In this document: one piece after another, positions 1 to 64,000 of the stretch
Numbering within the stretch: the stretch's first letter is position 1
Layout of the letters: each line of letters opens with the position of its first letter
Origin: Pseudovirgaria hyperparasitica
Lineage: Eukaryota
Assembly: GCA_010093815.1 (NCBI GenBank)
Contig: ML996586.1
Direction: 5' to 3' (one strand)
Length of the DNA stretch: 64,000 nucleotides
Notes under the pieces: model-generated
Databases searched by the model: none
Seen by the model: the letters and a program-made list of their open reading frames with translations, nothing else
Told to the model about the DNA's origin: nothing
Program-made: the position numbers and the translations under genes

Positions 1-2403
1 TCCAAATCCGAATTTCATCGGGCGTGAGAACATTTTAAAAGCCATCGACGATGCCTTGTTACCGTCAGAATCTTCCGGCTCACCCACGGGCTCCAACATT
101 CGATATTATGCGTTGTGCGGAATGGGAGGAATAGGCAAGACAGATGTTGCTGTTGAGTTTGCGTTCTCGCGAAGAAAAAGATTCGGGGCGGTGTTCTGGC
201 TAGAGGCCGGAGGTATATCCCAGATTGCTGCAGATTTTGGTCGAGTAGCGGAGCAGCTTGGCCTTACTACCTTCGAAGAAGGGATAGACTTGGGTACAAG
301 CAAAGAGCTTGTATCTGCATGGCTCGAGAATCCCACGAGTGAAGTCAATGCACCGGGAGAGGTCAAAAATGAATCCTGGCTTCTGATATTCGACAATGCA
401 GATAACCTGGACGTCATCGCAGACTACCTACCCCATAGGGGCAATGGCTCCATTCTGATCACAACGCGTGATCCTGAAGGTAAGCACTACTACGATACCG
501 GTTCTGGATTTGATGTAGAGCCTCTATCATCGACTGAGGCCGCTAATCTTCTCTGTAAGTTGACGATCCGTGCGGAGACCGCAGAGACAGAAGACGAGCA
601 GGAAGCTTCCGTAGAAGTTGCAAAAACATTAGACGGTCTTCCTCTGGCAATGACACAGATGGCAGGCTTTATCAGACGTCGACATTTGTCCCTGAGAGAA
701 TTTGTGGATCTTTATGCAAACGATGCACGTTATGCTGAAATTCACGGCGTAAGCAACTCACTGCTGGACCATCGATACGGATTCACCCTCGCCACTGCGT
801 ACAATTTCCGAGAACTTGAAACGCCAACAATGGACATGCTCAAAGCCTTGGCGTTCTTGAATCCAGACCGTATTCGGGAGCAGATATTCCAGCACGCTTT
901 CAAGGCAAAAGACGGCAAAAAGTACAGCTGGTCGAGTCCTCCAGCGTACGAGAAGGCTCGATTTGAACTCATTTCCTCGTCGATCATCAAGAGAAATATC
1001 AACAGAAAAGAGCTTTGGATTCACCGCATCATTCAAGCCGAAGTTCGCGCTCGTATGGACGAGAATGATCGATACGAGACTTTCAAAGCTGTGATGGCTC
1101 TTCTGGTTTCACTGTGGCCACCCGGAAACCTTAGTAGCCAAGCGAGTAGACGTTGGGATCTTTGTGAAGATCTACTGCCACATTTAGAGCGCCTTTATCA
1201 AATATACACGGAGAACGCAGAAGCATGGTCTGGCTTCGACATAGATACCACTCTGCCTACACTCATGAACGAGGCTGGAATGTAAGCACTCGTTAAGCTC
1301 GGTTGGGTACCGAAATTACTAACAGAGACATCAGCTACTGCCACGAGAGAGGATTCTCCCATGAAGGCAAAGTTTATATGAATTTGGCATTTGATCTATG
1401 CAAGAGCGCCAATATTACACAGCAACCGTTGTTAGGTGACATGCATCTTACAATGACAGCATTGACCAACGAAACCAACGACGCTCAAGGCTGCCTTGAG
1501 CATAATATACACTGTCTCGCAATGCGTAAAGCTGAAGCAGAAAAAAATGGTAATCCAGATCTGAGACTTGCATTCGCCCATAGCCAGATGGGCATTGCTT
1601 ATATGATGGTTAAGAAGCCAGCAAGAGCAATAGAGTTCTTCAAGCAGTCAATTGCACTCCTCGAAGCCCTGGAAGTAGATCCTGACGAGTTTGGATTCCC
1701 TGTGTGCAATCTCGGCTGTGGCTACTGGGTACAGGGCCAACTTGAAGAAGCAGATAAGACGTTGACGGATCTAATCAAACAAAGAGAAGAGCTATGGGGG
1801 AAACTTGATAGCGTGTCTTATAAGTAAGTATGGTTCCAAGGCCTGAAGAGAAACAGCCGTTGATTCATTTAGGACTGGACGGGCATTACAGGCATTGGGG
1901 AACGTCAAAGCAGACAAAGCACGTGCACAAGAAAGAAATGGACTTACGCAAGAAGCGCAGTCACTTTGGCAAGAATCTTTCGTAATCCATTCTGATTGTC
2001 TCAAGCAATACGAGTCCACAGTCGGCAAATTCAACCATCGCACTGCAGATATTTGCCATAAGTTAGCAGAGCATCATATAAGGTTGAAAGAGCACCAGAT
2101 TGCGCAGTCAGTTTCATGATTCTATCACACTTATCACTTCGACTGATCAATTCTTGTAGGGATTACCTAGACCGAGCTCTTAGCATATGGGGCAACCGTC
2201 CATGGTTCAAGAACGAGTCGGCGCGATCATCTTTCTTACGAGGAACACATTTGTTGTCACTCGGAGACCCTGGGAGTATCAAGAAGGGCAATCATTGGTT
2301 GGCACGCGCAAAGGAGCTTCGACGTGAGATACTTCCCAATGAGAAACCACGCTCCCTTGCGATTGAAGACTTCGATGAGCTTGTTATATTTTGGTCAATC
2401 TAG
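1..2403 (+). CDS. NLR-like STAND protein, NB-ARC + C-terminal TPR repeats (5' end lies outside the window)
   Basis: FIGRE motif at window start, Walker A GMGGIGKT, Walker B WLLIFDNAD, ILITTR, GLPLA and IHRIIQ (MHD-like), followed by TPR-like helices. GT-AG introns at about 1282-1334, 1824-1872 and 2107-2159 join the ORFs in frame. Confidence 0.88.
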
Positions 2404-2521
2404 TTAGATAGCGTCGCAACACGTCGATCACAGGCAGTAATCCCTCAACAACACAATCCAATTTACTTGTAAACGGTTCGATCACCTAAGTCTATGAGCA
2501 TTATATTCATGAACACACTAG

Positions 2522-3826
2522 CTAAAAATATTCCACGAATTTCTTGCGACGCTCTTCTTCCGCCATGACTCCGAAATGTTCGACTTCTTTCTGCTTCACA
2601 TCCGCATATTGACTGAACATGCCATCTCCCAGCCAGGCACGAAGATCCTCGTCGGAGGTGTACGACAATAGTGCTGTTTGGAGTGAAACCGGCATTGAAT
2701 CTGTGATTCCGTATTCCACGAAGCGCTCTCTCGGGCCCAACGGCTCAGGATACACTTGGCAGTCCTTCCATTTGAGATCGATCCTGTCTTGAATTCCCTT
2801 CTTTCCACTTAGAAATAATGTCGCTGCGAAAAGGTAGAGATTCGCTGTGAAGTCCATGAAACGATACTCCCAATGGGTATCATCTACCTTGCGGATAGGA
2901 AACTCCCTATTCTCGGTACCCCAACCTATGTACACACCAGCTTCATCGTGTTCTGATCGAACATATCCGTCATAGTTTGCCATCCCAATTGCGCACAGTG
3001 AATGAAGCTTCGTCAGAACGCCAGCGACAAAGTGCTGCACAAGTGATGCGTCTTCAGAGAAGGATAGATGCATGTGGCATCCATTGTGAGTCCCTTGTAG
3101 CAAGGGCTTGGGGGCCATTGTTGCTTTGAGATTGTGCCTCGAAAATATAGTCCGGATGGTCTCTTGCGCAAGCAACAAGGTATCAATAGCTGCTACAGGA
3201 TCTAAGGGCGACAGCGCAATCTCGACTTGATCGTCAATCTCCGTGTGGAAATGATGCACCTGGATCCCCGACACCGATAACGCATCGAGAACTTCCTCTA
3301 ACAAGTCAAGTGTCTTGCCTCGCAAGCCTTTCGTTCGCGAGTAGCCAACGACGCGATCCATGGGCTTGTATAGATTATCGTTCTCGTCAAGCAAAACGAA
3401 CTCGATTTCGAAGCCAACTAGTATCTTGCCCATACCAACACCTGCGAAATCCTCGATTGTCTTCTGTAGCAACTTTCTTGGGCACTGGGAGAACCTTTTT
3501 TCCGGGCCTACTTGATCAACACAACACATGACGAATGCATGCTTCTGATTATATCCGCATATCCTGATTGATGACCAATCTGGGCAAAGATTCCATCGTT
3601 CAGGCTGCTCTGTCCAGCATTTTGGAGCTGTGGCAATGGGGATGATCATGCAGTTTTGTGCCAGATAGTAGGAACTTCCATTTGCAAGATCGAGCGCCCG
3701 TTGGTGAGGGACGAACCGTGTCCTAACAACTCCAGAGTAGTCTGTCCAATTCAACTGAACGATTGAGATCGATTGATGGCGGTTGAAGAATGTCTCTAGG
3801 AAATTAACATCATCTTGTCGGCTCAT
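2522..3826 (-). CDS. Glutamine synthetase-like protein (FluG C-terminal-type GS catalytic domain, stand-alone)
   Basis: 434-aa single ORF with WTDYSGVVRTR, CPR, VGFEIEF, FHTE, MAPKP, GCHMHLS, WGTENRE and WEYRFMD motifs. No amidohydrolase domain precedes it. Confidence 0.85.
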   Translation of the reverse strand: MSRQDDVNFLETFFNRHQSISIVQLNWTDYSGVVRTRFVPHQRALDLANGSSYYLAQNCMIIPIATAPKCWTEQPERWNLCPDWSSIRICGYNQKHAFVMCCVDQVGPEKRFSQCPRKLLQKTIEDFAGVGMGKILVGFEIEFVLLDENDNLYKPMDRVVGYSRTKGLRGKTLDLLEEVLDALSVSGIQVHHFHTEIDDQVEIALSPLDPVAAIDTLLLAQETIRTIFSRHNLKATMAPKPLLQGTHNGCHMHLSFSEDASLVQHFVAGVLTKLHSLCAIGMANYDGYVRSEHDEAGVYIGWGTENREFPIRKVDDTHWEYRFMDFTANLYLFAATLFLSGKKGIQDRIDLKWKDCQVYPEPLGPRERFVEYGITDSMPVSLQTALLSYTSDEDLRAWLGDGMFSQYADVKQKEVEHFGVMAEEERRKKFVEYF

Positions 3827-4464
3827 GTTGATTTGGGCGGGGTCGCTGAAGTTCTGAGTTGGCAGGTTTCAGCTTTCTAGAATCATCGGGGTGTGGTAGC
3901 AGACTGATATCGTTCTTCAAATGAGGCGCAATGATTGTGGTTTGACGCAGCCACTGTGGTTAGATTGCAAGAGTGTGATACATAGCCAAAGAAAATACAT
4001 CCATTCACGTGGAGCGCAGGTCTGCTTTGTTCATGACATGGGATAGAACTACGTCCCATTGGATGATTGGGTGGCCTTGTAACCTTAGGCACTAATTCAT
4101 GAACCACAAATTGTCAGATCAAGTGCCAATTATTAGCATCCGTCCGTAGGTTTTTTAGCGCAAGTCTTGGCACGTGTTATTCCAAAGGAATCATAAAAAG
4201 ATGCCAATGTTTTTTTGTCTAGCGCCCGCTAGCGCCCTCACCACTTCTTGCGACAAAAATTCACCTTTTACGATATAATAAATTAAGCACGCCCTTAATC
4301 GAGAATCTATCACACTCATTTCTACCTCTATTCACGATAAGTAAGCTTATATACTTTTGACTATATATAGGGCTATAGTCACGGACGAGATCGATTTATA
4401 AGCCTCTAGTATCGCGTTTAGTGGTAGATTGAAAATTCGCACGTTAGCCGTGGATTTTCCGGAA

Positions 4465-4502
4465 TGCCTTAGTGCCTTAGTGCCTTAGTGCCTTAGTGCC
4501 TT
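4465..4502. repeat. 8-bp tandem repeat (TGCCTTAG) x ~4.75
   Basis: tgccttag tgccttag tgccttag tgccttag tgcctt read directly. Confidence 0.9.
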
Positions 4503-4718
4503 GGATCTAAGACTGCACGCACTCTGCCGGGCCACCCTAGTATATAATATATATATTTTCTCTCATAAGGTAAAAAGCGCGGGTGTTACGCGCATGATGC
4601 GTGCCAAGAATTGCACTAAAAAGGTTTCGGACGGATACCGCCTAAGCAGAGCTATCGTCGTCTCGATAATAATTATGATCACAATTTCATAGCTCGATCC
4701 GCTTAGAGTCAAAGCACA

Positions 4719-6429
4719 ATGTTCTTCCGAAGACAGATGTTAGCATTACTCCGCAGACGAAATGACACTGACTGGAATAGCAATGAGGACTTCTTTCGTT
4801 ACACGCGTGGACGGTTCGTAAGCCGAGAAACAGAGCAGATGGCACAACGACACGTCAAATTTAACATGAATGAGCTCTGCGAGGCTGCTGGGAAAGCCGT
4901 TGGAAAGCAGTGCATCAGTGTTGAGAAATTCGCTGATGGGCTTTATAATAAAGCATTCCTACTCACTATGGACGACAATGACCAAGTGGTGGCGAAGGTT
5001 CCGAATCCCAATGCTGGCGTGCCACACCTCACGACCGCGAGCGAAGTGGCCACTATGGACATGGTAACGTTGACTTCGTTTGAACATCTCGTATATATGA
5101 AACTGATACGATTCAGATACGCAACATAGTAGGAACTCCAGCGCCTCGTGTAATCGCGTGGGACTCTCGTGCAGAGAATGCCGTAAACGCAGAGTACATT
5201 ATCATGGAGAAAGCCAAAGGTGTCCAGCTAGGGTCCGTGTGGCCCACGATGGACATTGACCAGAAGGGTCAAGTAATCAGAGCGATTGCGAGACATTTAC
5301 GGTCATGGTCCAAAATTTCATTCAGCCATATTGGCAGTCTGTACTATCGGAAAGACCTGCCAGCCGTCGATGAAACTACTTCAATATATATTGACGGCTT
5401 AGAGAAGCCTATCCAGAACACGAAATTTGCAATTGGACCGATTACGGGAAGAGAATGGAGCGACTCCGGTAAGCCCAGTGTCAGATGTGATAGAGGACCA
5501 TGTGAGTTAAGGCGTTTATTGGTTCATTCATGCACTTACAGGAATACGTAGGGACATCAGCAGATAGATATAGGAGAGCAATCATTGAGCGTGATCAAAA
5601 AGCGATTCAAGAACTCCCGGCTCTTCCAAGGCCGCTCTCAATGCTCTGCGGCCCAACACTTTATCAACCCACGCGAGAAAAGAAGCTCTTTGCTTGTGAA
5701 ACTGTTCTCAAGTCATTGCATCATATCTTACCCCAAAAGAGGTGGGCAAGGTCGTTCCATATGTGGCACAACGACTTGCACGGGGAGAACATCTTCGTGG
5801 ACGCAGACGATCCTACAGTGATCCTCACGATCATCGACTGGCAATCGACATTCATCGCTCCACTATTCGATCATGTCATGACCCCGGTATTCTTAAACTA
5901 TGATGGGCCGGCCGTGCAAGGCATGGAACGCCCTACGCCTCCTAAATTTCCAGAAGATATAGATGAAGACGCTAAAGCCATAATTGGGAGATTGTATGAA
6001 AATCAAGTGCTCGCTTCAGCCTATAAGCATCTGCTAAAACGTAACATCGAGCCAATTTTCGATGCTATTATGTACGAGGAGTCCACAGCTTCTGCTGTAC
6101 TGACTGCATCTCGAAATCTGTTCGAGACAGGAGAGGCACTCTGTCTAGGCTCCATCGCAGCACTCGAGGATTCTCCCGTTCAATTCTCTGGACCCATACT
6201 AGCAGACATAGAAAAGGACGCCGAACGAACGCTGGATAGTATGAACGCTATGATGGTAATTAAAGAAGCCCTTGGCTCTTTGTTCCCGGAGAAAGGAATC
6301 GTTCGACCAGAGCGATACTAAGATACAAAGGCAGCGCTCCGCCGTGTAAAAGAGCAGGTCTTTACTGATTTCTTAAGCACACCTGAAGATCGTCGGATCT
6401 GGGAAGACGTGTGGCCATTTGACGATTAA
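4719..6429 (+). pseudogene. APH/phosphotransferase-family (AIM9-like) protein with premature TAA at 6319-6321
   Basis: FFRYTRGRF, GLYNKAFLL, VVAKVPNPNAG, TASEVATM, HNDLHGENIFV and IIDWQS motifs; introns about 5064-5116 and 5502-5551. The frame continues after the TAA for 35 codons, ending WEDVWPFDD*. Confidence 0.75.
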
Positions 6430-7025
6430 AATTCTATACATAGAATAGTCTGTATAGAACAGAAGCTATCCGTGTATTATAGTGTTAGATAGTGTACCAT
6501 GATAGTTATAATAGACCTATAATAGTCTAGAATGGTCTAAGATAAGTACCATGGACATATCTTAGTAAACCTAGCCCCTTACGTAGTCGAACGCCAAGCT
6601 ACTAAGGCGGTAGTTATTCTTATAAGGGTCTAAGATTTTCTAGTTTCTTATTTATCTATGATTATATTAAAAAATTTAGTTTTATAAACATTAAGACGTT
6701 TTATAGACCTTACTACTTAATTTATTATTAGAGTTTAACCTTATTAAAAGTAATTTTATACTTATAAACTATTCTAAATAATAAAGTACTAAATATATAT
6801 AGAATACTAAACTAATAAATCAAATATACTATATAAACTATACTACTACTAATATAAGAATAGAGCTAATATATAGTAGTATAGCTAGATAGAATAATAG
6901 AGTATATTCTATTATAGAATAAATTACTACTAAGCTCTCTTAGTAGTAATTAAAGAGTATATATATAAAGTAGTACTACCTATATATTATAACTATATTT
7001 TGTTTTAATCTTTATCTAATACATT
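6430..7025. repeat. AT-rich, TpA-rich degenerate sequence, probable RIP-mutated repeat/transposon relic
   Basis: Abrupt shift to very low GC with dense TA/TAG/TAA and scarce CA/TG dinucleotides; no ORFs. Confidence 0.7.
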
Positions 7026-7335
7026 CTCGCGTGTAAAGCCGAAGCTTTTTACCACCTTGGGAGGAAATGCGGAGGTGTAGAGCCCTAGAGCTAGTCCACT
7101 AGCGGACCGGTTAATCACTTACGCCACCAAGTTTAGCGTTGGGGAACTAAAAGGGCAAGCTGGCAGCACCATGGATCCGAGGCCGCCATGCATGAAATGA
7201 CATGTGCGTTGTACTGTGTCTATCTATTATACATAGGTCAGCGTTGCGCATCCGTCGAGCGCCAATTTGCGATTTTCTCCTCCTCTAAGTAGCTTGACAT
7301 CGAACAATCAACTGCCACGACCACCAACTACCAGC

Positions 7336-7941
7336 ATGCTTTGTCTCACATCGTTGGCTGTTGTACTTGCTTTCAGCACACAGCTCGCTTTCGCAGCCGA
7401 CGCCAGCAGTGTGATTGCCAAATTATACCAGATCGGAAACGGCACAGTTCAGATCACAAATGACACCGCCGCCTTCACTGGAGGTGTGTCAGGCCTTCCA
7501 TACGCACTCCAAGTGCAACAAGACGCAGTCATTGTACATGAATACGCCGAATTTGGCACCATGGAATCCAATGCCGCTGCACCGTTTGAAGAAGCTTCCA
7601 TCGACGTTGCAGATGTGCTTTTGACTTTGTCAGATCAAGTCACAAGCACTCTGAAAGGAGTACAAGGCAAGGCGAGCACGTTTGGGGAATTAGGACCAAT
7701 TGTGCTTGCGACCCTGTACCAGTTGAGACTCGACACGAATGCTCTCGCAAATGCCACAATCGCGAAGATGACGGAGGACATTCAGGCGATTGCACCAATT
7801 GCAGTGGAGCAGCTGAACGCGGCATTCGATGGTGCGATTGCGGCTTACGGCGGGAACGGTACGTGCTACAGTGTTTGCTTTGTGATGACAAAATCGACTG
7901 ACATAATTGTAGTCCCGACAACCGGGTCCAGTAACAAGTAG
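7336..7941 (+). CDS. Secreted HsbA / cell-wall mannoprotein-like protein
   Basis: Signal peptide MLCLTSLAVVLAFSTQLAFA, Ala-rich helical body ending LNAAFDGAIAAY; probable intron 7859-7912 (GTACGT...CTGAC...TAG). Confidence 0.7.
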   Translation: MLCLTSLAVVLAFSTQLAFAADASSVIAKLYQIGNGTVQITNDTAAFTGGVSGLPYALQVQQDAVIVHEYAEFGTMESNAAAPFEEASIDVADVLLTLSDQVTSTLKGVQGKASTFGELGPIVLATLYQLRLDTNALANATIAKMTEDIQAIAPIAVEQLNAAFDGAIAAYGGNGTCYSVCFVMTKSTDIIVVPTTGSSNK

Positions 7942-8796
7942 ATATCAAAGATGTACAGGCGAGATGAATTCTTCACAGTCTCGATCATTTGAGCAGCCAA
8001 AAGGAAGTCCGCCATTTGATGCATGAATTGACGCATCATTTCATAATCCTTTATGGGATCTGGCTCGCTCATGAGACACTGTTCAATGACTCTTCGTGCT
8101 TGGCAATACCATTATTGTCCTGGAGTTTGTATGGTCTTGTTGAGATCAGCTCATACGTTAATTTCGTGGGACATTATTAAATCCGAGACGGACTTTCTGT
8201 TCAACACTGGTCAGAAACACAATGAATTGAGCTTTGTTCACCCGTGGTACTCACTGCACATCCTAAGAATAATTCACGTCTACACCTATAAGAAACTCAC
8301 CTAACCGCCCCTGTCATGTCGTGTTCAATTCTCCTTGCAGTCTAGAATAGCTTTTTTTTCTGAATATCCCACATCGGGCATGACCACTACGTCGTGTCGG
8401 CATTCAGTCAAGGCCGGTTCATTGATCGAAACACTCATGCTGATCCTGAGATCGCATACCGAAGGAATTTCTGGGAAAAGTATTCCAGCTATGATAAAAG
8501 CTTCTCACCAGGTATGGGTCAACATCGATGATTTAACATGCTTCGGAACCTCGCACTAGCTCACTATGCAACCTATTTTCCCGATTTTTGTAATGGTGAT
8601 GTAACAGATCGTACGCTCATTGGTCGAGAGCTTCATGAAGTTTTGATTGTGTGCTAATACCATTGTTCAGACCCAATTATCGACGAACAGAATCTGCCTG
8701 CATAACGAGCAAGTGTACCGTACTCGTGGCTTCAACTGTCCTACGTCGTTCATCAAGCTACGATTAAAAACAGACAGCAGCAATACATTGGTAAAG

Positions 8797-9474
8797 ATGG
8801 CTATGAACGCGGAAATAAGTACTAAACCAATGATGGAAAACAGTAATGGTAGGCCCCAGGCGTAGATTGTATTGCTTCCTGATTGAAACGGAGTGCTGAC
8901 TAGGTATAGTCGTTGGCGGTCAATTAGCACTCTTTTCCAAAGATATCCCGAATGGCTTCTTCCGTGACGGGTTTTGCAGGACGGGGCCAGAAGATGAAGG
9001 CAAACACTCTGTTGCGGCTACTATGACGGCATCATTTCTTGACTTCACAGTGAGGAGCTCTTGAGCGTAATCTCGTAATATTAAACACTCATAAATTATC
9101 GACCATCACAGTCTTCAAAGGGGAACAATCTTAAAGCAGCAGGAGTTGAACCAGGACAAAAATGGTGCCTATATGCCGATCGATGGTCAGAAGTAATGAC
9201 AGCTGCACAGGAGGGACAACTACACAAAGAAGCAGTGGCAAAGGTCAATCTTACCGCAACACACCAAGCAGCTTTGAGAACAGTCAGCTATAAGGACCTC
9301 AAGCAGTCTGCAGCGGAAGGGTTTGCACACGGGAACTGGAGACAAGAGTCGCACCACAATCCGGAAAACAATGGACGTATGACGAAGGAGCATGACAAGA
9401 TTTCGAGCCATGATCTTTCGATGGCGCCTGGGAAAGGGACTGAAGTGAAAGGCACAAGGGGTGAACGAGGATAG
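8797..9474 (+). CDS. DUF2237-family protein (three exons; start codon uncertain)
   Basis: Splicing introns 8849-8909 and 9050-9111 gives NVVGGQL...GFFRDGFCRTGPEDEGKHSVAA...FLDFTSSKGNNL...PGQKWCLYADRW...VNLTATHQAAL, matching recalled DUF2237 motifs. Confidence 0.72.
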
Positions 9475-9698
9475 TATAAGATTCAGCGTAAGGAAAATTG
9501 CGTACAATAATTTCGTACGGAAATAAAATCGGAGTCATCTCTTCGCACTCGCAATACTTTCACACCGTGGTAAGCTCTCTGTAACGACTCGAGCGTGTGA
9601 CCTTCTTATATGGGAGAAAGGCCCATAACTGTCTATATACTATGAAACTCTTAATTCCAAAGCGCGCAAGTTCTGAGAGCAAGGCTACATGCATTATA

Positions 9699-12600
9699 TC
9701 AAGCACCTAAGCTTTCCAAGCAATCACCAATTGTGACATCAAGAATTTCGGCGAAATTCTTGATACCCCTCGTAGAGTCTGTCGTGTTCTGGTCGCTAAC
9801 TTCGAGCACGCCTTCACACTTAATACCAAAGTCCAACCCACTTCCATCTCCCCTTGGCCCAATATCGACATAGAGATTTCCGTCACAAATCATTTCTACC
9901 AAACCATTGCTTACACTGTTCATATCGTCCACAGCTGACTTGCCGGACAGCTCATGTTCAGGTGCGAAGTCTGTTGGGAAGCCGATATGCAATGGCTGAA
10001 ACAATGCCTTTTCCTCCTTAGTACCAGTGTTTTCATTAGTCTCGGCATCTAGTACATCGCGTCGGAACAGAAGATTTAAGAATGCATTAAACGGCAGCCT
10101 ATCACCCTTGAAGCCCGCCCACTTCAAAACATCAATCATTCGACTCTGTTCAAATGCGGTGCGCTCGCCTAACATCTTCTGCACAGTCTTTGCTGCATCT
10201 AGTGGTCTCATTTCCATGACATTTGGTAAACCGAGAGGCAGCATATTTATGCATGGTCCGGCAATAGGACCATTGATGTCTTCGATAGATGCTGAGCGGC
10301 CATGTTGATAGAAGCCGAACAGGGGATCATGCGTCGAAGTCAAATTCGCGAGAACGCGCGCAAATGCTACGAGAACGATGTGATGAAGATTGATGTCATG
10401 CTGCCTGCATTTAGCTTCTACTTTAACGATATCAATAGGCGAGCCATGGACCAGTACGAATGTCTGCTGCTGTGCGCGTATTCCGTCCTGAATTTGGAAA
10501 ATCTGCTTCCTAGTGACGTGCGTTGACTTGCATGATCCTATCGCATGCTTCCAGAATTTCGCTTGATCGGAGTGTTTGATCTTATGGAGACTGTTGATTA
10601 CGAACTTGGAGAAAGGAACGTTATCGTCTATAGAAGCATTTCCTGCATACAAGCTTGCGAGCTCAGATATCAGGCGTGGCATACTGTAGGCGTCGTAGAG
10701 TGTATGATGTAGCATCAGCACAATGCCTTGACCATCCTTGGCAATGATATGGCGAAGACGTATGGGAGGAACGTAAAAATCCGATGGTGCTCTTACTTCT
10801 CTGTGGACTGTTTCACGTGTAGCTTCGAGGAGAGATCTGGATGGATTCTCAACCACAGAGAATGTGTTATCTTGCCACTTCGTTTCGGTATCAGCGCTCA
10901 GGACCACTTGCACGGTCCTTCCGTCCTCAGTAGCAATGATTGTCGTGCGCAGGATGGGGTTCCTCTCAATGAGCTTTAACCAAGCAATCAACAGCTTACC
11001 AGAATCCAAGGTTTCTTGTACTTTGTATGACCAGGCTGGCTCATATGTTGTCTTTCCGGATTTTAGCCACCCAGCAATATACCATTCCTGTCCAGGTAAT
11101 AGTGGCAACACATCCTCAACCTGGTCCGCTCTAACCGTAAGTATTTTCAAGGCAGCAGTCTTCAACTTGTCTGGAACAAGGTCCCTTTGTGCGACATCGT
11201 GTGTTTCAACAAGCCTTGAAGATCGAAGAGCGAATTCACAAATGCGACCCAGAGTGATTCCACCAACGATGTCAGCGGCACTGATACGCGCACCACTCTT
11301 ACGGCATTTCTGTGCGACTTGAATAGCTGCGATAGAGTCGAGACCAATAGAAAATATACTGGTTGCCAAGGTGATGGCATCCTTATGAACCTGGCATACT
11401 TCTGCCATTGCCGTCCGAATACTTTCCGCAAACTTCGATACAGCTTCGGTATCATAGTCTAAACTTTCTTCTTTCATCACTGTCAGAGGTAATTGTACCA
11501 GACCTCGAGGAACAGCAAGTATTGACCTGGCCGGGCTTTCAAGTATATCGAATAGTGCATCGTGGAAAGTATCCATCAAAGCATCGATCTGCTCGTTAGT
11601 GATGCGCGCGTTCGAGCGAGCCACCAACTGGGTCGCGTTTTGTTCGATTTCAAAGTTGAGCCGGTATTCTGAAGGCGCCAAGACTGAGTCGCCATCAATG
11701 GGCTCCCAATACTTTTCTGTTGCTTCACGGATACCCTGATCTAATTTTTGGAATGTGAATAGGCTGTCGATCAGGGGTGGTCCAGTCGGGTTACTTTGCT
11801 TGCGCCAAAGCTTCTGGACGTCGGCTAGGGACGCATGCTGGTAGTCAATGGCTTTTGTCATCGAGCTTCGAATATTACGCATCGTGGACTTGTTCAAGGC
11901 AAGTTTGTTGGCGAGTTTTATTCGAACTGGGACAGTATTGAATAACGGCCCGATGATCTGGTCTGCGGCTTCCACTGCCAAGGTCCTTCCGGCGAGGACT
12001 TGACCAAAGGTAACATCTCGTCTACCAACAAGCATGGCCAACGCTTTGCCAAATGCAAGAAGGCAAGCATCTTGTATGGTGAAGCCTTGTTCCCGACAAG
12101 TCTCCAGCATTGTGGACAGTGCTCGATCGAAGACAATTGTTCGAAGAACAGGCTTGGTAATCTCGTTGCCCACGGGGACTGGGATTCGAATGCTCTCATA
12201 GCCACGTAGGCTTGTAGCCCAGTATTGTACGGCCTCCTCTTGTCTCGCAGAAATAGCCTCGGCCGCCAGGTAGAATGGAGTTGTTCTAACGGCGACCTCG
12301 TGTTGAAGATATTCAGCAAGCTGCCGGAACATATTCACGATAGAAATACCATCATATAAACTGTGATGGAGAGATATGGACAGCAATCGCTCATTGTCCG
12401 ATTGGATGATATTTATCGCGAGTGGAGTATGATGGAAGTCGGCCTCGTCGTTAAACCTCATCTTCGATACGACACGCTCCATTTCTTCCCGTGCGTCTAG
12501 TGTTTTGGTCAAACGGACTCTAGCTACGGACTGCGAATGAACCACAGCAATCCACTGAGATACGTCTCGTTCTAGTCTGCGGAATGAAGTTCTCATTATG

Positions 12601-15600
12601 TCACTTTTACTGATCAGTGTCACGCAAGCCCGCTTGAGTGACGTCGAGTCCACATGAGACATCACTCTTACAACGTGATGATGGACGTAGAGCTTGCCAT
12701 CAACTGACAGAGTTTGCGTGATCATGCCACTCTGAAGCGGTGTCGCCACATAACAATGCTGAACATCGTTCTCGGCAGTGAGTAGCCCAGCAGATAGAAG
12801 CTGAGATTTGAGGGTCTGGGAGGATATATTGTCTGACTCGAGCGTAGAGGGGCGCGACTGTTCGTTTCTGCCATCGTAATTTTCCCCGGAGTCTTCATTC
12901 CCGTTCAAACTGTCGTTCACTCCGCCACTCGCATTCCCACTTCGCTTTCTATTGGTGCGGGGAATAGAACTGTACTCTTCGCCTATATTCTCTTTCGCTT
13001 TCTGCTTTATTTCCATCAAGGCCTTGATACTTCCAGATCGGATCACATCAGCCGAAGACATCTGAAATCCTTGTTTGCGCAGCTGCTGCGAAAACCTAAT
13101 CGCAACAATGGAATCAATGCCCAGATGAATGAACAGGGTGCGCTTTCCGATCTGTTCTGGAGGCACAGAGCAGAATGTTGATACCAGGTCTCGGAGCTGG
13201 CTTTCTTCTACACTCCATTCCTCGCCATTTGTAGCTGATTCCTCATTGCTGCTGTCGTCTGGAATATGCGCAGGCTCGGTAATACCTAGATCACGCAGAT
13301 AAATTTCAGAACCATCAGAGATGTCGTTAACGAGCATCTCGATATTCTTAAGGAACTCCCTTGCCCTTGTGGCATCGCCAAAGGCACCCGTGAAGCCAAG
13401 ACCAGCTTTGATTATATCGTTACTAGAATCGATTTCGAATTCAACTGCAAGCGCATAGTCGACAGAAATGGAATTTTCCACTTGTCTCCATGGTGACGTG
13501 CCCTCGTATATTCCACCTCCGAGTACCACAGAGAAGAGACAATCGTACAGAGGCCTGTTAGCTCCCACCCATCTTTGAATGTCACGTGGGGAGGTATGTT
13601 GAAACTCAAGGGCCTGGGCGCCGCTGGACTGCAGGCTAGAGAGTAAGTCCGTAATAGTGCGGGAACCAAATTCTCGAATGTTTGCTCGTTGAGGAATAGT
13701 CGTGATGCATGGGAATATCAACTTATCCGATCCATCCACTGAGCCCGTACGCCCGGAGAGGACATGTCCAAAGATAACATCATCCGAGTCCTGTGCTTGG
13801 GCTAATGATAGCGCATATGCACCTTGAAGTAGAGTTGACAAAGTGAGCTTCATAGGTCTCACAAGGTCCTCTAACTTGGAGAGGCTGCGCTCAAATGTCC
13901 GTGATACCTCGCTAAGGTGAGTGTCTGTCGAGTCACCAAGTAACTTTGTTCGTTGCCAATTCGACATAGAATTTGTCCAAAACTCTTTTGCGCGACCTGC
14001 ATCCAAAGAAGTAATGTACTCGACCATCTGTCTTGGTCCAGGTCTACTTGAAATTTGCTTCGACTCATAGAGATCGCGAAGATCCTTGAAAAGCGAGGTC
14101 AAAGATATGCCATCATATATCGCGTGATGAATAGATACACACGCACAATACCGACTAGTGCTTGTAGATTGCCAAACGGATACGCGAAGAGGTGCCTCGG
14201 TTGTGATTTTGCTCGTAATATCTTGGTTGTGAATGTCTGAAAGGAAGTCGTATCGGGTTTTTTGATCCAGTACAATGTCTAAATTGTCATGAACTGTCCA
14301 GTTTAACGGAGCATACTCAGCCTTGATAGCAATTTGATAGACATGGTCGTTCTTCAGGACGAATATGGTTCGCAGTATGCTATTCCTCGATACAATCTCC
14401 CGAAGAGCGTTCTCAAGCTTTGCAACGTCCACGCCCTCTTCCAATTCTAGAAGGATGTTGTTGATGTATGACCCATCTGTCGCATCAATCAAAGAGCTCG
14501 CGATCAGAGTTTCCTGCAAGGGCATACAAGGTAAGATATACTCAATTTCATTCTGTGGGACAGGGAGTCCCTCCTGGTGGAACAATTCTTGTTCGTTCTG
14601 CGATATGAGGTCGCGTGCTTTCGCAAGGGAAGCCTCCCTGGCCGTCTTTGTCGCCGCATCAGATCTGGGATAGGTAGCCACGTCTTCAATCGTGGGGTTC
14701 TGCATAAGTTTTGCTACACTGCAGCTATAGCCCATAGCTCTGAGCTTGGTGAATATACTGATAGCAGCGAGACTATCAACTCCAAGTTCGAACAGAGTCG
14801 TGCTGGGGGCTACATTATCACTTCCTTTGGGAATAACTTCTTTGATAATATCGCGAATCGCAGTTTCCTCATCATTCAGCATGCTGTTTGTTTTATCATC
14901 ATGGCGGCCTAGGTTCCCGTGAAATATGCTGAGAGAGATACCGAAGAATATTTTTGTGAGTAGCTTGTTCTCAGCTTTTCCAGAGGTGACAGCGAGAGGT
15001 ACATAGCTAAGCGGGACAATTAAATCTGGAACCATGTATGCAGCAAGTGACTTGCGACATAGAGCCCTCAGGGTGTTATTGATATCTTTGACTGTGTCAT
15101 CTAGAACCGTTGGCGGCTCGGGGTTCTGTTTTGTATTTGACCTGGACGTTGCAATGAAGGACACTAGCTGTAATCTTGAACTATCAGGGTGCCTCAACAC
15201 CAATGAAGCAACATCAATAGGGTCTCGGGAAGCCATACGAACACCCTCGGACACTTCACCAAGCTCTACTCGCTGTCCGCGAATCTTGACCTGGTCATCT
15301 TTCCTCCCAAGGAACTGAATGCTGGAATCAGGCATCATGCGAACTATGTCACCTGTTCTATACATGCGTGATCCTCGGAAATCATCCACGAAGCCTTTCG
15401 CATCTGGCCGGTTGTGATATCCGTTTGCAATAAGGCTGCCAGTGAAACAGAGCTCGCCGGGCATACCACGTTTGACATACTGTTCTGAATTTGGTACCAA
15501 CACATGTGCTCTACTATCACCTAGTGGTGAGCCGATATTGCTGGGATTGGAGTCCGGGAGCAACTTTGTAGAACAAAGGCCAATCGTAGCTTCTGTTGGA

Positions 15601-18600
15601 CCATATGCATTTATGAGGCCGACCCTGTCATGAGCACCCCAGAGCTTTTTCGTCTTCTGAGACATCTTCTCGCCACCTACACCGAGATAGTGTAAATATG
15701 GCGCGTCATCTGGCGTTAATCCGGTCTGATCGAGCAACGATGGGACGAAGCTGGCATGTGAAATTCTAAGTACTCGTAAGGCAAGGGCCAGGTCGTCTAG
15801 AAGGATCGTTCGCGAAGCAGATGTAGCACAAAGTCCATGTTTCCAAGCAAGAAACATTTCTCCAATGTGAACATCAAAGGCGCGGCTGGCAAGACAAAGG
15901 TAGGCTCCTTTACCTCCTAGATTTCTGGTAGCGGGGACAACTTCACAGATAAAGTCAGACTGGGCTTCAGTAAAAGCGCTCAGGTTACCACGGCTGACCA
16001 TGACACCCTTCGGTCTGCCCGTAGAGCCAGATGTATAGAGGAGGTAGGAATTATCGTCAAGGTTTTCTTCATTTGTGTCATTCGTCTCCTGTTCGTCGCT
16101 CTCATCTAAGCAGCGCTCAATATCATCATCGTTGCTACCGATCACTTTGCAGGCATACGGGATAACAACGTCATCGAGAAGCCCTTCAGTGCTGAAGATT
16201 AGTGTTGCACCACTGTCCTCAAGGAGAAAGGACTTTCGTTCAGCGGGGAAGCTCTCTTCTATTGGAACGTAACAGTTTGAAGATTTCATAATTCCAATCG
16301 CCACGGCAAAAGACCATAGGGTCCTACCCATACAGACAGCGATGGCCTTCCGGTGGGCATTCTTTGTGCGTAAAAATCGTGCAACCCGCTCTGCAGCTGC
16401 ATTAAGCTCACTGTAAGTCCAGCATACAGAGTCCGCATGAGTATCATGGATCTGGCTAGCAATCTCTACAGCTTTCCAATCTGGCTGTATTTCCGCCCAG
16501 TGTTCAACCCAATAGGTCGGGGAAACGGTAACAGGAAATTTTCTCGTTTCTCTGTGTGGTGTGATTGACAATAGTTCTTCTGGGAGAAAGGAAGTGAGGT
16601 GTTCAATGGGCTTATCAACATGATACACCATGGCAGTGACTAATGCATCAAGCTGTTTGCAGAGTAGCTGCTGTTGTTCATCAGATACTATACTCTGGTC
16701 GACAGAAAGTTCAAAATGTAGCTTTTCTGCCTTGGGCCATACGTGCAGCACCAATGGATGCTCAACAGAGAGGTCAAGCATATCCGGTGTCTGGGTCCAC
16801 AAAGAGGGTTTTCCGTCTTTCTCATCAACGGGTTCGTTCTCAACATTAAAAATGTAAAGTGCCGGATAGAGTATATCGTTGGAATCTTGGCCCAAGGCTT
16901 CTTTGACTACTCGTGGTCTGACTGAACGGTTTGCCATGACACTCCTGTAAAGCTGACTCTGGGTCTTTAAGACATCACTCATGAGCCCTGGCATCTTTCT
17001 GAACGGAACAGGTATCGTCGAAACAAGGGGTCCAATAGCCGTCGCAAGATCAGGGTGCACAACGCGCTCGTCCACTACCTCTCCAAGTAGTACGTTCTCT
17101 TTTTCTAGCATCTCCGAGAGCAGGAGACACCATGCAAGTCGGATTATCGTTGAGGCCGACGTCATGTGAAACCTTGAAGCTACGTCGCGAATCTTTTGGT
17201 AACTCAAGCTACTCTCAAATTCTTGCGTCCGGTGTACGATGTTGTCGTCAGAGTTTGACTTGCTTCGGAGGCCGACAAGGCCGTCTGCTTCATCATTATC
17301 AGAGAATCCATGAAGCGTCTTTCGCCAGAATGTATTGCAATTTTCTTGGCTGTCAAGAACGGAGGACTGTCTGACGGCGTCTTCCAATTGAGTACGTTTG
17401 GTCGGTTTTGAGAGACCGTCGTAGTACCTCTGCAAATCTTCCATGACGAAGCTTAACGATGGTCCATCAAAGACCGAGTGGTGTATACTGAACAGCATTG
17501 TTCGGCCCTCTTCATGTTTGAAGATGGTTACGGCCCACAATGGGCGCGAATACATTTCTTCATGATGCTTTACGTATAGTTCGTTGGCGCGTCTCTTTGC
17601 AGACTCTTGCGAAAAATCAGTCACTTCACGTTCTGACCAGTCGATATTCGCATCTTGATGTATCACTTGTAGGAATGTCAGAGCATGATCCTGAACAGCG
17701 CTCGGGGCGTTGGCGACACTAGCTGTGGCGAGAAAAGTAGTACGTAAAGCTGATGTATTAGAAGCCAGGTTTTCCCATGCAGCTCGAAGACGGGGCATGT
17801 CGATCTCTGAGCCTAGAGAAGAGGCGCGGTGAATCCAGTATGCTTGCGGCGATCGCAATGTCTCGCTGAGGATATTCTCCTGTATGACTAAAGCTGGAGC
17901 AACTGTGAAGGCGCCTCCTCTTGTAATATGACGCTTGACTGGATCATGCCAGTCACTATTAAATCCGGCTAGCGAACTCTTTGTCGCATTTCCATCAGCA
18001 TTCGATGATGACGACTTTGCTGCTAGATCTGCCAGAGTACGGGAACTAAGAGCTTCCATGACAGATATCGAGGAACCAGTTTTTCTTAGACGAGCAACGA
18101 GGCGAATTGCTCGGATGGAATCGAGGCCAAGAGCAGCAAGACTACTAGAAGGCCCAAGCGAGGACCTTGTAACTCCGGTAAGGTTGGCCACTATTTCGAT
18201 AAGGCTTTCGTGTTTCGCTGGCCATGCGCTAAAGTCACTGGCCGTCGATGCTCCTTCTCCCTCTATCAGGGATCTCCATTTAGAAAGGTCGCTAAAATGT
18301 AGGAGCCTGATGAGGGCTTTGCGATCGATCTTGTTGGAAACACTATGGGGTATGCGGTTTACCATGAGGTAGATATTCGGTAGCATAGCTTCGGGTAATT
18401 CCAACTCCGCCGACCTAGCAATCTCTTTTGCAAGAACAGCTGCTCTTGGATTTATGAGAGCTCTCAGATCCTGGGTATCCGCGAACTCCGGACTGACGAC
18501 AAAGGCTGCAAGTATATTCTCATCACCAGATGTGTCCGTAGGCGCACAAAACAAAACAGCAGCATTTTCAACAGAGCTATGACATTCCTGTATCGAATAT

Positions 18601-21600
18601 GCGATTTCACTAAGCTCCATACGGATGCCCCTGATCTTGATTAGATCGTCTTCTCGCCCAACGAACTCAAAAGTGCCATCGGAAAGCTGGCGAACCATAT
18701 CTCCAGTGAGATAGACTCGCCTGTCCAACATCGTATTGTAGACGAACTTCTTTGCAGCAATTTCTGGATCTTTGAAGTAACCGGGCGATAATTGTACCCC
18801 AGACAGTGCAAGCTCTCCTTGAGCACCTCTGAGGACAGGCTTCCCGTCTTTAAGGACATACGCTCCGACGGTCGGTAGCGGGAGCCCTATGTTGGAGCTG
18901 TTGTGCAAGTCACCATCTGCGCCGAATTGACGCATCGTTGACACAATCGTTGCTTCCGCTGGTCCATAGGTGTTGTAGGCTCTAGTACCCTGACTCCAAT
19001 CATCTGCGATAGATTGCGATAGCTTTTCCCCAATCATGGTCACGACCTCCACCGTGTTGAAATCTTTGCGTGAGAGTGTACCAGCAAATGCAGGTGTGCA
19101 GTGGATATGCGTCACCCTCGTTGCATTGCAAAGTTCCGTGATAGAGCCAAGAAGGATCTCACGCGTCGAAGAAATGACGGCTCCTCCCACTGCCCATGTG
19201 TAAAAAAGGTCTTGGACGAAGACATCAAAAGTGAAGCCGGAGAATTGGAGGCATCGAACTTGACCTCCTTTGACATCCGTGGGAATAGCGTGTGCTAGGG
19301 CCTTGATTGCTGCTACTGCAGACTTGTGCGTGATTGGCACGCCTTTTGGGGGTCCAGTGGTCCCTGATGTAAATATCATGTACGCCATATCGTCTTCAGA
19401 TATTTGCGGTGGATCAACGGCTGGTGTGGTACTATTTCGAGGGTTAACATTAAGGTCCTGGGAGGAGAGGTCTACAATAATAACCCCACCGGGAACAGAA
19501 TCAGGCGTGCACGACTCATGAACAAGCACTATTGGCCCGCCTGATCTTGCGATAAGCTCTCGTTTCCTGTTGGAGGGAAATGTAGCATCGATTGAGCACC
19601 AAGCAGCTCCTGCTTTCAGAAGAGCCAGGATGGCGATGTACAGCTTTGGGCATTTATCCATGCAGATAGGAACTATACACTTTCTCAGAGAGCCATATTT
19701 CTGTACGAGGATACCAGCCAGATTCGTAGCTCTCAAATCAAGCTCTTCATACGTCCACTGGGTAACATTGCTGGCGTTGTTAAGCTGCGCTTGAAACTCA
19801 AAAGCTACTTTTGACGATGATCCAGTGATGTTCCGCTGGAAGAGATCGTGCAACAAGATCTCAGATGTATTCTGCGTGTTGCAAGCCTCTACTGGGTATA
19901 TTGATAAAGTACTTTTTTGGCCTGCAAATTGGGCATCAAGGAACCGTGCTGCCGGATTCTCTAAGAGCCAAGTGATAATGTCCCCAAACTGTACCAGTAG
20001 CATTGATGCTGCTGATGGATTGAGGTGCGCATTCTTATACGTGACTCGAAGTTGTAGCTCGTCTTTCTCCTGTGGAAAGATCTCAAGCATGATCGGAATG
20101 TCTGCGTTCATTGCAGGTGTCTCCACAGGTCCCCACAGAGCCTGCGCATTAGATGCTTGCGTAAAAGCCTGAAATGCTAGTGTGGTATCGTATAGCATAG
20201 TATTTTCTGTGGTTCTTAGTGCGTCAAGTGGCATTTGATGGTGATTGATAGCTTCGGAGCTATGCTTCGTCAAGCGTTGTAGCACATCAGATACCCTATC
20301 GTCGGCTTTCGCTCTTACTCTTAATGGAACTATTGCATGTGTCAAGGCGATACAGTTGGTAAGGTCTTCATTTAGTCGATCAGACACGATACTGCCCATG
20401 GCTACATCAGTGGAGTATCCACTAAAGGCCATGAGAATTATGCTCCAGGCTGCTTGTAGAGTTGCGAGCGGTGAAGCTTTAAGTTTTCTGGCGCCTTGGA
20501 TCAACGACGAGAAACTCAACTTCGCAGTAGTCTCTGTCACCATCGAGTCTGAGGATACTAGGGACGGCCTCGCATATGATAAGCAAGGAAATTTAACCGG
20601 AGTGAAGTCTTGAAATTGGGCTTTCCAATAGTCTGCTGCGTCAATGTGGTCGGCGTCAAAATGTCTAGCGACGGCGATATCGACCGTTGTCCTCTTTGTG
20701 ATGTCACGATTATGGTAACGTTCCCACACAGCTTCTTCGAGTAGTTGCATAGATCCGCCGTCGAATATTGCATGGCATTGGCTCAATATAATAACCGTGG
20801 TACCATTCTCCGATATAAAAGAGAGAATCCAGGGAGGCTCTGTGAGGTCGATCTTTCTCTCAATATCCATGATGATAGTATCCAGAGTCTTGTTTGCTGA
20901 TCTGGACGAATTTTCAATGACCCTCGATCGTGCATCTGAAAATTTTGAACTGGGACTTAGAATACACTGAGCGAATGGCGAGAGCGCGTCGTCGACCTCG
21001 GTAAACACGGTGCGGTATATGGGGGCGTCTTGTAACGATGATATCCAGGCCTCCTTCAACTGGTCCATGTCAACATATTGTGCTGGCCGGTATATTGAAT
21101 GCTCAATGAATGCCTTGCGTGACTTTGGTAGGTTTTTGACAAAACTTGCAAGAATACTTGTCTGGATTGCCGTTGTTGGAAGCACATTTTCCAAGTCATC
21201 TGGCGCTAGACCCAGTGTTTTGACACAGTTGGATTCGTGCTTCTGGCGGAAAGCAGCTAAAATCCAGTGTCTTGACGGCGGGGAATAATTACATTGATCA
21301 TGATTTTTCGACTTTGTATGGTATAAATTGGCAATGTTTTTGATAGTTTGGCTCTGCAACACGTCACTGACGGTCAAACCAGTGACTTTATTCATTCGTA
21401 GAAGTTGAAGCAGCCGCACCGTTTGTAGACTGTCGATTCCAAGGCCGATCAAAGGCTCGTTGAGCTTGATGGATTTCACCGGAATACCAAGTAGCTTACC
21501 AATGCAAAGTCGGAGTGTCTCAACCACTTCATCGTCCAAATCTTCATCTAGATTTGTACTTTGATTGTTGCCGAGCTTGGATGTACGATAGTCACTGAAG

Positions 21601-23964
21601 ATCTGCTGAAGGATCGATCTTTTCACCTTGCCTGACGACGTACGCGGTAGGGCATCAACGAAGAAATACTCAGCTGGACGCATATAGGCAGGCAAATTCG
21701 CCTCAGCTATTTGTCGACAATTTGAAAGGAGAATCTCTTCATCAGTGTCAGGCTTGAGAGCGACGCATACTACTGGTCTTTCTGACCCAATAGCAGACTC
21801 ATCATACTTGAAGACTGTCGCAGCCAACTCCCGAATGCCTTCGACGTCGACGAACGCAGCTTCGATATCCCCTAGCTCAGTTCTTCTGCCACTTAATTTG
21901 ACTTGATCGTCATTCAATCTGCCCTGAAAGTCCACAACAAGCTGACCAGACGGACTCTGTACAAATCGTGCACGATCTCCTGTTCGATACATGCGACCAA
22001 ACTCAGGGCTCGTCACGAAGGCTTTTGCGGTCAGGTCAGGTCGATTGTGATAGCCTTCGCTAAGCTGAGGGCCTCCAATAGCAAGCTCGCCTGAAAAGCC
22101 CATAGGGAGTATGGTCGTACCTGCAGCTTTAGGATCTATTATAAACAGGGAACATGTCTCAAACGGGGTACCAACGACAGTCCGTCTGTCGTTGACCAAT
22201 ATATCAACGGAAGCTGTGCAATGTATAGCAGCTTCAGTCGGTCCATAAATATTGGTCAAGCCCTCGTAAGACAACCCATCTTTGAATGTACTAGATCGTG
22301 CTGGTGAGTCACGCGCGAAGCTCTGGACAACTTTGGGATTTATAACTTCCCCAGATACCCAGAGGCACCTTAAACTAGGTACATTTTCAGGATGCAGTAC
22401 ACTAGCCAGACTTGGAGTTGTAAAGACGATGTTTCCAGAGAGCTCGTTGATAGTACCTTCTGGATCAGTGAGGGTGAGTTCGCGATGACTCGAACACAAA
22501 GTGGCGCCAGTGGACCATGTTAGGAACATTTCCACCACCGATGGATCAAATGTTGTTGGTGCCATCTGAAACCACCGAAACTCATGAGCGTACCAGCTGT
22601 CACTAAGGAGTCGCTCATGAGAACTAATGGTAATAGTTGCAGCGAGATGGGATATCCGGACACCTTTTGGGCTCCCTGTAGATCCACTTGTAGACATAAC
22701 ATACGCCAAGTCTGTACCAAGTACATCGACTGATCTTCTGACAGCATGTTGGTCCTGAGGCAGCGATCTCCAGTCTGCGAAGACTTCTTCGACGTCGATC
22801 CAATGTAATGAATCGAGGTACTTTTGGCCTGACTGTTCATCTGCAGCCAGTACCCTTTGGCTTGACCTTTTGCCACAACCAAGTGCAATTGATGCAGATA
22901 TGTCCTGAAATACGCCATGTATCCGCGAGTTCGGGGCGTCAAGGGGTATAGGACAGAAAGCAAAGCCGGCTTTCAAAACAGCGAGCCAGGAGACATAGAA
23001 TGATACAGATGTAGAAGCACAGAACGGAATGATAGGTTGACACTGATGAGAATTTTTAGAAAAGTGTTCTAGGAGCTTAGCACTGAGATAGCTCGAGACG
23101 GAGTCTAGCTCAGCATACGACAAGATCTCATGAATTGCAGGTCTGGCAGATGTTTTGGCATGACTGAGGAAATCCAGTGCAATCCGGTCCGGATATTGCT
23201 TTGCTCGACGCTCGAATGCAGTATGCAGTCCAATCGGAGGTTTCCCTTCCGACCAGTTTGCATCTTGTCGGAGGAGCGGTGGCTCTGGATGAGGCGGGTA
23301 ATTGATTACCGACCTCCTCAAAGTCACACCGCTCTGTCCAAGATATGACAAGAGAGAAGCAAAGACAGAAGAGGCGATTTTCACGGGCATCAATGCACAG
23401 TCATATCGCAAACGAATCCTGCTTCGGCAAATCTCGATAACCAAACACTGTATATCGGTATCAGTTGTGTGTCCTATAGCAAAGCTCTAGATAGCATGAA
23501 CAGTAGATGATGCAACTTACTGCATTGGAAGGACTATAGTTCTGGAGATCATTGCATTCTTGAACCGTGGGCAGGCTCAACACAAACCCAGGGCTGCAGG
23601 AGTCTGAGACATTGCTCCAATCATGGCGAGTCATATCGATGATAGGGCTGTGATTTGCGCCGGGGGAACTGATAGGGCTGTCTGGCTCGCATGTTGCTAC
23701 GATACAAAAGTGTTTAAAATTGCTAGACCCGGAATAACCGTAGGTCAACTCGAAGCATAGTTCTCTCAAGCCAGTGAATGCAAAGAGGAATCGAACGAAA
23801 GCATTGATACTCTCGTCTTCTGAGCGGGAAGCAAATGCCTCTCCCAAGTCGTGCTCCAAGTATGCAAAGTTATGTGCAGCTCGCTCATTATTCACAGACA
23901 GCTTTGATGAATTCAATACCGAGTTTAGGGAGGGGACTGGCGTCAGATATAATGACGTAGCCAT
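9699..23964 (-). CDS. Ferrichrome-family siderophore NRPS (SidC/NPS1/SidN lineage), A-T-C-A-T-C-A-T-C-T-C-T-C, ~4730 aa
   Basis: Three A domains (TSGSTGSPKG, TSGTTGPPKG, TSGSTGRPKG; YGP(T/A)E; TGD), five T domains (GIDSL, GLDSI, GVDSL, GIDSI, GLDSI) and five C domains (CHAIFDG, HHSVFDG, HHAIYDG, HHSLYDG, HHTLYDA). A phase-0 intron at 23520-23448 joins the 148-codon exon 1. Confidence 0.95.
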
Positions 23965-24123
23965 AATCGTAGTTGCCGGAAATGTTTCGCAATGGCGGTG
24001 GAATCAATAAGTTCAAAAGAAGTCAGAGTAAGATTATTGGCCACACGGCATTTTCATTCTTATACTCAAACGACGAATGACTCGTATTATCCGTCTGTAC
24101 ACAGTCACTCGTGGCCAACGATG

Positions 24124-24167
24124 TGTCGAAACGAGTTATGTCGAAACGAGTTATGTCGAAACGAGTT
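24124..24167. repeat. 15-bp tandem repeat (TGTCGAAACGAGTTA) x3 in the NRPS upstream region
   Basis: Read directly; a partial degenerate fourth copy follows. Confidence 0.9.
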
Positions 24168-25095
24168 GAAATCGAGTTTGAGCACCGACAAAGTGAATCC
24201 AGCCCGTACATGGAAGCTGAATACGATGACATGCCGCACTCCCACCATTGATCTTGAACGCCAGGCAATAATTAACTCGTAAAGTGTGTGCATTGACCTA
24301 GTAGCATTAGCAGCTTCAACTAGCGAAGAAGCCTATGACGCGCACGCAACAGAGCCTCCCTTCTCGACATCCTCATGATGGCCAGGACTGTCGAGAGTGT
24401 GCCAGCCAATCGGATCCCGTTCGCATCCTCAGCGCGGGTGGTCGTTATAGGGCGTATAGTGTTAAGCCAGGCGGCGTATGGGAGTGGTAGGTTGGTTTAG
24501 CTTGTTGAATTCTATTTTGCAGCAATACGTGAGTGTGGGTTTTGGACGGTTGGAGTCGTTATTGAAAAATTGAGCTTCGATGACCAATCGATGATCCCCA
24601 GCCCCCACGCTAGATCTTGGTCGCTGGATGGATCATCTGACATCTGACAAGATAAGGAGGATCTCCGACCTACGGCCGCACAAACAGAGAATCACCATTG
24701 GAGGACGACCACTAACTATTATTCTCCACTATTCATCACTATTCTACACGATCGTCCACCTTCCCTCTTCTGTTACCCCCCCCTCCCCCCCCCCTAACGC
24801 TGTTCAGTCAGTCATGCTACACATCCCTATCCTTGTGCCTTCTCTTCTTTGCATTTTGCAACCTTAGCGTTAATACCTAGTCTAATAATTATGCACCGAT
24901 TTCAGTGAGCCATCTATGTATTCCGTTCTGCAATATCGCTCTGGAACCACAGGGTCCACTGTTGGTGCATACGTCAGGCACGGCCGAGCCCCTGGAAAGC
25001 CACTGTCGACATCAAAATCTTCATGAGCTTGTTCATGGGTGGGCAAAGTGACTTTGGATGTGTCTGTTCTGCAGCTTCTTTGACAGTTATAACTC

Positions 25096-26924
25096 ATGTC
25101 GACCTCTGAGGAAGAAAGCACCCGCCAACGGGCATTCCAGTCTCGTCTGCCGTCTCTATCCATTGTTCATGGGCCGTCAAGCCCCCCATTAGTTACATTG
25201 ACTCTTGGAGGACTCCTTGACCTTCAAGTTAGCAAATATGGCCCGCGAGAGTGCCTTGTTGTGCCCTGGACAGGGGCAAGATGGACCTACAATCAGCTAC
25301 GCGACCAAACCATCTTGATTGCCAACTCTCTCTTGGACATGGGCATCCGACCCGGGGACAAGATTGGTGTCATGGCAGGAAACTGTGAACAATTCGTCTC
25401 GCTGTTCTTCGCAACGACAAGAATCGGTGCCATAATCGTACTCCTCAATAACACATACACTGCTGAGGAGGCACAAAACACGCTTCAATATACACGTATG
25501 TTTCTCCCTATACCACTCTTCATCAACTTCCTCCAACGCCCACGCCAGAATGCCGCCTCCTCTTCACGACCCTCCGCATTGGTACGCTTTCGCAAGAACC
25601 GCTTCTTCGTGCTCTCTCAACCCTTCCTGAGCGTACGCCGGTCTTGGAAGAAATCATTCTTCTCACCGGCCCCTCGACCACCCACCGCACCTACACCGAG
25701 CTTGTATCTCACTCTTCCCGCTCACTCAGCCAGCTCACGTCGCTTGAAAAGCAAATCTCCACACACTCGGTCTGCAACATGCAATTCACATCCGGCTCGA
25801 CCGGTGGGCCCAAAGCTGCCATGCTCACCCACCACAACCTCATCAACAACGCCCGCTTCATTGGCGACCGTATGGCTTTGACCGCGCTCGACGTACTCTG
25901 CTGTCCGCCGCCCCTTTTTCATTGCTTCGGCCTCGTGCTCGGCCTCCTCGCCGCCATCACCCACGGCGGCAAGATCGTTTACCCCGCCGAAACATTCTCC
26001 GCCCAGGCCACCCTCGCTGCCCTCGTCGCGGAGTCATGCACCGCGCTCCATGGTGTACCTGCCATGATCGACTCGCTCTTTGCACTCCCGCAACCACCCT
26101 CGTTTCGCGCACAGCTGAGCCTACGCACCGGCATCATCGCCGGTGCCCCAGTGCCTAAGGCGCTGATGCACAAGATGGTGCACGACTGGGGCATGACACA
26201 ATTCACATCCTCCTACGGGCTCACTGAAGCCTCGCCGACCGTCTTCAATGCGTCCACCACGCTGCCCACCGCTCTCAAACTCGCCACCGTGGGCAGCGTC
26301 ATGCCGCACTGCTCGGTCAAACTAATCTCGCGCTCCGGTCGGCCGGTGCCGCGCGGCGTGCGCGGCGAGCTGTGCGTGGCTGGATACCAGCTGTGCAGCG
26401 GGTACTTTAACAACGCGCAGAAGACCCAGGAAGCATTCCGGTTGGACGGCGACGGCGTGTTATGGCTACATACGGGCGATGAGGCAGTGCTGACCGACGA
26501 CGGACTGTGTGCCATAACAGGCCGGTTCAAGGACATTATCATCCGCGGCGGCGAAAACATTTATCCACTAGAGATCGAGGAGCGGCTGTCCGCGCACCCG
26601 AGTGTGGCGCGTGCGGTAGTGACGGGGATCAATCATGAGCATTATGGCGAGGTTGTGGGTGCATTTTTAGAGTTGGAAGAGGGTGCACAGAGACCTGAGG
26701 ATGAGGAAGTCCGTGAGTGGACGCGTGCGGTGCTGGGTCGGCATAAGGCGCCTAGGCATGTGTTTTGGCTGGGTATGAATGGAATTCCGGATACTGTACC
26801 CATTACCGGGAGTGGTAAGGTGCGGAAGTTTGAATTGAGGCAGGCCGGTGAGGAGGCTCTGTCGAGGACAAACGAGGTGGAAGATGTGAAGACGACGGAG
26901 GGTGCAGATCGCGCGAGGTTGTAG
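25096..26924 (+). CDS. sidI: SidI-like acyl-CoA (mevalonyl-CoA) ligase, ~591 aa, PTS1-like C-terminus ARL
   Basis: QFTSGSTGGPKAAMLTH, PPPLFHCFGLVLG, SSYGLTEASP, WLHTGDE, IIRGGENIYPLEIEERL and TGSGKVRK motifs; intron 25496-25548; divergent from the siderophore NRPS. Confidence 0.85.
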
Positions 26925-27211
26925 ACCGATGCAAACCTGGTGTGTGCTATGCAGTATTTGCCTCATAGCAAGGGGCGTTCCGGACTAGAGCTCTAGTACT
27001 GACTGGCAAGGCAAACATGACTGCGAACGTATGTTTGTATTTATTGCATATGAACCATACACACATCTTGATCTGGCATGTTTAGTACTTTACACCCTAA
27101 GTCTCACGACTAACACAGTATGATTTCAGCTCTCGGAGCAGATAAGACTCGTCAATGAGAGCTACGTGAAGTGCCTCTCAGTTATCGAAACACATATAAG
27201 CGTTTCACTAT

Positions 27212-28702
27212 CTATAAGACACTAGCCTCGATAACCCCTTTCTTACCCGACACTTGCTTCGGCTCCTGAACCTGCAGCAACGTCCTCAAAACTTTCTCAC
27301 TTCTAAGTCCCAGAAACTCAAAAACATTCTCCTCACTGCTGGCCAGCGCATTCAATGCCCAGATGCCGGTATCGCGGGCAACCGCATTCCGTTGGAAATT
27401 CACCCTATAATTACCATCAACAGTCAATTTGTTTCCGTCGTAAAGGTGAGACACTGAGCTCAGCATCGAATGCAGGTCCGCACGTTCATCGCCAGTCGCA
27501 AGGACTACTAAGTCGTACGGCTTGTTTTCTGGGACGTCTATCGTCGTAACTGGCGTGTTTGGCGTGAGCCTTATTGTGACCTTAGGTGAGCCAGGAGTGG
27601 GAGTCAAAGATGAGACGGTATGTGTGAAGTTAATGGCGAATTTATTCTTGCGCTGAGCGCGATAGGCGACCTTTTGCATGTACAGCATCTCGTAAAGGCC
27701 GTTTAGATTTTCTTCGGCGACTGTCGGCCGGGGTTTGGAAGGCTGATCCGGCTGTGAGGGTGATTTCCGGCGGAGTTCGTATGGTAAGATCCGGGATGGA
27801 CCAGTCGGTGTGTGCAGCAGCTGTGCGGTGCTAATAGATGTCAATCGACAATTTTATAAAGTGAGATTGGGGACATCTTACAAAGGGCTCCCATCTGTTG
27901 GTCTGAGTGTCCGATCGTTGACGAATAAGGTTCCCGTTGCATTGGGCAAGGCAGCGTGAAGATGCATGAATACCTCTACGGCCTCATTGTTCGCTCCCAC
28001 AACAGCGACATTCGATGGCTCATTTTTGTGCTTTGTCAAACCATCTCCAAGCTCTGCAAAATTACCTGTATGCACGACACGGTTATCCAGACCGATGAAT
28101 CTCAACTCAGGAGGTATCCTCATTTTCGCCCCTGTTGCAAATATGATCTTCTTTGCGTTAAGGATGTCGACTGTTTGCGAAACGGTGTCTTTTGCAGCAA
28201 CATTCCATGCAGCAACTGGTGGTGGATTTACAGCCTTGGTTCCAATGACTTCCTTGCCATATTTGATTTCGACGTTCGGCATATTCTCTAGTTTTTGGGC
28301 TGCCCATGCAAGATATTGACCCCAGACCTCTCGTGAAGGCTTCATTGAGCCAAGATTCAACCACGCGTCCATTTGCTGTGACCCACCTCTGCCACCGGCT
28401 TCCCAAGAGTAATTGACGAATGTAAACTCCGATCGAGGATTTCGTTGCATGGCCAAGTCTTGCAGAAAAGACGTTCTCATGTGGTTTGTCGGCAGAAAAG
28501 CTGAGGGTTTCCAATGGAATCGGTGCTGCTGCTCCAAAATAACAATTCTTTTCGAGGCATCGTGTTCGTGGATAGCAATGGCGAGGGACAATGATGATGG
28601 GCCGAAACCAACGAAGACATAATCATAGGAGCCGGTCTTGCTGGCTGCCAGAGAACATGGTGCTTCTCGCACAGCACCAGTGGATGATGCTTCGATAGAC
28701 AT
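27212..28702 (-). CDS. Divergent L-ornithine N5-monooxygenase (SidA/IucD)-fold flavoprotein, ~479 aa
   Basis: FAD motif VGFGPSSLSLAIA, SFLQDLAMQRNPRSEFTFVNY, PSRE, IIFATG, RPTDGSPF and YDLVVLATG; intron 27881-27831 gives an uninterrupted frame. The NADPH and substrate motifs are non-canonical. Confidence 0.85.
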
Positions 28703-29472
28703 TGCTTCAGGCCTGTTGTTCGTAGTGGATGATCAAGCGTCTGCTAGGACTGGTGCTGTCTATCAAAGTCACTCAGCTTAATGCAGGGCCAAGTGAATAT
28801 TCCAGGTAAATGGTTCTCGATCTGCAGTGTTCAGCAGTCTCTGTACCGAAGAGTGGAAATAGTCACGCGATCTGCTGGGCTAATCCTGTCACGGCCAAAT
28901 AGCTTGTAACAGGCAGGTCGACCCAAACGAGGTCTGAGCATTTGCCCGACAAAGGTCGCAAAAAAAAGTTGTCACCAAGTCTAGTTGCTACGTCACCCAG
29001 GTTCGTAATACCCCTGTAGGCGCGTGTGCCTGTGTAGCTCGGTTGGCTTCGGGGCCCATCGGTCGGTCACGTCTCGCCAATAGACCATGGATGGTGCATT
29101 TCAGGTTGGTCCTATTAGTGTGTAAACCAAGGGTGGGGTGCTTTAAGGCGCTTAAAATACCGAGCACGGATTGTAAAAGTAGCCATGAGGGTGCGCAGGC
29201 CTGGAAACGTGCAATTTAAATCCTTTGAACTCGTGTCGAGTAACTCGAGTTAGTATCGTGGGATCGCATCTGGTTTAGGCTGCGGAGATGGACAGTCTGT
29301 CTGTATGCAGTGTACTCAGACGATGGAATCATCTCCACAACAGCCCATGAAAACACCCGACGCTCAGATGTTCCATCCAACTTAGTGTCGATTGCCAGGG
29401 TACATAGTGTCAGTGTCTTTGGGCCTGTGGCTTGCCCATGCCGCCCCCCCCCCCCAGAGCCCCCCCGGTGTC

Positions 29473-29541
29473 ATCTGATAAGCCTGATTGGACGTATAAG
29501 GCGTAGCTAGATCAGATAAAAATTTCGTCGTCTTATCAGAT
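29473..29541. promoter_or_regulatory. Three SreA-type GATA boxes (ATCWGATAA)
   Basis: ATCTGATAA 29473-29481, ATCAGATAA 29511-29519 and TTATCAGAT 29533-29541, ~0.8 kb upstream of the sidA-like gene. Confidence 0.8.
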
Positions 29542-31102
29542 GAAAGTTTTCATCTACTCTCTATCCGTCGGCCGACAGGTCCCTGGCAGGCAGGCGAGGT
29601 CAACGGCCCAGGACACAATAGCACGTTTTGGTTGAAACTTTTTAATTATGCTATGTTTCACACAGTGGGAATAACGTAAAAGGAGCCAGTCCTCTGCTCC
29701 TGTCTACTGACTCGCGGCAGGGAGGCAGCGGCTCGCGCGATTCGCGAAGGCGCCGCTCCGGCTTGCCAGCCACCCAAAAATTGCTGTCGAATGTCGGCTC
29801 CTATGCGATCGACAGCAGGCCTGGCTCGTATCCTCGTTGCGGTGTTTTTGCGAGAGTGCAGCGAGAGTGGGAAATTATTCACTTGTGCCGCGAAGGAACG
29901 GAGCTGCTGAGATATTGTGATGCCATGGTGCTACTGTCAGCGAATGAATGGGTTTGGCGAAAATGAACTCTAGTATTTGGAACCATAATTTGTTACCCCA
30001 CATAGTGTCGGGTGCCAGGTATTCTACGTGCAACGAATTGAAGCTCATCTTCACAGTAGCTTAGCGCTTAGAGGTCATCATGATGCTTACATCTCGTCTC
30101 GACAATGCATGCCATACTTGCCTGAGGCATCCACTAATTGCGTCTGTAACGACTGTCTCTGCCGCTGAGACCTGGATGAAGCATATGTAATGGCGGGACA
30201 GGCGAAACGTACATCTGATGCAGCGACACGCGAATAACGTGGATCACAAAGTCAACAGCCTCGTCACGACTGCAGAGCAAGTACACATTCGTGTGAACTG
30301 AACATGTCATCGATAACTGCCTCGTGCAGCTGTTGAATGGCTGTCAAGTTGTGGCCTAAGCTGTCGGGTCATAAGCTGGCCGCCGAACGAATTCAGTTCG
30401 CAAACAATGCCTTCAGAAACGACCAAAAAGTGGTGATGCATATATATTGCATTGATTACGCGTTCAATAGCATTTGTCCAAGACTATAATATCATCCAGC
30501 AGTAGTCTATGAGCCATCGCAACGCAGAAGATGATGCGACGAACAGAGTCATGCGGGTAACGACGAGGATGCAAGATGCACTAATGCTGCGAGTAGTGCC
30601 AGCCAGTAGTAATAGAGCCATCGAGACGTGAGGTCAGAAAGAGAGACAATGAGGTCAGAGTCAGCGACGGCGTGAGCAGATCAACCATCTGGGGGACCGG
30701 TCAAGTCAAGAGAAGGTATCATGAAGCACTGGGGCGTAGATGGTACAAACTTTAGCCATCGTCAGATCTACGCGGTCCGGGAAGGAACCGACGGAAGGAC
30801 GGCTCTCCAGACTTAATTCGAGCGGGTGAGGGGCTGTCGAGATGGGTAATGGGGATGGATCCTCGGATAGATGAGATTGATAAGATCGATTAGATTCAAA
30901 TCTTTTGTGCATGTCCGACTTCGCAAGATCGAGTGAGAAGATAAGATTGATAAGATGCGTGGCGAGTTAGGAAGAACAAGTATAGGCCTCGCACGCACAG
31001 GAAAACATATCCAGGAGGCAAGATTAATAACATGCAACGTCGCCCTATATTAGTGACAGCTAGAGGAATTACATATATAAATCTATATATGTCAGACAAC
31101 AA

Positions 31103-34100
31103 TTACGTGCTTGACGGCCCTTGAGCAGGTGTATCGTCTGCATCCTCCTTTCTATCCAGTGTCTGATGCAAGGCATTCACCTTGTACGTCTCACTGCTCT
31201 CCAATAATTCTCTGTGTGTCCCACTTGCTGTGCAAACACCCTCCTCGATCACAAAGATCCGATCCGCACGCTCAATTGTGCGCAGACGATGCGCAATCGC
31301 AACTACCGTGATGCCCCGCGCCGCCCTCTCCAGAGCGTCCTGCACCAGTTTTTCGCTCTCCGCATCCAGCGCACTCGTACCTTCATCAAGTAGTAGTAGT
31401 CTGGGCTTACGGACCAGAGCACGCGCGATGGAGAGGCGTTGCTTTTGACCACCTGAAAAAGCCGTACCATTGGGCCCACAGCGTGTGTCGTAGCCATCTG
31501 GTAACGCTGCAATGGTATCATGAATATTCGCCAACCTGCACGCAGCTTCGATCTCCTCGTCACTCGCCTCGTGACCTGGGCTTGCGCCGATACTCAGATT
31601 GAACCTGACGCTCCCTTCAAACAGTACACTTTCTTGAGGTACTATGGCGATATCGTTGCGAAAGTCCGTACCATGCTGCAGGGCAAGATTCCGCCCGTCC
31701 ACTTCTACAGTCCCAGAAGATGGGTCATAGAAGCGCTCAATGAGTGATATTATGGTGGACTTTCCAGCGCCTGAGGGGCCTACAAGGGCACAGAATTGGC
31801 CGGGTTTGATGTCGAGGCAGAGACCCTTGAGAATGATGGAGTCAGGGCGGTTAGGGTATGCAAAGACAGCGTCTTGAATCTTGATGCCCACGCCGCTCTG
31901 TGTGGAAGGTGTATGGTCGGATGATGATGCGCCTGGAGTCTTTTCAGTATCGCCTGAGTTCTTTGAATGAGAGTAGCAGTGAGGGTCGACCGCGGGGTCG
32001 AGGGGGCCATTGATCTTTTTATTGCCTAGGCCGATGAGGTCAAGTATTCGTGCTGCGCCGACTCGGGAGCGAGCAAAGTCAGGAGCCAAAGCGAATAGTT
32101 GACCACAAGACTGTGCGCTGAATAACAAAGCTGGGAGGACGATGAAGAACTGAGTTTGCGAGTAGCGACCCTCAACGATGTTCTTGGTGCCCCACCAATA
32201 CCCAAGTGCGTAGACCAGGTTGCTAACGCTGTACGCAGTAGAAAGCCAGACGTTACTGTAGGCGATAGACTTGACGGTAGCTTTGTATGGCTCTGAGAGC
32301 GACCTTCGATAGACTCCATGAGTCACCTTCTCCAAAGAGTACAGCGAAATCGTTCTGATTGAGTTCACCGCCTCGACAGTGATTGAGGTAGCTTGTGCAA
32401 AGGCCTTCTGATGGCGCTCTTGGAACTGAGCCAGCACACGAATGCGCATTATCCCGGATCCTAAGAGAACAGGTATACAAGCCATGAGTACTAGACTAAT
32501 CCTCCAGGCTATGATATTGGAGAGAATGATTCCTGCAACAAAGTTGATGGTGACTGCAAATAAGACACCCAACGTTGTTCCTGTCAAAGCTGCAACGGCA
32601 TTGGTGTCGGTCGTGATGTATGCAAGGAGCGTTGCAGAGTTTCGGTCATTGGTAGTGTGCCATGTGATGTCTTTCCTCAAAACCGTATGGAACGATGCTT
32701 GCCGAGCCTTGAGAAGGACCTGCTCCGATACCATTCCGAATAATGATCCACTGACCAAATTGGCGAAGAATTCGACAACAGCAAGGACGAAAAATAGGAG
32801 AGCGAAAAAGCTACCACGACTTCTGATAGTGTTACCATCTTGGCACGGACTTAACGCCGATATAGTGTGTCCAAAGATTACAGCTTCACCAGAGTATGAG
32901 CCTCCAACAATGATGGAACCTGTAAAGCCGATAAATGCCCAGAGTAGATGGGGCCGCACGAGTCGTCCCACCCCACGAAGAGTAGCACCAAGGGGAAGGA
33001 TCGTCTTCTCTTTCTTCTTCTTATCCTTCTTCTGCTTCTTGTTGCTGGTTTCCGCCACCTTCTCATCCAGTGGAGCCTCCTCCTGTGACGATGCTTCTAA
33101 GGTATCAGGTACGGCCTCTTTGCTATCGACAAACTTTGCTTCCTCGTCAGACTTCACATTGACCTCGTCAGCGCGCAAAGTTGTCATGGATGTGCGTGCA
33201 GAAGTTGTGTCAACGTCACCAGATCCAACTTCCTGAAGACGAACCATGCTCGCATAGATGCCATTATATGCCATGAGCTCGGCATGGCTGCCTTGTTCAA
33301 TGAGCTCTCCGTGTTTCATGACAACGATGTTATCGGCTTTTTTGATTGTAGAAATACGATGGGCAATGGCGATAGTGGTCCTTCCCTGTGACACATTTTC
33401 GAGAGCTTTTAAAATTGATTGCTCACTGCGAGAATCGAGTGATGATGTAGCCTCGTCCAAAAGAAGAATGCGAGGGTTTCGAACGACAGCGCGAGCAACA
33501 GCGATCCTTTGTTTTTGGCCGCCACTCAATCTGCCTCCGACATGGCCAACAGATGTCGCGAGACCATGCTGAAGACCATCTACAAAGCGCAGAACATCTG
33601 CAGCCGCAGCCGCATCCCTGACTTTCCGTACGATTTCAGTAACAACAGGGGTGCTAGCTTTGATGGCAGTATCCCAGTCGGAGCCATCTTGTACAGCTTT
33701 GACCAAGTCTGGAAGGCTAGAGTCAAGCAATGCCTTGTTGATGGGTGAGTCTCGATCAGCAGCACACAAGAGACCGTACGCGATGTTTTCGAGTACGGAG
33801 CGGTCGAAAAGAGATGGATCTTGCTGCACAGTACCAATGGAGCCACGGAGTGATGAAACGTTCAGATGCTTGAGATCGATGCCATCTAGAGTGATCGTAC
33901 CTGAGTCTGGATCGTAAAGCCGAGTTATCAAAGCTGCGAGGGTAGACTTCCCACTACCGGATTGACCGACGATAGCGGTATGCTTGTTCGCGGGGATATT
34001 TAATGACAGCTTCTTCAGGACTTGGACTCCAGGGCGTGACACGTAGGTGAAGTCTACATCACGTATTTGGATGTCTCCATTCACTGATGAGATGCTCTGG

Positions 34101-35285
34101 CCGCCGTCAGGATTGGTGCCGTCGATCTTGGATGGCCTGTTGATGGTTTCGTGCAGACTCTCGGATGACGCGACGGCGCTACCAAAGATCTGCAGGAAAG
34201 GAGCCACCTGACTCAGAATGAAAGAGGCTAGTTCTGTCAGTATGATAAGCTCTAAGTCTTCTTCTGTGTGGCTTACCATCAACAAGCAAGAAGATGACAG
34301 TATAGACAGCGCCGACGGATGACGAAGTACCATTCTCGTCTACATCTGCTGCTATGGTACGACTTCCCTGCCAGTATGCAACGGCGTTAGTCGAATATGC
34401 GATGAAGTAGAGCAGTGCAAGCTGAGTAGCGGCAGTAACAGCTTTTTTATATCCAGCCTTCTGGGCATCACTGAGATGCTTTAGGAAGTTCGCTTCCAGT
34501 CGAGAGTTTGCGTTGAAAGCATGCACAAGTGAGATCCTTGACAAACTCTCGGAGGCGATAGACGTGGCGGAGGCGATGGATGTTGACACAGCCCCTGAAT
34601 ACTTCTTGATGAAGTGTGTTCCGATGAAGGTCATGAGAAAATATGCGGGCACCAGAGAAACAAGTATTCCAGCCAGCTTTGAATCTTTGATGAAGGAGAC
34701 AATGTAGGAGGCGACAAAGTACGAGACGGTCGCTATCACAATGCCGACCTTTTCTGACGTTCCGGCCTGGATGGTGTCTAGATCGGTAGTGAGACGTGAA
34801 GACACATCCCCGGCAGGTCTTTCATCAAAGAAGGCGAGCTCCTGTCTTAGAAGACTCTGGAAGTACTCATCTCGCAGTCGACGAACAAGACGCTCGCCGA
34901 ACCAGCTCCAACATCCCGTATGGATGTAAATGAAGCAAAAGTTGGCGATGGTAACATAGACGACATAAAGAACCTTCTGAGTGACGGCGCTGCTGACCTG
35001 GCCATTGCTTCCAGCCTGCGAATCACTACACGAGGAAGAATTGAGATCATCAACAAGCTGGCCGAAGAGGATGCCGAGCAGTGGAAATGGTACACCTGCT
35101 GCAATGGCAAAGACAACACCACCTAGGAGGAGGAGGTAGTCGAGAGTGGTAGGGCCGGCACGTGTGAGTAAGCGGAGATATCCTCCAAACCGTATGGACT
35201 TGATGCCCGCCTGTCGGTGTTAGTCTCGAGAGCTTTTTGGCAGAGACAGTTGGAACCAACTCACCGTGATCTTATTTTCCTTCAT
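31103..35285 (-). CDS. Full-length ABCB/MDR-type ABC transporter (SitT-like siderophore exporter)
   Basis: TMD-NBD-TMD-NBD with GQSGSGKST/LSGGQKQR/LLLDEATS and GPSGAGKST/FSGGQKQR/LLLDEGTS. Exons about 35285-35265, 35210-34277 and 34227-31103 with GT-AG introns. Confidence 0.92.
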
Positions 35286-35543
35286 CCCGACCTAAATTTG
35301 CACGACACGACGTCTAGGTATTCACGTCAGGTTTCTCTGCCAGTCGTAGAAATCAGAGAACGTCGCTTGTCTTCGCTGTAACGAGACACGAGGACGCAGC
35401 AGTACTCCGAGCAGCAATGCATTGAGGCAACCCTGGCGGAACAAAGTAACAAGGGCTCCACCTACACAATTTGGAAGTTGCTTGGCAGGCATTTCGTTAA
35501 TTAGTGGACAAAGCCGGGATGATGATCTGGTCAAGGATTGGGA

Positions 35544-35732
35544 TTATCAGATGGAATTACAGGCGTGGGACTAGTGGATAGTAAGGGCATAGTAGTGTTG
35601 ATCGAAGCAGTAGAGTGGAGCCACTCGATAATAGAGAGGGAAAGACGGCCGGGTTTGCGTCGGCTGTCGGAGTGGGCTGATGAGGATCCCGTGCCTCGCC
35701 TCGCCTTCAGATGGAAGGATTCAATCTGATAA
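35544..35732. promoter_or_regulatory. Two SreA-type GATA boxes in the ABC/acyltransferase divergent promoter
   Basis: TTATCAGAT 35544-35552 and ATCTGATAA 35724-35732; near-match ATCTGATTA at 35814. Confidence 0.75.
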
Positions 35733-36217
35733 AAAAACTCTGCAATGGCGTATGCGGCGCGGATGACGGTGCTTATTGGCTGCACTTCTACGCCTCGGTA
35801 TACCCGATATCGGATCTGATTAGATGAACATTGCCCGAGATTGTTTCGGCCGACCGCTCAAGGTTGTTTGGATCCTAGGTCCACATTATCTTTACACGTT
35901 CACTTCAGTCCCCCCCCCCCTCCCCCTGTCACCATCCCTCACAGTGCTAAAGAATCGCTCTGTATCCACCACCACCAACCCCACGCATGATGCATCTCTA
36001 CCGTCCCTGGTCTATGTTCTCTCCCATGCCTCCGCGGTTCGTTTCAAAAAGTTCTGAGCCTTGTCCACACGTGCTCAATGTTCACGGCTCGACGCTGGAG
36101 GATTTACCTGCGTCATGTCATACCTGAGAAGCTCCCGGCCCATTCTTGCAACACCAGCTCAACAGTGTTATCGTGAAGTCAATTGACACTCAATCGCGGC
36201 ATCGCCAGCTCTGAATC

Positions 36218-37564
36218 ATGGCGACGACTAACAGTACAAGTCCTTCTCCGAAAGACTTTATTCTCAAGCTTCCACATCCCTACTTGACCGCATACGGCAT
36301 CAAGGAAAAGAGTATTTCCGGAAAACTGCATTGTTTCCTAGATCGAATTCGATCTCCCAAGTCTTCTCTCCGGACGGCACAGGAACCCCCAGAAATACTT
36401 CACAATGTCGATCTCTACTTCACGCTTCCTGAAATCCCATCCGAACAAGACCAACCTCCAGAATCCAACAACCTCTGGTGGGCACGCGCACAACGCTCTC
36501 CGTCCGTAACCCTCACCTGGCAAAACTCTGCACCGTCGCCCGCACAAGTATGGCTCGTCATATACGCGCTCTACTCCCTTCATACCGACATCGAGCACTT
36601 TCGCCTCAATCTGACTGGTGGAGGCTCAGACACAATCAGAGATCACCTCCTTAATACCCTGCTCGCAACATCACACCCGTCTCCCACCGACAGTGCCACT
36701 CCAGCTCTCGATCTCCCTATTCTCGTTCTCCGCAGCACCTTCTGGCAAGGGGCCTCCTCCCCCTTCGGCCCTCGCCCTCTCTGGCTCCCTGAGCCAAACG
36801 CCCCCGGATCGCCCGTGAAACCCCTTTCTCAATACCCCCTCCCACCACTCTCCCACCGCCTCACCACCGGCTTTCCATCTTCGCGCGTACACGCCCACCA
36901 TCCCATTCGTCCCGCGAAACCCGCGCCCGGTACCACCGTTTACAGCCGCTTCATCCCCCATCTTGGCGAGCACTTCAGCATGGTCGCCCTCGACCACACG
37001 CTGCCCGCACACCTCGAGCTCTTCCACAAGTGGCAGAACGACCCGCGCGTCGCCCGCGGCTGGAACGAGACGGGCACGCTCGACCAGCACCGCAAGTACC
37101 TGCAAACGCTGCACGATGACCCGCACGTGTTGACGCTGCTGGCGGCCTTTGACGACGTGCTGTTTGCCTACTTCGAGGTCTACTGGGCGCCCGAGGACCA
37201 CATTGGCGTGCATCACGCATTCCCGCCGTATGCGCGCGGGCGGCACTCGCTTGTGGGCGACGTGCGGTTCCGTGGACCGCACCGTGTGTGTGCGTGGTGG
37301 GGCAGTCTGATGCATTATCTGTTTCTAGACGATCCGCGGACAGGGCAGATTGTTGGCGAGCCCAAGGCAACGAATAAGACGGTGCTGGAGTACGACTTTG
37401 CGCATGGGTTTAGTCTGGTCAAGTGGATGGATCTGGGGCATAAGAGGAGTGCGCTGATGTGGTGTGAGCGTGAGAGATTTTTCCAGTTAAGTCCATTTGG
37501 GTGGAATGGCAGTGTGCTGGGGCCGGATGGGCTGAATGCATTGGTAACGAGTGCGAAGCTGTAG
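36218..37564 (+). CDS. sidF: N5-hydroxyornithine acyltransferase (SidF/IucB-AlcB GNAT family), PTS1-like C-terminus AKL
   Basis: FWQGASSPFGPRP, HHPIRPAKP, YSRFIP, FHKWQNDPRVARGWNE, FAYFEVYWAPED, RGRHSLVG, HYLFLDDPRT..VGEP and DLGHKRSALM motifs; 448 aa. Confidence 0.88.
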   Translation: MATTNSTSPSPKDFILKLPHPYLTAYGIKEKSISGKLHCFLDRIRSPKSSLRTAQEPPEILHNVDLYFTLPEIPSEQDQPPESNNLWWARAQRSPSVTLTWQNSAPSPAQVWLVIYALYSLHTDIEHFRLNLTGGGSDTIRDHLLNTLLATSHPSPTDSATPALDLPILVLRSTFWQGASSPFGPRPLWLPEPNAPGSPVKPLSQYPLPPLSHRLTTGFPSSRVHAHHPIRPAKPAPGTTVYSRFIPHLGEHFSMVALDHTLPAHLELFHKWQNDPRVARGWNETGTLDQHRKYLQTLHDDPHVLTLLAAFDDVLFAYFEVYWAPEDHIGVHHAFPPYARGRHSLVGDVRFRGPHRVCAWWGSLMHYLFLDDPRTGQIVGEPKATNKTVLEYDFAHGFSLVKWMDLGHKRSALMWCERERFFQLSPFGWNGSVLGPDGLNALVTSAKL

Positions 37565-37767
37565 GGGAGATGAACCGTGTTTAAAAACGATCTTCGTGTG
37601 CAGTGTAGACTTAACAAGAATAAGCATAGCCAGTATTTTTCGTGTATCCGACTCACAATACACTCGTACTTTTATGGTATGTCCCGAGTACATTTTATGA
37701 GGTAGATATATATGTATATACGAATATACTAAATGTCAAGCATCAAAAGAAGACTAGACAGCACCCT

Positions 37768-39402
37768 TTAAACCTCCAGCTCCTCATCAAGCCCCAAGCA
37801 TTTCAACGTCGCCCTCCACCCTAAATCCTCACCAAACAGCATCTCACGCACCTCGACACCACTCCTCGTTTCTGCCGCATACGGATTCCAACTGACCGCC
37901 TGCCTGCCCACTGCGAGGCCCATCATCGGCGGAACAGCGGGGAAGCGCGCCGCAGGACCGAATGGTTCGTCGTCCGCTGACTTTGTTTGGCTTGGTTTGT
38001 TTTTGTTCATAGCTGTGTCTTCATGATTTGAGCTATTGTCGCCATCCAGTGACGATCGTGCAGACGGCGGCGTGGCAGGTGCAGTATCGTGTAGGGAGAG
38101 TTCGTCGATGGGAATGTGGGAGTTGGAAGGGTAACATAGTTTTTCAGAAAGGAGGATTTCGCGCATGATATTCGTGGCGGCAACGTGGGCCATAACGAGA
38201 GCGGTGCCGGCACGCTTGACGCCTGACCAGGCGCAGATGTCGCCGGCGGCATAGTGGCGGGCGTGGTGCGGCGATGAAGGTGGAAAGGAGAGACTGTGTG
38301 CTTGTCAGTTCTGTATCATCCAGGGATTAGAAGAAGAAGGGGGTGGGGAAGGTAAAGGAAAGGAGCAACGAACGTCTCTTCTGCTTTGACAAAGCCGTGC
38401 TCGTCGAGGATATGTGCGGGGAGGAAGGCAGACGATGGGAGAGTCTTGCCAGTTGCGTTTATAACGTGGCCGGCATGGATGGCGGTGCCGTCGCTCAGGG
38501 TGACGATGTGCGATGTGCCCTCGCCATGCGTAATGCATGCTCTCTGCCCGAGCACGACATCGACACCCTCATGTCTAAGCACGCGCAAACTCTCCTGCTT
38601 GAAAGCAGCGGGCATGTCTTCGCTGGATAGGAGTTCATGCCGGGAATGCACCAGTGTCACGTGGACGTGCGGATGGCATAATTTGATTTCAGCGGCAAAC
38701 TCAATACCCACGGCGCCGCCGCCAACGATGACGACAATTCTGCGGCCTGTCGCATCGGCTTTCGCATCTTGGATCTTCTTGATCTCCCGCTCTGCGTCTG
38801 CGACATAGCTGTGAAAGTCTGCTGCGCGGGGAATGATGGGCCAGTCGCGCTTCAAGCCGGTACAGAGGAGGAGATAGTCGTACTCGATGCATGTCTCGTC
38901 GCCTGAGGGCGTGAGGTATGTGGCGCGGAGCGATTCAGGGTCGAGGAACTTGAGGTAACCCTGGACGAAAGTGAAATTCGGGTGGCGGAGGGCACGAATT
39001 GAGCGGTATGTGCGCCACGAGGAGCGTACGTGGGAGGGAGAAACGTGAGCAAGTGGTGCACCGACTGTGTGGACTAATAAGAGTTAGAATGGCAAGACGG
39101 TTCATTGTGATGTGTGAGGTTACGGAGCGCTAAGGGCGTGTGGGCGTGGGGGTTATAGGAAACGTACAGAAGCCGTCCCTGCGATCCAACAATGTGACCT
39201 GTACGCCTTTTCTGGACTTCAATCCTTTGAGATCTGGTAGTGTCGACGTGGGAGATGGGCGGTTTGGCTTGCCATCGATTAGGTGGAGGAGATTGACCAA
39301 GCCGGAAACGCCAGCATACGAGCCACCAACTACAAGAATCCGGTGCGGATGTGAGTCTGTCCTGGCGGGAGAATCCGGAGGGGTGATGATGGACTTCGAC
39401 AT
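37768..39402 (-). CDS. AIF/AMID-like FAD/NAD(P)-dependent oxidoreductase (Pyr_redox_2), multi-exon
   Basis: ILVVGGSYAG, IVVIVGGGAVGIEFAAEIK, VTLVHSR and AAGDICAWSGVKRAGTALVMAHVAATNI distributed over exons separated by introns (approx. 39166-39075 and 38373-38295). Confidence 0.8.
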
Positions 39403-39896
39403 GATTTCGTAACGCTTCACGCGAGACACACTGTGGCGTTTCTCGAGTGCTTGTGCTCGATTCGAGTGGAGTGATGAAGAGATGGTGAGAGATCTAGAAT
39501 GCAAAACGAAAGAGGAATAATAACGACTAAAAGAAATCCACCAGGAGCTAGAGCAGCAACAAGTGGTAGCACGAGATCGGATATGGAGAGACGTGTGTTA
39601 GAAAAGGACCATGTGTGAAATAGTAGTGTGATCAGAATTCAGGAACAAGCCGTGGCAAGCCAGAGCGGCCGAGCATGCCAATGCAGCATCTCGGTACACA
39701 CTGATGCCAAGTACGACATCGTTATACTGGTATGAAAGCCATGCATGCTGGGCTAATATCAATGTGGTCACTGTGGTGGAGACTAGGAATGAGGAGTGGT
39801 ACATAGGTTGGGTTGTATGGCAAGGCGCAAGACAATGAGCAGGTCTGGCCGGAGATTGTTCGCTCGTAACAAAGGGTCGCATCTAGATGCTTGTGG

Positions 39897-40185
39897 ATCA
39901 GATAAGATTAGCAAATAGTATGAACCAGCAGCAGGGAAGGGTGCGACACGAGTCACACAACAACTGCAAAGGTCCGTGTGCACCAGCATCAACATCACAC
40001 TTAGTATCCTTGCACCGTGTCCCATGATGTTATTGGCCACCAGTCATCGTTACAAGCGAGGTCGGGAACTGTCAATTTAGGGTTATCTGATCCGCAGCCA
40101 GATGCCGTTCTAGGTCTAGCTTCCAGCCGAGTGAAAGGTCTGCGGCGTCGACTGGCGTGCGGCATTATTTATCAGATTATCAGAT
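39897..40185. promoter_or_regulatory. Four SreA-type GATA boxes in the oxidoreductase/MFS divergent promoter
   Basis: ATCAGATAA 39897-39905, TTATCTGAT 40083-40091 and overlapping tandem TTATCAGAT at 40169-40177 and 40177-40185. Confidence 0.8.
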
Positions 40186-41041
40186 TGTAAAGATCAACGG
40201 ATGGTAGAGCACAAGGCCGCCATGGGCGCGATGGCTTGCTCGGGATCCACTCCGTTGGCATGAAAGCAACAAAGTTCCAACAATGGCAACGGCAGAAACT
40301 CCTTGTCACACTCCTGGCCACGTACCCATTACTTACTAACTTCTATAGTACTATATAGGTATATACTTGGTATACATGGTACAATAATGTGCTAATGCTA
40401 CTACTACCCCAGCCCACTTGCCCTTGAGTCGGAGGCGGCGCAGGATCCGAGTCTCGAGCCGTGCCCCGCTTATCCCATCCCACCCCATCCCTCCCACCAG
40501 CTGAGAATCCCCCCCGGGCTCTGTCATTCCCTTGATTCCCCATTCTGTCCATCGCCGGCAACGCCTCCACAGCCTTTGGAGTGGGAGTGGCGCCACAATG
40601 GGCCAAAGCGAGAATGGTGGGAAAAACTTCTCGCTCCTGGTGAGACAATCCTGTGCAAATTCGCCCAATCCTACCTGGTGTTTCGCTTCTTCACATCTCT
40701 TCGTCGTTCTAGTCGTTCTTCCTTTACACCGGACTGCCTCGTGGCTAGACCGACATAGACCCTCATTCACAGCTGTCAGCCGTCCCTCTTCGCGGCAGAA
40801 CTCTGGCTCTCTATCTATCACGACCGCCGGCTACATACATATATCCTCGACGCCAAGCTGTGCTTCTTTTCCGCCTTCATCTGCCCTCTTGTCGGTCCCA
40901 CGGTACAAAGGCTCGCGTGTTGCATGTCTTGAATTTGCTGCTTTGCTGCCACGCATCGCTTCTTTCCGTGCCGTTTCAACTATCATCCGCGAGGCTACGC
41001 AATTGCACAAGGCTGTATAGTCCGTGCCTGCCCTCACCATC

Positions 41042-42870
41042 ATGCCTGGTCCTTTGGGAGCTGCCGAGTTTCCCACTGAGCAGGAGCACAAAGCACGCCA
41101 ACTGTCTATCGGAGGTGAGAAGAACATCAACCTGAGCGAAACTCACCAAGGTGTTTCTCTCGATTCTGATGTTGAGGCCTTGGAGAAGGAGGATGTCCAG
41201 TACGGTGTAAAGGCCGTCGAGGCAACCGCCATTGTTTGGTCTCGCAATGCCTTGATTGGAGCATACGCTGCGTACGTTACCAGTCACCATCAGCACAAGC
41301 CGTGTACTTCACTGACAAACTCAGAATCTTCCTGGTCTTCTTCGTCAATTCGTTCCTCCAGCAGACGAGCTACACCTTCACCTTGTACGTAACAAGTAGC
41401 TTTGCTCTGCACGAGCTTACTGCAACGACCGCCGTCATGTCGCAGATTATCGGTGGTGTGGTGCGGCTGCCCTTGGCAAAACTCATCGACATCGTCGGTC
41501 GCACCGAGGGCTACCTCGCTGCCCTCACCTGTGCAACCATTGGTCTAATCATGATGGCCGCCTGCAACGGCGTCGAGCTGTATGCTGCGGCTCAGGTGTT
41601 CTACTGGGTGGGCTATAATTGTATGGGCTATACCTTAGACGTCTTCATTGCAGACACTTCCAGTCTGAAAAGTCGAGGCCTAATGTTTGCTTTCACCACT
41701 GCGCCATACATTGCAACCACGTTTGCCGGGCCCGCTCTTGGACAAGAGTATCTTGACCACAGCACCTGGCGCTGGGGTTACGGTTCGTTCGCAATCATCA
41801 CGCCCATCATCTGTGCCCCGGTCGCCTTGATCTTCTGGATCAACAAGCGTAAAGCGAAGAAAGCTGGTCTGTTGACAAAGGTCCCCAGTGGCAGGACCTG
41901 GTTCCAGTCGGTCAAATTTTACCTCATCGAGTTCGACTTTATCGGCGTGCTCTTAATTTGCGCTGGTTTTGTCATGTTCCTCCTGCCGTTCAATCTCGCG
42001 GCCGGTTCTGCTTCCAAATGGAACAGCCCCGACATTATTGCTCTGCTTGTCGTCGGCATTGTGTGTCTCATTGGCTTTGTACTATACGAGAAGTTCGTCG
42101 CGCCAAAGCCCTTCATTCCCTTTGAGCTCCTTCTAGATCGCACTGTACTCGGGGCTTGCATCCTGGCTGCGACCCTGTTCGTCAGTTTCTACTGCTGGGA
42201 TGGTTATCTTCTGTCTTACCTGCAGGTCGTGTGGAATCTGAAGCCCAAGTCCGCAGGCTACATCTACAATACTTACAATCTCAGCTCTTGTGCATGGGGT
42301 ATCATCGCCGGCCTTCTGATCCGCCAAGCTGGCTACATCAAACGGTTCGCCGCCGCCGCAATGCCCCTCATGTTCCTCGGCGCAGGCCTACTGATCCATT
42401 TCCGTCAACCCGACCAATCCGTCGGCTACGTCATCATGTGCCAGGTTCTGATCGGCGTCGCTGGTGGCACTCTCGTCATCTGTGAAGAGATTGCGGTCCT
42501 CGCTTCCGGCGCCCACGAGAATGTGGCAACGTTGCTTGCCTTGATCGGCATGTTCAGTTCCATCGGTGGCGCCATCGGTTTGTCTGTCTCGGCAGCTATC
42601 TGGACCAACATCGTGCCGGGCGAGATCGCGGCACGGCTACCGGCGGACTCGGCTGTGACTGCAGCTGAACTTTATGCCAGTGCCATCACCGTTCTGACCT
42701 ATGCACCCGGCACGCCGGAGCGCAACGCTGTCATCGGCGCTTATGCTGTTGCCCAGAGATGGATGGCCATTGCCTCGACATGTATTCTGGTTATTGGGGT
42801 CGGTGCTATTGCTGTGTGGCGTGATATTGATGTGCGCAAGTTCAAGCAGGTCAAGGGCCGCGTCGTCTAG
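41042..42870 (+). CDS. Siderophore-iron MFS transporter (MirB/Sit1/Arn family), ~591 aa
   Basis: QYGVKAVEA, YVTSSFALH, LPLAKLIDIVGRTEG, YAAAQVFYWVG, DVFIADTSSLKSR and WRWGYG motifs; many TM segments; intron 41272-41324. Confidence 0.92.
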
Positions 42871-43654
42871 ATGCAGGCGAGTATCATATTATTGTGTCGC
42901 ATGTGCTTGGAATGTACTCCACGTAGTCGCAATCAAGGATATAGATGACTTGATCTATGAAATACACCCTTCTAGGCACACATCTCATTACCCTATTCTA
43001 CGGCATTAGCCAATGTTACGTGAGATCTTACATGCAGTTTCTGATTCTATTACGAGTTATCGCTAGCTATACTAGCCATTCCAGACTTGGAATGAGATAT
43101 CTCACCGCGACATTATCTACGGACCGAGCGACAGCGAGACCAGCTCTCCGTTCACGTGCGCAATCACTTATCTTGGCGCACAAATCTCCTCTCTGACTCT
43201 CAAAACGTCTCTCTTTCTTCTAGGAGGAATAGTGCAGAAGTCCTACAAAGAAGAGACATACTCTATTTGCTCTCCTCGCTCTCCCTCAAGCCTTTCGCTA
43301 CTCTCGACATCTCCATCCACCATTATATCGAAGTAACCATAATAAGTATTATCCCAGCCACAAGTCAGATCATGGTTGAATATCAATGCAAACTGTGCTA
43401 AGGATATCGAGCTTCAAGGATCATTTGGGGGGTGAAGAGAACGTAGTGTTGTAGTTTGATTGGGTACATAGTAAACATGGTATAAAGCACACCTAACAAG
43501 CCTCGAGGCACCAGTCAGGAAGTCATCAGGTATATAAGGAATACCAGCCAACCATCTTCTTTCCCTTGCCTAGGAATATCATTACATGCGTGAATCATCA
43601 AGCCCAATGTTTTATCACCACGAGCTCCCTTCTCCTTTCCCGTCGCCCAAACTC

Positions 43655-44400
43655 AACATTTTAGTTGTTCCATCGTCGCACCCAGCTCTTGACTCAAATC
43701 CACGGAGTCGTCCTTCGGATCACTTACCGTGATCGTATTCTCACTGTCATCGCTGTTCGAATTCGGTTTCGAGGTGTTCTTATCAGCATCCCCGGACTTA
43801 TTTACATTCTCATCTCCATCATCGTTCTCAGAAACCGGCTTGGGACGCCTTGTCCGAGGCGTTGCTTTACGTCTATCGGAACGCTCAGTACCACTCTTTT
43901 GTGTTGGTGTGAGAGAGGGAGAGGGAGATGCATGGCTTGCTTGCTTGGAGCCATATGCTGGTCTGAACGCGAATGCAGATCCAGATCCAGATCCAGATTC
44001 AGAAGTGTTTGTAGGCGTATGCGATGCCGAATAAGCACATGCAGCTGTAAAAACAACGTCAACATGTGTACATCACCGTCTAACTTCTATTTCCACATAC
44101 TTGACCATGCAGAGGTTTGCTCCGGAGCATCAATAGGCTGACCTGCTGCCTCAGTGACCGGTGTTGAGCCGCTATGGGGAGCACTCCTCGTATAAATCGG
44201 TATATAATCGCGGCTCCCCTGGGAATGTGCGGTATGCGATTTGGCGGAGTAAAATTTTCTGGGAGAGGACTGTCCTGGAGGATTCTTATGAGCAGGAGAG
44301 GTAACGGACCGGGTAGGACCGCCAGGTCCTTGAACGGACTGTAGTTTTGGCATTTTCGAGGATTCAGAGCGAGATTCTAAGGCAATTTTCAAACCTGGGC
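43655..44400 (-). CDS. Low-complexity Ser/Pro/Asp-rich C-terminal part of a hypothetical, possibly multi-exon or decayed gene
   Basis: Open minus-strand stretches (SASHTPTNTSESGSGSGS...PKPVSENDDGDE...MEQLKC*) and ORF 44087-44392; no recognisable domain; upstream exons unresolved. Confidence 0.3.
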
Positions 44401-45978
44401 TAGATGAACCGGGTTGTGGTACTAAAAGAGTTGAAGAACTAGGAGACCCGGTATGTTCTATCGAGGATCTATATGGTTATTGATCATCAGTGATCACTTC
44501 TAAATGCTAGGGGCCATGTCAGGGTAACATGCAGCTTGCGGTATGGTCTTGAGTCTGCATCATTTGACCTTCCAGGCACACTGTGTGGTAGATATCGAGT
44601 CGAAGACTGGTCGTTGCCAGACGGGGAGTGTTGATTCGCCATGACTTTGATGTAAAGATTATATGAGTTACGCACTTGACTTATAACTACTATGCTACAG
44701 AAGGGGCAAGCTACGAGTCTAAATAGCTTGCGACCTCCATAACAGTGCCGCAAACCAGGATAGAACAAAGAGGCAGATTTTTGGTTCCTGCCGACTCTAA
44801 ACAATGCGGGTCCATGTACTGTTTCACTTGTTTCAAGGCAGCGCAGCATTCTTTAGCCATTGTATGGCTTGCTTGCATGATCTACGCTCCTCTTTCGACA
44901 CCGTCGGAAGCAGGATTCCGGTGCTTGTACACTTTGAAATGATTATATTCCGAGAAGTTGAATGTCTAGGAAGCATACTAGGCTTCCAAAAGATTGACAT
45001 TATTCCAAAGTGTGTGCTCAGAGTGTTACACTTTCTCATTTAATAACGCACCTCCTTGGCCAGATAGAGTTAAAACCTTAGAACTCTGTTCTCTCTCGCA
45101 TACCACATCACTGGACTTACAGGGTTTAATAAAGAATCACGGTACTGACTTGAGCCAGTAGTCTAACTACAATTCCAGGAAGTTTCTGATTGGAAATTGG
45201 CTCTCTGTAGATACCCTTCGTTCAAGATTTTTTCGAGCAACGCGTCGGTAACGTTCAACAGGAACCTCAGGCATACCGTATCAAGAAAGAGTTCTTCTCC
45301 AAGGACATTGTGTGTCAGGTAGTAAGGTCTCCTACTGGCCACAGTCTGCCAACTACGCAAAATACTCAATATTCAGGAAACAGCATTCCGATACCCCAGG
45401 CTCGCAAAGCACTTTACAGCGTATTCCAACATCTGCACCCAGCCTCAAAATCTCTGCCCAGTATTGTTGAATACCATACTTACATAAAATACTTTAATCT
45501 AAGCCGCCATCTCCATAGAATAGTGTACCAACAACGGAAGACACAACCGCCAGATGTTGATCTTCAACCAGGCGACCAAAAACCATGCGACGGTCAGAAG
45601 CCGAAGCATAGACAAAGATAAGACACACTGTCTCAGCGAGCAGTATTATTCCAAAGCTACTCTCCTTCCAGATCTTCCCATTGCAAGACTCACTCATTCA
45701 ACACTGTTGTATCAACAACGGACTATCGATGTTTGATTCCACGGTACGTACGACGACCCCAGCCCATCTCGCTACCGAACTTATTGAATACATCCACGGT
45801 ATCCCGGCCCAAAAAAAGATTGTTAAAAAATAATGCATCTAGTCTATATAAACCCACAGCCCTCCATCTGTCCCGCTGAAGAAACCCACTCTCCTACGCC
45901 TCAGGACCCTCCACCATCACCTCAACCCACAAAAAACATAGCACAACGCCGTAAACCCACCTCTTCCAACCCTCCGAG

Positions 45979-46529
45979 ATGCGCTTCTCCGCCGTATGCA
46001 CCGTCCTCCTTACGGCCATCACACATGCAGCTCCCACTACTCAAGGCAGTCCAGACGACCAGTTTTGGCCACTAACTGCCGACCTCCGGAATGATTGTGC
46101 AGTAGGCCACGTTTCCTTATATTTCTAACCACACGTATATGCCGGACATATGACTGACAAACTTGACAGAGAGAATGCATCTTCGATCGCAGGCCTCTGT
46201 ATTTTGATGCTCGCAATATAACCAGGGGTGAATACTGTCTTGACCCAGCACACGTTATCGCGCCTTTCTACAACTGCGCATATCCATGTGTGATGAGGAA
46301 CTGTGGGTATATTAAGTGGGATGTGGACTATCCACGTGAAGCCTTGAAGCGTAAGTGCAATAGGTAAATACACAATAGGGTTACTGATTGGTGTGCAGAA
46401 ACAGCCGAGTGGTGGCATAGAGTTTGCGATGGGATCGCACCATGTTGGGAAGCTGCGTGCGATGGGTTTGATCCGAAAAAAGATATCCCTGATGATGAAA
46501 CTTGTGCGCAGATGCGGGCGGATGACTGA
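45979..46529 (+). CDS. Small secreted cysteine-rich protein, 144 aa, 10 Cys in the mature part (three exons)
   Basis: Signal peptide MRFSAVCTVLLTAITHA; exons 45979-46101, 46170-46350 and 46399-46529 with GT-AG introns and branch-like CTGAC/CTGAT splice into one open frame. Confidence 0.8.
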
Positions 46530-46854
46530 GACCCATAACGCAGGGTTGCTTGAGCCCATCCAACACTATACTCCCGCATTCCGACTATCACGAAACCACT
46601 AGTTTAGACCAATGTCCGTACTGAATATTAACCTCAACTCTTAACATTAAATGAATCGAGGAACAAGAGAAGGACAACACAGCTTTAGATATACAGGATG
46701 TCACTTGTTGGGACGATTTCGATTTGATTACTTCTTTAGTATCGTGTCATTTGATGGTCAAAAAATTTTCAACCGAATTGATACAGCCGGGCCTCCATTT
46801 TCATAGCAAGTTCCCACTACCCACTTCTCCATCTCCGACTTATGTTGTGTTTAT

Positions 46855-46942
46855 CCATGCCTCCATGCCTCCATGCCTCCATGCCTCCATGCCTCCATGC
46901 CTCCATGCCTCCATGCCTCCATGCCTCCATGCCTCCATGCCT
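46855..46942. repeat. Perfect 8-bp tandem repeat (CCATGCCT) x11
   Basis: Read directly. Confidence 0.95.
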
Positions 46943-47989
46943 ACACCTTTGAGACATTTGCGAGAGTACACAACACTCGACTCTGACGGAGCCTCAACGA
47001 GAGGCTGTTCGATGGACGTCACCTAGAAAGAGCTTGAAGTGGACCTCAGCGCCCTCTCGCGAGAAGAAGTATCAGGCTCATTGGTAAGTTCTCAGACTCT
47101 CCCAAATCCAGAAGTAAGCCGAGTACTTGAGTCGTTCCGGGTCATAGCAGTACAATTCGGCGTACATTGGCCGTCGGACTTGGCGCATTCAGGGAAGCCT
47201 GACGTTATGCTTGACTCGATTCAGCCTTACCCAATGTTCGTATTCCCGTGAACAGCAAAGCTGTGTGAGAACATCAAACTTCGCCTCTAGTGCACCGAGA
47301 AAGCATGTCGGCTAGCAGCGCACATCCATCATGGATCAACCCAATCTGTGACTTGCAACAAACGAAAAGAAGAGTGGGTGCTATTTGGCTCATCTCCTGG
47401 TAAGCGGTGCTGCAGATCGGATCAGCTCCAACTGCTGCTCTGAGCTGTATAGAGTTAGCAGTCTTGAGCTTTACACACCTTTAAACGCGTTCCATCTCAA
47501 ACTGAGCTGCTCAGCTGATCAAAAGGTTACGTTAGACCTGGAAATCAGCAAGCAACGCATCGGATGGCAGTATTTTGGGATTGCATTTATCTTGGATCGC
47601 GGGGGATTGGTGTGCTTGTGCGGTGTTGACGTTCGGAAGAGCTTGGTGGTGCACGCATCGAGGTTGTCCATGGGGACGACTCAAGTCCGGGAACGTTCCT
47701 GGCTCACTGTATGGAAGACCAAGGTCGTTGCCACTTGGATCGATCGATGGAACTTTTGATGAGAGTCCGTTAATAACCATCAATGATAGCGTAGTGTATG
47801 TAGTGATTGATCGACTGCGCTAGACGTAAGTTTTCGCTCCTATCCAATTCGATCTGGAATGAAACATGCTCGAGACGGCGTCCTCTCTGGGCTGTGTCAC
47901 ACTGGATGTGCGGGTCACTATGATACATTTGAGCTGTACCGGTGCACAGTGAAGTAAAGTGACTGAAATAGGGTTCAGCTACGTCCTGT

Positions 47990-48045
47990 ATGGACGGACG
48001 ATGGACGATGGACGTTGGACGCTGGACGATGGTCGTTGGACGATG
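47990..48045. repeat. Degenerate 7-bp tandem repeat (TGGACGN)n
   Basis: tggacga tggacgt tggacgc tggacga tggtcgt tggacga read directly. Confidence 0.8.
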
Positions 48046-48720
48046 AGCCTGAAAGACTCGTGATGGGGTTCAGTTGGAAGTGACTCATGTACCTTGAAGA
48101 CTTCGTATCTGCGGATTGTAGTGTCGCTTTGAGCCAAGCAAACGCAGAAAGAGATGGAAATCCATGGCATGGCAAACAGTTTGAGCTGGAATAGTGCACC
48201 GGAAACTATATTGCAAGTGACGTATCCCTGGGAGACAAATCGATATGTGCCGAGACAAGTGTGTTTAAATTTGTGTCTGACTCGGAATTGAATCAATGTG
48301 TAACAAGATCAGTAAGCCCAGGGTGGTGTCTGACTTCAACTGAATCAATGTGTGATCATGACCCTGACAGCATGAGTGATTCATTTCATCGAATACTCGA
48401 AAGTCGAGGTTATATGATTGTAGAGGAAAATGCAGACTCTGCAACACATGCTCGGATGCGCACTACGCCAGCATGAAGCTCTGATATCATAGCGGAAGAC
48501 ATTCGATGAGGCTATCCATGACACCGACCTTTGCCCTAATTACAGGCAGTGATGGTTCTCGGATGAGCCACGCTTGAGATGACACTTTGGTGGACTTGGA
48601 ATGCTGACTGATACCACAGGAATTGGTGTGCTCAGTCTAGCTATGTAAAACTTCTACAGCTGATATGTCTTGGACAAGGCATAACTGAGATGACGCATTG
48701 ACGGGAATGGATTACTGAGA

Positions 48721-48885
48721 CTGTGGATTGGATGCGGTCATTGCAGTTGTCCATGTTCGCGAGGTCTGCCGACACTGTGGATTGGATTCGGTCATTGCAG
48801 TCGTGAATAACTGCAAGAAGGTCTGCTGACACCGTGAATTGGATGCGGTCATTGCAGTTGCGCATCGTTGTAAGAGGGTCTGACG
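48721..48885. repeat. Three copies of a 54-57-bp repeat (core GTGRATTGGATKCGGTCATTGCAGT ... GGTCTG)
   Basis: Copies start at 48721, 48775 and 48832. Confidence 0.85.
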
Positions 48886-49159
48886 GGTATTAGACTGGAC
48901 ATGATCCACATAACACTTCGCCGACAGTGAGCTGTTGTTGTAAAAAATGTGTATGCACAATACAGGCTTGCATATTGGCGACAGGTGGTGATGTTTGAGA
49001 GGTACCTATGTGCCTGGAATGATACTTCGGCGGAACGTGGGAATGTGAGTACCATCGAAAATATGCGCTCAGCATGGTTTTACCCACCCGTGGCAACGGG
49101 CGATCGCTGAATACATCATGTCTGAGATGCCACTATGCCGTAGGCGATCGTGTAAAGCA

Positions 49160-49990
49160 TCGAGTAGAGATGTTCGATAATATGCTGCGTAGCTGTAGCA
49201 GCGCGCAATGGTTGAGCGGAGCATGCGCGAGATGACTTCTGGAAGCAAATGGTGATTGGCGTTGAGTAGATGTGCTCGATATGTTGCATAACATTGAAAG
49301 ATGAATTGGGCATGCAATGCATGACGAAATGAGACCTCATCGGAACTTAATTGTGGGAATTGAGCAGGTGCACTTCACCGGTACTGAATTGTTGGCGTCG
49401 AGTAGATGTGCTCGATATGGTGCATGCCCTTGAAAGATGAACTAGGCGGGCATGCATGATGAACTGACACTTCACCGGAACTGAATGGTTNNNNNNNNNN
49501 CGTCGAGTAGATGTGCTCGATATGGTGCATGCCCTTGAAAGATGAACTAGGCGGGCATGCATGATGAACTGACACTTCACCGGAACTGAATGGTTGGCAT
49601 CGAGTAGATGTGCTCGATATGTTGCATGCCCTCGAAAGATGAACTGGGCGGGTATGCATGGTGAACTGACACTTCACCGAAACTGAATGGTTGGCATCGA
49701 GTAGATGTGCTCGATATGTTGCATGCCCTTGAAAGATGAACCGGGCATGCATGATAAGATGATTCTTCGCCGGAAGTGAATCTTTGTTGGAATCAAGCAG
49801 ATGTGCCTGATACATTGCGTACCCGTGAAAGATGAACGAGGCATGCATGAGATGACACTTGGCCGGAAGTGAGTCGTGATTGGAATCAAGTAGATGTGCC
49901 TGATATGTTGCGTAGCCGTGAAAGATGAACGAGGCATGCATGAGATGACACTTCGCCGGAAGTGAGTCGTGGATACCATCGATTAGATGG
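49160..49990. repeat. Tandem array of ~93-97-bp units with internal inverted repeats; contains a 10-N assembly gap
   Basis: Unit starts near 49161, 49263, 49399, 49504, 49601, 49698, 49794 and 49887, with a remnant at 49980; Ns at 49491-49500. Confidence 0.9.
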
Positions 49991-50305
49991 AATTAGTAGT
50001 TCAATCAAAAGGACTAGTAAGATTGAAAACAACGGATGAATCGAGATCGTTGTTGATTTTTGTTGTGGTTTGTCTTAGCTTCTCCTGAGAATCCAGAGGA
50101 TGAATGGTTCCGGAACGCGAATTGGCAGAAATGCGCTTCTCAAGATACTGGACTTCGACACGACGATGACGTGCAAACCAATAGTCGAAGGACTCCCGTG
50201 CGGAACGTATTCACAGTCCACGGAAGCCGGTGCTGAGCCCCTCCCTCTCTCAGCACCTGTCACACACATGGGTGGACGCCTCAAAAGAAAAAGGTGATGG
50301 TGAAA

Positions 50306-51433
50306 CTACAACACGTTCTCCGGCGAGATCGGTGTTGGATCCGTGCCAACGAGTCTGTCCCGAAGGAACTGTGCCCGTGGCGACGACTGTCCCGGGTCTG
50401 TCTGACGTTGCGATGGCAACCGTCTTCGCAGCCTGCGTAGCGGGAGGTCGTCAGAATCATGAGCCCATCTTGTCACAGGGGAGTCGGCGGGTTCGCCAAA
50501 CCCAGTCCGATCCGGGGAAGCTTCGTCAATCCCATTTGCCACTCGTAGGAAATGCGAGTTCACAGGCCATGAATGACCTGGAACCATTTCCGGACCGAGG
50601 AAGAATTGTCTGAGATTACGTTGCCAGCCGAGATCCCACGGGTTATTCCTAACACCAGTGATCACTACGCGCTGGCGTCCCCTGCTACCTGTGATCAGGA
50701 GGTATCCAATCCTCCGCCTCTCGTTCCCACGGATATTCCGTACGACGAGGTTGGTCCAGATCCCTGCTGTCCACACCCACACGCAGACGAAGATCCAGGC
50801 ACCAAGAAAGACCCCCATGTGGACGTATAGCCAGACGCCACGGGTCTCTGGTCGTGTAAAGGCTACCCCCAATGCGACCACCATGATGATGATGTAACAG
50901 CTGATCGCGGTCATACCTATGACGTACGCCACCTGGTTGTCACGCCAGATGGGCGCCATCAGGTACCGGCACCAGTGGTCGTAAAGGGGGAGACAACACT
51001 GTTCCGCCGAACAGTGGAACACGCGGCTATGCTGCCAGATCTCACATTTTTCGCACCACCTGGGTGCCCCTGCCTCGTTCCTGACCCGAAGAAAACGTAC
51101 ACCCTCTACAGGGTAGCTCCGTTCCTGGTGGTACGGGCGCCGAAAACGGCCGACAAGGAAAACACGAGCAAAGGCAACGACCCAGGTGAGCCAGAAGAAC
51201 GATAGAAAGGCGAGCAAGGCCGGTCGAAACCGAACACGTGGCTTCAGAGCACCCTGCCAACTGGCGCCCTGGTAGCTGTAACGCGATGGCTCGACACCTA
51301 AAGAACCATGATTAGCTACGATGGCTATTCGAAAAGCAAGATGCTGCGTACCATAGATCATTACGATCAGTGCCACCATCGAGTAAATGGCAAACAAAAG
51401 GTGAAGAACGGCCTGGTACCGCGGGACCCACAT
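50306..51433 (-). CDS. Divergent DHHC-family palmitoyltransferase-like membrane protein (DHWC motif), intronless
   Basis: PRWCEKCEIWQHSRVFHCSAEQCCLPLYDHWC Cys-rich domain flanked by four TM segments, and NPWDLGWQRNLRQFF (PaCCT-like) motif. Confidence 0.75.
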   Translation of the reverse strand: MWVPRYQAVLHLLFAIYSMVALIVMIYGTQHLAFRIAIVANHGSLGVEPSRYSYQGASWQGALKPRVRFRPALLAFLSFFWLTWVVAFARVFLVGRFRRPYHQERSYPVEGVRFLRVRNEAGAPRWCEKCEIWQHSRVFHCSAEQCCLPLYDHWCRYLMAPIWRDNQVAYVIGMTAISCYIIIMVVALGVAFTRPETRGVWLYVHMGVFLGAWIFVCVWVWTAGIWTNLVVRNIRGNERRRIGYLLITGSRGRQRVVITGVRNNPWDLGWQRNLRQFFLGPEMVPGHSWPVNSHFLRVANGIDEASPDRTGFGEPADSPVTRWAHDSDDLPLRRLRRRLPSQRQTDPGQSSPRAQFLRDRLVGTDPTPISPENVL

Positions 51434-52945
51434 CGTAAAAAATTGGCTTTAAAAAGCACGAGAAACAGTCGAATGATCAACTTGGTAACGCAAAATATGA
51501 GTCCCGGTATGAGGAGAAGAAAGAGAGTAGACAAGCGGGAACACGAATAAATAAGAAGTCAATTGTGCGGAAACTGCTCCTTCCCTCCTCCCTAAGCGAT
51601 TGCCGACTTACACCAGCACCGCGATTTCCTGTTCTCTACACCTCGCACCTAGAAGGAAAGCACCAGCCCACTACGAATTCGCGCGATTGATCCAAGGAGA
51701 TGTGCCTGCCAGGTGGCTTGTAGTGTATGATGTCGGTTATCCAGTATACATTCACCTACTCAGTGACCGTGTGGCGATAGTATCAGTTTTTTACCTTGCC
51801 AACAATTTTTTGGAACTCTCTCGACTGATGGGATTGGATTCTACCTTCCTATCACAACGGTCCCCAGTTTGCTTGACTGTGGTGCATGCTGAATGCTTTT
51901 CATCACACAGAACTCTTGTTTGTGCCGGCAGGTGCCAACTGCGGCTCGGGCCACTTTCAATTAGATATACCGTTGGTGTCCTTGTCTGTCGAGCCAAATC
52001 GTTGCGAAAGCAACGGACATGTTTCTTGCTCACCCGGGCAGACGTTAACAATGTAATATCTCCTTCTTCATTACCTATGACTTTGGTTTCCTTATGTGGA
52101 ACCTCTGATAATCACTCCCTCATCACAGGAACCTTGGGTTTCCGGTACTGTGGTGCTCAATTCATACCTACCTGCCTTGAGTATTCCTCTATTCTTCGAT
52201 TTACAACACCTGAATACTGCTTGCCAGGGACACATGTCTATGGTGGCTTCAGCACGCAGAATTCTAGCTTCCACTCAACTACTTCTATTCGTGCAATCTC
52301 TCCTTGCTCTTATACCTCAAGACGCTCTTGAAACGTCACATCGTATGGGCATGGGCATCAAGACATGCGCGGCTTGGTTGAGCACCCCGCCACAAGCTGC
52401 AATTTTGATGATCGGACGATAGTGGCCTTATATGTGGAAGCTGAGTTTGATTGACATGATGCGGCGCTGTTCGCGGTCAATGTTTGGCTGCTCACCAATC
52501 TGAGGCGCGCTGAAATATTCGGATGAAGTGCAGCGAGGTATGTTACTTTCAACCATTTGATTTCGACTTACAAACAGCTAAATCTAGGAGCCACGCTGCA
52601 GCTCTAGTAGTGCGTGTCAGCGAGAATCTCTGCAGCTCATGAAGCCGCAATTTGTCGTCGAGTTTCATTTATGCTCTACATGGAGCCATGCCATCTCGGG
52701 AACATCAGCAGCTACCCAATAGAGCCAAACCATGCTAGTTCTGATCCCATATGCTGCGATGGCGGGTAAGTCTCATACAAAATGAATGATGATGCTCCAA
52801 CGCCATGCCTGCCAAGTACGCCATCCAAGTGTCCGAGAGAGTGTGTGTCAGAGGTGGCGATATAGTATTAATGATGGGTCGGTCGCGAATCGTAGCGCGT
52901 ACCAATAGCTGTAATGCAGAGATGCCATAAGGCATACGGACCAGT

Positions 52946-54993
52946 TCAATCACGGAGAAAGTCCTTGCGAACGTTTATGAATGCGCCAGCGCCACCGGCC
53001 TCACCCAGTTCACTGACAAGAACTTCGGTCTGCTGACACAGACGCTCCAATGCCGCGGATGATGATTTGCCAAGGGATACTGGACTGTCTCAGCTTTCAA
53101 TATCTTATTGTAATAAATATGAACTCACCTAGAATCGCGCTGTTCAACTCCTCTGCGACAGACACCCTCTCCTCATCATTAAGCATAGACCCTATGACAG
53201 AGTCTTTAGGGTCATGGTATGCCATTAACGCGAATGCGGTATTCAATGACTTTGTGATCTCTCTTCTTGGATCTTTGCTGAATTCGCTCCTGAGTTCCGT
53301 GCCGTACTGTATAGCTTCATTTGTTAGCTGGTCGATACGCTCATGGACGTCGCCGTCTTCAGTGTCCATCTTGTCCCAGTCAGAGGGTCCATTTCCCGCA
53401 TTGAGCTGATCATCTAGCTCCATTTGATGGTCAAATACACCCTCGTAATCGTTAGCATGGCCGTTCGTGCTGTTTCGAGATTTAGAAGGTAGTGCAGACT
53501 GTAAATCTGCAATCTTCTTCATCATTTCAATAAACTTCCTTCTCTTAAGTTGAAACTCGATTGTTTCATTGTCTTCTAAAACAGCAGGATAAAATGTTTT
53601 CGTCAGTTTCAACGCTTTGTCGATGTTGCCCTCGAGTATGGCCGATCGTATTTCTGCATAAGTGAGCTACAAAGTCCAGATCTTATTGCACACGAATACA
53701 TACTTTGTCGATTGACTGCATGAACATCTTCTTCGGTGACCAACCAATCATATGGCGGAGCCTGACCTGTTAACGCCCTGTTCTCGTTCGTTATTTCCTG
53801 TGCAAACGCCTGGGCAGTCTCGACATATCCGTCGTGTGCCAGGTACTGCATAATCAAACGCTGCACCAAAGTCTGTTCGGTCTCCGACGGATTGACGGAC
53901 AGTGATTTGATACTAGCGGCTGAGATCTGTCTCTGGATGATCAACTTCTCACTCTGCGGATAAGTTAGTCTCAGAGGTCACTGTCCTGCATATTTCTGCT
54001 CAATACACATACCCTCATCATTGAATCGATGTCATAAAGGAAAGGTGTCTGGCCAAAGTTTGCTTTCAAAAGTTCACCCGGTTTCTTCAAACCGATTGCA
54101 GGGTATATGATGTCTGATCGTATGTCTTTAAAGGCTTGCTTGAGGAAGGTGCCGTTTCTGGTAAAGAAGGCAGTGCCGTCCCTAAAGTTCACTCCGCACC
54201 CAATGGTGTCGCCGTTCACAAACTTCGGTCCGTATGGTTTCCCTGATTGTTGACAACAAAAGCTGTTCCCATCGTCTCCGTGCCATGCCCATGAATTGGG
54301 CTCCCAGCCTGGCAATCGATTCATCGGTGTCTTCTTGTCCGTGAATCCTATGGCAACGAATATCTCCTTTCCTCTTGACTGTACAGTGACTTCGTAATAA
54401 TAGATGCCACATGCTCGTGGCATGGGATGGTCTGTCCGAATCGCCGCACCCTCATCCTGTGGCCCCTTCAGCACCGAGTTCAGCTGTACGTCCAGCCCTT
54501 CCGGTTGCTTCAACAAGATCTCGTGGTGTTTGTCTGCGTCGTTCCATCTTGAAGGCAGTGGCGCCACTGGCCCTTCGACTATAACCGGCACTCTTTCAAC
54601 AATCTCATGCGTCATTCCTCGGTGTGACGGTACCATCTTGTGTAGGTTGACACTACTGGAACTTGTAGACAAGCTTCCGGGGTTACTAGAGGGGTCGCTC
54701 CGTCCATCTCGACCTATTCGGACCTTCGCCTTGTAGGCCTCTTCTAATCGCTCTGCGTGCCTTGAACCCTTCAGGTAGCTCGGGATGAAGAATGTGGAGG
54801 TCATAGCTGGGGATATTGGGTCTGAAAGGTCTGGCAATCGTCGTGCGGCCTCGTTCGAGTTGTGTACCAGAAGCGGAGGTCGCGTGTGGGGTAGACTTCG
54901 GGCAGGATAGCCCTCGGTGGACTGGGCGAAGGTCGCGGCAGCGCCAGATAGAACGGCGGAGTATGAGGGTCCAGCAGGGCCTCCAGATGCCAT
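52946..54993 (-). CDS. RanBP9/10-like (Vid30/Gid1-type) SPRY-LisH-CTLH-CRA protein
   Basis: SPRY (YYYEVTV, RLPGWEPNSWAWHGDDG, ANFGQTPF), LisH (LIMQYLAHDGYVETA), CTLH (FQLKRRKFIEM) and CRA (AFALMAY, VAEELNSAIL, SLGKSSSAALERL); three introns. Confidence 0.88.
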
Positions 54994-55263
54994 AATTGAA
55001 TGGGACGGGAACGTAGAGCGGGCATGCTACGGCGAGGACTGCCCTGCGACCATGACGGCGGAGTTGAAGTGAGGTTGGAGGTTATGCTGGCGACAGTAGC
55101 GCTAAATCTCCATGATAGGTAGTTACCTAGCTTAAGTCGCGACTGGTCGCGTACTTCTGCCTGAGGCATACTGAATCAATGACTACTTAGGACCACAAGA
55201 TACAATCGTCAACCACCAGCTCCGCTACTATATTTCCGCTACATCACACGCGCCTGCACCACA

Positions 55264-56102
55264 ATGCCAGCCCGCAAGAAACTCATCGTCAAACTCAAGC
55301 TGGCCCCGAAGACACTCCGATCATTAGAGCCAGAACACAAACCATCTGCTTCTGAGCAAGCGTCCTCCCCAGAGCCTTCATCCAATCCAATCATATCGAC
55401 TGCGCCTTCTCCTTCAGACGCTCTCGCGAAGTCCGAGAACGCAACCCCAATTCCAAATGACCCTTCAGCCGCCGCGACGCCAGTTGGTGCGTCAGAATCA
55501 ACGCCAGCGCCATCATCGCTTCAAGTCCCATCCAACCCTCTACAGAAGAAGCCCGGCAGGCCAGGACCAAAGCCCGGCACGAAGCGCGGGTCGCAGCTGA
55601 TGGACAATGGTCAGCCAAAGCCGCGAGGCAAGCCAGGACCGAAGAAGAAACCAAGACTGTAAGTCTAGCCCTGCGGGCGCATAGATGTGCACGCGCAAGC
55701 GACATGAAGCCTCAACTCATCTCTCTCCGAGACTGCTCAACCATAACTGATATACTGAACAGTGACGATGCGGCCGCAACATCAACGCCATTTTCCACTG
55801 GTCCGGCGATAAATGTCCCCAAACTTGGTCCAAAGGCCAATCTCGGCGCCATAAATGCTGGTCTGCGAGCACTGGACCGCACCGGCAAACCCACGCGGAG
55901 ATGGACGAAGCAGCCTTTCGAACTGAAATCATTCACAGGTGTCAAATATACAGTCAACGTATGGCGAGCGCCGCGGAAATCCATCGTGGCAGATATCGAT
56001 GGCTCAAATAACGAGAATGTGGGAGTGAAGGATGAGGAGGGTGTAGATAAGACTGAGGTGGACGGAGATACAACGATGGTCGATGTGTCAGAAATTGCAT
56101 GA
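55264..56102 (+). CDS. INO80 complex subunit Ies4-like protein
   Basis: KLIVKLKL N-terminus, KPGPKKKPRL, then after intron 55659-55762 KLGPKANLGAINAGLRALDRTGKPTRRW...LKSFTGV. Confidence 0.8.
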
Positions 56103-56648
56103 TAGGCCAAGGGCGTTGGGTGTTGTATTTCATATGGGTATATGCTGAATTGGAATGGAGTCTGGGGTATCGATACACTCACAGGATATGGTAGGTTGTC
56201 ACAGACCTAGGCTTGGGAATGAATTATACGGTGGTTTTCAATCAGGCGCTTGGGTGGAAAATTGCATGCTAGGTGCGCTATTATGGAACTGCTTTGTTAA
56301 AACACATCACCTCCGACTTCTCACATTGCATTCCGTTATGTATTAGTCGCTTAGTTTTCAAGATTCTGTCAACGTTGCCGTCTTTCAACTGCATAGTTCA
56401 GGTGTTATGTCAGTCCTAGCGACAGGAATCTCAATTTAGCCTCTTGCATAAATTGACCTTCCATATCCCCGCCATTTCGTGTGCGTCTCTTGGTATAGCC
56501 CATGATCTAGCTAGTTTAGAGCGATATGTTCAATCGTCGGTCAATGGAAATTCTGTTTAGCCAGGCCGGAAGCTTCTTGATGAAGTTATTTCTCACGCAA
56601 ATGTGCCACTCAATATCGTACAAGAGATGATCCCCTTCTCTTCACCAA

Positions 56649-59102
56649 TCAGGCAGAAGCATTATTGAAGATGTCTTCAGCGGTTATGACATAACGAAAC
56701 GCACACAGGACACCGCTCTCCTGGAAGTCTCCTGGTCTTTCACTACGAATCTGCCGAACAATCCCTAGTGGACCGATACTTGCGTCTTGCAGTACAGTCG
56801 GCTTGGCGTAGGTGATGATACTGTCCAGGCTCAGCTCGGGGACCTCGAAGTTCGGTACGGTTTCCACGGTGTATCCTGAGGCGCCACGACGCCGAGGCCC
56901 TGAACCTTTGGGATTCACGCTACCGACACTTTGCTTACGCTTGGACATAGCAGACACAGAATTGAGCTTCGAGGTACTGTGTATAGTACTGTTCTGTCTG
57001 CGTAATGGTATACTGATAGCAGGGGTGGGTAGGCTTCTAGCTGATGCCTTATTTCGGAGCACAGTTCTCAGAGACGGGGCAGTAGCGGTCGCCATTACAG
57101 GCGCTGAAGGAATAACCAAAGATACGTCATGCGTTGCAGTTTTAGAGTCCACAATTGAATCATCCGTCACTGCATGCCCGGTTTCTGGCGGCGATGAACG
57201 AAGCAACATTTTCGGCATCCTCTCTGACTTCAAGATAGCACGTGCTTCTAACGGTAGATAGGCCCCGAATGAGTTATTTGTTCGGCGTCGATGATTAGTG
57301 GGTGGGATCCTCCACGGGGCATCTGATAGGGACTTGCCTCCGCGAACAGCAGGAGCTGGAGCCGTCAAATGCTGGGTGGAAGGTTGATTAACAAATAGCG
57401 GTCTCCGTTCGGCCCCTGAGCTTGCCGCGATGTGAGCTGTGGAAGTCAATTTGGGCTTGGTTAGCGGCGACGACTCGCGCTTTGGATTAGACAGGTCTGG
57501 GGCTGGGAGCTCAGACTGACCGTCATCATTACGTAGGTTGGAACGTGGATGCTCGTCGTACTCAACTGCAGAACGAGGGTTTTTGACTCCTTGTGGCGTA
57601 TCGAGAAATTTAGGGGTTGACAACTCTCGGTTCACAATGACGCTCCCGCCGGACGATATAACGATACGACTGAGTGATGACGGACTCCTCAGAGGACTAG
57701 CCGGACTCTCGCTGGTGACTGTAGGTACATGGGAAGGTCTAGTGCTGCCAGTTGTAGCAGTCACACATTGTCTTTTGTGACCAGAGAGAGGCTCAGAGAG
57801 AGGCCCAGAGAGATCGAAAGAATCAGGACAAATTCGCTTCATTGTCTCACTCAGATTATCTTGATCTAAGCCTTTCTCACCAACCGATTGAACTCTAATG
57901 CCACCTCTTCTATGGCGACTATTTCCAGGACTGCTTATGTAATCGGGAGAATCTGTGGACATGTCCAGGCTTTCATGTGAAGCAAGCATATCCGACCGTA
58001 AATGCGGAGTAGGTGGAGGTATCACCGCATAGCCTTTCCCTTGACTGGATGGTGGTTCAAGTGCAGCAAACGTCTCTGACAGCGTGGACAGATCCTGGTC
58101 GATTGAGCGCTCATTTGTATAAGGACTGTCATCCAGGTCCATTGTCAGCGCAGGTGCTGCGGAGGGGGGCGTGTTCAAATAATTCTGTGCCGTTTTCGGC
58201 TTGTAAAGAGGAGCATCTTCGGGAGTTTCAAAACTATAGCGGGAGTCTAGCATATATGATGGACTTTTCATATACACGGCATTGCTTGTATCGCGTTTCT
58301 TCCCTCTTCCCAGAGATACGACCACGTCGATGACGCCAAACTTTTGCCCGCCGGCTCTTTGTGAATTTGCGAATACGCCTGGCATTGGAATCGCAGCCAA
58401 GCACTGAAGATAATCGCCAAGAGGTTGTCTCTCGCCATGCTCGTTGTATCCATATCTTGCAGACTCTCTTGCAATCTCAGCTGAGATCTCAGTCCAGCGA
58501 TCCTCTGCACTCAACATGCCAGACTTTCTCCGCTTTAGAGGTCGCATGGATCCATCGGGTTCTTGTCCGTCAGGAATTATGACCCAGGGGCGTTCCAACA
58601 TGAACGTAAAGCGACAACCAGAGAAGCACTGCATCAGCTCTTCCGGTCTGTTTGCGGATCTCGCCGGGATATATTTCGAGTTACACTGATTTCCATTGAA
58701 GAACACTGATATCATGAGATCTTGTGCGGCGCGCCCACCTGCTGGCATTGATGTGCTGCTCTTGAGGTCCTTAAGAAAGGTCCCTTTACTGGGTGTGACC
58801 TGTACGGCGAGGGCATGGGGCGAGAGTTCGTGGTCTGAGGTGTCGCGTACAGCATCGTAGACCACGCCGCGGAGGAAGAAGGGCACATTGAGGCTCTGTC
58901 CGAGAAAACTTATGTGATCGCTCGGATGGTCAGAAAGGGCTCTCTCGCGCAAGATTGACCCACCCAAAAGGGCTGCTGCAGCTCTGTCGCTGGCCTCGGT
59001 GGCATTTTGCCCTTTCTTCTTCTCTGGATTGGTAGTTGTTGAGTGTCTGAGTGAAGCTGTACGGAGGTAGACCGAAGTGCCTGCGCTACGATACGTTGGC
59101 AT
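56649..59102 (-). CDS. Hypothetical fungal protein, ~817 aa, with disordered centre
   Basis: Long single ORF with ordered-looking blocks (DLMISVFFNG, FSGCRF..ERPWVI, FGVIDVVVSLG, RQIRSERPGDFQESGVL); function not recognised. Confidence 0.7.
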   Translation of the reverse strand: MPTYRSAGTSVYLRTASLRHSTTTNPEKKKGQNATEASDRAAAALLGGSILRERALSDHPSDHISFLGQSLNVPFFLRGVVYDAVRDTSDHELSPHALAVQVTPSKGTFLKDLKSSTSMPAGGRAAQDLMISVFFNGNQCNSKYIPARSANRPEELMQCFSGCRFTFMLERPWVIIPDGQEPDGSMRPLKRRKSGMLSAEDRWTEISAEIARESARYGYNEHGERQPLGDYLQCLAAIPMPGVFANSQRAGGQKFGVIDVVVSLGRGKKRDTSNAVYMKSPSYMLDSRYSFETPEDAPLYKPKTAQNYLNTPPSAAPALTMDLDDSPYTNERSIDQDLSTLSETFAALEPPSSQGKGYAVIPPPTPHLRSDMLASHESLDMSTDSPDYISSPGNSRHRRGGIRVQSVGEKGLDQDNLSETMKRICPDSFDLSGPLSEPLSGHKRQCVTATTGSTRPSHVPTVTSESPASPLRSPSSLSRIVISSGGSVIVNRELSTPKFLDTPQGVKNPRSAVEYDEHPRSNLRNDDGQSELPAPDLSNPKRESSPLTKPKLTSTAHIAASSGAERRPLFVNQPSTQHLTAPAPAVRGGKSLSDAPWRIPPTNHRRRTNNSFGAYLPLEARAILKSERMPKMLLRSSPPETGHAVTDDSIVDSKTATHDVSLVIPSAPVMATATAPSLRTVLRNKASARSLPTPAISIPLRRQNSTIHSTSKLNSVSAMSKRKQSVGSVNPKGSGPRRRGASGYTVETVPNFEVPELSLDSIITYAKPTVLQDASIGPLGIVRQIRSERPGDFQESGVLCAFRYVITAEDIFNNASA

Positions 59103-59476
59103 GATGGGCAGACTTGCATATGAGTTTGGAAAAACGGTGTGGAGCTGGTTGACGGAAGACAATTGGCACACAGGAAGGCCGCGGTGAATAGAGAAATTCT
59201 GGTGACGCGCCCACGGAAAGCTGCAGTTCGCGGCTCAATTTCACCGCCGGGCCACAACAAACATTGTGCAACGCAAATTCACAAGAGAGGACATCAGCTG
59301 TCTTAGAAAAGAGACAGAACACAATTGGGATAAAAATAACAAAACGCAGACGATATTGAAGTTCAAATGCACATGCGTCCCAGCGAACCGCACAATGTGC
59401 TGAAAAAAGTGACACTTACTTTTGAAAACCCACCATTGTTGGCGACAACCACCCAAATGTAAACAGCACTGGTTGG

Positions 59477-60310
59477 TCAATCAACTATGATACCAATCGG
59501 AGGACCACCTATTGTATCTCCTAGTTCTACCACAGTTCTGTCGTATACCTTTGCTGTTTCCATTTCCCAAGAAACATGTTCGGCGCCTATACTATCCAGG
59601 TCCACATCGGGGTTCTCAGCATCAGATGGGTCATACACATCTTCAGACATATCTATAGCTTCTTGATCATCCTCTTCAATCTCACCATTAGACATGACAT
59701 CAACGACCGCCACTCGTGTGCGTTGAACGATTCCTTTCAGTCGAACTTTCTGTGTATCTGACACAGTTCTACCGCCCTCAGAGCCGGGAAGAGATTCCCC
59801 AGTATCAATGTCTTGTCCCTGGAGCAATGAGGCGAAGGCTACATCTAACTTGTGGAGTAGTCGAAACATAGTCCGTGGGGAGACTGGGAGACCTGAAATG
59901 CAGTCTACTGCTAGGAGCGATAGAGATAAGAGGTATGGCACTTGTAGACTAGCTATTCGCGGAATGTCATTCGAAGGTTTCCAAAGGGAATCTATTCACT
60001 CACGGGTACCAGATACCCAAACGACATCTACGAGCTTCTCAATGTCGTTACCTGCTTCTTTGAACCTTGTGTAACCCCCAAGGTGGTCTACGTCAGCTGC
60101 ATTACCGCTCCGTTGAGCGAAGTGTCGCTGAATCTGCAGTATCCCATCATCAATATGCCTGATGACAGCAGATTCTTTAGAGCCTCCAAGCCGCAGAGGC
60201 TTAGACCTTGGGCGCGGAAGGGCATAGGGTGCTTGAGAAGAATGTACCGATGAAGCTGGCGGAGACAAGATCTGAGTCTTGAAAAATCCACCCTCAATAG
60301 GGGACGACAT
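59477..60310 (-). CDS. Tfb6-like (TFIIH-associated) protein
   Basis: LPRPRSKPLRLGGSKES, LVDVVWVSGT|PSLQVPYLLSL across intron 60003-59953, FRLLHKLDVAFASLL, TQKVRLKGIVQRTR and AKVYDRT motifs. Confidence 0.7.
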
Positions 60311-61969
60311 GTCGCGGTCTCAACTGTTTTGCGTATTCCAATTGGTATGAAAGAGTCCTAGCAGTGGTGCTATGTATAAGAACCAGAGAACCTACCATAA
60401 TTCACAGGTAACTGGTGAAGCGCATGTGGTGAGGTCAGAGCTGCTCCAAGAAGCGCTTAATTTGCTGCCTCAGGTACAAACTTTTGCTGCCTAACGCAGT
60501 TGAGCACTCTTGGCTTCTCTACCACGGCATGAGTGATTATCCCCAAACTCAGATGAGACGAGAAAGGTGCTGATCATTATAGCCCTTATCAATTTCTAAA
60601 TCTCGCCATGCAGATCCTCCAGCTTTTCCAGTCGTCACCGCATTCAAAATGCCATCAACTACGAAGAAGGCGTTTGGCGGTGAACCCTGGTCACAATATT
60701 TAATATGCATCTACTTCGCTTTACGTGAAACTGAAGCTTAGTAGAACCTGGTCTCGAAATACATTGATTGACTGATTACAGCATTCTTTGCAGTGTCTCT
60801 CATCAACAGGGAAACATGTCGTCATCTTTGGTGGCGTGGTCAGACCTTGTGAGCCGGTAGACAATCAGATTGATGTTGTCGAATTCGACTTGGCTGAATT
60901 AAGTCAAACACCATACTACACACGAGCTCAACAGTATAGTTGACATCCTAGTAGATTCCAGGGTTCAGACCAGGCGCGCCAAGTGTGAATCCCAAGCCGC
61001 AGGTTCCGCATCGACTGCCCTTGGCCGTGGCACATACATCCCTGGTCCAGAGGTTTTTACTATGACACTGATAGTGCGACATGGTAGCTAACGACCGATT
61101 TGGAGTCGTTCTCACTTATGTTCCCAGCGAATACACCAGAGCCACACCGACTTTACTGATCGGAGTGACCACGCTCTGACATCGAACGGCGACTCGTATG
61201 TGTATGTCCATCGGGTTTCCTGGAGTTTGGACGCTCATCCGATCCATGGTCATTCAATTTCCAATCGCGAAAGACAAAGAGACCTGGTGTCAGCCCTTGG
61301 ACTCCTCGCTCCTTCAATTGCGATCTCTAGTGGCAAGCTTTACCTCATAAATAGTTCTGATTGCAAACGTAAACAAAATAAGGCAATCAACATGGACGGT
61401 TCAGTACGGAACTCATGATAAAGCTGAATGTTTACTGCGGACAACACTTCAAGACGGAGTGTGAGGATTGTAGGTGCTCCGGTGCCTATTGTTCGGAACA
61501 ACAAACAGTATTCGTTAACGGTTTTCGGCGAGCAGGACCAAACCTCTCTTGGCCACGCCGATGCTGGCAAATGATAAGTGATGTTTGGGCTTGGAGCTTG
61601 AGTTCTAGAAGTGAAATTAGGTCTATTCATAAGACAGTGTTGGGGGTGGAAGCACCAAAGTTTTTTACTGCGGTCGTTATGAACAAGGATACTGTGATAA
61701 GGTCCGATGGGCTTGCAGATGGCAAAAATTGTTGTACGACATGTGGGTCCTCAAGGCTATCTCAGTACCTTGCCATACGAATGGTTGTTGATTGTGAACA
61801 AACCATATTTGCAGTTTCTTCCCGAAAGTACACGTCACTCTGCATATACATGCGAAGCCCAGTGTACTTTATGTACTCACCTCTTCTCTCTCTGTTTTTT
61901 CCACTCACACGTTTCGATTTCCATTACGACTTTGTCCCACACATCTGAACCCCTTGACACTATCGCACT

Positions 61970-64000
61970 ATGGAGACTGACGCCAGCAAATATTTACAGT
62001 CTAACGACACTCGCAGCTTGCTCGATGTGGTAGACAAGCTTCGATCACAAGGTATCAGCAAGTATGTAGACTTGCCAGAAATCGTTGTCTGCGGTGAACA
62101 GTCGGCTGGCAAAAGTTCAGTCCTCGAAGCGTTGTCAGGCATGACATTCCCCAGCAAGGACAATCTCTGCACTCGATTCGCAACTGAGCTCATACTTCGA
62201 AGAGCCCTGGATGAGAGCACTGATATCAGTATTGTTCCAGGTGTAGACCCAGAACGCTGTCAGGCGCAGACAGATATGCTACATGCGTTCAAAGTTTCTG
62301 ACTCGGACGGGCCACTCGACTTGGGTGATGTCATTGAGCGGGCTAAAGAGTGCATGGGTATCACTGAGTTCGGGAAGGTTTTCAGCTCAGATATTCTGCG
62401 CATCGAGTTATCTGGTCCGCATCAGCCACACCTGACTCTGGTCGATCTTCCAGGCCTCTTTCAGGCAGGTAGCACTACGCAGTCTGATGAAGATTGTGAG
62501 ATTGTCAAGACGATGGTACGAAAGTATATGCAAAGCCCGAGGAGCATAATCTTGGCCGTTGTGTCAGCTAAGAACGATTTCAACAACCAGATCATCACCA
62601 GGTACGCCCGCGAGATCGATCCCCAGGGAGAGCGTACTCTCGGGCTCATCACGAAGCCTGACACACTACACGCCGGTTCTGACAGCGAGCGCTTTTATGT
62701 GGACCTTGCACAGAACAAGGACGTCAATTTCAGACTAGGATGGCATCTGCTCCGAAACCGCGACTATCCCGCACGTAACACATCCCTGGAAGAGCGCAAT
62801 AAAGTCGAGGAAGACTTTTTCTCGAAAGGGATTTGGACTTCTCTCCGACCAACACAGCTTGGAGTGGCTGCCTTGAAGCCGCGGCTAAGTAAAGTCTTGA
62901 GGGATCAGATCTTGCTACAGTTGCCTCATGTATTGTCCCAAATTGAGGAAGGTATTACAGATTGTACAGGACGACTTGACCGTCTTGGGGCATCGCGGGC
63001 TACGCTTTCCCAGCAGCGACGTCACCTTTTGCAGGCCAGCGAGCAATTTACCGCCCTGGTACAAAATGCTATCGACGGTTCATATTCCAACCCATTCTTC
63101 GGAAAAGCATCCACCACATCAGGCAGACAGAAGCGACTGAGAGCAGTTGTACAGAATACCTTGGCCGAGTTCGAGCACTCTATGCGTGTTGACGGTCATG
63201 CGCTCGAAATCGTGGAAGTCAAAGATGTAAAGCAAAAGAAGCAGATATCTCGCCAGTCTTACATTAAGAACGTCAAGGAGCTCCTGCAACACAGCCGAGG
63301 TCGTGAGTTGGCTGGACTGTTTGACCCTTTGATCGTTGGTGAACTCTTCGGTGACCAATGCCAGCCCTGGAACAACATTGTGGACACATACGTGGACAAG
63401 ATTGTTGATGCCGCTTATTATCTCGTTCAGACGGCTCTGAGTCACGTTTGTGACCAACCGACCGCGGAAGGAATTCTTAATCATATTGTGTACTCAAGCA
63501 TGGAGAATTTTAAGGCTGAGTTGCACGAGAAGGTCACAGAAATCATGAGACCTCATTACGAGGGTCATCCTATCACCTTCAACCACTATCTCACAGATAA
63601 TGTCCAGAAAGCTCAAGCTGAGCGTCGTAGGAAAGAACTTGAGAAGTCTATTTCGGGATTCTTTGGGGACGAGTTTGACAGTGGAGACATGAACAGAGTT
63701 TCGTTCAATATGAGTTCGCTTCTGAACCTGCTGAACAAGCAGACTGAGACTGATATGAACAATTATGCTAGCTCTACCGCCACTGACTTCATGCAAGCGT
63801 ATTATAAAGTGGGTCTCGATTCGGAACATTTATACTCAACAACGTTAACAAACTCCTCAGGTTGCATTGAAGAAGGTTGTTGACGACATCAGTGTCTTGG
63901 CAATTGAGGCATGTCTTGTTCAAAGACTGCCCGAGCTTTTTGCCCCAGCTACGGTTTTTGACATTGACGATACTACAGTCAGAACTATTGCATCTGAAAA
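61970..64000 (+). CDS. Mx-like dynamin-family GTPase (3' end beyond window)
   Basis: LPEIVVCGEQSAGKSSVLEA (G1), CTRFATE (G2), LVDLPG (G3), ITKPD (G4), RGREL; intron 63809-63860 leads into GED-like VALKKVVDDISVLAIE. Confidence 0.9.

Follow-up and report, generated by a model that had tools for sequence, protein, structure and literature searches.

What kind of siderophore, carrying which acyl groups, would be made at a locus where a ferrichrome-type nonribosomal peptide synthetase (NRPS) lies beside SidI- and SidF-type genes? In the window analysed here, a 64-kb stretch of Pseudovirgaria hyperparasitica DNA, seven contiguous genes occupy positions 9699-42870: NRPS, SidI, SidA-like, ABC transporter, SidF, flavoreductase and MFS transporter. 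An earlier note on this DNA had named these seven genes and had read them as a siderophore cluster built around a ferrichrome-type NRPS. Pfam matches to the open reading frames (ORFs) confirm the genes at the stated coordinates, and the reading is supported too. It had also spoken of mostly divergent pairs, correctly so, because three divergent pairs (NRPS and ligase, ABC and acyltransferase, reductase and MFS) stand against two convergent junctions. Spliced transcript contigs span 7/7 genes; 8/8 introns, with GT..AG or CT..AC boundaries, are bridged by contigs from runs X1 and X2, while those of X1 cover 30/30 bins. The locus is a compact, expressed seven-gene cluster for iron scavenging and most likely serves the synthesis and recycling of a bulky-acyl ferrichrome-type siderophore.

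The NRPS gene (9699..23964, reverse strand) encodes 4730 aa, as given by its ORF, Pfam matches and the annotated protein P0002 (100% match). AMP-binding, Condensation and PP-binding domains were found by Pfam in the ORF at 9699-23486 on the reverse strand; the gene had been placed there before and stands, but its 5' limit does not, since the coding sequence extends via a 5' exon to 23964 (P0002). Mapped from this protein, the coding sequence comprises 23964..23521 and 23447..9702, followed by the stop codon. The transcript contig extends to 24533, and an intron lies in the 5' leader at 24296..24343 on the same strand (a 48-nt joint with CT..AC ends in X1 and X2 contigs). Pfam searches of 26 overlapping tiles of 350 aa yielded the domain order A-T-C-A-T-C-A-T-C-T-C-T-C, that is, three A-T-C modules and then two T-C repeats; (A-T-C)x3-T-C-T-C is SidN's order and is termed 'Type II' in the accessible portion of the SidN report (PMC3642064). 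As read from the translation, the DS site is present in 5/5 T domains and HxxxDG in C1-C4, and the terminal C domain carries HHTLYDA at the motif position.

Over residues 60-1200, the nearest named relatives share 41% ('SidC'/'BcNRPS3') and 38% (Aspergillus SidC) identity with the NRPS, against 25-30% for NPS2-type proteins. A Pseudozyma NRPS of similar size, also compared by sequence, is by our guess Fer3. In a tree of third adenylation domains (A3), the window NRPS falls within a clade with 99/99 support, which is sister to Aspergillus SidC with 87/81 support; SidN was compared through its A3 domain. Judged by sequence kinship, the NRPS belongs to the SidC/SidN lineage, not to NPS2 or other NRPSs. 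Its A2 code, DVQHTITIV, is one residue off that of SidC A2, for which Gly is the only substrate activated (PMC10192304). Its A1 code, DPVFWSIIH, has no match among the 12 A1 domains compared and differs from DPAMWITIA of Aspergillus SidC.

The A3 domain (14907..16529, reverse strand), delimited by its PDB 3ite match, pocket columns and the A3 tree, aligns with SidN-A3 (PDB 3ite) at E 1.4e-178, 598 bits and about 52% identity; with Aspergillus SidC A3 the identity is 46%. We took the 17 pocket positions and the SidN pocket, FWIFDVGELGYGVGVIG, from PMC11253843. At these positions the window A3 reads FQIYDVGELSYGVGAIG and Aspergillus SidC reads FITYDPLEFSFTVGAIG; among NPS2-type pockets, 9/11 rows read AFFWDVLEWDVITG[GA]IG, and of the remaining two one departs from this at 1 position and the other at 4. 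Thirteen of the 17 residues are identical between the window A3 and SidN-A3, the only characterised domain that activates anhydromevalonyl-hydroxyornithine (AMHO), and the four differences are W202Q, F222Y, G272S and V320A. At positions 235/239/295, the window A3 has G/L/G, the same as SidN, with small residues at 235 and 295. In contrast, in all of the acetyl-like rows (15/15; 2 Aspergillus SidC, 2 Phyllosticta SidC-like and 11 NPS2-type), position 235 is L or M, 239 is bulky or M, and 295 is T or I. Five pocket glycines of SidN are credited in a review with accommodating the large AMHO substrate (PMC11253843); the window A3 retains 4/5 and SidC 2/5. The pocket thus appears to be of the small-residue SidN-A3 type, without the bulky pocket of acetyl-type SidC/NPS2, and would fit AMHO, which supports the earlier prediction of a bulky acyl group. 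Fusarium NPS1-like proteins have quite different A3 pockets. Another ferrichrome-type NRPS whose siderophore presumably contains AMHO is FNR1 of Fusarium sacchari, the ferrirhodin synthetase.

Two of the enzymes that would supply such an acyl group are encoded nearby. The ligase gene (25096..26924, forward strand; ORF 25093-26924 with a Pfam AMP-binding match) encodes 591 aa, as does the annotated P0245, and its intron at 25496-25548, read from the sequence, is confirmed by a GT..AG transcript joint. The protein shares 59-63% identity with a Neurospora ligase and with four proteins that carry the name 'Acyl-CoA ligase sidI' (given by their annotators). Its C-terminus, ARL, conforms to the PTS1 consensus, the PTS2 consensus is absent from its N-terminus (the candidate RLPSLSIVH fails), and PTS1 is found at the C-terminus of 100/120 closest SidI-like matches. 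The peroxisomal signal of SidI is PTS2 in Aspergillus and PTS1 in Sordariomycetes. The intronless acyltransferase gene (36218..37564, forward strand; ORF 36215-37564, Pfam Acetyltransf_8) encodes 448 aa, of which residues 2-433 align with residues 15-447 of the A. fumigatus SidF structure 7qf6 at E 5.1e-129 and about 48% identity. Both domains align end to end with A. fumigatus SidF; SidL resembles SidF in its C-terminal half only (31.6% identity; PMC11751504). The protein ends in AKL, a PTS1, likewise the C-terminus of A. fumigatus SidF and within the PTS1 consensus (PMC3709128). On these alignments, the two proteins are the orthologues that they had been taken for, of SidI (a mevalonyl-CoA ligase) and of SidF (an N5-hydroxyornithine transacylase). 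Neither the 93 ORFs of at least 110 aa in the 64-kb window nor, beyond the seven genes, its 239 shorter ones (55-109 aa) gave an ECH_1/ECH_2 match. The earlier statement that the window lacks SidH therefore holds across all scanned ORFs, and the SidI-SidH-SidF anhydromevalonyl branch is incomplete within 64 kb.

Two transporters and a reductase are also encoded in the cluster. A full-size ABC transporter of the ABCB type (31103..35285, reverse strand, 1359 aa; Pfam, transcript joints and gene model) has introns at 34228-34276 and 35210-35263 and ABC_membrane and ABC_tran matches in its ORF (31103-35219, reverse strand), and is presumed to be the siderophore exporter. An FSP1/AIF-like FAD/NAD(P)H oxidoreductase (37768..39402, reverse strand, 486 aa; same kinds of evidence) has introns at 38294-38373 and 39074-39167, a Pyr_redox_2 match in the ORF at 38316-39083 on that strand, and FSP1/AIFM2 as best PDB matches (E 2e-16). 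A putative siderophore-iron transporter of the MFS family (41042..42870, forward strand, 591 aa; Pfam, one transcript joint and gene model) has an intron at 41272-41324 and an MFS_1/TRI12 match in its ORF (41176-42870, forward strand); a score of 0.99 to the Atlas cluster 'MFS siderochrome iron transporter 1' was taken as a lead only, and a PDB search returned no relative.

We also counted the Sre-type GATA motif ATCWGATAA, a consensus bound by Sre1 in vitro in Histoplasma (PMC2275787). The window holds nine copies versus 1.34 expected, a count reached in 0/100 shuffles, and 9/9 copies fall within three of the cluster's promoters: three upstream of the hydroxylase transcript (29473..29541), two in the divergent promoter of ABC and SidF (35544..35732) and four in that of the reductase and MFS genes (39897..40185). 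In the NRPS and SidI promoter no exact copy occurs; a site with one mismatch lies at 24642, and AGATAA at 24650. From these sites we infer that the cluster belongs to an iron-repressed, SreA/Sre1-type regulon.

An acetyl-type product is the strongest alternative, with a real if clearly minor chance of being right. The cluster would then be a SidC equivalent making a ferricrocin- or ferrichrome-like compound, and SidI and SidF would serve a separate NPS6/SidD-type fusarinine/coprogen NRPS elsewhere, or SidF would supply acetyl-hydroxyornithine. The SidC lineage of the NRPS is consistent with this, and the sidI-NRPS linkage proves little, since Aspergilli keep sidI beside sidC although SidC there uses acetyl (PMC5932178). 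Acetyl-CoA is, moreover, a SidF substrate in vitro (PMC11751504). The same observations that favour acetyl count against AMHO: SidH is not encoded within 64 kb, and Phyllosticta proteins, the closest full-length relatives by the N-terminal region, have an acetyl-like A3 pocket. The pocket argument, for its part, draws on one characterised AMHO domain with 4/17 residues differing. Against acetyl stand the G/L/G of the window A3, shared with SidN and different from every acetyl-like row, and the exporter, importer and GATA sites that the cluster also holds.

The hydroxylase, a SidA-like N-hydroxylating flavin monooxygenase, raises a separate doubt. Its gene (27212..28702, reverse strand, 479 aa; Pfam, transcript joint and gene model) has an intron at 27831-27881 and an ORF (27878-28732, reverse strand) matching Lys_Orn_oxgnase (PF13434, E 4e-46), yet the match to A. 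fumigatus SidA amounts to only 118 bits. The FAD motif GFGPSS is present, whereas the NADPH motif reads GANNEA in place of GxGQSA, with loss of the second glycine; Q stands at the equivalent of SidA Lys107, FTA replaces FVN at the Asn293 equivalent, and 'ATGD' is found where other members have 'ATGY'. We take Lys107 and Asn293 of SidA, an L-ornithine N5-monooxygenase, to be ornithine-binding residues. Among 150 representatives, the Lys107 equivalent is K in 112/150 and the second NADPH glycine is kept in 115/150. The former label 'SidA-like' is thus right for the Lys_Orn_oxgnase fold and the FAD motif, but the protein is not a canonical SidA, and because the Lys107 and Asn293 equivalents, the NADPH glycine and ATGY are lost, ornithine hydroxylation by the clustered enzyme is not assured. 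With SidH missing and this gene a deviant SidA relative, the description of the cluster as self-contained is doubtful. Fifteen sequences that form a well-supported clade share the deviant features. In two genera, Neodothiora and Lecanosticta, the clade hydroxylase and a SidC-lineage NRPS lie on contigs of equal size, and in Neodothiora their locus tags are two apart; this apparent linkage argues for a conserved function. It is conceivable, if rather unlikely, that the enzyme represents an undescribed SidA-derived clade (mostly in Dothideomycetes, beside SidC-lineage NRPSs, with the Lys107 equivalent lost and the second NADPH glycine lost in most) that uses another reductant, for example the FSP1/AIF-like flavoreductase as a two-component partner, or another substrate; together with the unique A1 code and the lack of a local SidH, the product could then be a structurally new ferrichrome.

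That the organism has no SidH, and that SidF transfers non-dehydrated mevalonyl or another SidI-activated acyl group to give a new hydroxamate siderophore, seems improbable to us. In its favour, the 64 kb encode no enoyl-CoA hydratase, and identity to homologues in the collection reaches no more than 56% for the window SidF and 41% for the N-terminal 1141 residues of the NRPS. However, sidH lies 110 kb from the cluster in Scedosporium (PMC5932178); with this precedent for an unlinked gene, the absence of SidH is a weak ground for a new acyl group, and the earlier step from missing SidH to new compound finds no support. The A3 pocket, moreover, resembles an AMHO-activating domain, and the sequence gives no hint of another acyl donor. 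Least probable of all is that the cluster is partly decayed, with a pseudo-enzyme for a hydroxylase (second NADPH glycine and substrate lysine lost, 'ATGD' for 'ATGY') and either a canonical SidA needed from elsewhere or no product, against which speak the intact frame, the spliced transcript and the sharing of these features by a clade apparently linked to SidC-lineage NRPS genes in Neodothiora and Lecanosticta.

We therefore return to the AMHO reading, which we hold to be probable with considerable room for doubt: an iron-repressed cluster that makes, exports and re-imports an extracellular ferrichrome-type siderophore, a cyclic peptide tris-hydroxamate whose hydroxamates are most likely acylated with anhydromevalonyl-type groups, as in ferrirubin, ferrirhodin and epichloenin, known ferrichromes of this kind. 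The chemical steps and the product we infer as follows. N5-hydroxyornithine would come from the clustered, atypical N-hydroxylase and mevalonyl-CoA from peroxisomal SidI; a SidH-type hydratase encoded elsewhere would carry out the dehydration, and acyl transfer by peroxisomal SidF would give AMHO. On the NRPS, A1 would load a small residue, A2 glycine and A3 AMHO, with A3 serving T3-T5 iteratively and the terminal C domain cyclising the peptide. The siderophore would leave via the ABC pump, its ferric form would return via the MFS transporter, and iron might, speculatively, be released by flavoreductase reduction. A SreA/Sre1-type GATA repressor would silence the cluster at high iron.

How new is such a locus? 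The SidN/epichloenin A system of Epichloe festucae is similar in several respects: as far as the available text of its report goes (PMC3642064), SidN is a SidC-like NRPS that uses AMHO and has (A-T-C)x3 plus two T-C, an ABC transporter gene lies nearby, and the product is an extracellular ferrichrome-type siderophore; the A3 pocket (PDB 3ite) suits AMHO, as that of the window, with 13 of 17 residues in common, appears to do. Differently, that text reports only one ABC gene beside sidN and proposes Gly plus Gln, while the window also links SidI, SidF, hydroxylase, reductase and MFS importer, and its A1/A2 substrates may differ. Aspergillus SidC, which makes ferricrocin, shares the NRPS lineage, the domain order and the adjacent sidI, a sidC-sidI cluster being conserved in three Aspergilli (PMC5932178, PMC10192304), and a Gly-type A2 code, but its bulkier A3 pocket (L235, F239, T295) takes acetyl-hydroxyornithine, and sidA, sidF, sitT and importers lie outside that cluster. 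The Histoplasma capsulatum SID1 cluster has the same accessory set, namely an ornithine-monooxygenase-type gene, SID3 (SidF orthologue), SID4 (acid-CoA ligase), OXR1 (oxidoreductase), ABC and MFS genes, and the promoter site (G/A)ATC(T/A)GATAA; its NRPS, in contrast, is described as orthologous to extracellular fusarinine/coprogen-type synthetases rather than of the ferrichrome type, and its 'dehydratase' NIT22 has no counterpart in the window (PMC2275787). SID4 has a PTS2 (PMC10470777), unlike the window ligase with its PTS1. Fer3/Fer4/Fer5 of Ustilago maydis (ferrichrome A), compared by description, likewise form a bulky-acyl ferrichrome-type system that employs a SidF orthologue together with an enoyl-CoA hydratase, but in a basidiomycete, with no SidI, no PTS signals and the hydratase clustered (PMC3709128). 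Since the sidC-sidI linkage, a SidN-type NRPS and the Histoplasma accessory set are all in print, the kind of cluster is already known, and the layout that the earlier note called 'hybrid' is not unusual; the arrangement is new and tidier.

SidN is the only AMHO-ferrichrome synthetase that we found described and, within the available part of its report, nearly alone in its genome. If the AMHO reading is true, a single expressed locus with NRPS, SidI, SidF, hydroxylase, exporter, importer and reductase would offer a practical template for rebuilding the pathway in a heterologous host and could help assign products to related Dothideomycete clusters. New knowledge is most likely to come from the deviant hydroxylase clade and from the OXR1-type reductase, a recurrent but uncharacterised enzyme. 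Pseudovirgaria hyperparasitica itself is a fungus that parasitises rust fungi, a setting in which iron competition may matter.

The locus is almost certainly a genuine, expressed siderophore cluster that is probably regulated by iron. All seven genes that the earlier note had named in 9699-42870 were recovered when long ORFs were scanned with Pfam. The NRPS ORF at 9699-23486 (-) is 100% identical to the annotated 4730-aa Pseudovirgaria hyperparasitica protein P0002, and mapping of that protein places the NRPS coding sequence at 23964..23521 + 23447..9702 (-). It is followed by a ligase (+; Pfam AMP-binding, 591 aa, the annotated P0245), a hydroxylase at 27212-28702 (-; Lys_Orn_oxgnase-family monooxygenase, 479 aa), a full ABC transporter (-; ABC_membrane + ABC_tran, 1359 aa), an intronless acyltransferase (+; Acetyltransf_8, 448 aa), a flavoreductase at 37768-39402 (-; Pyr_redox_2, 486 aa) and an MFS transporter (+; MFS_1/TRI12, 591 aa), the last of which returned no match in a PDB search.

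We compared the contigs of two public sequencing runs of unstated kind (X1 and X2) with window positions 24000-43500. The contigs skip eight short stretches, every one with GT..AG or CT..AC ends, and we take them to be transcript assemblies. X1 contigs cover 30 of 30 bins of this interval and X2 contigs 29 of 30. The introns comprise one of 48 nt in the NRPS 5' leader (24296-24343, -), ahead of the annotated start at 23964; one in the ligase that had been predicted beforehand from sequence (25496-25548); one in the hydroxylase (27831-27881); two each in the ABC gene (34228-34276 and 35210-35263) and the reductase (38294-38373 and 39074-39167); and one in the MFS gene (41272-41324). The X1 contig with the ABC transcript extends about 1.4 kb beyond the ABC stop codon (29736-31102), and its X2 counterpart stops at 31044. 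The extension, in which no ORF has a Pfam match, may reflect read-through, an extended 3' UTR or a transcript missing from the annotation.

The sequence (G/A)ATC(T/A)GATAA is common to Histoplasma siderophore promoters and is bound in vitro by the GATA factor Sre1 (PMC2275787). The corresponding site ATCWGATAA is present in nine copies, where 1.34 would be expected in the window; 0 of 100 shuffles gave as many. All nine sites fall in three cluster promoters, namely the hydroxylase upstream region (29473-29541), the interval between ABC and SidF (35544-35732) and that between reductase and MFS (39897-40185). The WGATAA core by itself shows no enrichment in the window (62 observed vs 62.9 expected), and the NRPS/SidI promoter holds only a one-mismatch site and AGATAA.

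As for the product, we favor, with moderate confidence, a ferrichrome of the AMHO (anhydromevalonyl-hydroxyornithine) type, for which SidH would be supplied in trans. Pfam scans of 26 overlapping 350-aa tiles gave the NRPS domain order A-T-C-A-T-C-A-T-C-T-C-T-C, and in the translation the DS attachment site is kept in all five carrier domains and HxxxDG in C1-C4. The same order, termed 'Type II', is described for SidN, the Epichloe festucae AMHO synthetase, which shows that AMHO can be used by a SidC-like NRPS (PMC3642064). The third adenylation domain (A3) of the window aligns with SidN-A3 (PDB 3ite) at E 1.4e-178 and about 52% identity, as counted on the printed alignment; its identity with the A3 domain of Aspergillus SidC is 46%. 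According to a review, the SidN-A3 pocket consists of 17 residues, among which five glycines are thought to give space for the large AMHO substrate (PMC11253843).

We transferred these pocket positions via the gap-free part of the window/3ite alignment and read off the corresponding columns in 27 A3 domains. The window pocket, FQIYDVGELSYGVGAIG, agrees with that of SidN, FWIFDVGELGYGVGVIG, at 13 of 17 positions. The other pockets read FQIYDVGELSYGVGAVG in Thozetella, FQIYDVGELSFGVGAVG in Aplosporella, FQIYDVGELSFGVGAIG in P0015 (a further row of the comparison), FITYDPLEFSFTVGAIG in Aspergillus SidC, FMIYDVLEMSFTVGAIG in Phyllosticta and AFFWDVLEWDVITG[GA]IG in 9 of 11 NPS2-type rows; the remaining two depart from this pattern at one position (Coniochaeta) or four (Drepanopeziza), and both agree with it at 235/239/295. 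At these three positions the window and SidN alike have G, L and G. The pocket thus offers the most direct support for a predicted bulky acyl-hydroxyornithine, judged against one characterized reference domain from which four residues differ.

The main rival, an acetyl-type product, is in our view considerably less probable. Kinship with the SidC lineage counts for either reading. With NRPS residues 60-1200 as query, the top named relatives among the best 120 of 437 matches were Phyllosticta 'SidC'/'BcNRPS3' (41%) and Aspergillus SidC (38%), with NPS2-type synthetases at 25-30% identity among the same matches. In an IQ-TREE analysis of the 27 A3 domains, with SidN left out, Neodothiora, Lecanosticta and P0015 form a group with the window (support 95/93). 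This group belongs to an eight-row clade that also holds Thozetella, Aplosporella and Phyllosticta (99/99) and has Aspergillus SidC as its sister (87/81). Acetyl specificity has been shown for SidC (PMC10192304) and is taken for NPS2 from the ferricrocin assignment (PMC4290682). The pocket speaks for the other side: acetyl-type A3 domains have L at 235 (M in Drepanopeziza), F/W/M at 239 and T/I at 295. A truly new acyl group, raised in the earlier note as a possible new compound, is very unlikely on present evidence.

The other two adenylation domains bear on the backbone. The A2 code of the window, DVQHTITIV, is one residue off the DVQHTITVV found in 11 of 13 compared A2 domains, including that of SidC, for which Gly is the sole residue activated (PMC10192304); two Phyllosticta rows have DVEHTITVV. 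The A1 code, DPVFWSIIH (domain at 22.4-23.2 kb, -), is matched in none of 12 compared SidC-lineage A1 domains, five of which have DPMMWMAIN and among which Aspergillus SidC has DPAMWITIA (Ser), so that the backbone residue is not predictable from the code.

The AMHO-type reading also draws on the acyltransferase and the ligase. Residues 2-433 of the acyltransferase align with residues 15-447 of A. fumigatus SidF (7qf6) at E 5e-129 and, by our own count, about 48% identity, while the likeness of SidL to SidF is confined to the C-terminal half at 31.6% identity (PMC11751504); we therefore class the enzyme as SidF-type. It ends in AKL, a PTS1 that A. fumigatus SidF shares (PMC3709128). Many ascomycete proteins match the ligase at 59-63% identity, and four of them bear the name 'Acyl-CoA ligase sidI' in their source records (Exophiala, Metarhizium, Colletotrichum and Apiospora); for scale, A. 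fumigatus SidI and its Scedosporium orthologue share 64% identity (PMC5932178). A PDB search with the ligase returned no SidI structure, the best matches being feruloyl/fatty-acyl-CoA synthetases, and Protein Atlas returned generic AMP-binding clusters only. Its C-terminus, ARL, lies within the PTS1 consensus, and its N-terminus has no PTS2 consensus. Of the 120 closest ligase matches, 100 terminate with a consensus PTS1, and no PTS2 occurs within the first 40 residues of any; PTS1-type SidI is known from Sordariomycetes (PMC3709128). That both enzymes carry putative peroxisomal tags is in keeping with the mevalonate branch. We considered horizontal transfer of SidI from Sordariomycetes, given the PTS1 tail and top matches in Sordariales, and rejected it because the Dothideomycete and Chaetothyriales matches are lower by only 1-3 points of identity and end in PTS1 too. 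Among the Sordariomycete matches, SidF-like and SidI-like proteins carry neighboring locus tags in Cercophora (OQA88_1325/1326), Thielaviopsis (TD95_001665/001667) and Monosporascus (DL767_002008/002005), so SidF-SidI linkage is common.

The absence of SidH from the window, as claimed earlier, held up: ECH_1/ECH_2 matched none of the 93 ORFs of at least 110 aa and, outside the seven genes, none of the 239 ORFs of 55-109 aa, a scan that exons shorter than 55 aa would escape. An unlinked hydratase is ordinary, since the Scedosporium sidH orthologue lies 110 kb off the sidD/sidF/sidI cluster (PMC5932178).

The accessory set of the window is that of the Histoplasma SID1 cluster, which contains SID1, SID3 (the SidF orthologue), SID4 (acid-CoA ligase), OXR1, ABC1 and an MFS gene; however, the Histoplasma NRPS is described as of the extracellular fusarinine/coprogen type, and that cluster also has a 'dehydratase', NIT22 (PMC2275787). 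Linkage of sidC and sidI is conserved across three Aspergilli (PMC5932178). SidA and SidC are clustered in Xanthoria and most other lichen mycobionts having both, and the Xanthoria cluster also includes SitT; Xanthoria itself lacks SidI and SidH (PMC13462969). Beside sidN, an ABC gene is the only one reported (PMC3642064). The window thus brings known pieces together more completely in one locus. At the level of titles and abstract openings, with most subscription journals outside the search, we found neither a cluster of exactly this content around a SidC/SidN-type NRPS nor anything on Pseudovirgaria siderophores.

The divergent hydroxylase clade and the flavoreductase are the parts that merit closer study. 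With the N-terminal 250 residues of the hydroxylase, A. fumigatus SidA scores only 118 bits (about 32% identity, counted by us). Bacterial PvdA reaches 100 bits. A set of 1.84 billion representatives yielded one fragment at 59% identity, with 40% for the next best match. The annotated protein, P0365, has 390 aa and ends '...ATGDER', and a colinear transcript contig supports 479 aa. Canonical fungal SidA representatives read SF[IL]KD[LFM]A[TS] around Lys107, GxGQSxAE at the NADPH site (GGGQSAVE in one row) and DDSPFVN[ES] around Asn293, in contrast to SFLQDLAM, GANNEAVE and DGSPFTAQ in the window; the ATGY motif, present in 6 of 7 canonical rows reaching it (GTGY in the other), is ATGD. In SidA structures, Lys107 and Asn293 bind ornithine.

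In a FastTree analysis of 98 full-length rows, the window falls in a clade of five (0.993) within a clade of 15 (0.991). The Lys107 equivalent is missing from all members of the latter, which make up 15 of the 18 lysine-less rows in the tree, and the second glycine of the NADPH motif from nine. The next enclosing clade (18 rows, 0.881) adds three canonical representatives. Named members of the divergent clade come from Tothia, Rhizodiscina, Venturia, Aureobasidium, Lecanosticta, Neodothiora and Phaeomoniella; Zalaria, left out of the tree, has deviant motifs as in the window. From locus tags and contig sizes in match tables alone, Neodothiora has the hydroxylase (AAFC00_005051) and a SidC-lineage NRPS (AAFC00_005049) on contigs of equal size, and in Lecanosticta both are assigned to a 423,950-base contig. 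Pairing of this hydroxylase clade with the NRPS lineage thus seems to be conserved, and this speaks for a function.

In gene type, the FSP1/AIF-like flavoreductase corresponds to OXR1 from the siderophore cluster of Histoplasma, and a similar oxidoreductase presumably adjoins sidI in A. fumigatus.

Pfam identified unrelated genes on both flanks: DHHC, a CTLH/LisH/SPRY protein, Ies4, TFB6 and dynamin on the right, and on the left an NB-ARC/TPR protein, a glutamine-synthetase-like protein, a weak phosphotransferase (APH)-family match, HsbA and DUF2237. Right of the cluster, a stretch of roughly 7 kb (42871-50000; GC 46-50%) contains numerous ORFs of 55-205 aa, all lacking a Pfam match. Of the left-flank genes, two that appear to have no relation to the cluster adjoin each other, an NLR-like NB-ARC/DUF7779/TPR gene at 2-2116 (+) that continues past the window end and one for a protein with a glutamine-synthetase catalytic domain at 2522-3868 (-).

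Follow-up and report, generated by a model that had tools for sequence, protein, structure and literature searches.

The fungal hydroxamate siderophore pathway is regarded as solved, leading from SidA through SidL, or through SidI, SidH and SidF, to an NRPS, and genome surveys usually score each PF13434 match as an "ornithine monooxygenase". A summary of the ferrichrome and fusarinine pathway is available (PMC13462969), and siderophore biosynthesis has been put forward as a potential target for therapy against pathogenic moulds (PMC1971116). In a stretch of 64,000 nucleotides from Pseudovirgaria hyperparasitica (contig ML996586.1 of assembly GCA_010093815.1; hereafter the window), a siderophore cluster holds a gene whose product, like its relatives, is labelled ornithine monooxygenase in UniRef. 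An earlier note, made from the sequence alone, proposed that this product keeps the SidA fold but has lost the residues that bind ornithine and NADPH. This raises the question of whether the protein is an ornithine monooxygenase at all and, if it is not, which role it could have beside the other siderophore enzymes.

Gene model and signature residues

The gene is a two-exon, SidA-family (PF13434) gene on the minus strand, spanning 27212-28702. Its coding sequence of 1440 nt ends with a TAG stop and encodes 479 aa. The parts of the gene and the motifs discussed below are as follows:

28703..29264, minus: 5' untranslated region, covered by transcript contigs and free of joints
27882..28702, minus: exon 1, residues 1-273 and 2 nt of codon 274; Pfam PF13434, E 9.5e-46; SidA 4b63, E 9e-33
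28592-28609, minus: FAD fingerprint GFGPSS, residues 32-37
28457-28480, minus: altered Q-loop MRTSFLQD, paired with MQISFIKD of SidA
27974-27997, minus: altered NADPH loop GANNEAVE, paired with GSGQSAAE of SidA
27911-27925, minus: FVNDR; LIMRD of SidA pairs with LFVND
27831..27881, minus: intron of 51 nt, GT..AG, directly after the Ser-Pro-(Phe) codons, a conserved position
27212..27830, minus: exon 2, residues 274-479 and the TAG stop
27815-27829, minus: TAQLL in exon 2; SPFVNEIF becomes SPFTAQLL across the splice site
27716-27733, minus: PRPTVA in exon 2, opposite TNYSVV in some alignments
27482-27499, minus: ATGDER in exon 2; ATGY becomes ATGD
27215-27229, minus: C-terminus ..EASVL in exon 2

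The uninterrupted spliced frame of about 479 aa described in the earlier note is open, and its predicted splice was confirmed in transcript-derived contigs. The exact junction of 27830 to 27882 was found in two contigs, one for each of the public runs X1 and X2 from the same sample, the kind of library not being on record, and these contigs are read as transcript-derived solely because they skip the GT..AG intron. They span the whole gene, to 29226 in X1 and 29264 in X2, and contain no further joint between 26900 and those limits. The gene is intact and transcribed. Fungal sidA genes also have the intron after Ser-Pro-Phe, its position being common to canonical and variant relatives (gene calls restricted to exon 1 end in ..SPL or ..NPL). 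Exon 2 alone has no Pfam match at E <= 0.01 and matches SidA residues 333-455 weakly (E 2.3e-4); it aligns with residues 278-446 of the variant relative P0006 (E 2e-19), and the protein is collinear with its relatives down to the last residues. The deposited form has 390 aa and is missing the last 89 residues of the 479-aa model; its Atlas model (pTM 0.76) has fungal ornithine monooxygenase clusters as structural neighbours (TM 0.81). The PF13434 match, the SidA structures and these neighbours place the protein, by both sequence and fold, in the SidA/PvdA/IucD family of class B, N-hydroxylating flavin monooxygenases.

Exon 1 was aligned with HMMER to the L-ornithine N5-monooxygenase SidA of Aspergillus fumigatus (4b63/5cku, E 9e-33; PDB 4B63 and others). 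The two proteins share PF13434, the fold, the FAD GxGxxS, the RNPRSxFTFxNY motif and collinearity. The N-terminal FAD fingerprint GxGxxG/S/N is present as GFGPSS, at the residues listed and as previously described, and the equivalent of Glu83 is retained; FAD is probably still bound. The remaining signature positions differ. SidA Gln102, Lys107, Gly255, Gln256, Ser257, Arg279 and Asn293 align with Arg76, Gln81, Asn238, Asn239, Glu240, Asn262 and Ala276, respectively, so that the canonical residues are replaced rather than conserved. The second (NADPH) fingerprint GxGxxA reads GANNEA, with Asn for Gly255 and Glu for Ser257, and the basic residue of the 2'-phosphate site (Arg279) is Asn262. Within the ornithine-binding set of Lys107, Asn293, Asn323 and Ser469, the first two are now Gln81 and Ala276, and the TNYSVV and HGLS segments are without counterpart. 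The losses proposed in the earlier note (MRTSFLQD, GANNEAVE, FVNDR, SPFTAQLL, ATGD and the absent HGLSDSLLS, for which the alignments give no counterpart in the protein) were all borne out. The TNYSVV segment, read there as PRPTVA, is gone, and depending on the alignment it pairs with PRPTVA or with a gap.

The residues concerned have assigned roles in SidA. Ser257 contacts the NADPH pyrophosphate and Arg279 the 2'-phosphate, ornithine is bound by Asn293, Asn323 and Ser469, and hydroxylation is lost in the K107A mutant, according to a review (PMC7347517). From the replaced residues, we infer that the binding of NADPH and ornithine has been lost and that the protein is unable to N5-hydroxylate ornithine.

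A canonical SidA and a clade of variant paralogues

A canonical sidA had been suggested elsewhere in the genome, and one is present. A protein-database search with a relative's SidA as query reached P0322, a protein of 532 aa from the same species, encoded on a different contig. It carries all the motifs (MQISFIKDM, GGGQSAAE, SPFVNEIF, TNYGVV, ATGY and HGLSDSLLS), has Lys at the position of Arg279 and shares just 29% identity with the window protein. Variant and canonical copies also occur together in five other species, namely in Neodothiora, Lecanosticta, two Aureobasidium species and Rhizodiscina.

Supporting the view that the variant is not peculiar to this genome, a fungal clade, mostly from Dothideomycetes, shows the same motif losses. 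In a 62-row tree, obtained by a quick LG+G4 search from rows chosen by the analyst, 15 variant rows fall on one side of a branch with an SH-aLRT support of 100, separate from the canonical enzymes of fungi and bacteria; their position outside all canonical rows may be due to long-branch attraction. The window protein lies inside this clade, in a subclade of five rows (support 98) whose other members come from Tothia, Rhizodiscina, Venturia effusa and Microthyrium. The members are called here cluster-embedded degenerate SidA paralogues, no published name having been found. Likewise, a literature search, with subscription journals outside its scope, found no report of SidA-family proteins without the NADPH motif, the nearest being the "sidA2" annotation in Cladophialophora carrionii.

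Conservation within the clade is uneven. In 46 variant-type sequences, picked by motif and including near-duplicates, both glycines of the FAD GxG are present in all 46 and the Glu83 equivalent in 44. On the NADPH side of the same set, Gly255 is kept in 10/45, Ser257 in 3/45 and Arg279 in 3/44 sequences. Ser257 is replaced by Glu in 32 of 45, the position of Arg279 is Glu in 13 of 44, and the glycine loop has given way to a [DN]-x-E motif (G-x-[D/N]-x-E). At position 102 the members have R, G, K, Q, E, A or S, and at position 107 they have R, Q, N, S, D, H or M, a variability that fits a protein that would not need a fixed catalytic constellation. Some members (Phaeomoniella, Exophiala and three others) retain GxGQxAAE, so that the clade may descend from an active enzyme that had a different substrate. 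In a species-matched comparison, the variants share 34% identity and the canonical SidAs 55%, the variants losing conservation most sharply around the Arg279/SPFVNE and HGLS segments and the Q-loop.

The variant clade is under strong purifying selection, judging from members found in metagenome loci: the dN/dS of four variant genes, excluding the window gene, was 0.044-0.092 over exon 1 in 6/6 pairs. One lineage under strong selection is also without the ATG motif and the Trp90 equivalent. The nearest relative of the window protein, P0004, is 59% identical over exon 1 and shares its GGRGGS insertion, NNEAVE and FVNDR. The end branch of the window protein measures 0.99; of the remaining four rows of the subclade, three measure 0.51-0.65 and P0048 is longer (1.2). 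The tyrosine of ATGY is present in 12 of the 13 other full-length variants and is Asp in the window protein. Because of this long branch and the Asp, the window protein may be less constrained than its relatives.

The siderophore cluster

The surroundings of the gene consist of the following features:

9699..24003, minus: NRPS, A-T-C-A-T-C-A-T-C-T-C-T-C, N-terminal limit approximate
25093..26924, plus: SidI-like acyl-CoA ligase (AMP-binding and AMP-binding_C), convergent neighbour, at least one intron, C-terminal -ARL
29473-29481 (plus), 29511-29519 (plus) and 29533-29541 (minus): three perfect ATCWGATAA boxes (extended SreA-type GATA) in the promoter region of the SidA-like gene
31103..35219, minus: ABC transporter, two ORF pieces, upstream of the SidA-like gene in the same orientation
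36218..37564, plus: SidF-family N5-hydroxyornithine transacylase-like GNAT (Acetyltransf_8), C-terminal -AKL
37768..39402, minus: FSP1/AIFM2-like FAD/NAD(P)H oxidoreductase, three ORF pieces
41176..42870, plus: MFS transporter, main ORF piece

The cluster is atypical in that fusarinine-type accessory genes accompany an NRPS of ferrichrome type, and its SidF-like GNAT shares just 44-48% identity with the 23 other proteins in its alignment. The placement of the SidA-like gene is conserved. In all five long variant-type metagenome loci that were annotated, the variant gene and an AMP-binding ligase gene are convergent, with a SidD-type NRPS nearby, and the same pairing is seen in the window, where the ligase (plus strand) faces the SidA-like gene (minus strand). 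The window ligase shares 58% identity (265/455) with the ligase that is paired convergently with the variant gene of locus L026. The C-termini of the partner enzymes are the classic peroxisomal tripeptides -ARL, -AKL and -SKL, and those of the variant proteins are [S/A]-[V/M/T/R]-L, in some cases -ARL. In Aspergillus, SidI, SidH and SidF are peroxisomal (PMC3709128).

The earlier note had also pointed to three perfect ATCWGATAA boxes upstream of the gene. They lie at 29473-29541, which places them 771-839 bp before the ATG and some 210-280 bp past the 5' end of the transcript contigs. ATCWGATAA is named as the consensus of the SreA site in PMC10382037. The motif occurs 9 times in the window, compared with 1.34 expected, and 0/100 shuffles reach 9. 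Two further boxes, at 35544 and 35724, are in the promoter common to the SidF-like GNAT and ABC genes, and four (39897-40185) lie between the FSP1-like and MFS genes.

Known clusters show related arrangements. In Histoplasma capsulatum, SID1, described as the L-ornithine monooxygenase that catalyses the first committed step and, in the title of the source, as required for host colonisation, adjoins the acyl-CoA ligase gene SID4 in an iron-regulated cluster with OXR1, NPS1, ABC1 and MFS1; that pair is divergent, whereas the pair in the window is convergent (PMC2275787). Also related is the "SidA2" of C. carrionii (CLCR_02414), a second ornithine-monooxygenase homologue inside a sidD/sidF/sidH/sidI cluster that also holds ABC and MFS transporters, as in the window, while sidA1 sits with sidC (PMC10382037). 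The likeness is one of description only: SidA2 is treated as an ornithine monooxygenase, with neither discussion of its motifs nor measurement of its expression in the available part of that source.

Accessory protein, flavoenzyme or relic

Taken together, the residues, the clade and the cluster suggest, with about even confidence, that the gene encodes a conserved SidA-derived accessory protein that is no longer an NADPH-dependent ornithine N5-hydroxylase, is probably FAD-binding and is most likely non-catalytic. The protein would be made, keep the SidA fold and probably still bind FAD, ornithine N5-hydroxylation being supplied by the canonical SidA encoded elsewhere in the genome. Acidic or helix-capping residues of G-x-[D/N]-x-E may fill the empty phosphate site, and the lysine that holds the ornithine carboxylate in SidA has been lost in the clade as well. 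Because of the strong purifying selection and the convergence with a SidI-like ligase in siderophore NRPS clusters, the protein would be an accessory part of the acyl-N5-hydroxyornithine (SidI/SidF) branch, as a structural or regulatory partner. The lost motifs, the variability at the former active-site positions and the low dN/dS of relatives lend indirect support to a pseudoenzyme, a dead homologue retained for a non-catalytic role. A precedent for such a contact is found in Schizosaccharomyces pombe, where the ornithine N5-oxygenase Sib2, required for ferrichrome biosynthesis, physically binds the N5-transacetylase Sib3 (PMC11424930). By analogy, a degenerate paralogue could retain a non-catalytic transacylase contact of the Sib2-Sib3 kind. 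A binding test of the SidF-like GNAT with the 390-aa form, in which the last 89 residues are missing, scored 0.00 in a run whose controls were not folded, a score that weighs neither for nor against such a contact.

The roles listed in the earlier note (a scaffold or regulator, an FAD-only enzyme or an enzyme for another substrate) are still the right ones. The second of them is the main competitor of a non-catalytic accessory protein: a working flavoenzyme with new chemistry, in which FAD is reduced by the substrate or serves a non-redox role and NADPH is unneeded, for example a peroxisomal-type oxidase or isomerase that would act on an ornithine- or acyl-derived siderophore intermediate. This is judged unlikely, yet several observations favour it. 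The FAD-binding features are invariant across the clade, selection is strong, and the conserved Asp/Asn-x-Glu motif that replaces the NADPH loop (Glu in 32/45) could be a new ligand site, hence the mark of a genuine enzyme and not of a dead one. The peroxisomal-type C-termini of the partner enzymes and the [S/A]-[V/M/T/R]-L or -ARL ends of the variants point the same way, many peroxisomal flavoproteins being NADPH-independent oxidases. However, the former substrate positions have acquired no new invariant residue, the ATG motif and the Trp90 equivalent are lost in one strongly selected lineage, the ATGY tyrosine is Asp in the window protein, and we know of no step in ferrichrome or fusarinine biosynthesis that requires such a reaction.

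It is highly improbable that the protein is still an N-hydroxylase, in which NADH or a separate reductase (e.g., FSP1-like) replaces the bound NADPH and whose substrate is possibly not free ornithine. The fold and FAD site are retained, SidA R279E prefers NADH (PMC7347517) and Glu occupies that position in 13/44 variants; moreover, the cluster contains an FSP1/AIFM2-like NAD(P)H oxidoreductase gene with iron boxes, and the Histoplasma siderophore cluster includes the oxidoreductase OXR1 (PMC2275787). On the other hand, the change goes beyond the 2'-phosphate arginine, the pyrophosphate loop itself being now Asn/Asn/Glu; neither Lys107 nor Asn293 is retained, nor are the segments of Asn323 and Ser469; and the genome already has a canonical SidA. 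A two-component system with the FSP1-like neighbour as reductase was kept as a minor rival only, a Pyr_redox_2-type neighbour being found in 0/5 annotated variant loci.

Least probable is a transcribed, open but functionless relic that is being lost in this species: the end branch is the longest of the subclade except P0048, the Tyr-to-Asp change in ATGY is unique, exon 2 is below Pfam significance, a GGRGGS insertion is present, and the cluster is atypical with a SidF-like GNAT of 44-48% identity, but the frame of 479 codons is open, its transcript is correctly spliced, collinearity reaches the last residues, P0004 has the same insertion, NNEAVE and FVNDR, and the three perfect iron boxes are retained. 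The argument of the earlier note against simple decay is strengthened, since the gene belongs to a conserved syntenic clade whose other members have low dN/dS.

For the accessory protein and its clade, a wider proposal is offered tentatively: the clade would be either an obligatory non-catalytic subunit of the peroxisomal SidI/SidF machinery or an NADPH-independent flavoenzyme, with the NADPH site turned into an acidic, self-capped pocket. Judging by residues, one class of PF13434 matches cannot be ornithine monooxygenases. This class is expressed, conserved across class-level divergence, under strong purifying selection and fixed beside a SidI-like ligase, which suggests that an accessory function is missing from the current picture of the acyl-hydroxyornithine branch. 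If true in either form, the clade would represent an unrecognised component of fungal hydroxamate siderophore biosynthesis. It would also offer a natural case of a class B flavoprotein minus its NADPH site, informing how cofactor binding is coupled to flavin chemistry. The presence of "two sidA genes" in Dothideomycete and black-yeast genomes is not to be taken as redundancy. The Onygenales proteins P0035 and P0155, unlike the window protein, carry the canonical motifs and cluster with canonical SidAs.

Gene model and residues lost against SidA

The SidA-family gene was spliced from the window sequence as follows:

28702-27882, minus strand: exon 1, starting with ATG at 28702
27831-27881, minus strand: intron of 51 nt, GT..AG
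27830-27212, minus strand: exon 2, ending with TAG at 27212-27214

The coding sequence of 1440 nt gives 479 aa, the length of the spliced open frame proposed in the earlier note. The splice joint was seen in two public runs from one sample (kind of library unrecorded), whose contigs connect 27830 exactly to 27882 and skip 27831-27881. The simplest account of such an exact join over a GT..AG intron, on the same strand as the gene, is a spliced transcript, so that the gene is transcribed. In these contigs, no second joint was found from 26900 to 29226/29264. The deposited protein P0003, named 'hypothetical protein' in the database and L-ornithine N5-monooxygenase in UniRef, has only 390 aa and ends in ATGDER. 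Because the contigs lack a second intron and the final 89 residues of the 479-aa protein can be aligned to clade relatives nearly to the end (E 2e-19), the longer model is right, and the public one looks truncated in its 3′ part (27212-27499). A low-depth contig of one run (X2, depth 5) lies at 29546-29700, just upstream of the GATA boxes, and may represent a weak upstream or antisense transcript.

Exon 1 matches PF13434 (E 9.5e-46) and the A. fumigatus SidA structures 4b63 and 5cku (E 9e-33), while exon 2 alone has no Pfam match at E <= 0.01 and gives a weak alignment to SidA residues 333-455 (E 2.3e-4). The SidA fold is supported by Pfam, by the match to the SidA structure and by the structural neighbours of a predicted model. 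The 4b63 chain is full length (501 residues), so that alignment positions are residue numbers. The FAD fingerprint, GFGPSS, is intact. In contrast to 4b63, Gln102 and Lys107 are replaced by Arg76 and Gln81, Gly253-Ser-Gly-Gln-Ser257-Ala by Gly236-Ala-Asn-Asn-Glu240-Ala, and Arg279 by Asn262. Against P0322, this species' canonical SidA, the segment SPFVNEIF is paired with SPFTAQLL, so that Ala276 faces Asn293, and TNYGVV is paired with PRPT and a gap; ATGY has become ATGD, and the alignments contain no counterpart of HGLSDSLLS. The earlier note had described the intact fingerprint and these motif changes (with TNYSVV as the lost motif), and all of them are borne out.

In A. fumigatus SidA, Ser257 contacts the NADPH pyrophosphate and Arg279 the 2′-phosphate, Lys107 is essential, hydroxylation being lost in K107A, and ornithine is bound by Asn293, Asn323 and Ser469 (PMC7347517; see also PMC7359926). 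By its sequence, the protein is a PF13434 member that fails three of the defining functional features of N-hydroxylating monooxygenases, so that the annotation as L-ornithine N5-monooxygenase should be dropped.

A conserved clade of variant paralogues

Searched exhaustively with HMMER, exon 1 matched 890 proteins at E <= 1e-3. The best match after the protein itself was P0004, an exon-1 fragment with 59% identity, followed by matches of at most 40%. Those at about 35-40% are not canonical SidAs but variants sharing the losses: they carry M[R/K]T..L[Q/R]DL where canonical proteins have MQISFxKD and G-x-[D/N]-[D/N/Q]-E-A-[A/V]-E where these have GxGQSAAE, and they lack SPFVNE, NYSVV and HGLS. 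The named Dothideomycete variants come from Tothia, Rhizodiscina, Venturia effusa, Microthyrium, Lecanosticta, Neodothiora and Aureobasidium; Pseudovirgaria hyperparasitica is itself a Dothideomycete (order Acrospermales). Forms from the Eurotiomycetes Phaeomoniella and Exophiala have kept GDGQxAAE and lost the lysine. Among database entries, many 'proteins' of about 250-310 aa with ..SPL or ..NPL at the end result from gene calls that cover exon 1 alone and run on into the intron.

The orthologue tree advised in the earlier note was built by a quick LG+G4 search on 62 chosen rows (14 variants besides the window protein, 11 canonical SidAs from those species or from relatives, 16 bacterial proteins and 20 further fungal ones). 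In this tree, a branch with an SH-aLRT of 100 separates the 15 variant rows from all others, and the window protein falls inside a 5-row subclade (support 98). The protein is not a one-off but a member of a conserved paralogue clade.

The guess that a canonical sidA exists elsewhere in the genome proved correct. Of 8000 candidates in a protein-database search with a canonical Dothideomycete SidA, 777 passed E <= 1e-120. The best 120 of these include P0322 (532 aa), listed as 'L-ornithine N5-oxygenase sida, partial [Pseudovirgaria hyperparasitica]', which is encoded on a different, larger contig, shares 29% identity with the window protein and carries all motifs (MQISFIKDM, GGGQSAAE, SPFVNEIF, TNYGVV, ATGY and HGLSDSLLS). 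A variant and a canonical copy occur together in five further species. Canonical and variant genes have in common an intron directly after the Ser-Pro-(Phe) codons, which fits an origin of the variants by duplication of a fungal sidA.

Residues were tabulated for 46 variant-type sequences chosen by motif, some of them near-identical (the window protein with 13 others of full length, 20 fragments and 12 exon-1 ORFs from metagenomes). All 46 have both FAD glycines and 44 have the Glu83 equivalent, whereas Gly255 is kept in 10 of 45, Ser257 in 3 of 45, with Glu at this position in 32, and Arg279 in 3 of 44. Lys107 occurs in none of the 46, a count that is partly circular since the rows were chosen by motif. 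The former substrate positions are variable across the clade. Over six species (15 pairs), mean pairwise identity is 34% for the variants and 55% for their canonical SidAs; relative to the latter, conservation among the variants is lowest near Arg279/SPFVNE, at HGLS and in the Q-loop, and highest in the N-terminal FAD segments. Exon-1 dN/dS, which the earlier note had also recommended, is 0.044-0.092 (Nei-Gojobori) in all six pairs among four related metagenome variant genes (L060, L061, L074 and L076), located at about 9900-11490 in loci with 10-kb flanks. These genes belong, with L059 and L077, to a lineage with the Q-loop AGS[S/T]F[L/M]RDL, in which the Trp90 equivalent and ATG(Y) are also lost (ATTE/ASPE). 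The low dN/dS and the residue pattern together indicate that these variant genes are functional and that selection preserves something other than the SidA active site.

The siderophore cluster and its counterparts

Pfam scans of long ORFs in the window named the neighbouring genes:

9699 to about 24003, minus strand: NRPS, domains A-T-C-A-T-C-A-T-C-T-C-T-C
25093-26924, plus strand: SidI-like acyl-CoA ligase, convergent with the SidA-family gene, C-terminus -ARL (26900-26924)
29473-29541: three ATCWGATAA boxes upstream of the SidA-family gene
31103-35219, minus strand: ABC transporter (Pfam)
between the ABC and GNAT genes: two ATCWGATAA boxes
36218-37564, plus strand: SidF-like GNAT (Acetyltransf_8), C-terminus -AKL (37550-37564)
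37768-39402, minus strand: Pyr_redox_2 gene, best solved relatives FSP1/AIFM2 (E 2e-16)
39897-40185: four ATCWGATAA boxes in the promoter common to the FSP1-like and MFS genes
41176-42870, plus strand: MFS transporter (Pfam)
2-1827, plus strand, outside the cluster: NB-ARC/DUF7779 and TPR (NLR-like) gene, cut off by the start of the window
2522-3868, minus strand, outside the cluster: glutamine-synthetase-domain gene
7237-7941, plus strand, outside the cluster: HsbA-domain gene

The NRPS layout, which we take to be that of a ferrichrome synthetase, contains no SidD N-terminal domain detectable by Pfam, and the cluster combines this ferrichrome-type enzyme with accessory genes of the fusarinine branch (SidI-like ligase and SidF-like GNAT). 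It also includes the FSP1/AIFM2-like FAD/NAD(P)H oxidoreductase gene. An assembly gap of 10 N lies at 49491-49500, in an otherwise unannotated region (43-50 kb) with short ORFs only.

The three perfect ATCWGATAA boxes reported upstream of the gene are present. The window has nine such boxes versus 1.34 expected, a number reached in none of 100 shuffles, and all nine fall within three promoter regions of the cluster. ATCWGATAA is the extended SreA site (PMC10382037).

When metagenome contigs were scanned with the clade alignment, 157 stretches matched and 141 of these were relatives; 80 were kept, 12 of them variant-type by motif. Five variant loci with long flanks were annotated (L026, L040, L060, L061 and L074), L076 and six others being left out; as L060/L076 and L061/L074 are close pairs, about four independent lineages are represented. 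All five have an AMP-binding ligase directly downstream of the variant gene and convergent with it, and an NRPS with a SidD N-terminal domain nearby. DUF1749, the SidJ esterase family, was found in four, ABC transporters in two, and an MFS transporter, a SidF GNAT and an enoyl-CoA hydratase ending in -SKL in one each; no FSP1/AIFM2-like gene was seen in the five. Between the window ligase and its L026 counterpart, identity is 58%. The L026 GNAT is 89% identical to an Aureobasidium melanogenum protein named SidF, and many of 22 SidF-family database proteins are about 70% identical to it, whereas the window GNAT shows 46% identity to the L026 GNAT and 44-48% to the 23 others aligned (the 22 and L026). 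The product of the window cluster may carry an unusual acyl group.

The tripeptides -ARL and -AKL are classic peroxisomal signals. The ligase ends in -ARL in the window and in -AKL in four of the annotated loci. The window protein ends in -SVL (27215-27229) and the variants in -SVL, -AML, -AVL, -ATL or sometimes -ARL, a conserved [S/A]-x-L pattern that resembles weakened peroxisomal signals, as a hint only. In Aspergillus, SidI, SidH and SidF are peroxisomal (PMC3709128).

Possible function and history

The observation and the clade are solid, the mechanism less so. With Asn, Asn and Glu for Gly255, Gln256 and Ser257, and Asn for Arg279, NADPH could not be bound in the manner of SidA; the Asp/Asn and Glu at the helix start would act as helix-capping-like residues filling the unused phosphate site. 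Likewise, without Lys107, Asn293 and the Asn323 and Ser469 segments, ornithine could not be held as in SidA. We give an even chance to an accessory role in the SidI/SidF acyl-hydroxyornithine branch, for a protein that does not hydroxylate, probably holds FAD and is probably non-catalytic. In S. pombe, the oxygenase Sib2 binds the transacetylase Sib3 (PMC11424930), a precedent for non-catalytic contact by a SidA-family protein. A possible but distinctly less likely reading, for which the conserved acidic motif speaks, is a flavoenzyme that works without NADPH and has a new chemistry. A hydroxylase supplied by NADH or by a separate reductase appears very improbable for a protein that has also lost Lys107. 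Least probable, by a little, is a relic in P. hyperparasitica. In its favour, the end branch of the window protein is long, at 0.99 versus 0.51-0.65 in three of the four other subclade rows (1.2 in P0048), and no other variant shares its Asp at the tyrosine of ATGY, a position with Tyr in 12 of the 13 remaining full-length variants.

In the literature covered, which lacks most subscription journals, SidA-family proteins devoid of the NADPH motif were found nowhere described. In C. carrionii, a 'sidA2' lies in a cluster with sidD, sidF, sidH, sidI, ABC and MirD genes while sidA1 adjoins sidC; in that work, sidA2 was not followed up (PMC10382037). In Histoplasma, the canonical SID1 adjoins SID4, a ligase, in a cluster that also has OXR1, NPS1, ABC1 and MFS1 (PMC2275787). 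Both clusters share with the variant loci the embedding of a SidA-family gene among siderophore genes, and that of Histoplasma, similar to the window cluster, includes an oxidoreductase (OXR1 there, FSP1/AIFM2-like here). A plausible history is that a cluster-embedded SidA adjoining the ligase is the old arrangement and that, wherever hydroxylation passed to a second, canonical copy, the embedded one lost its NADPH and ornithine sites while being retained for another purpose.
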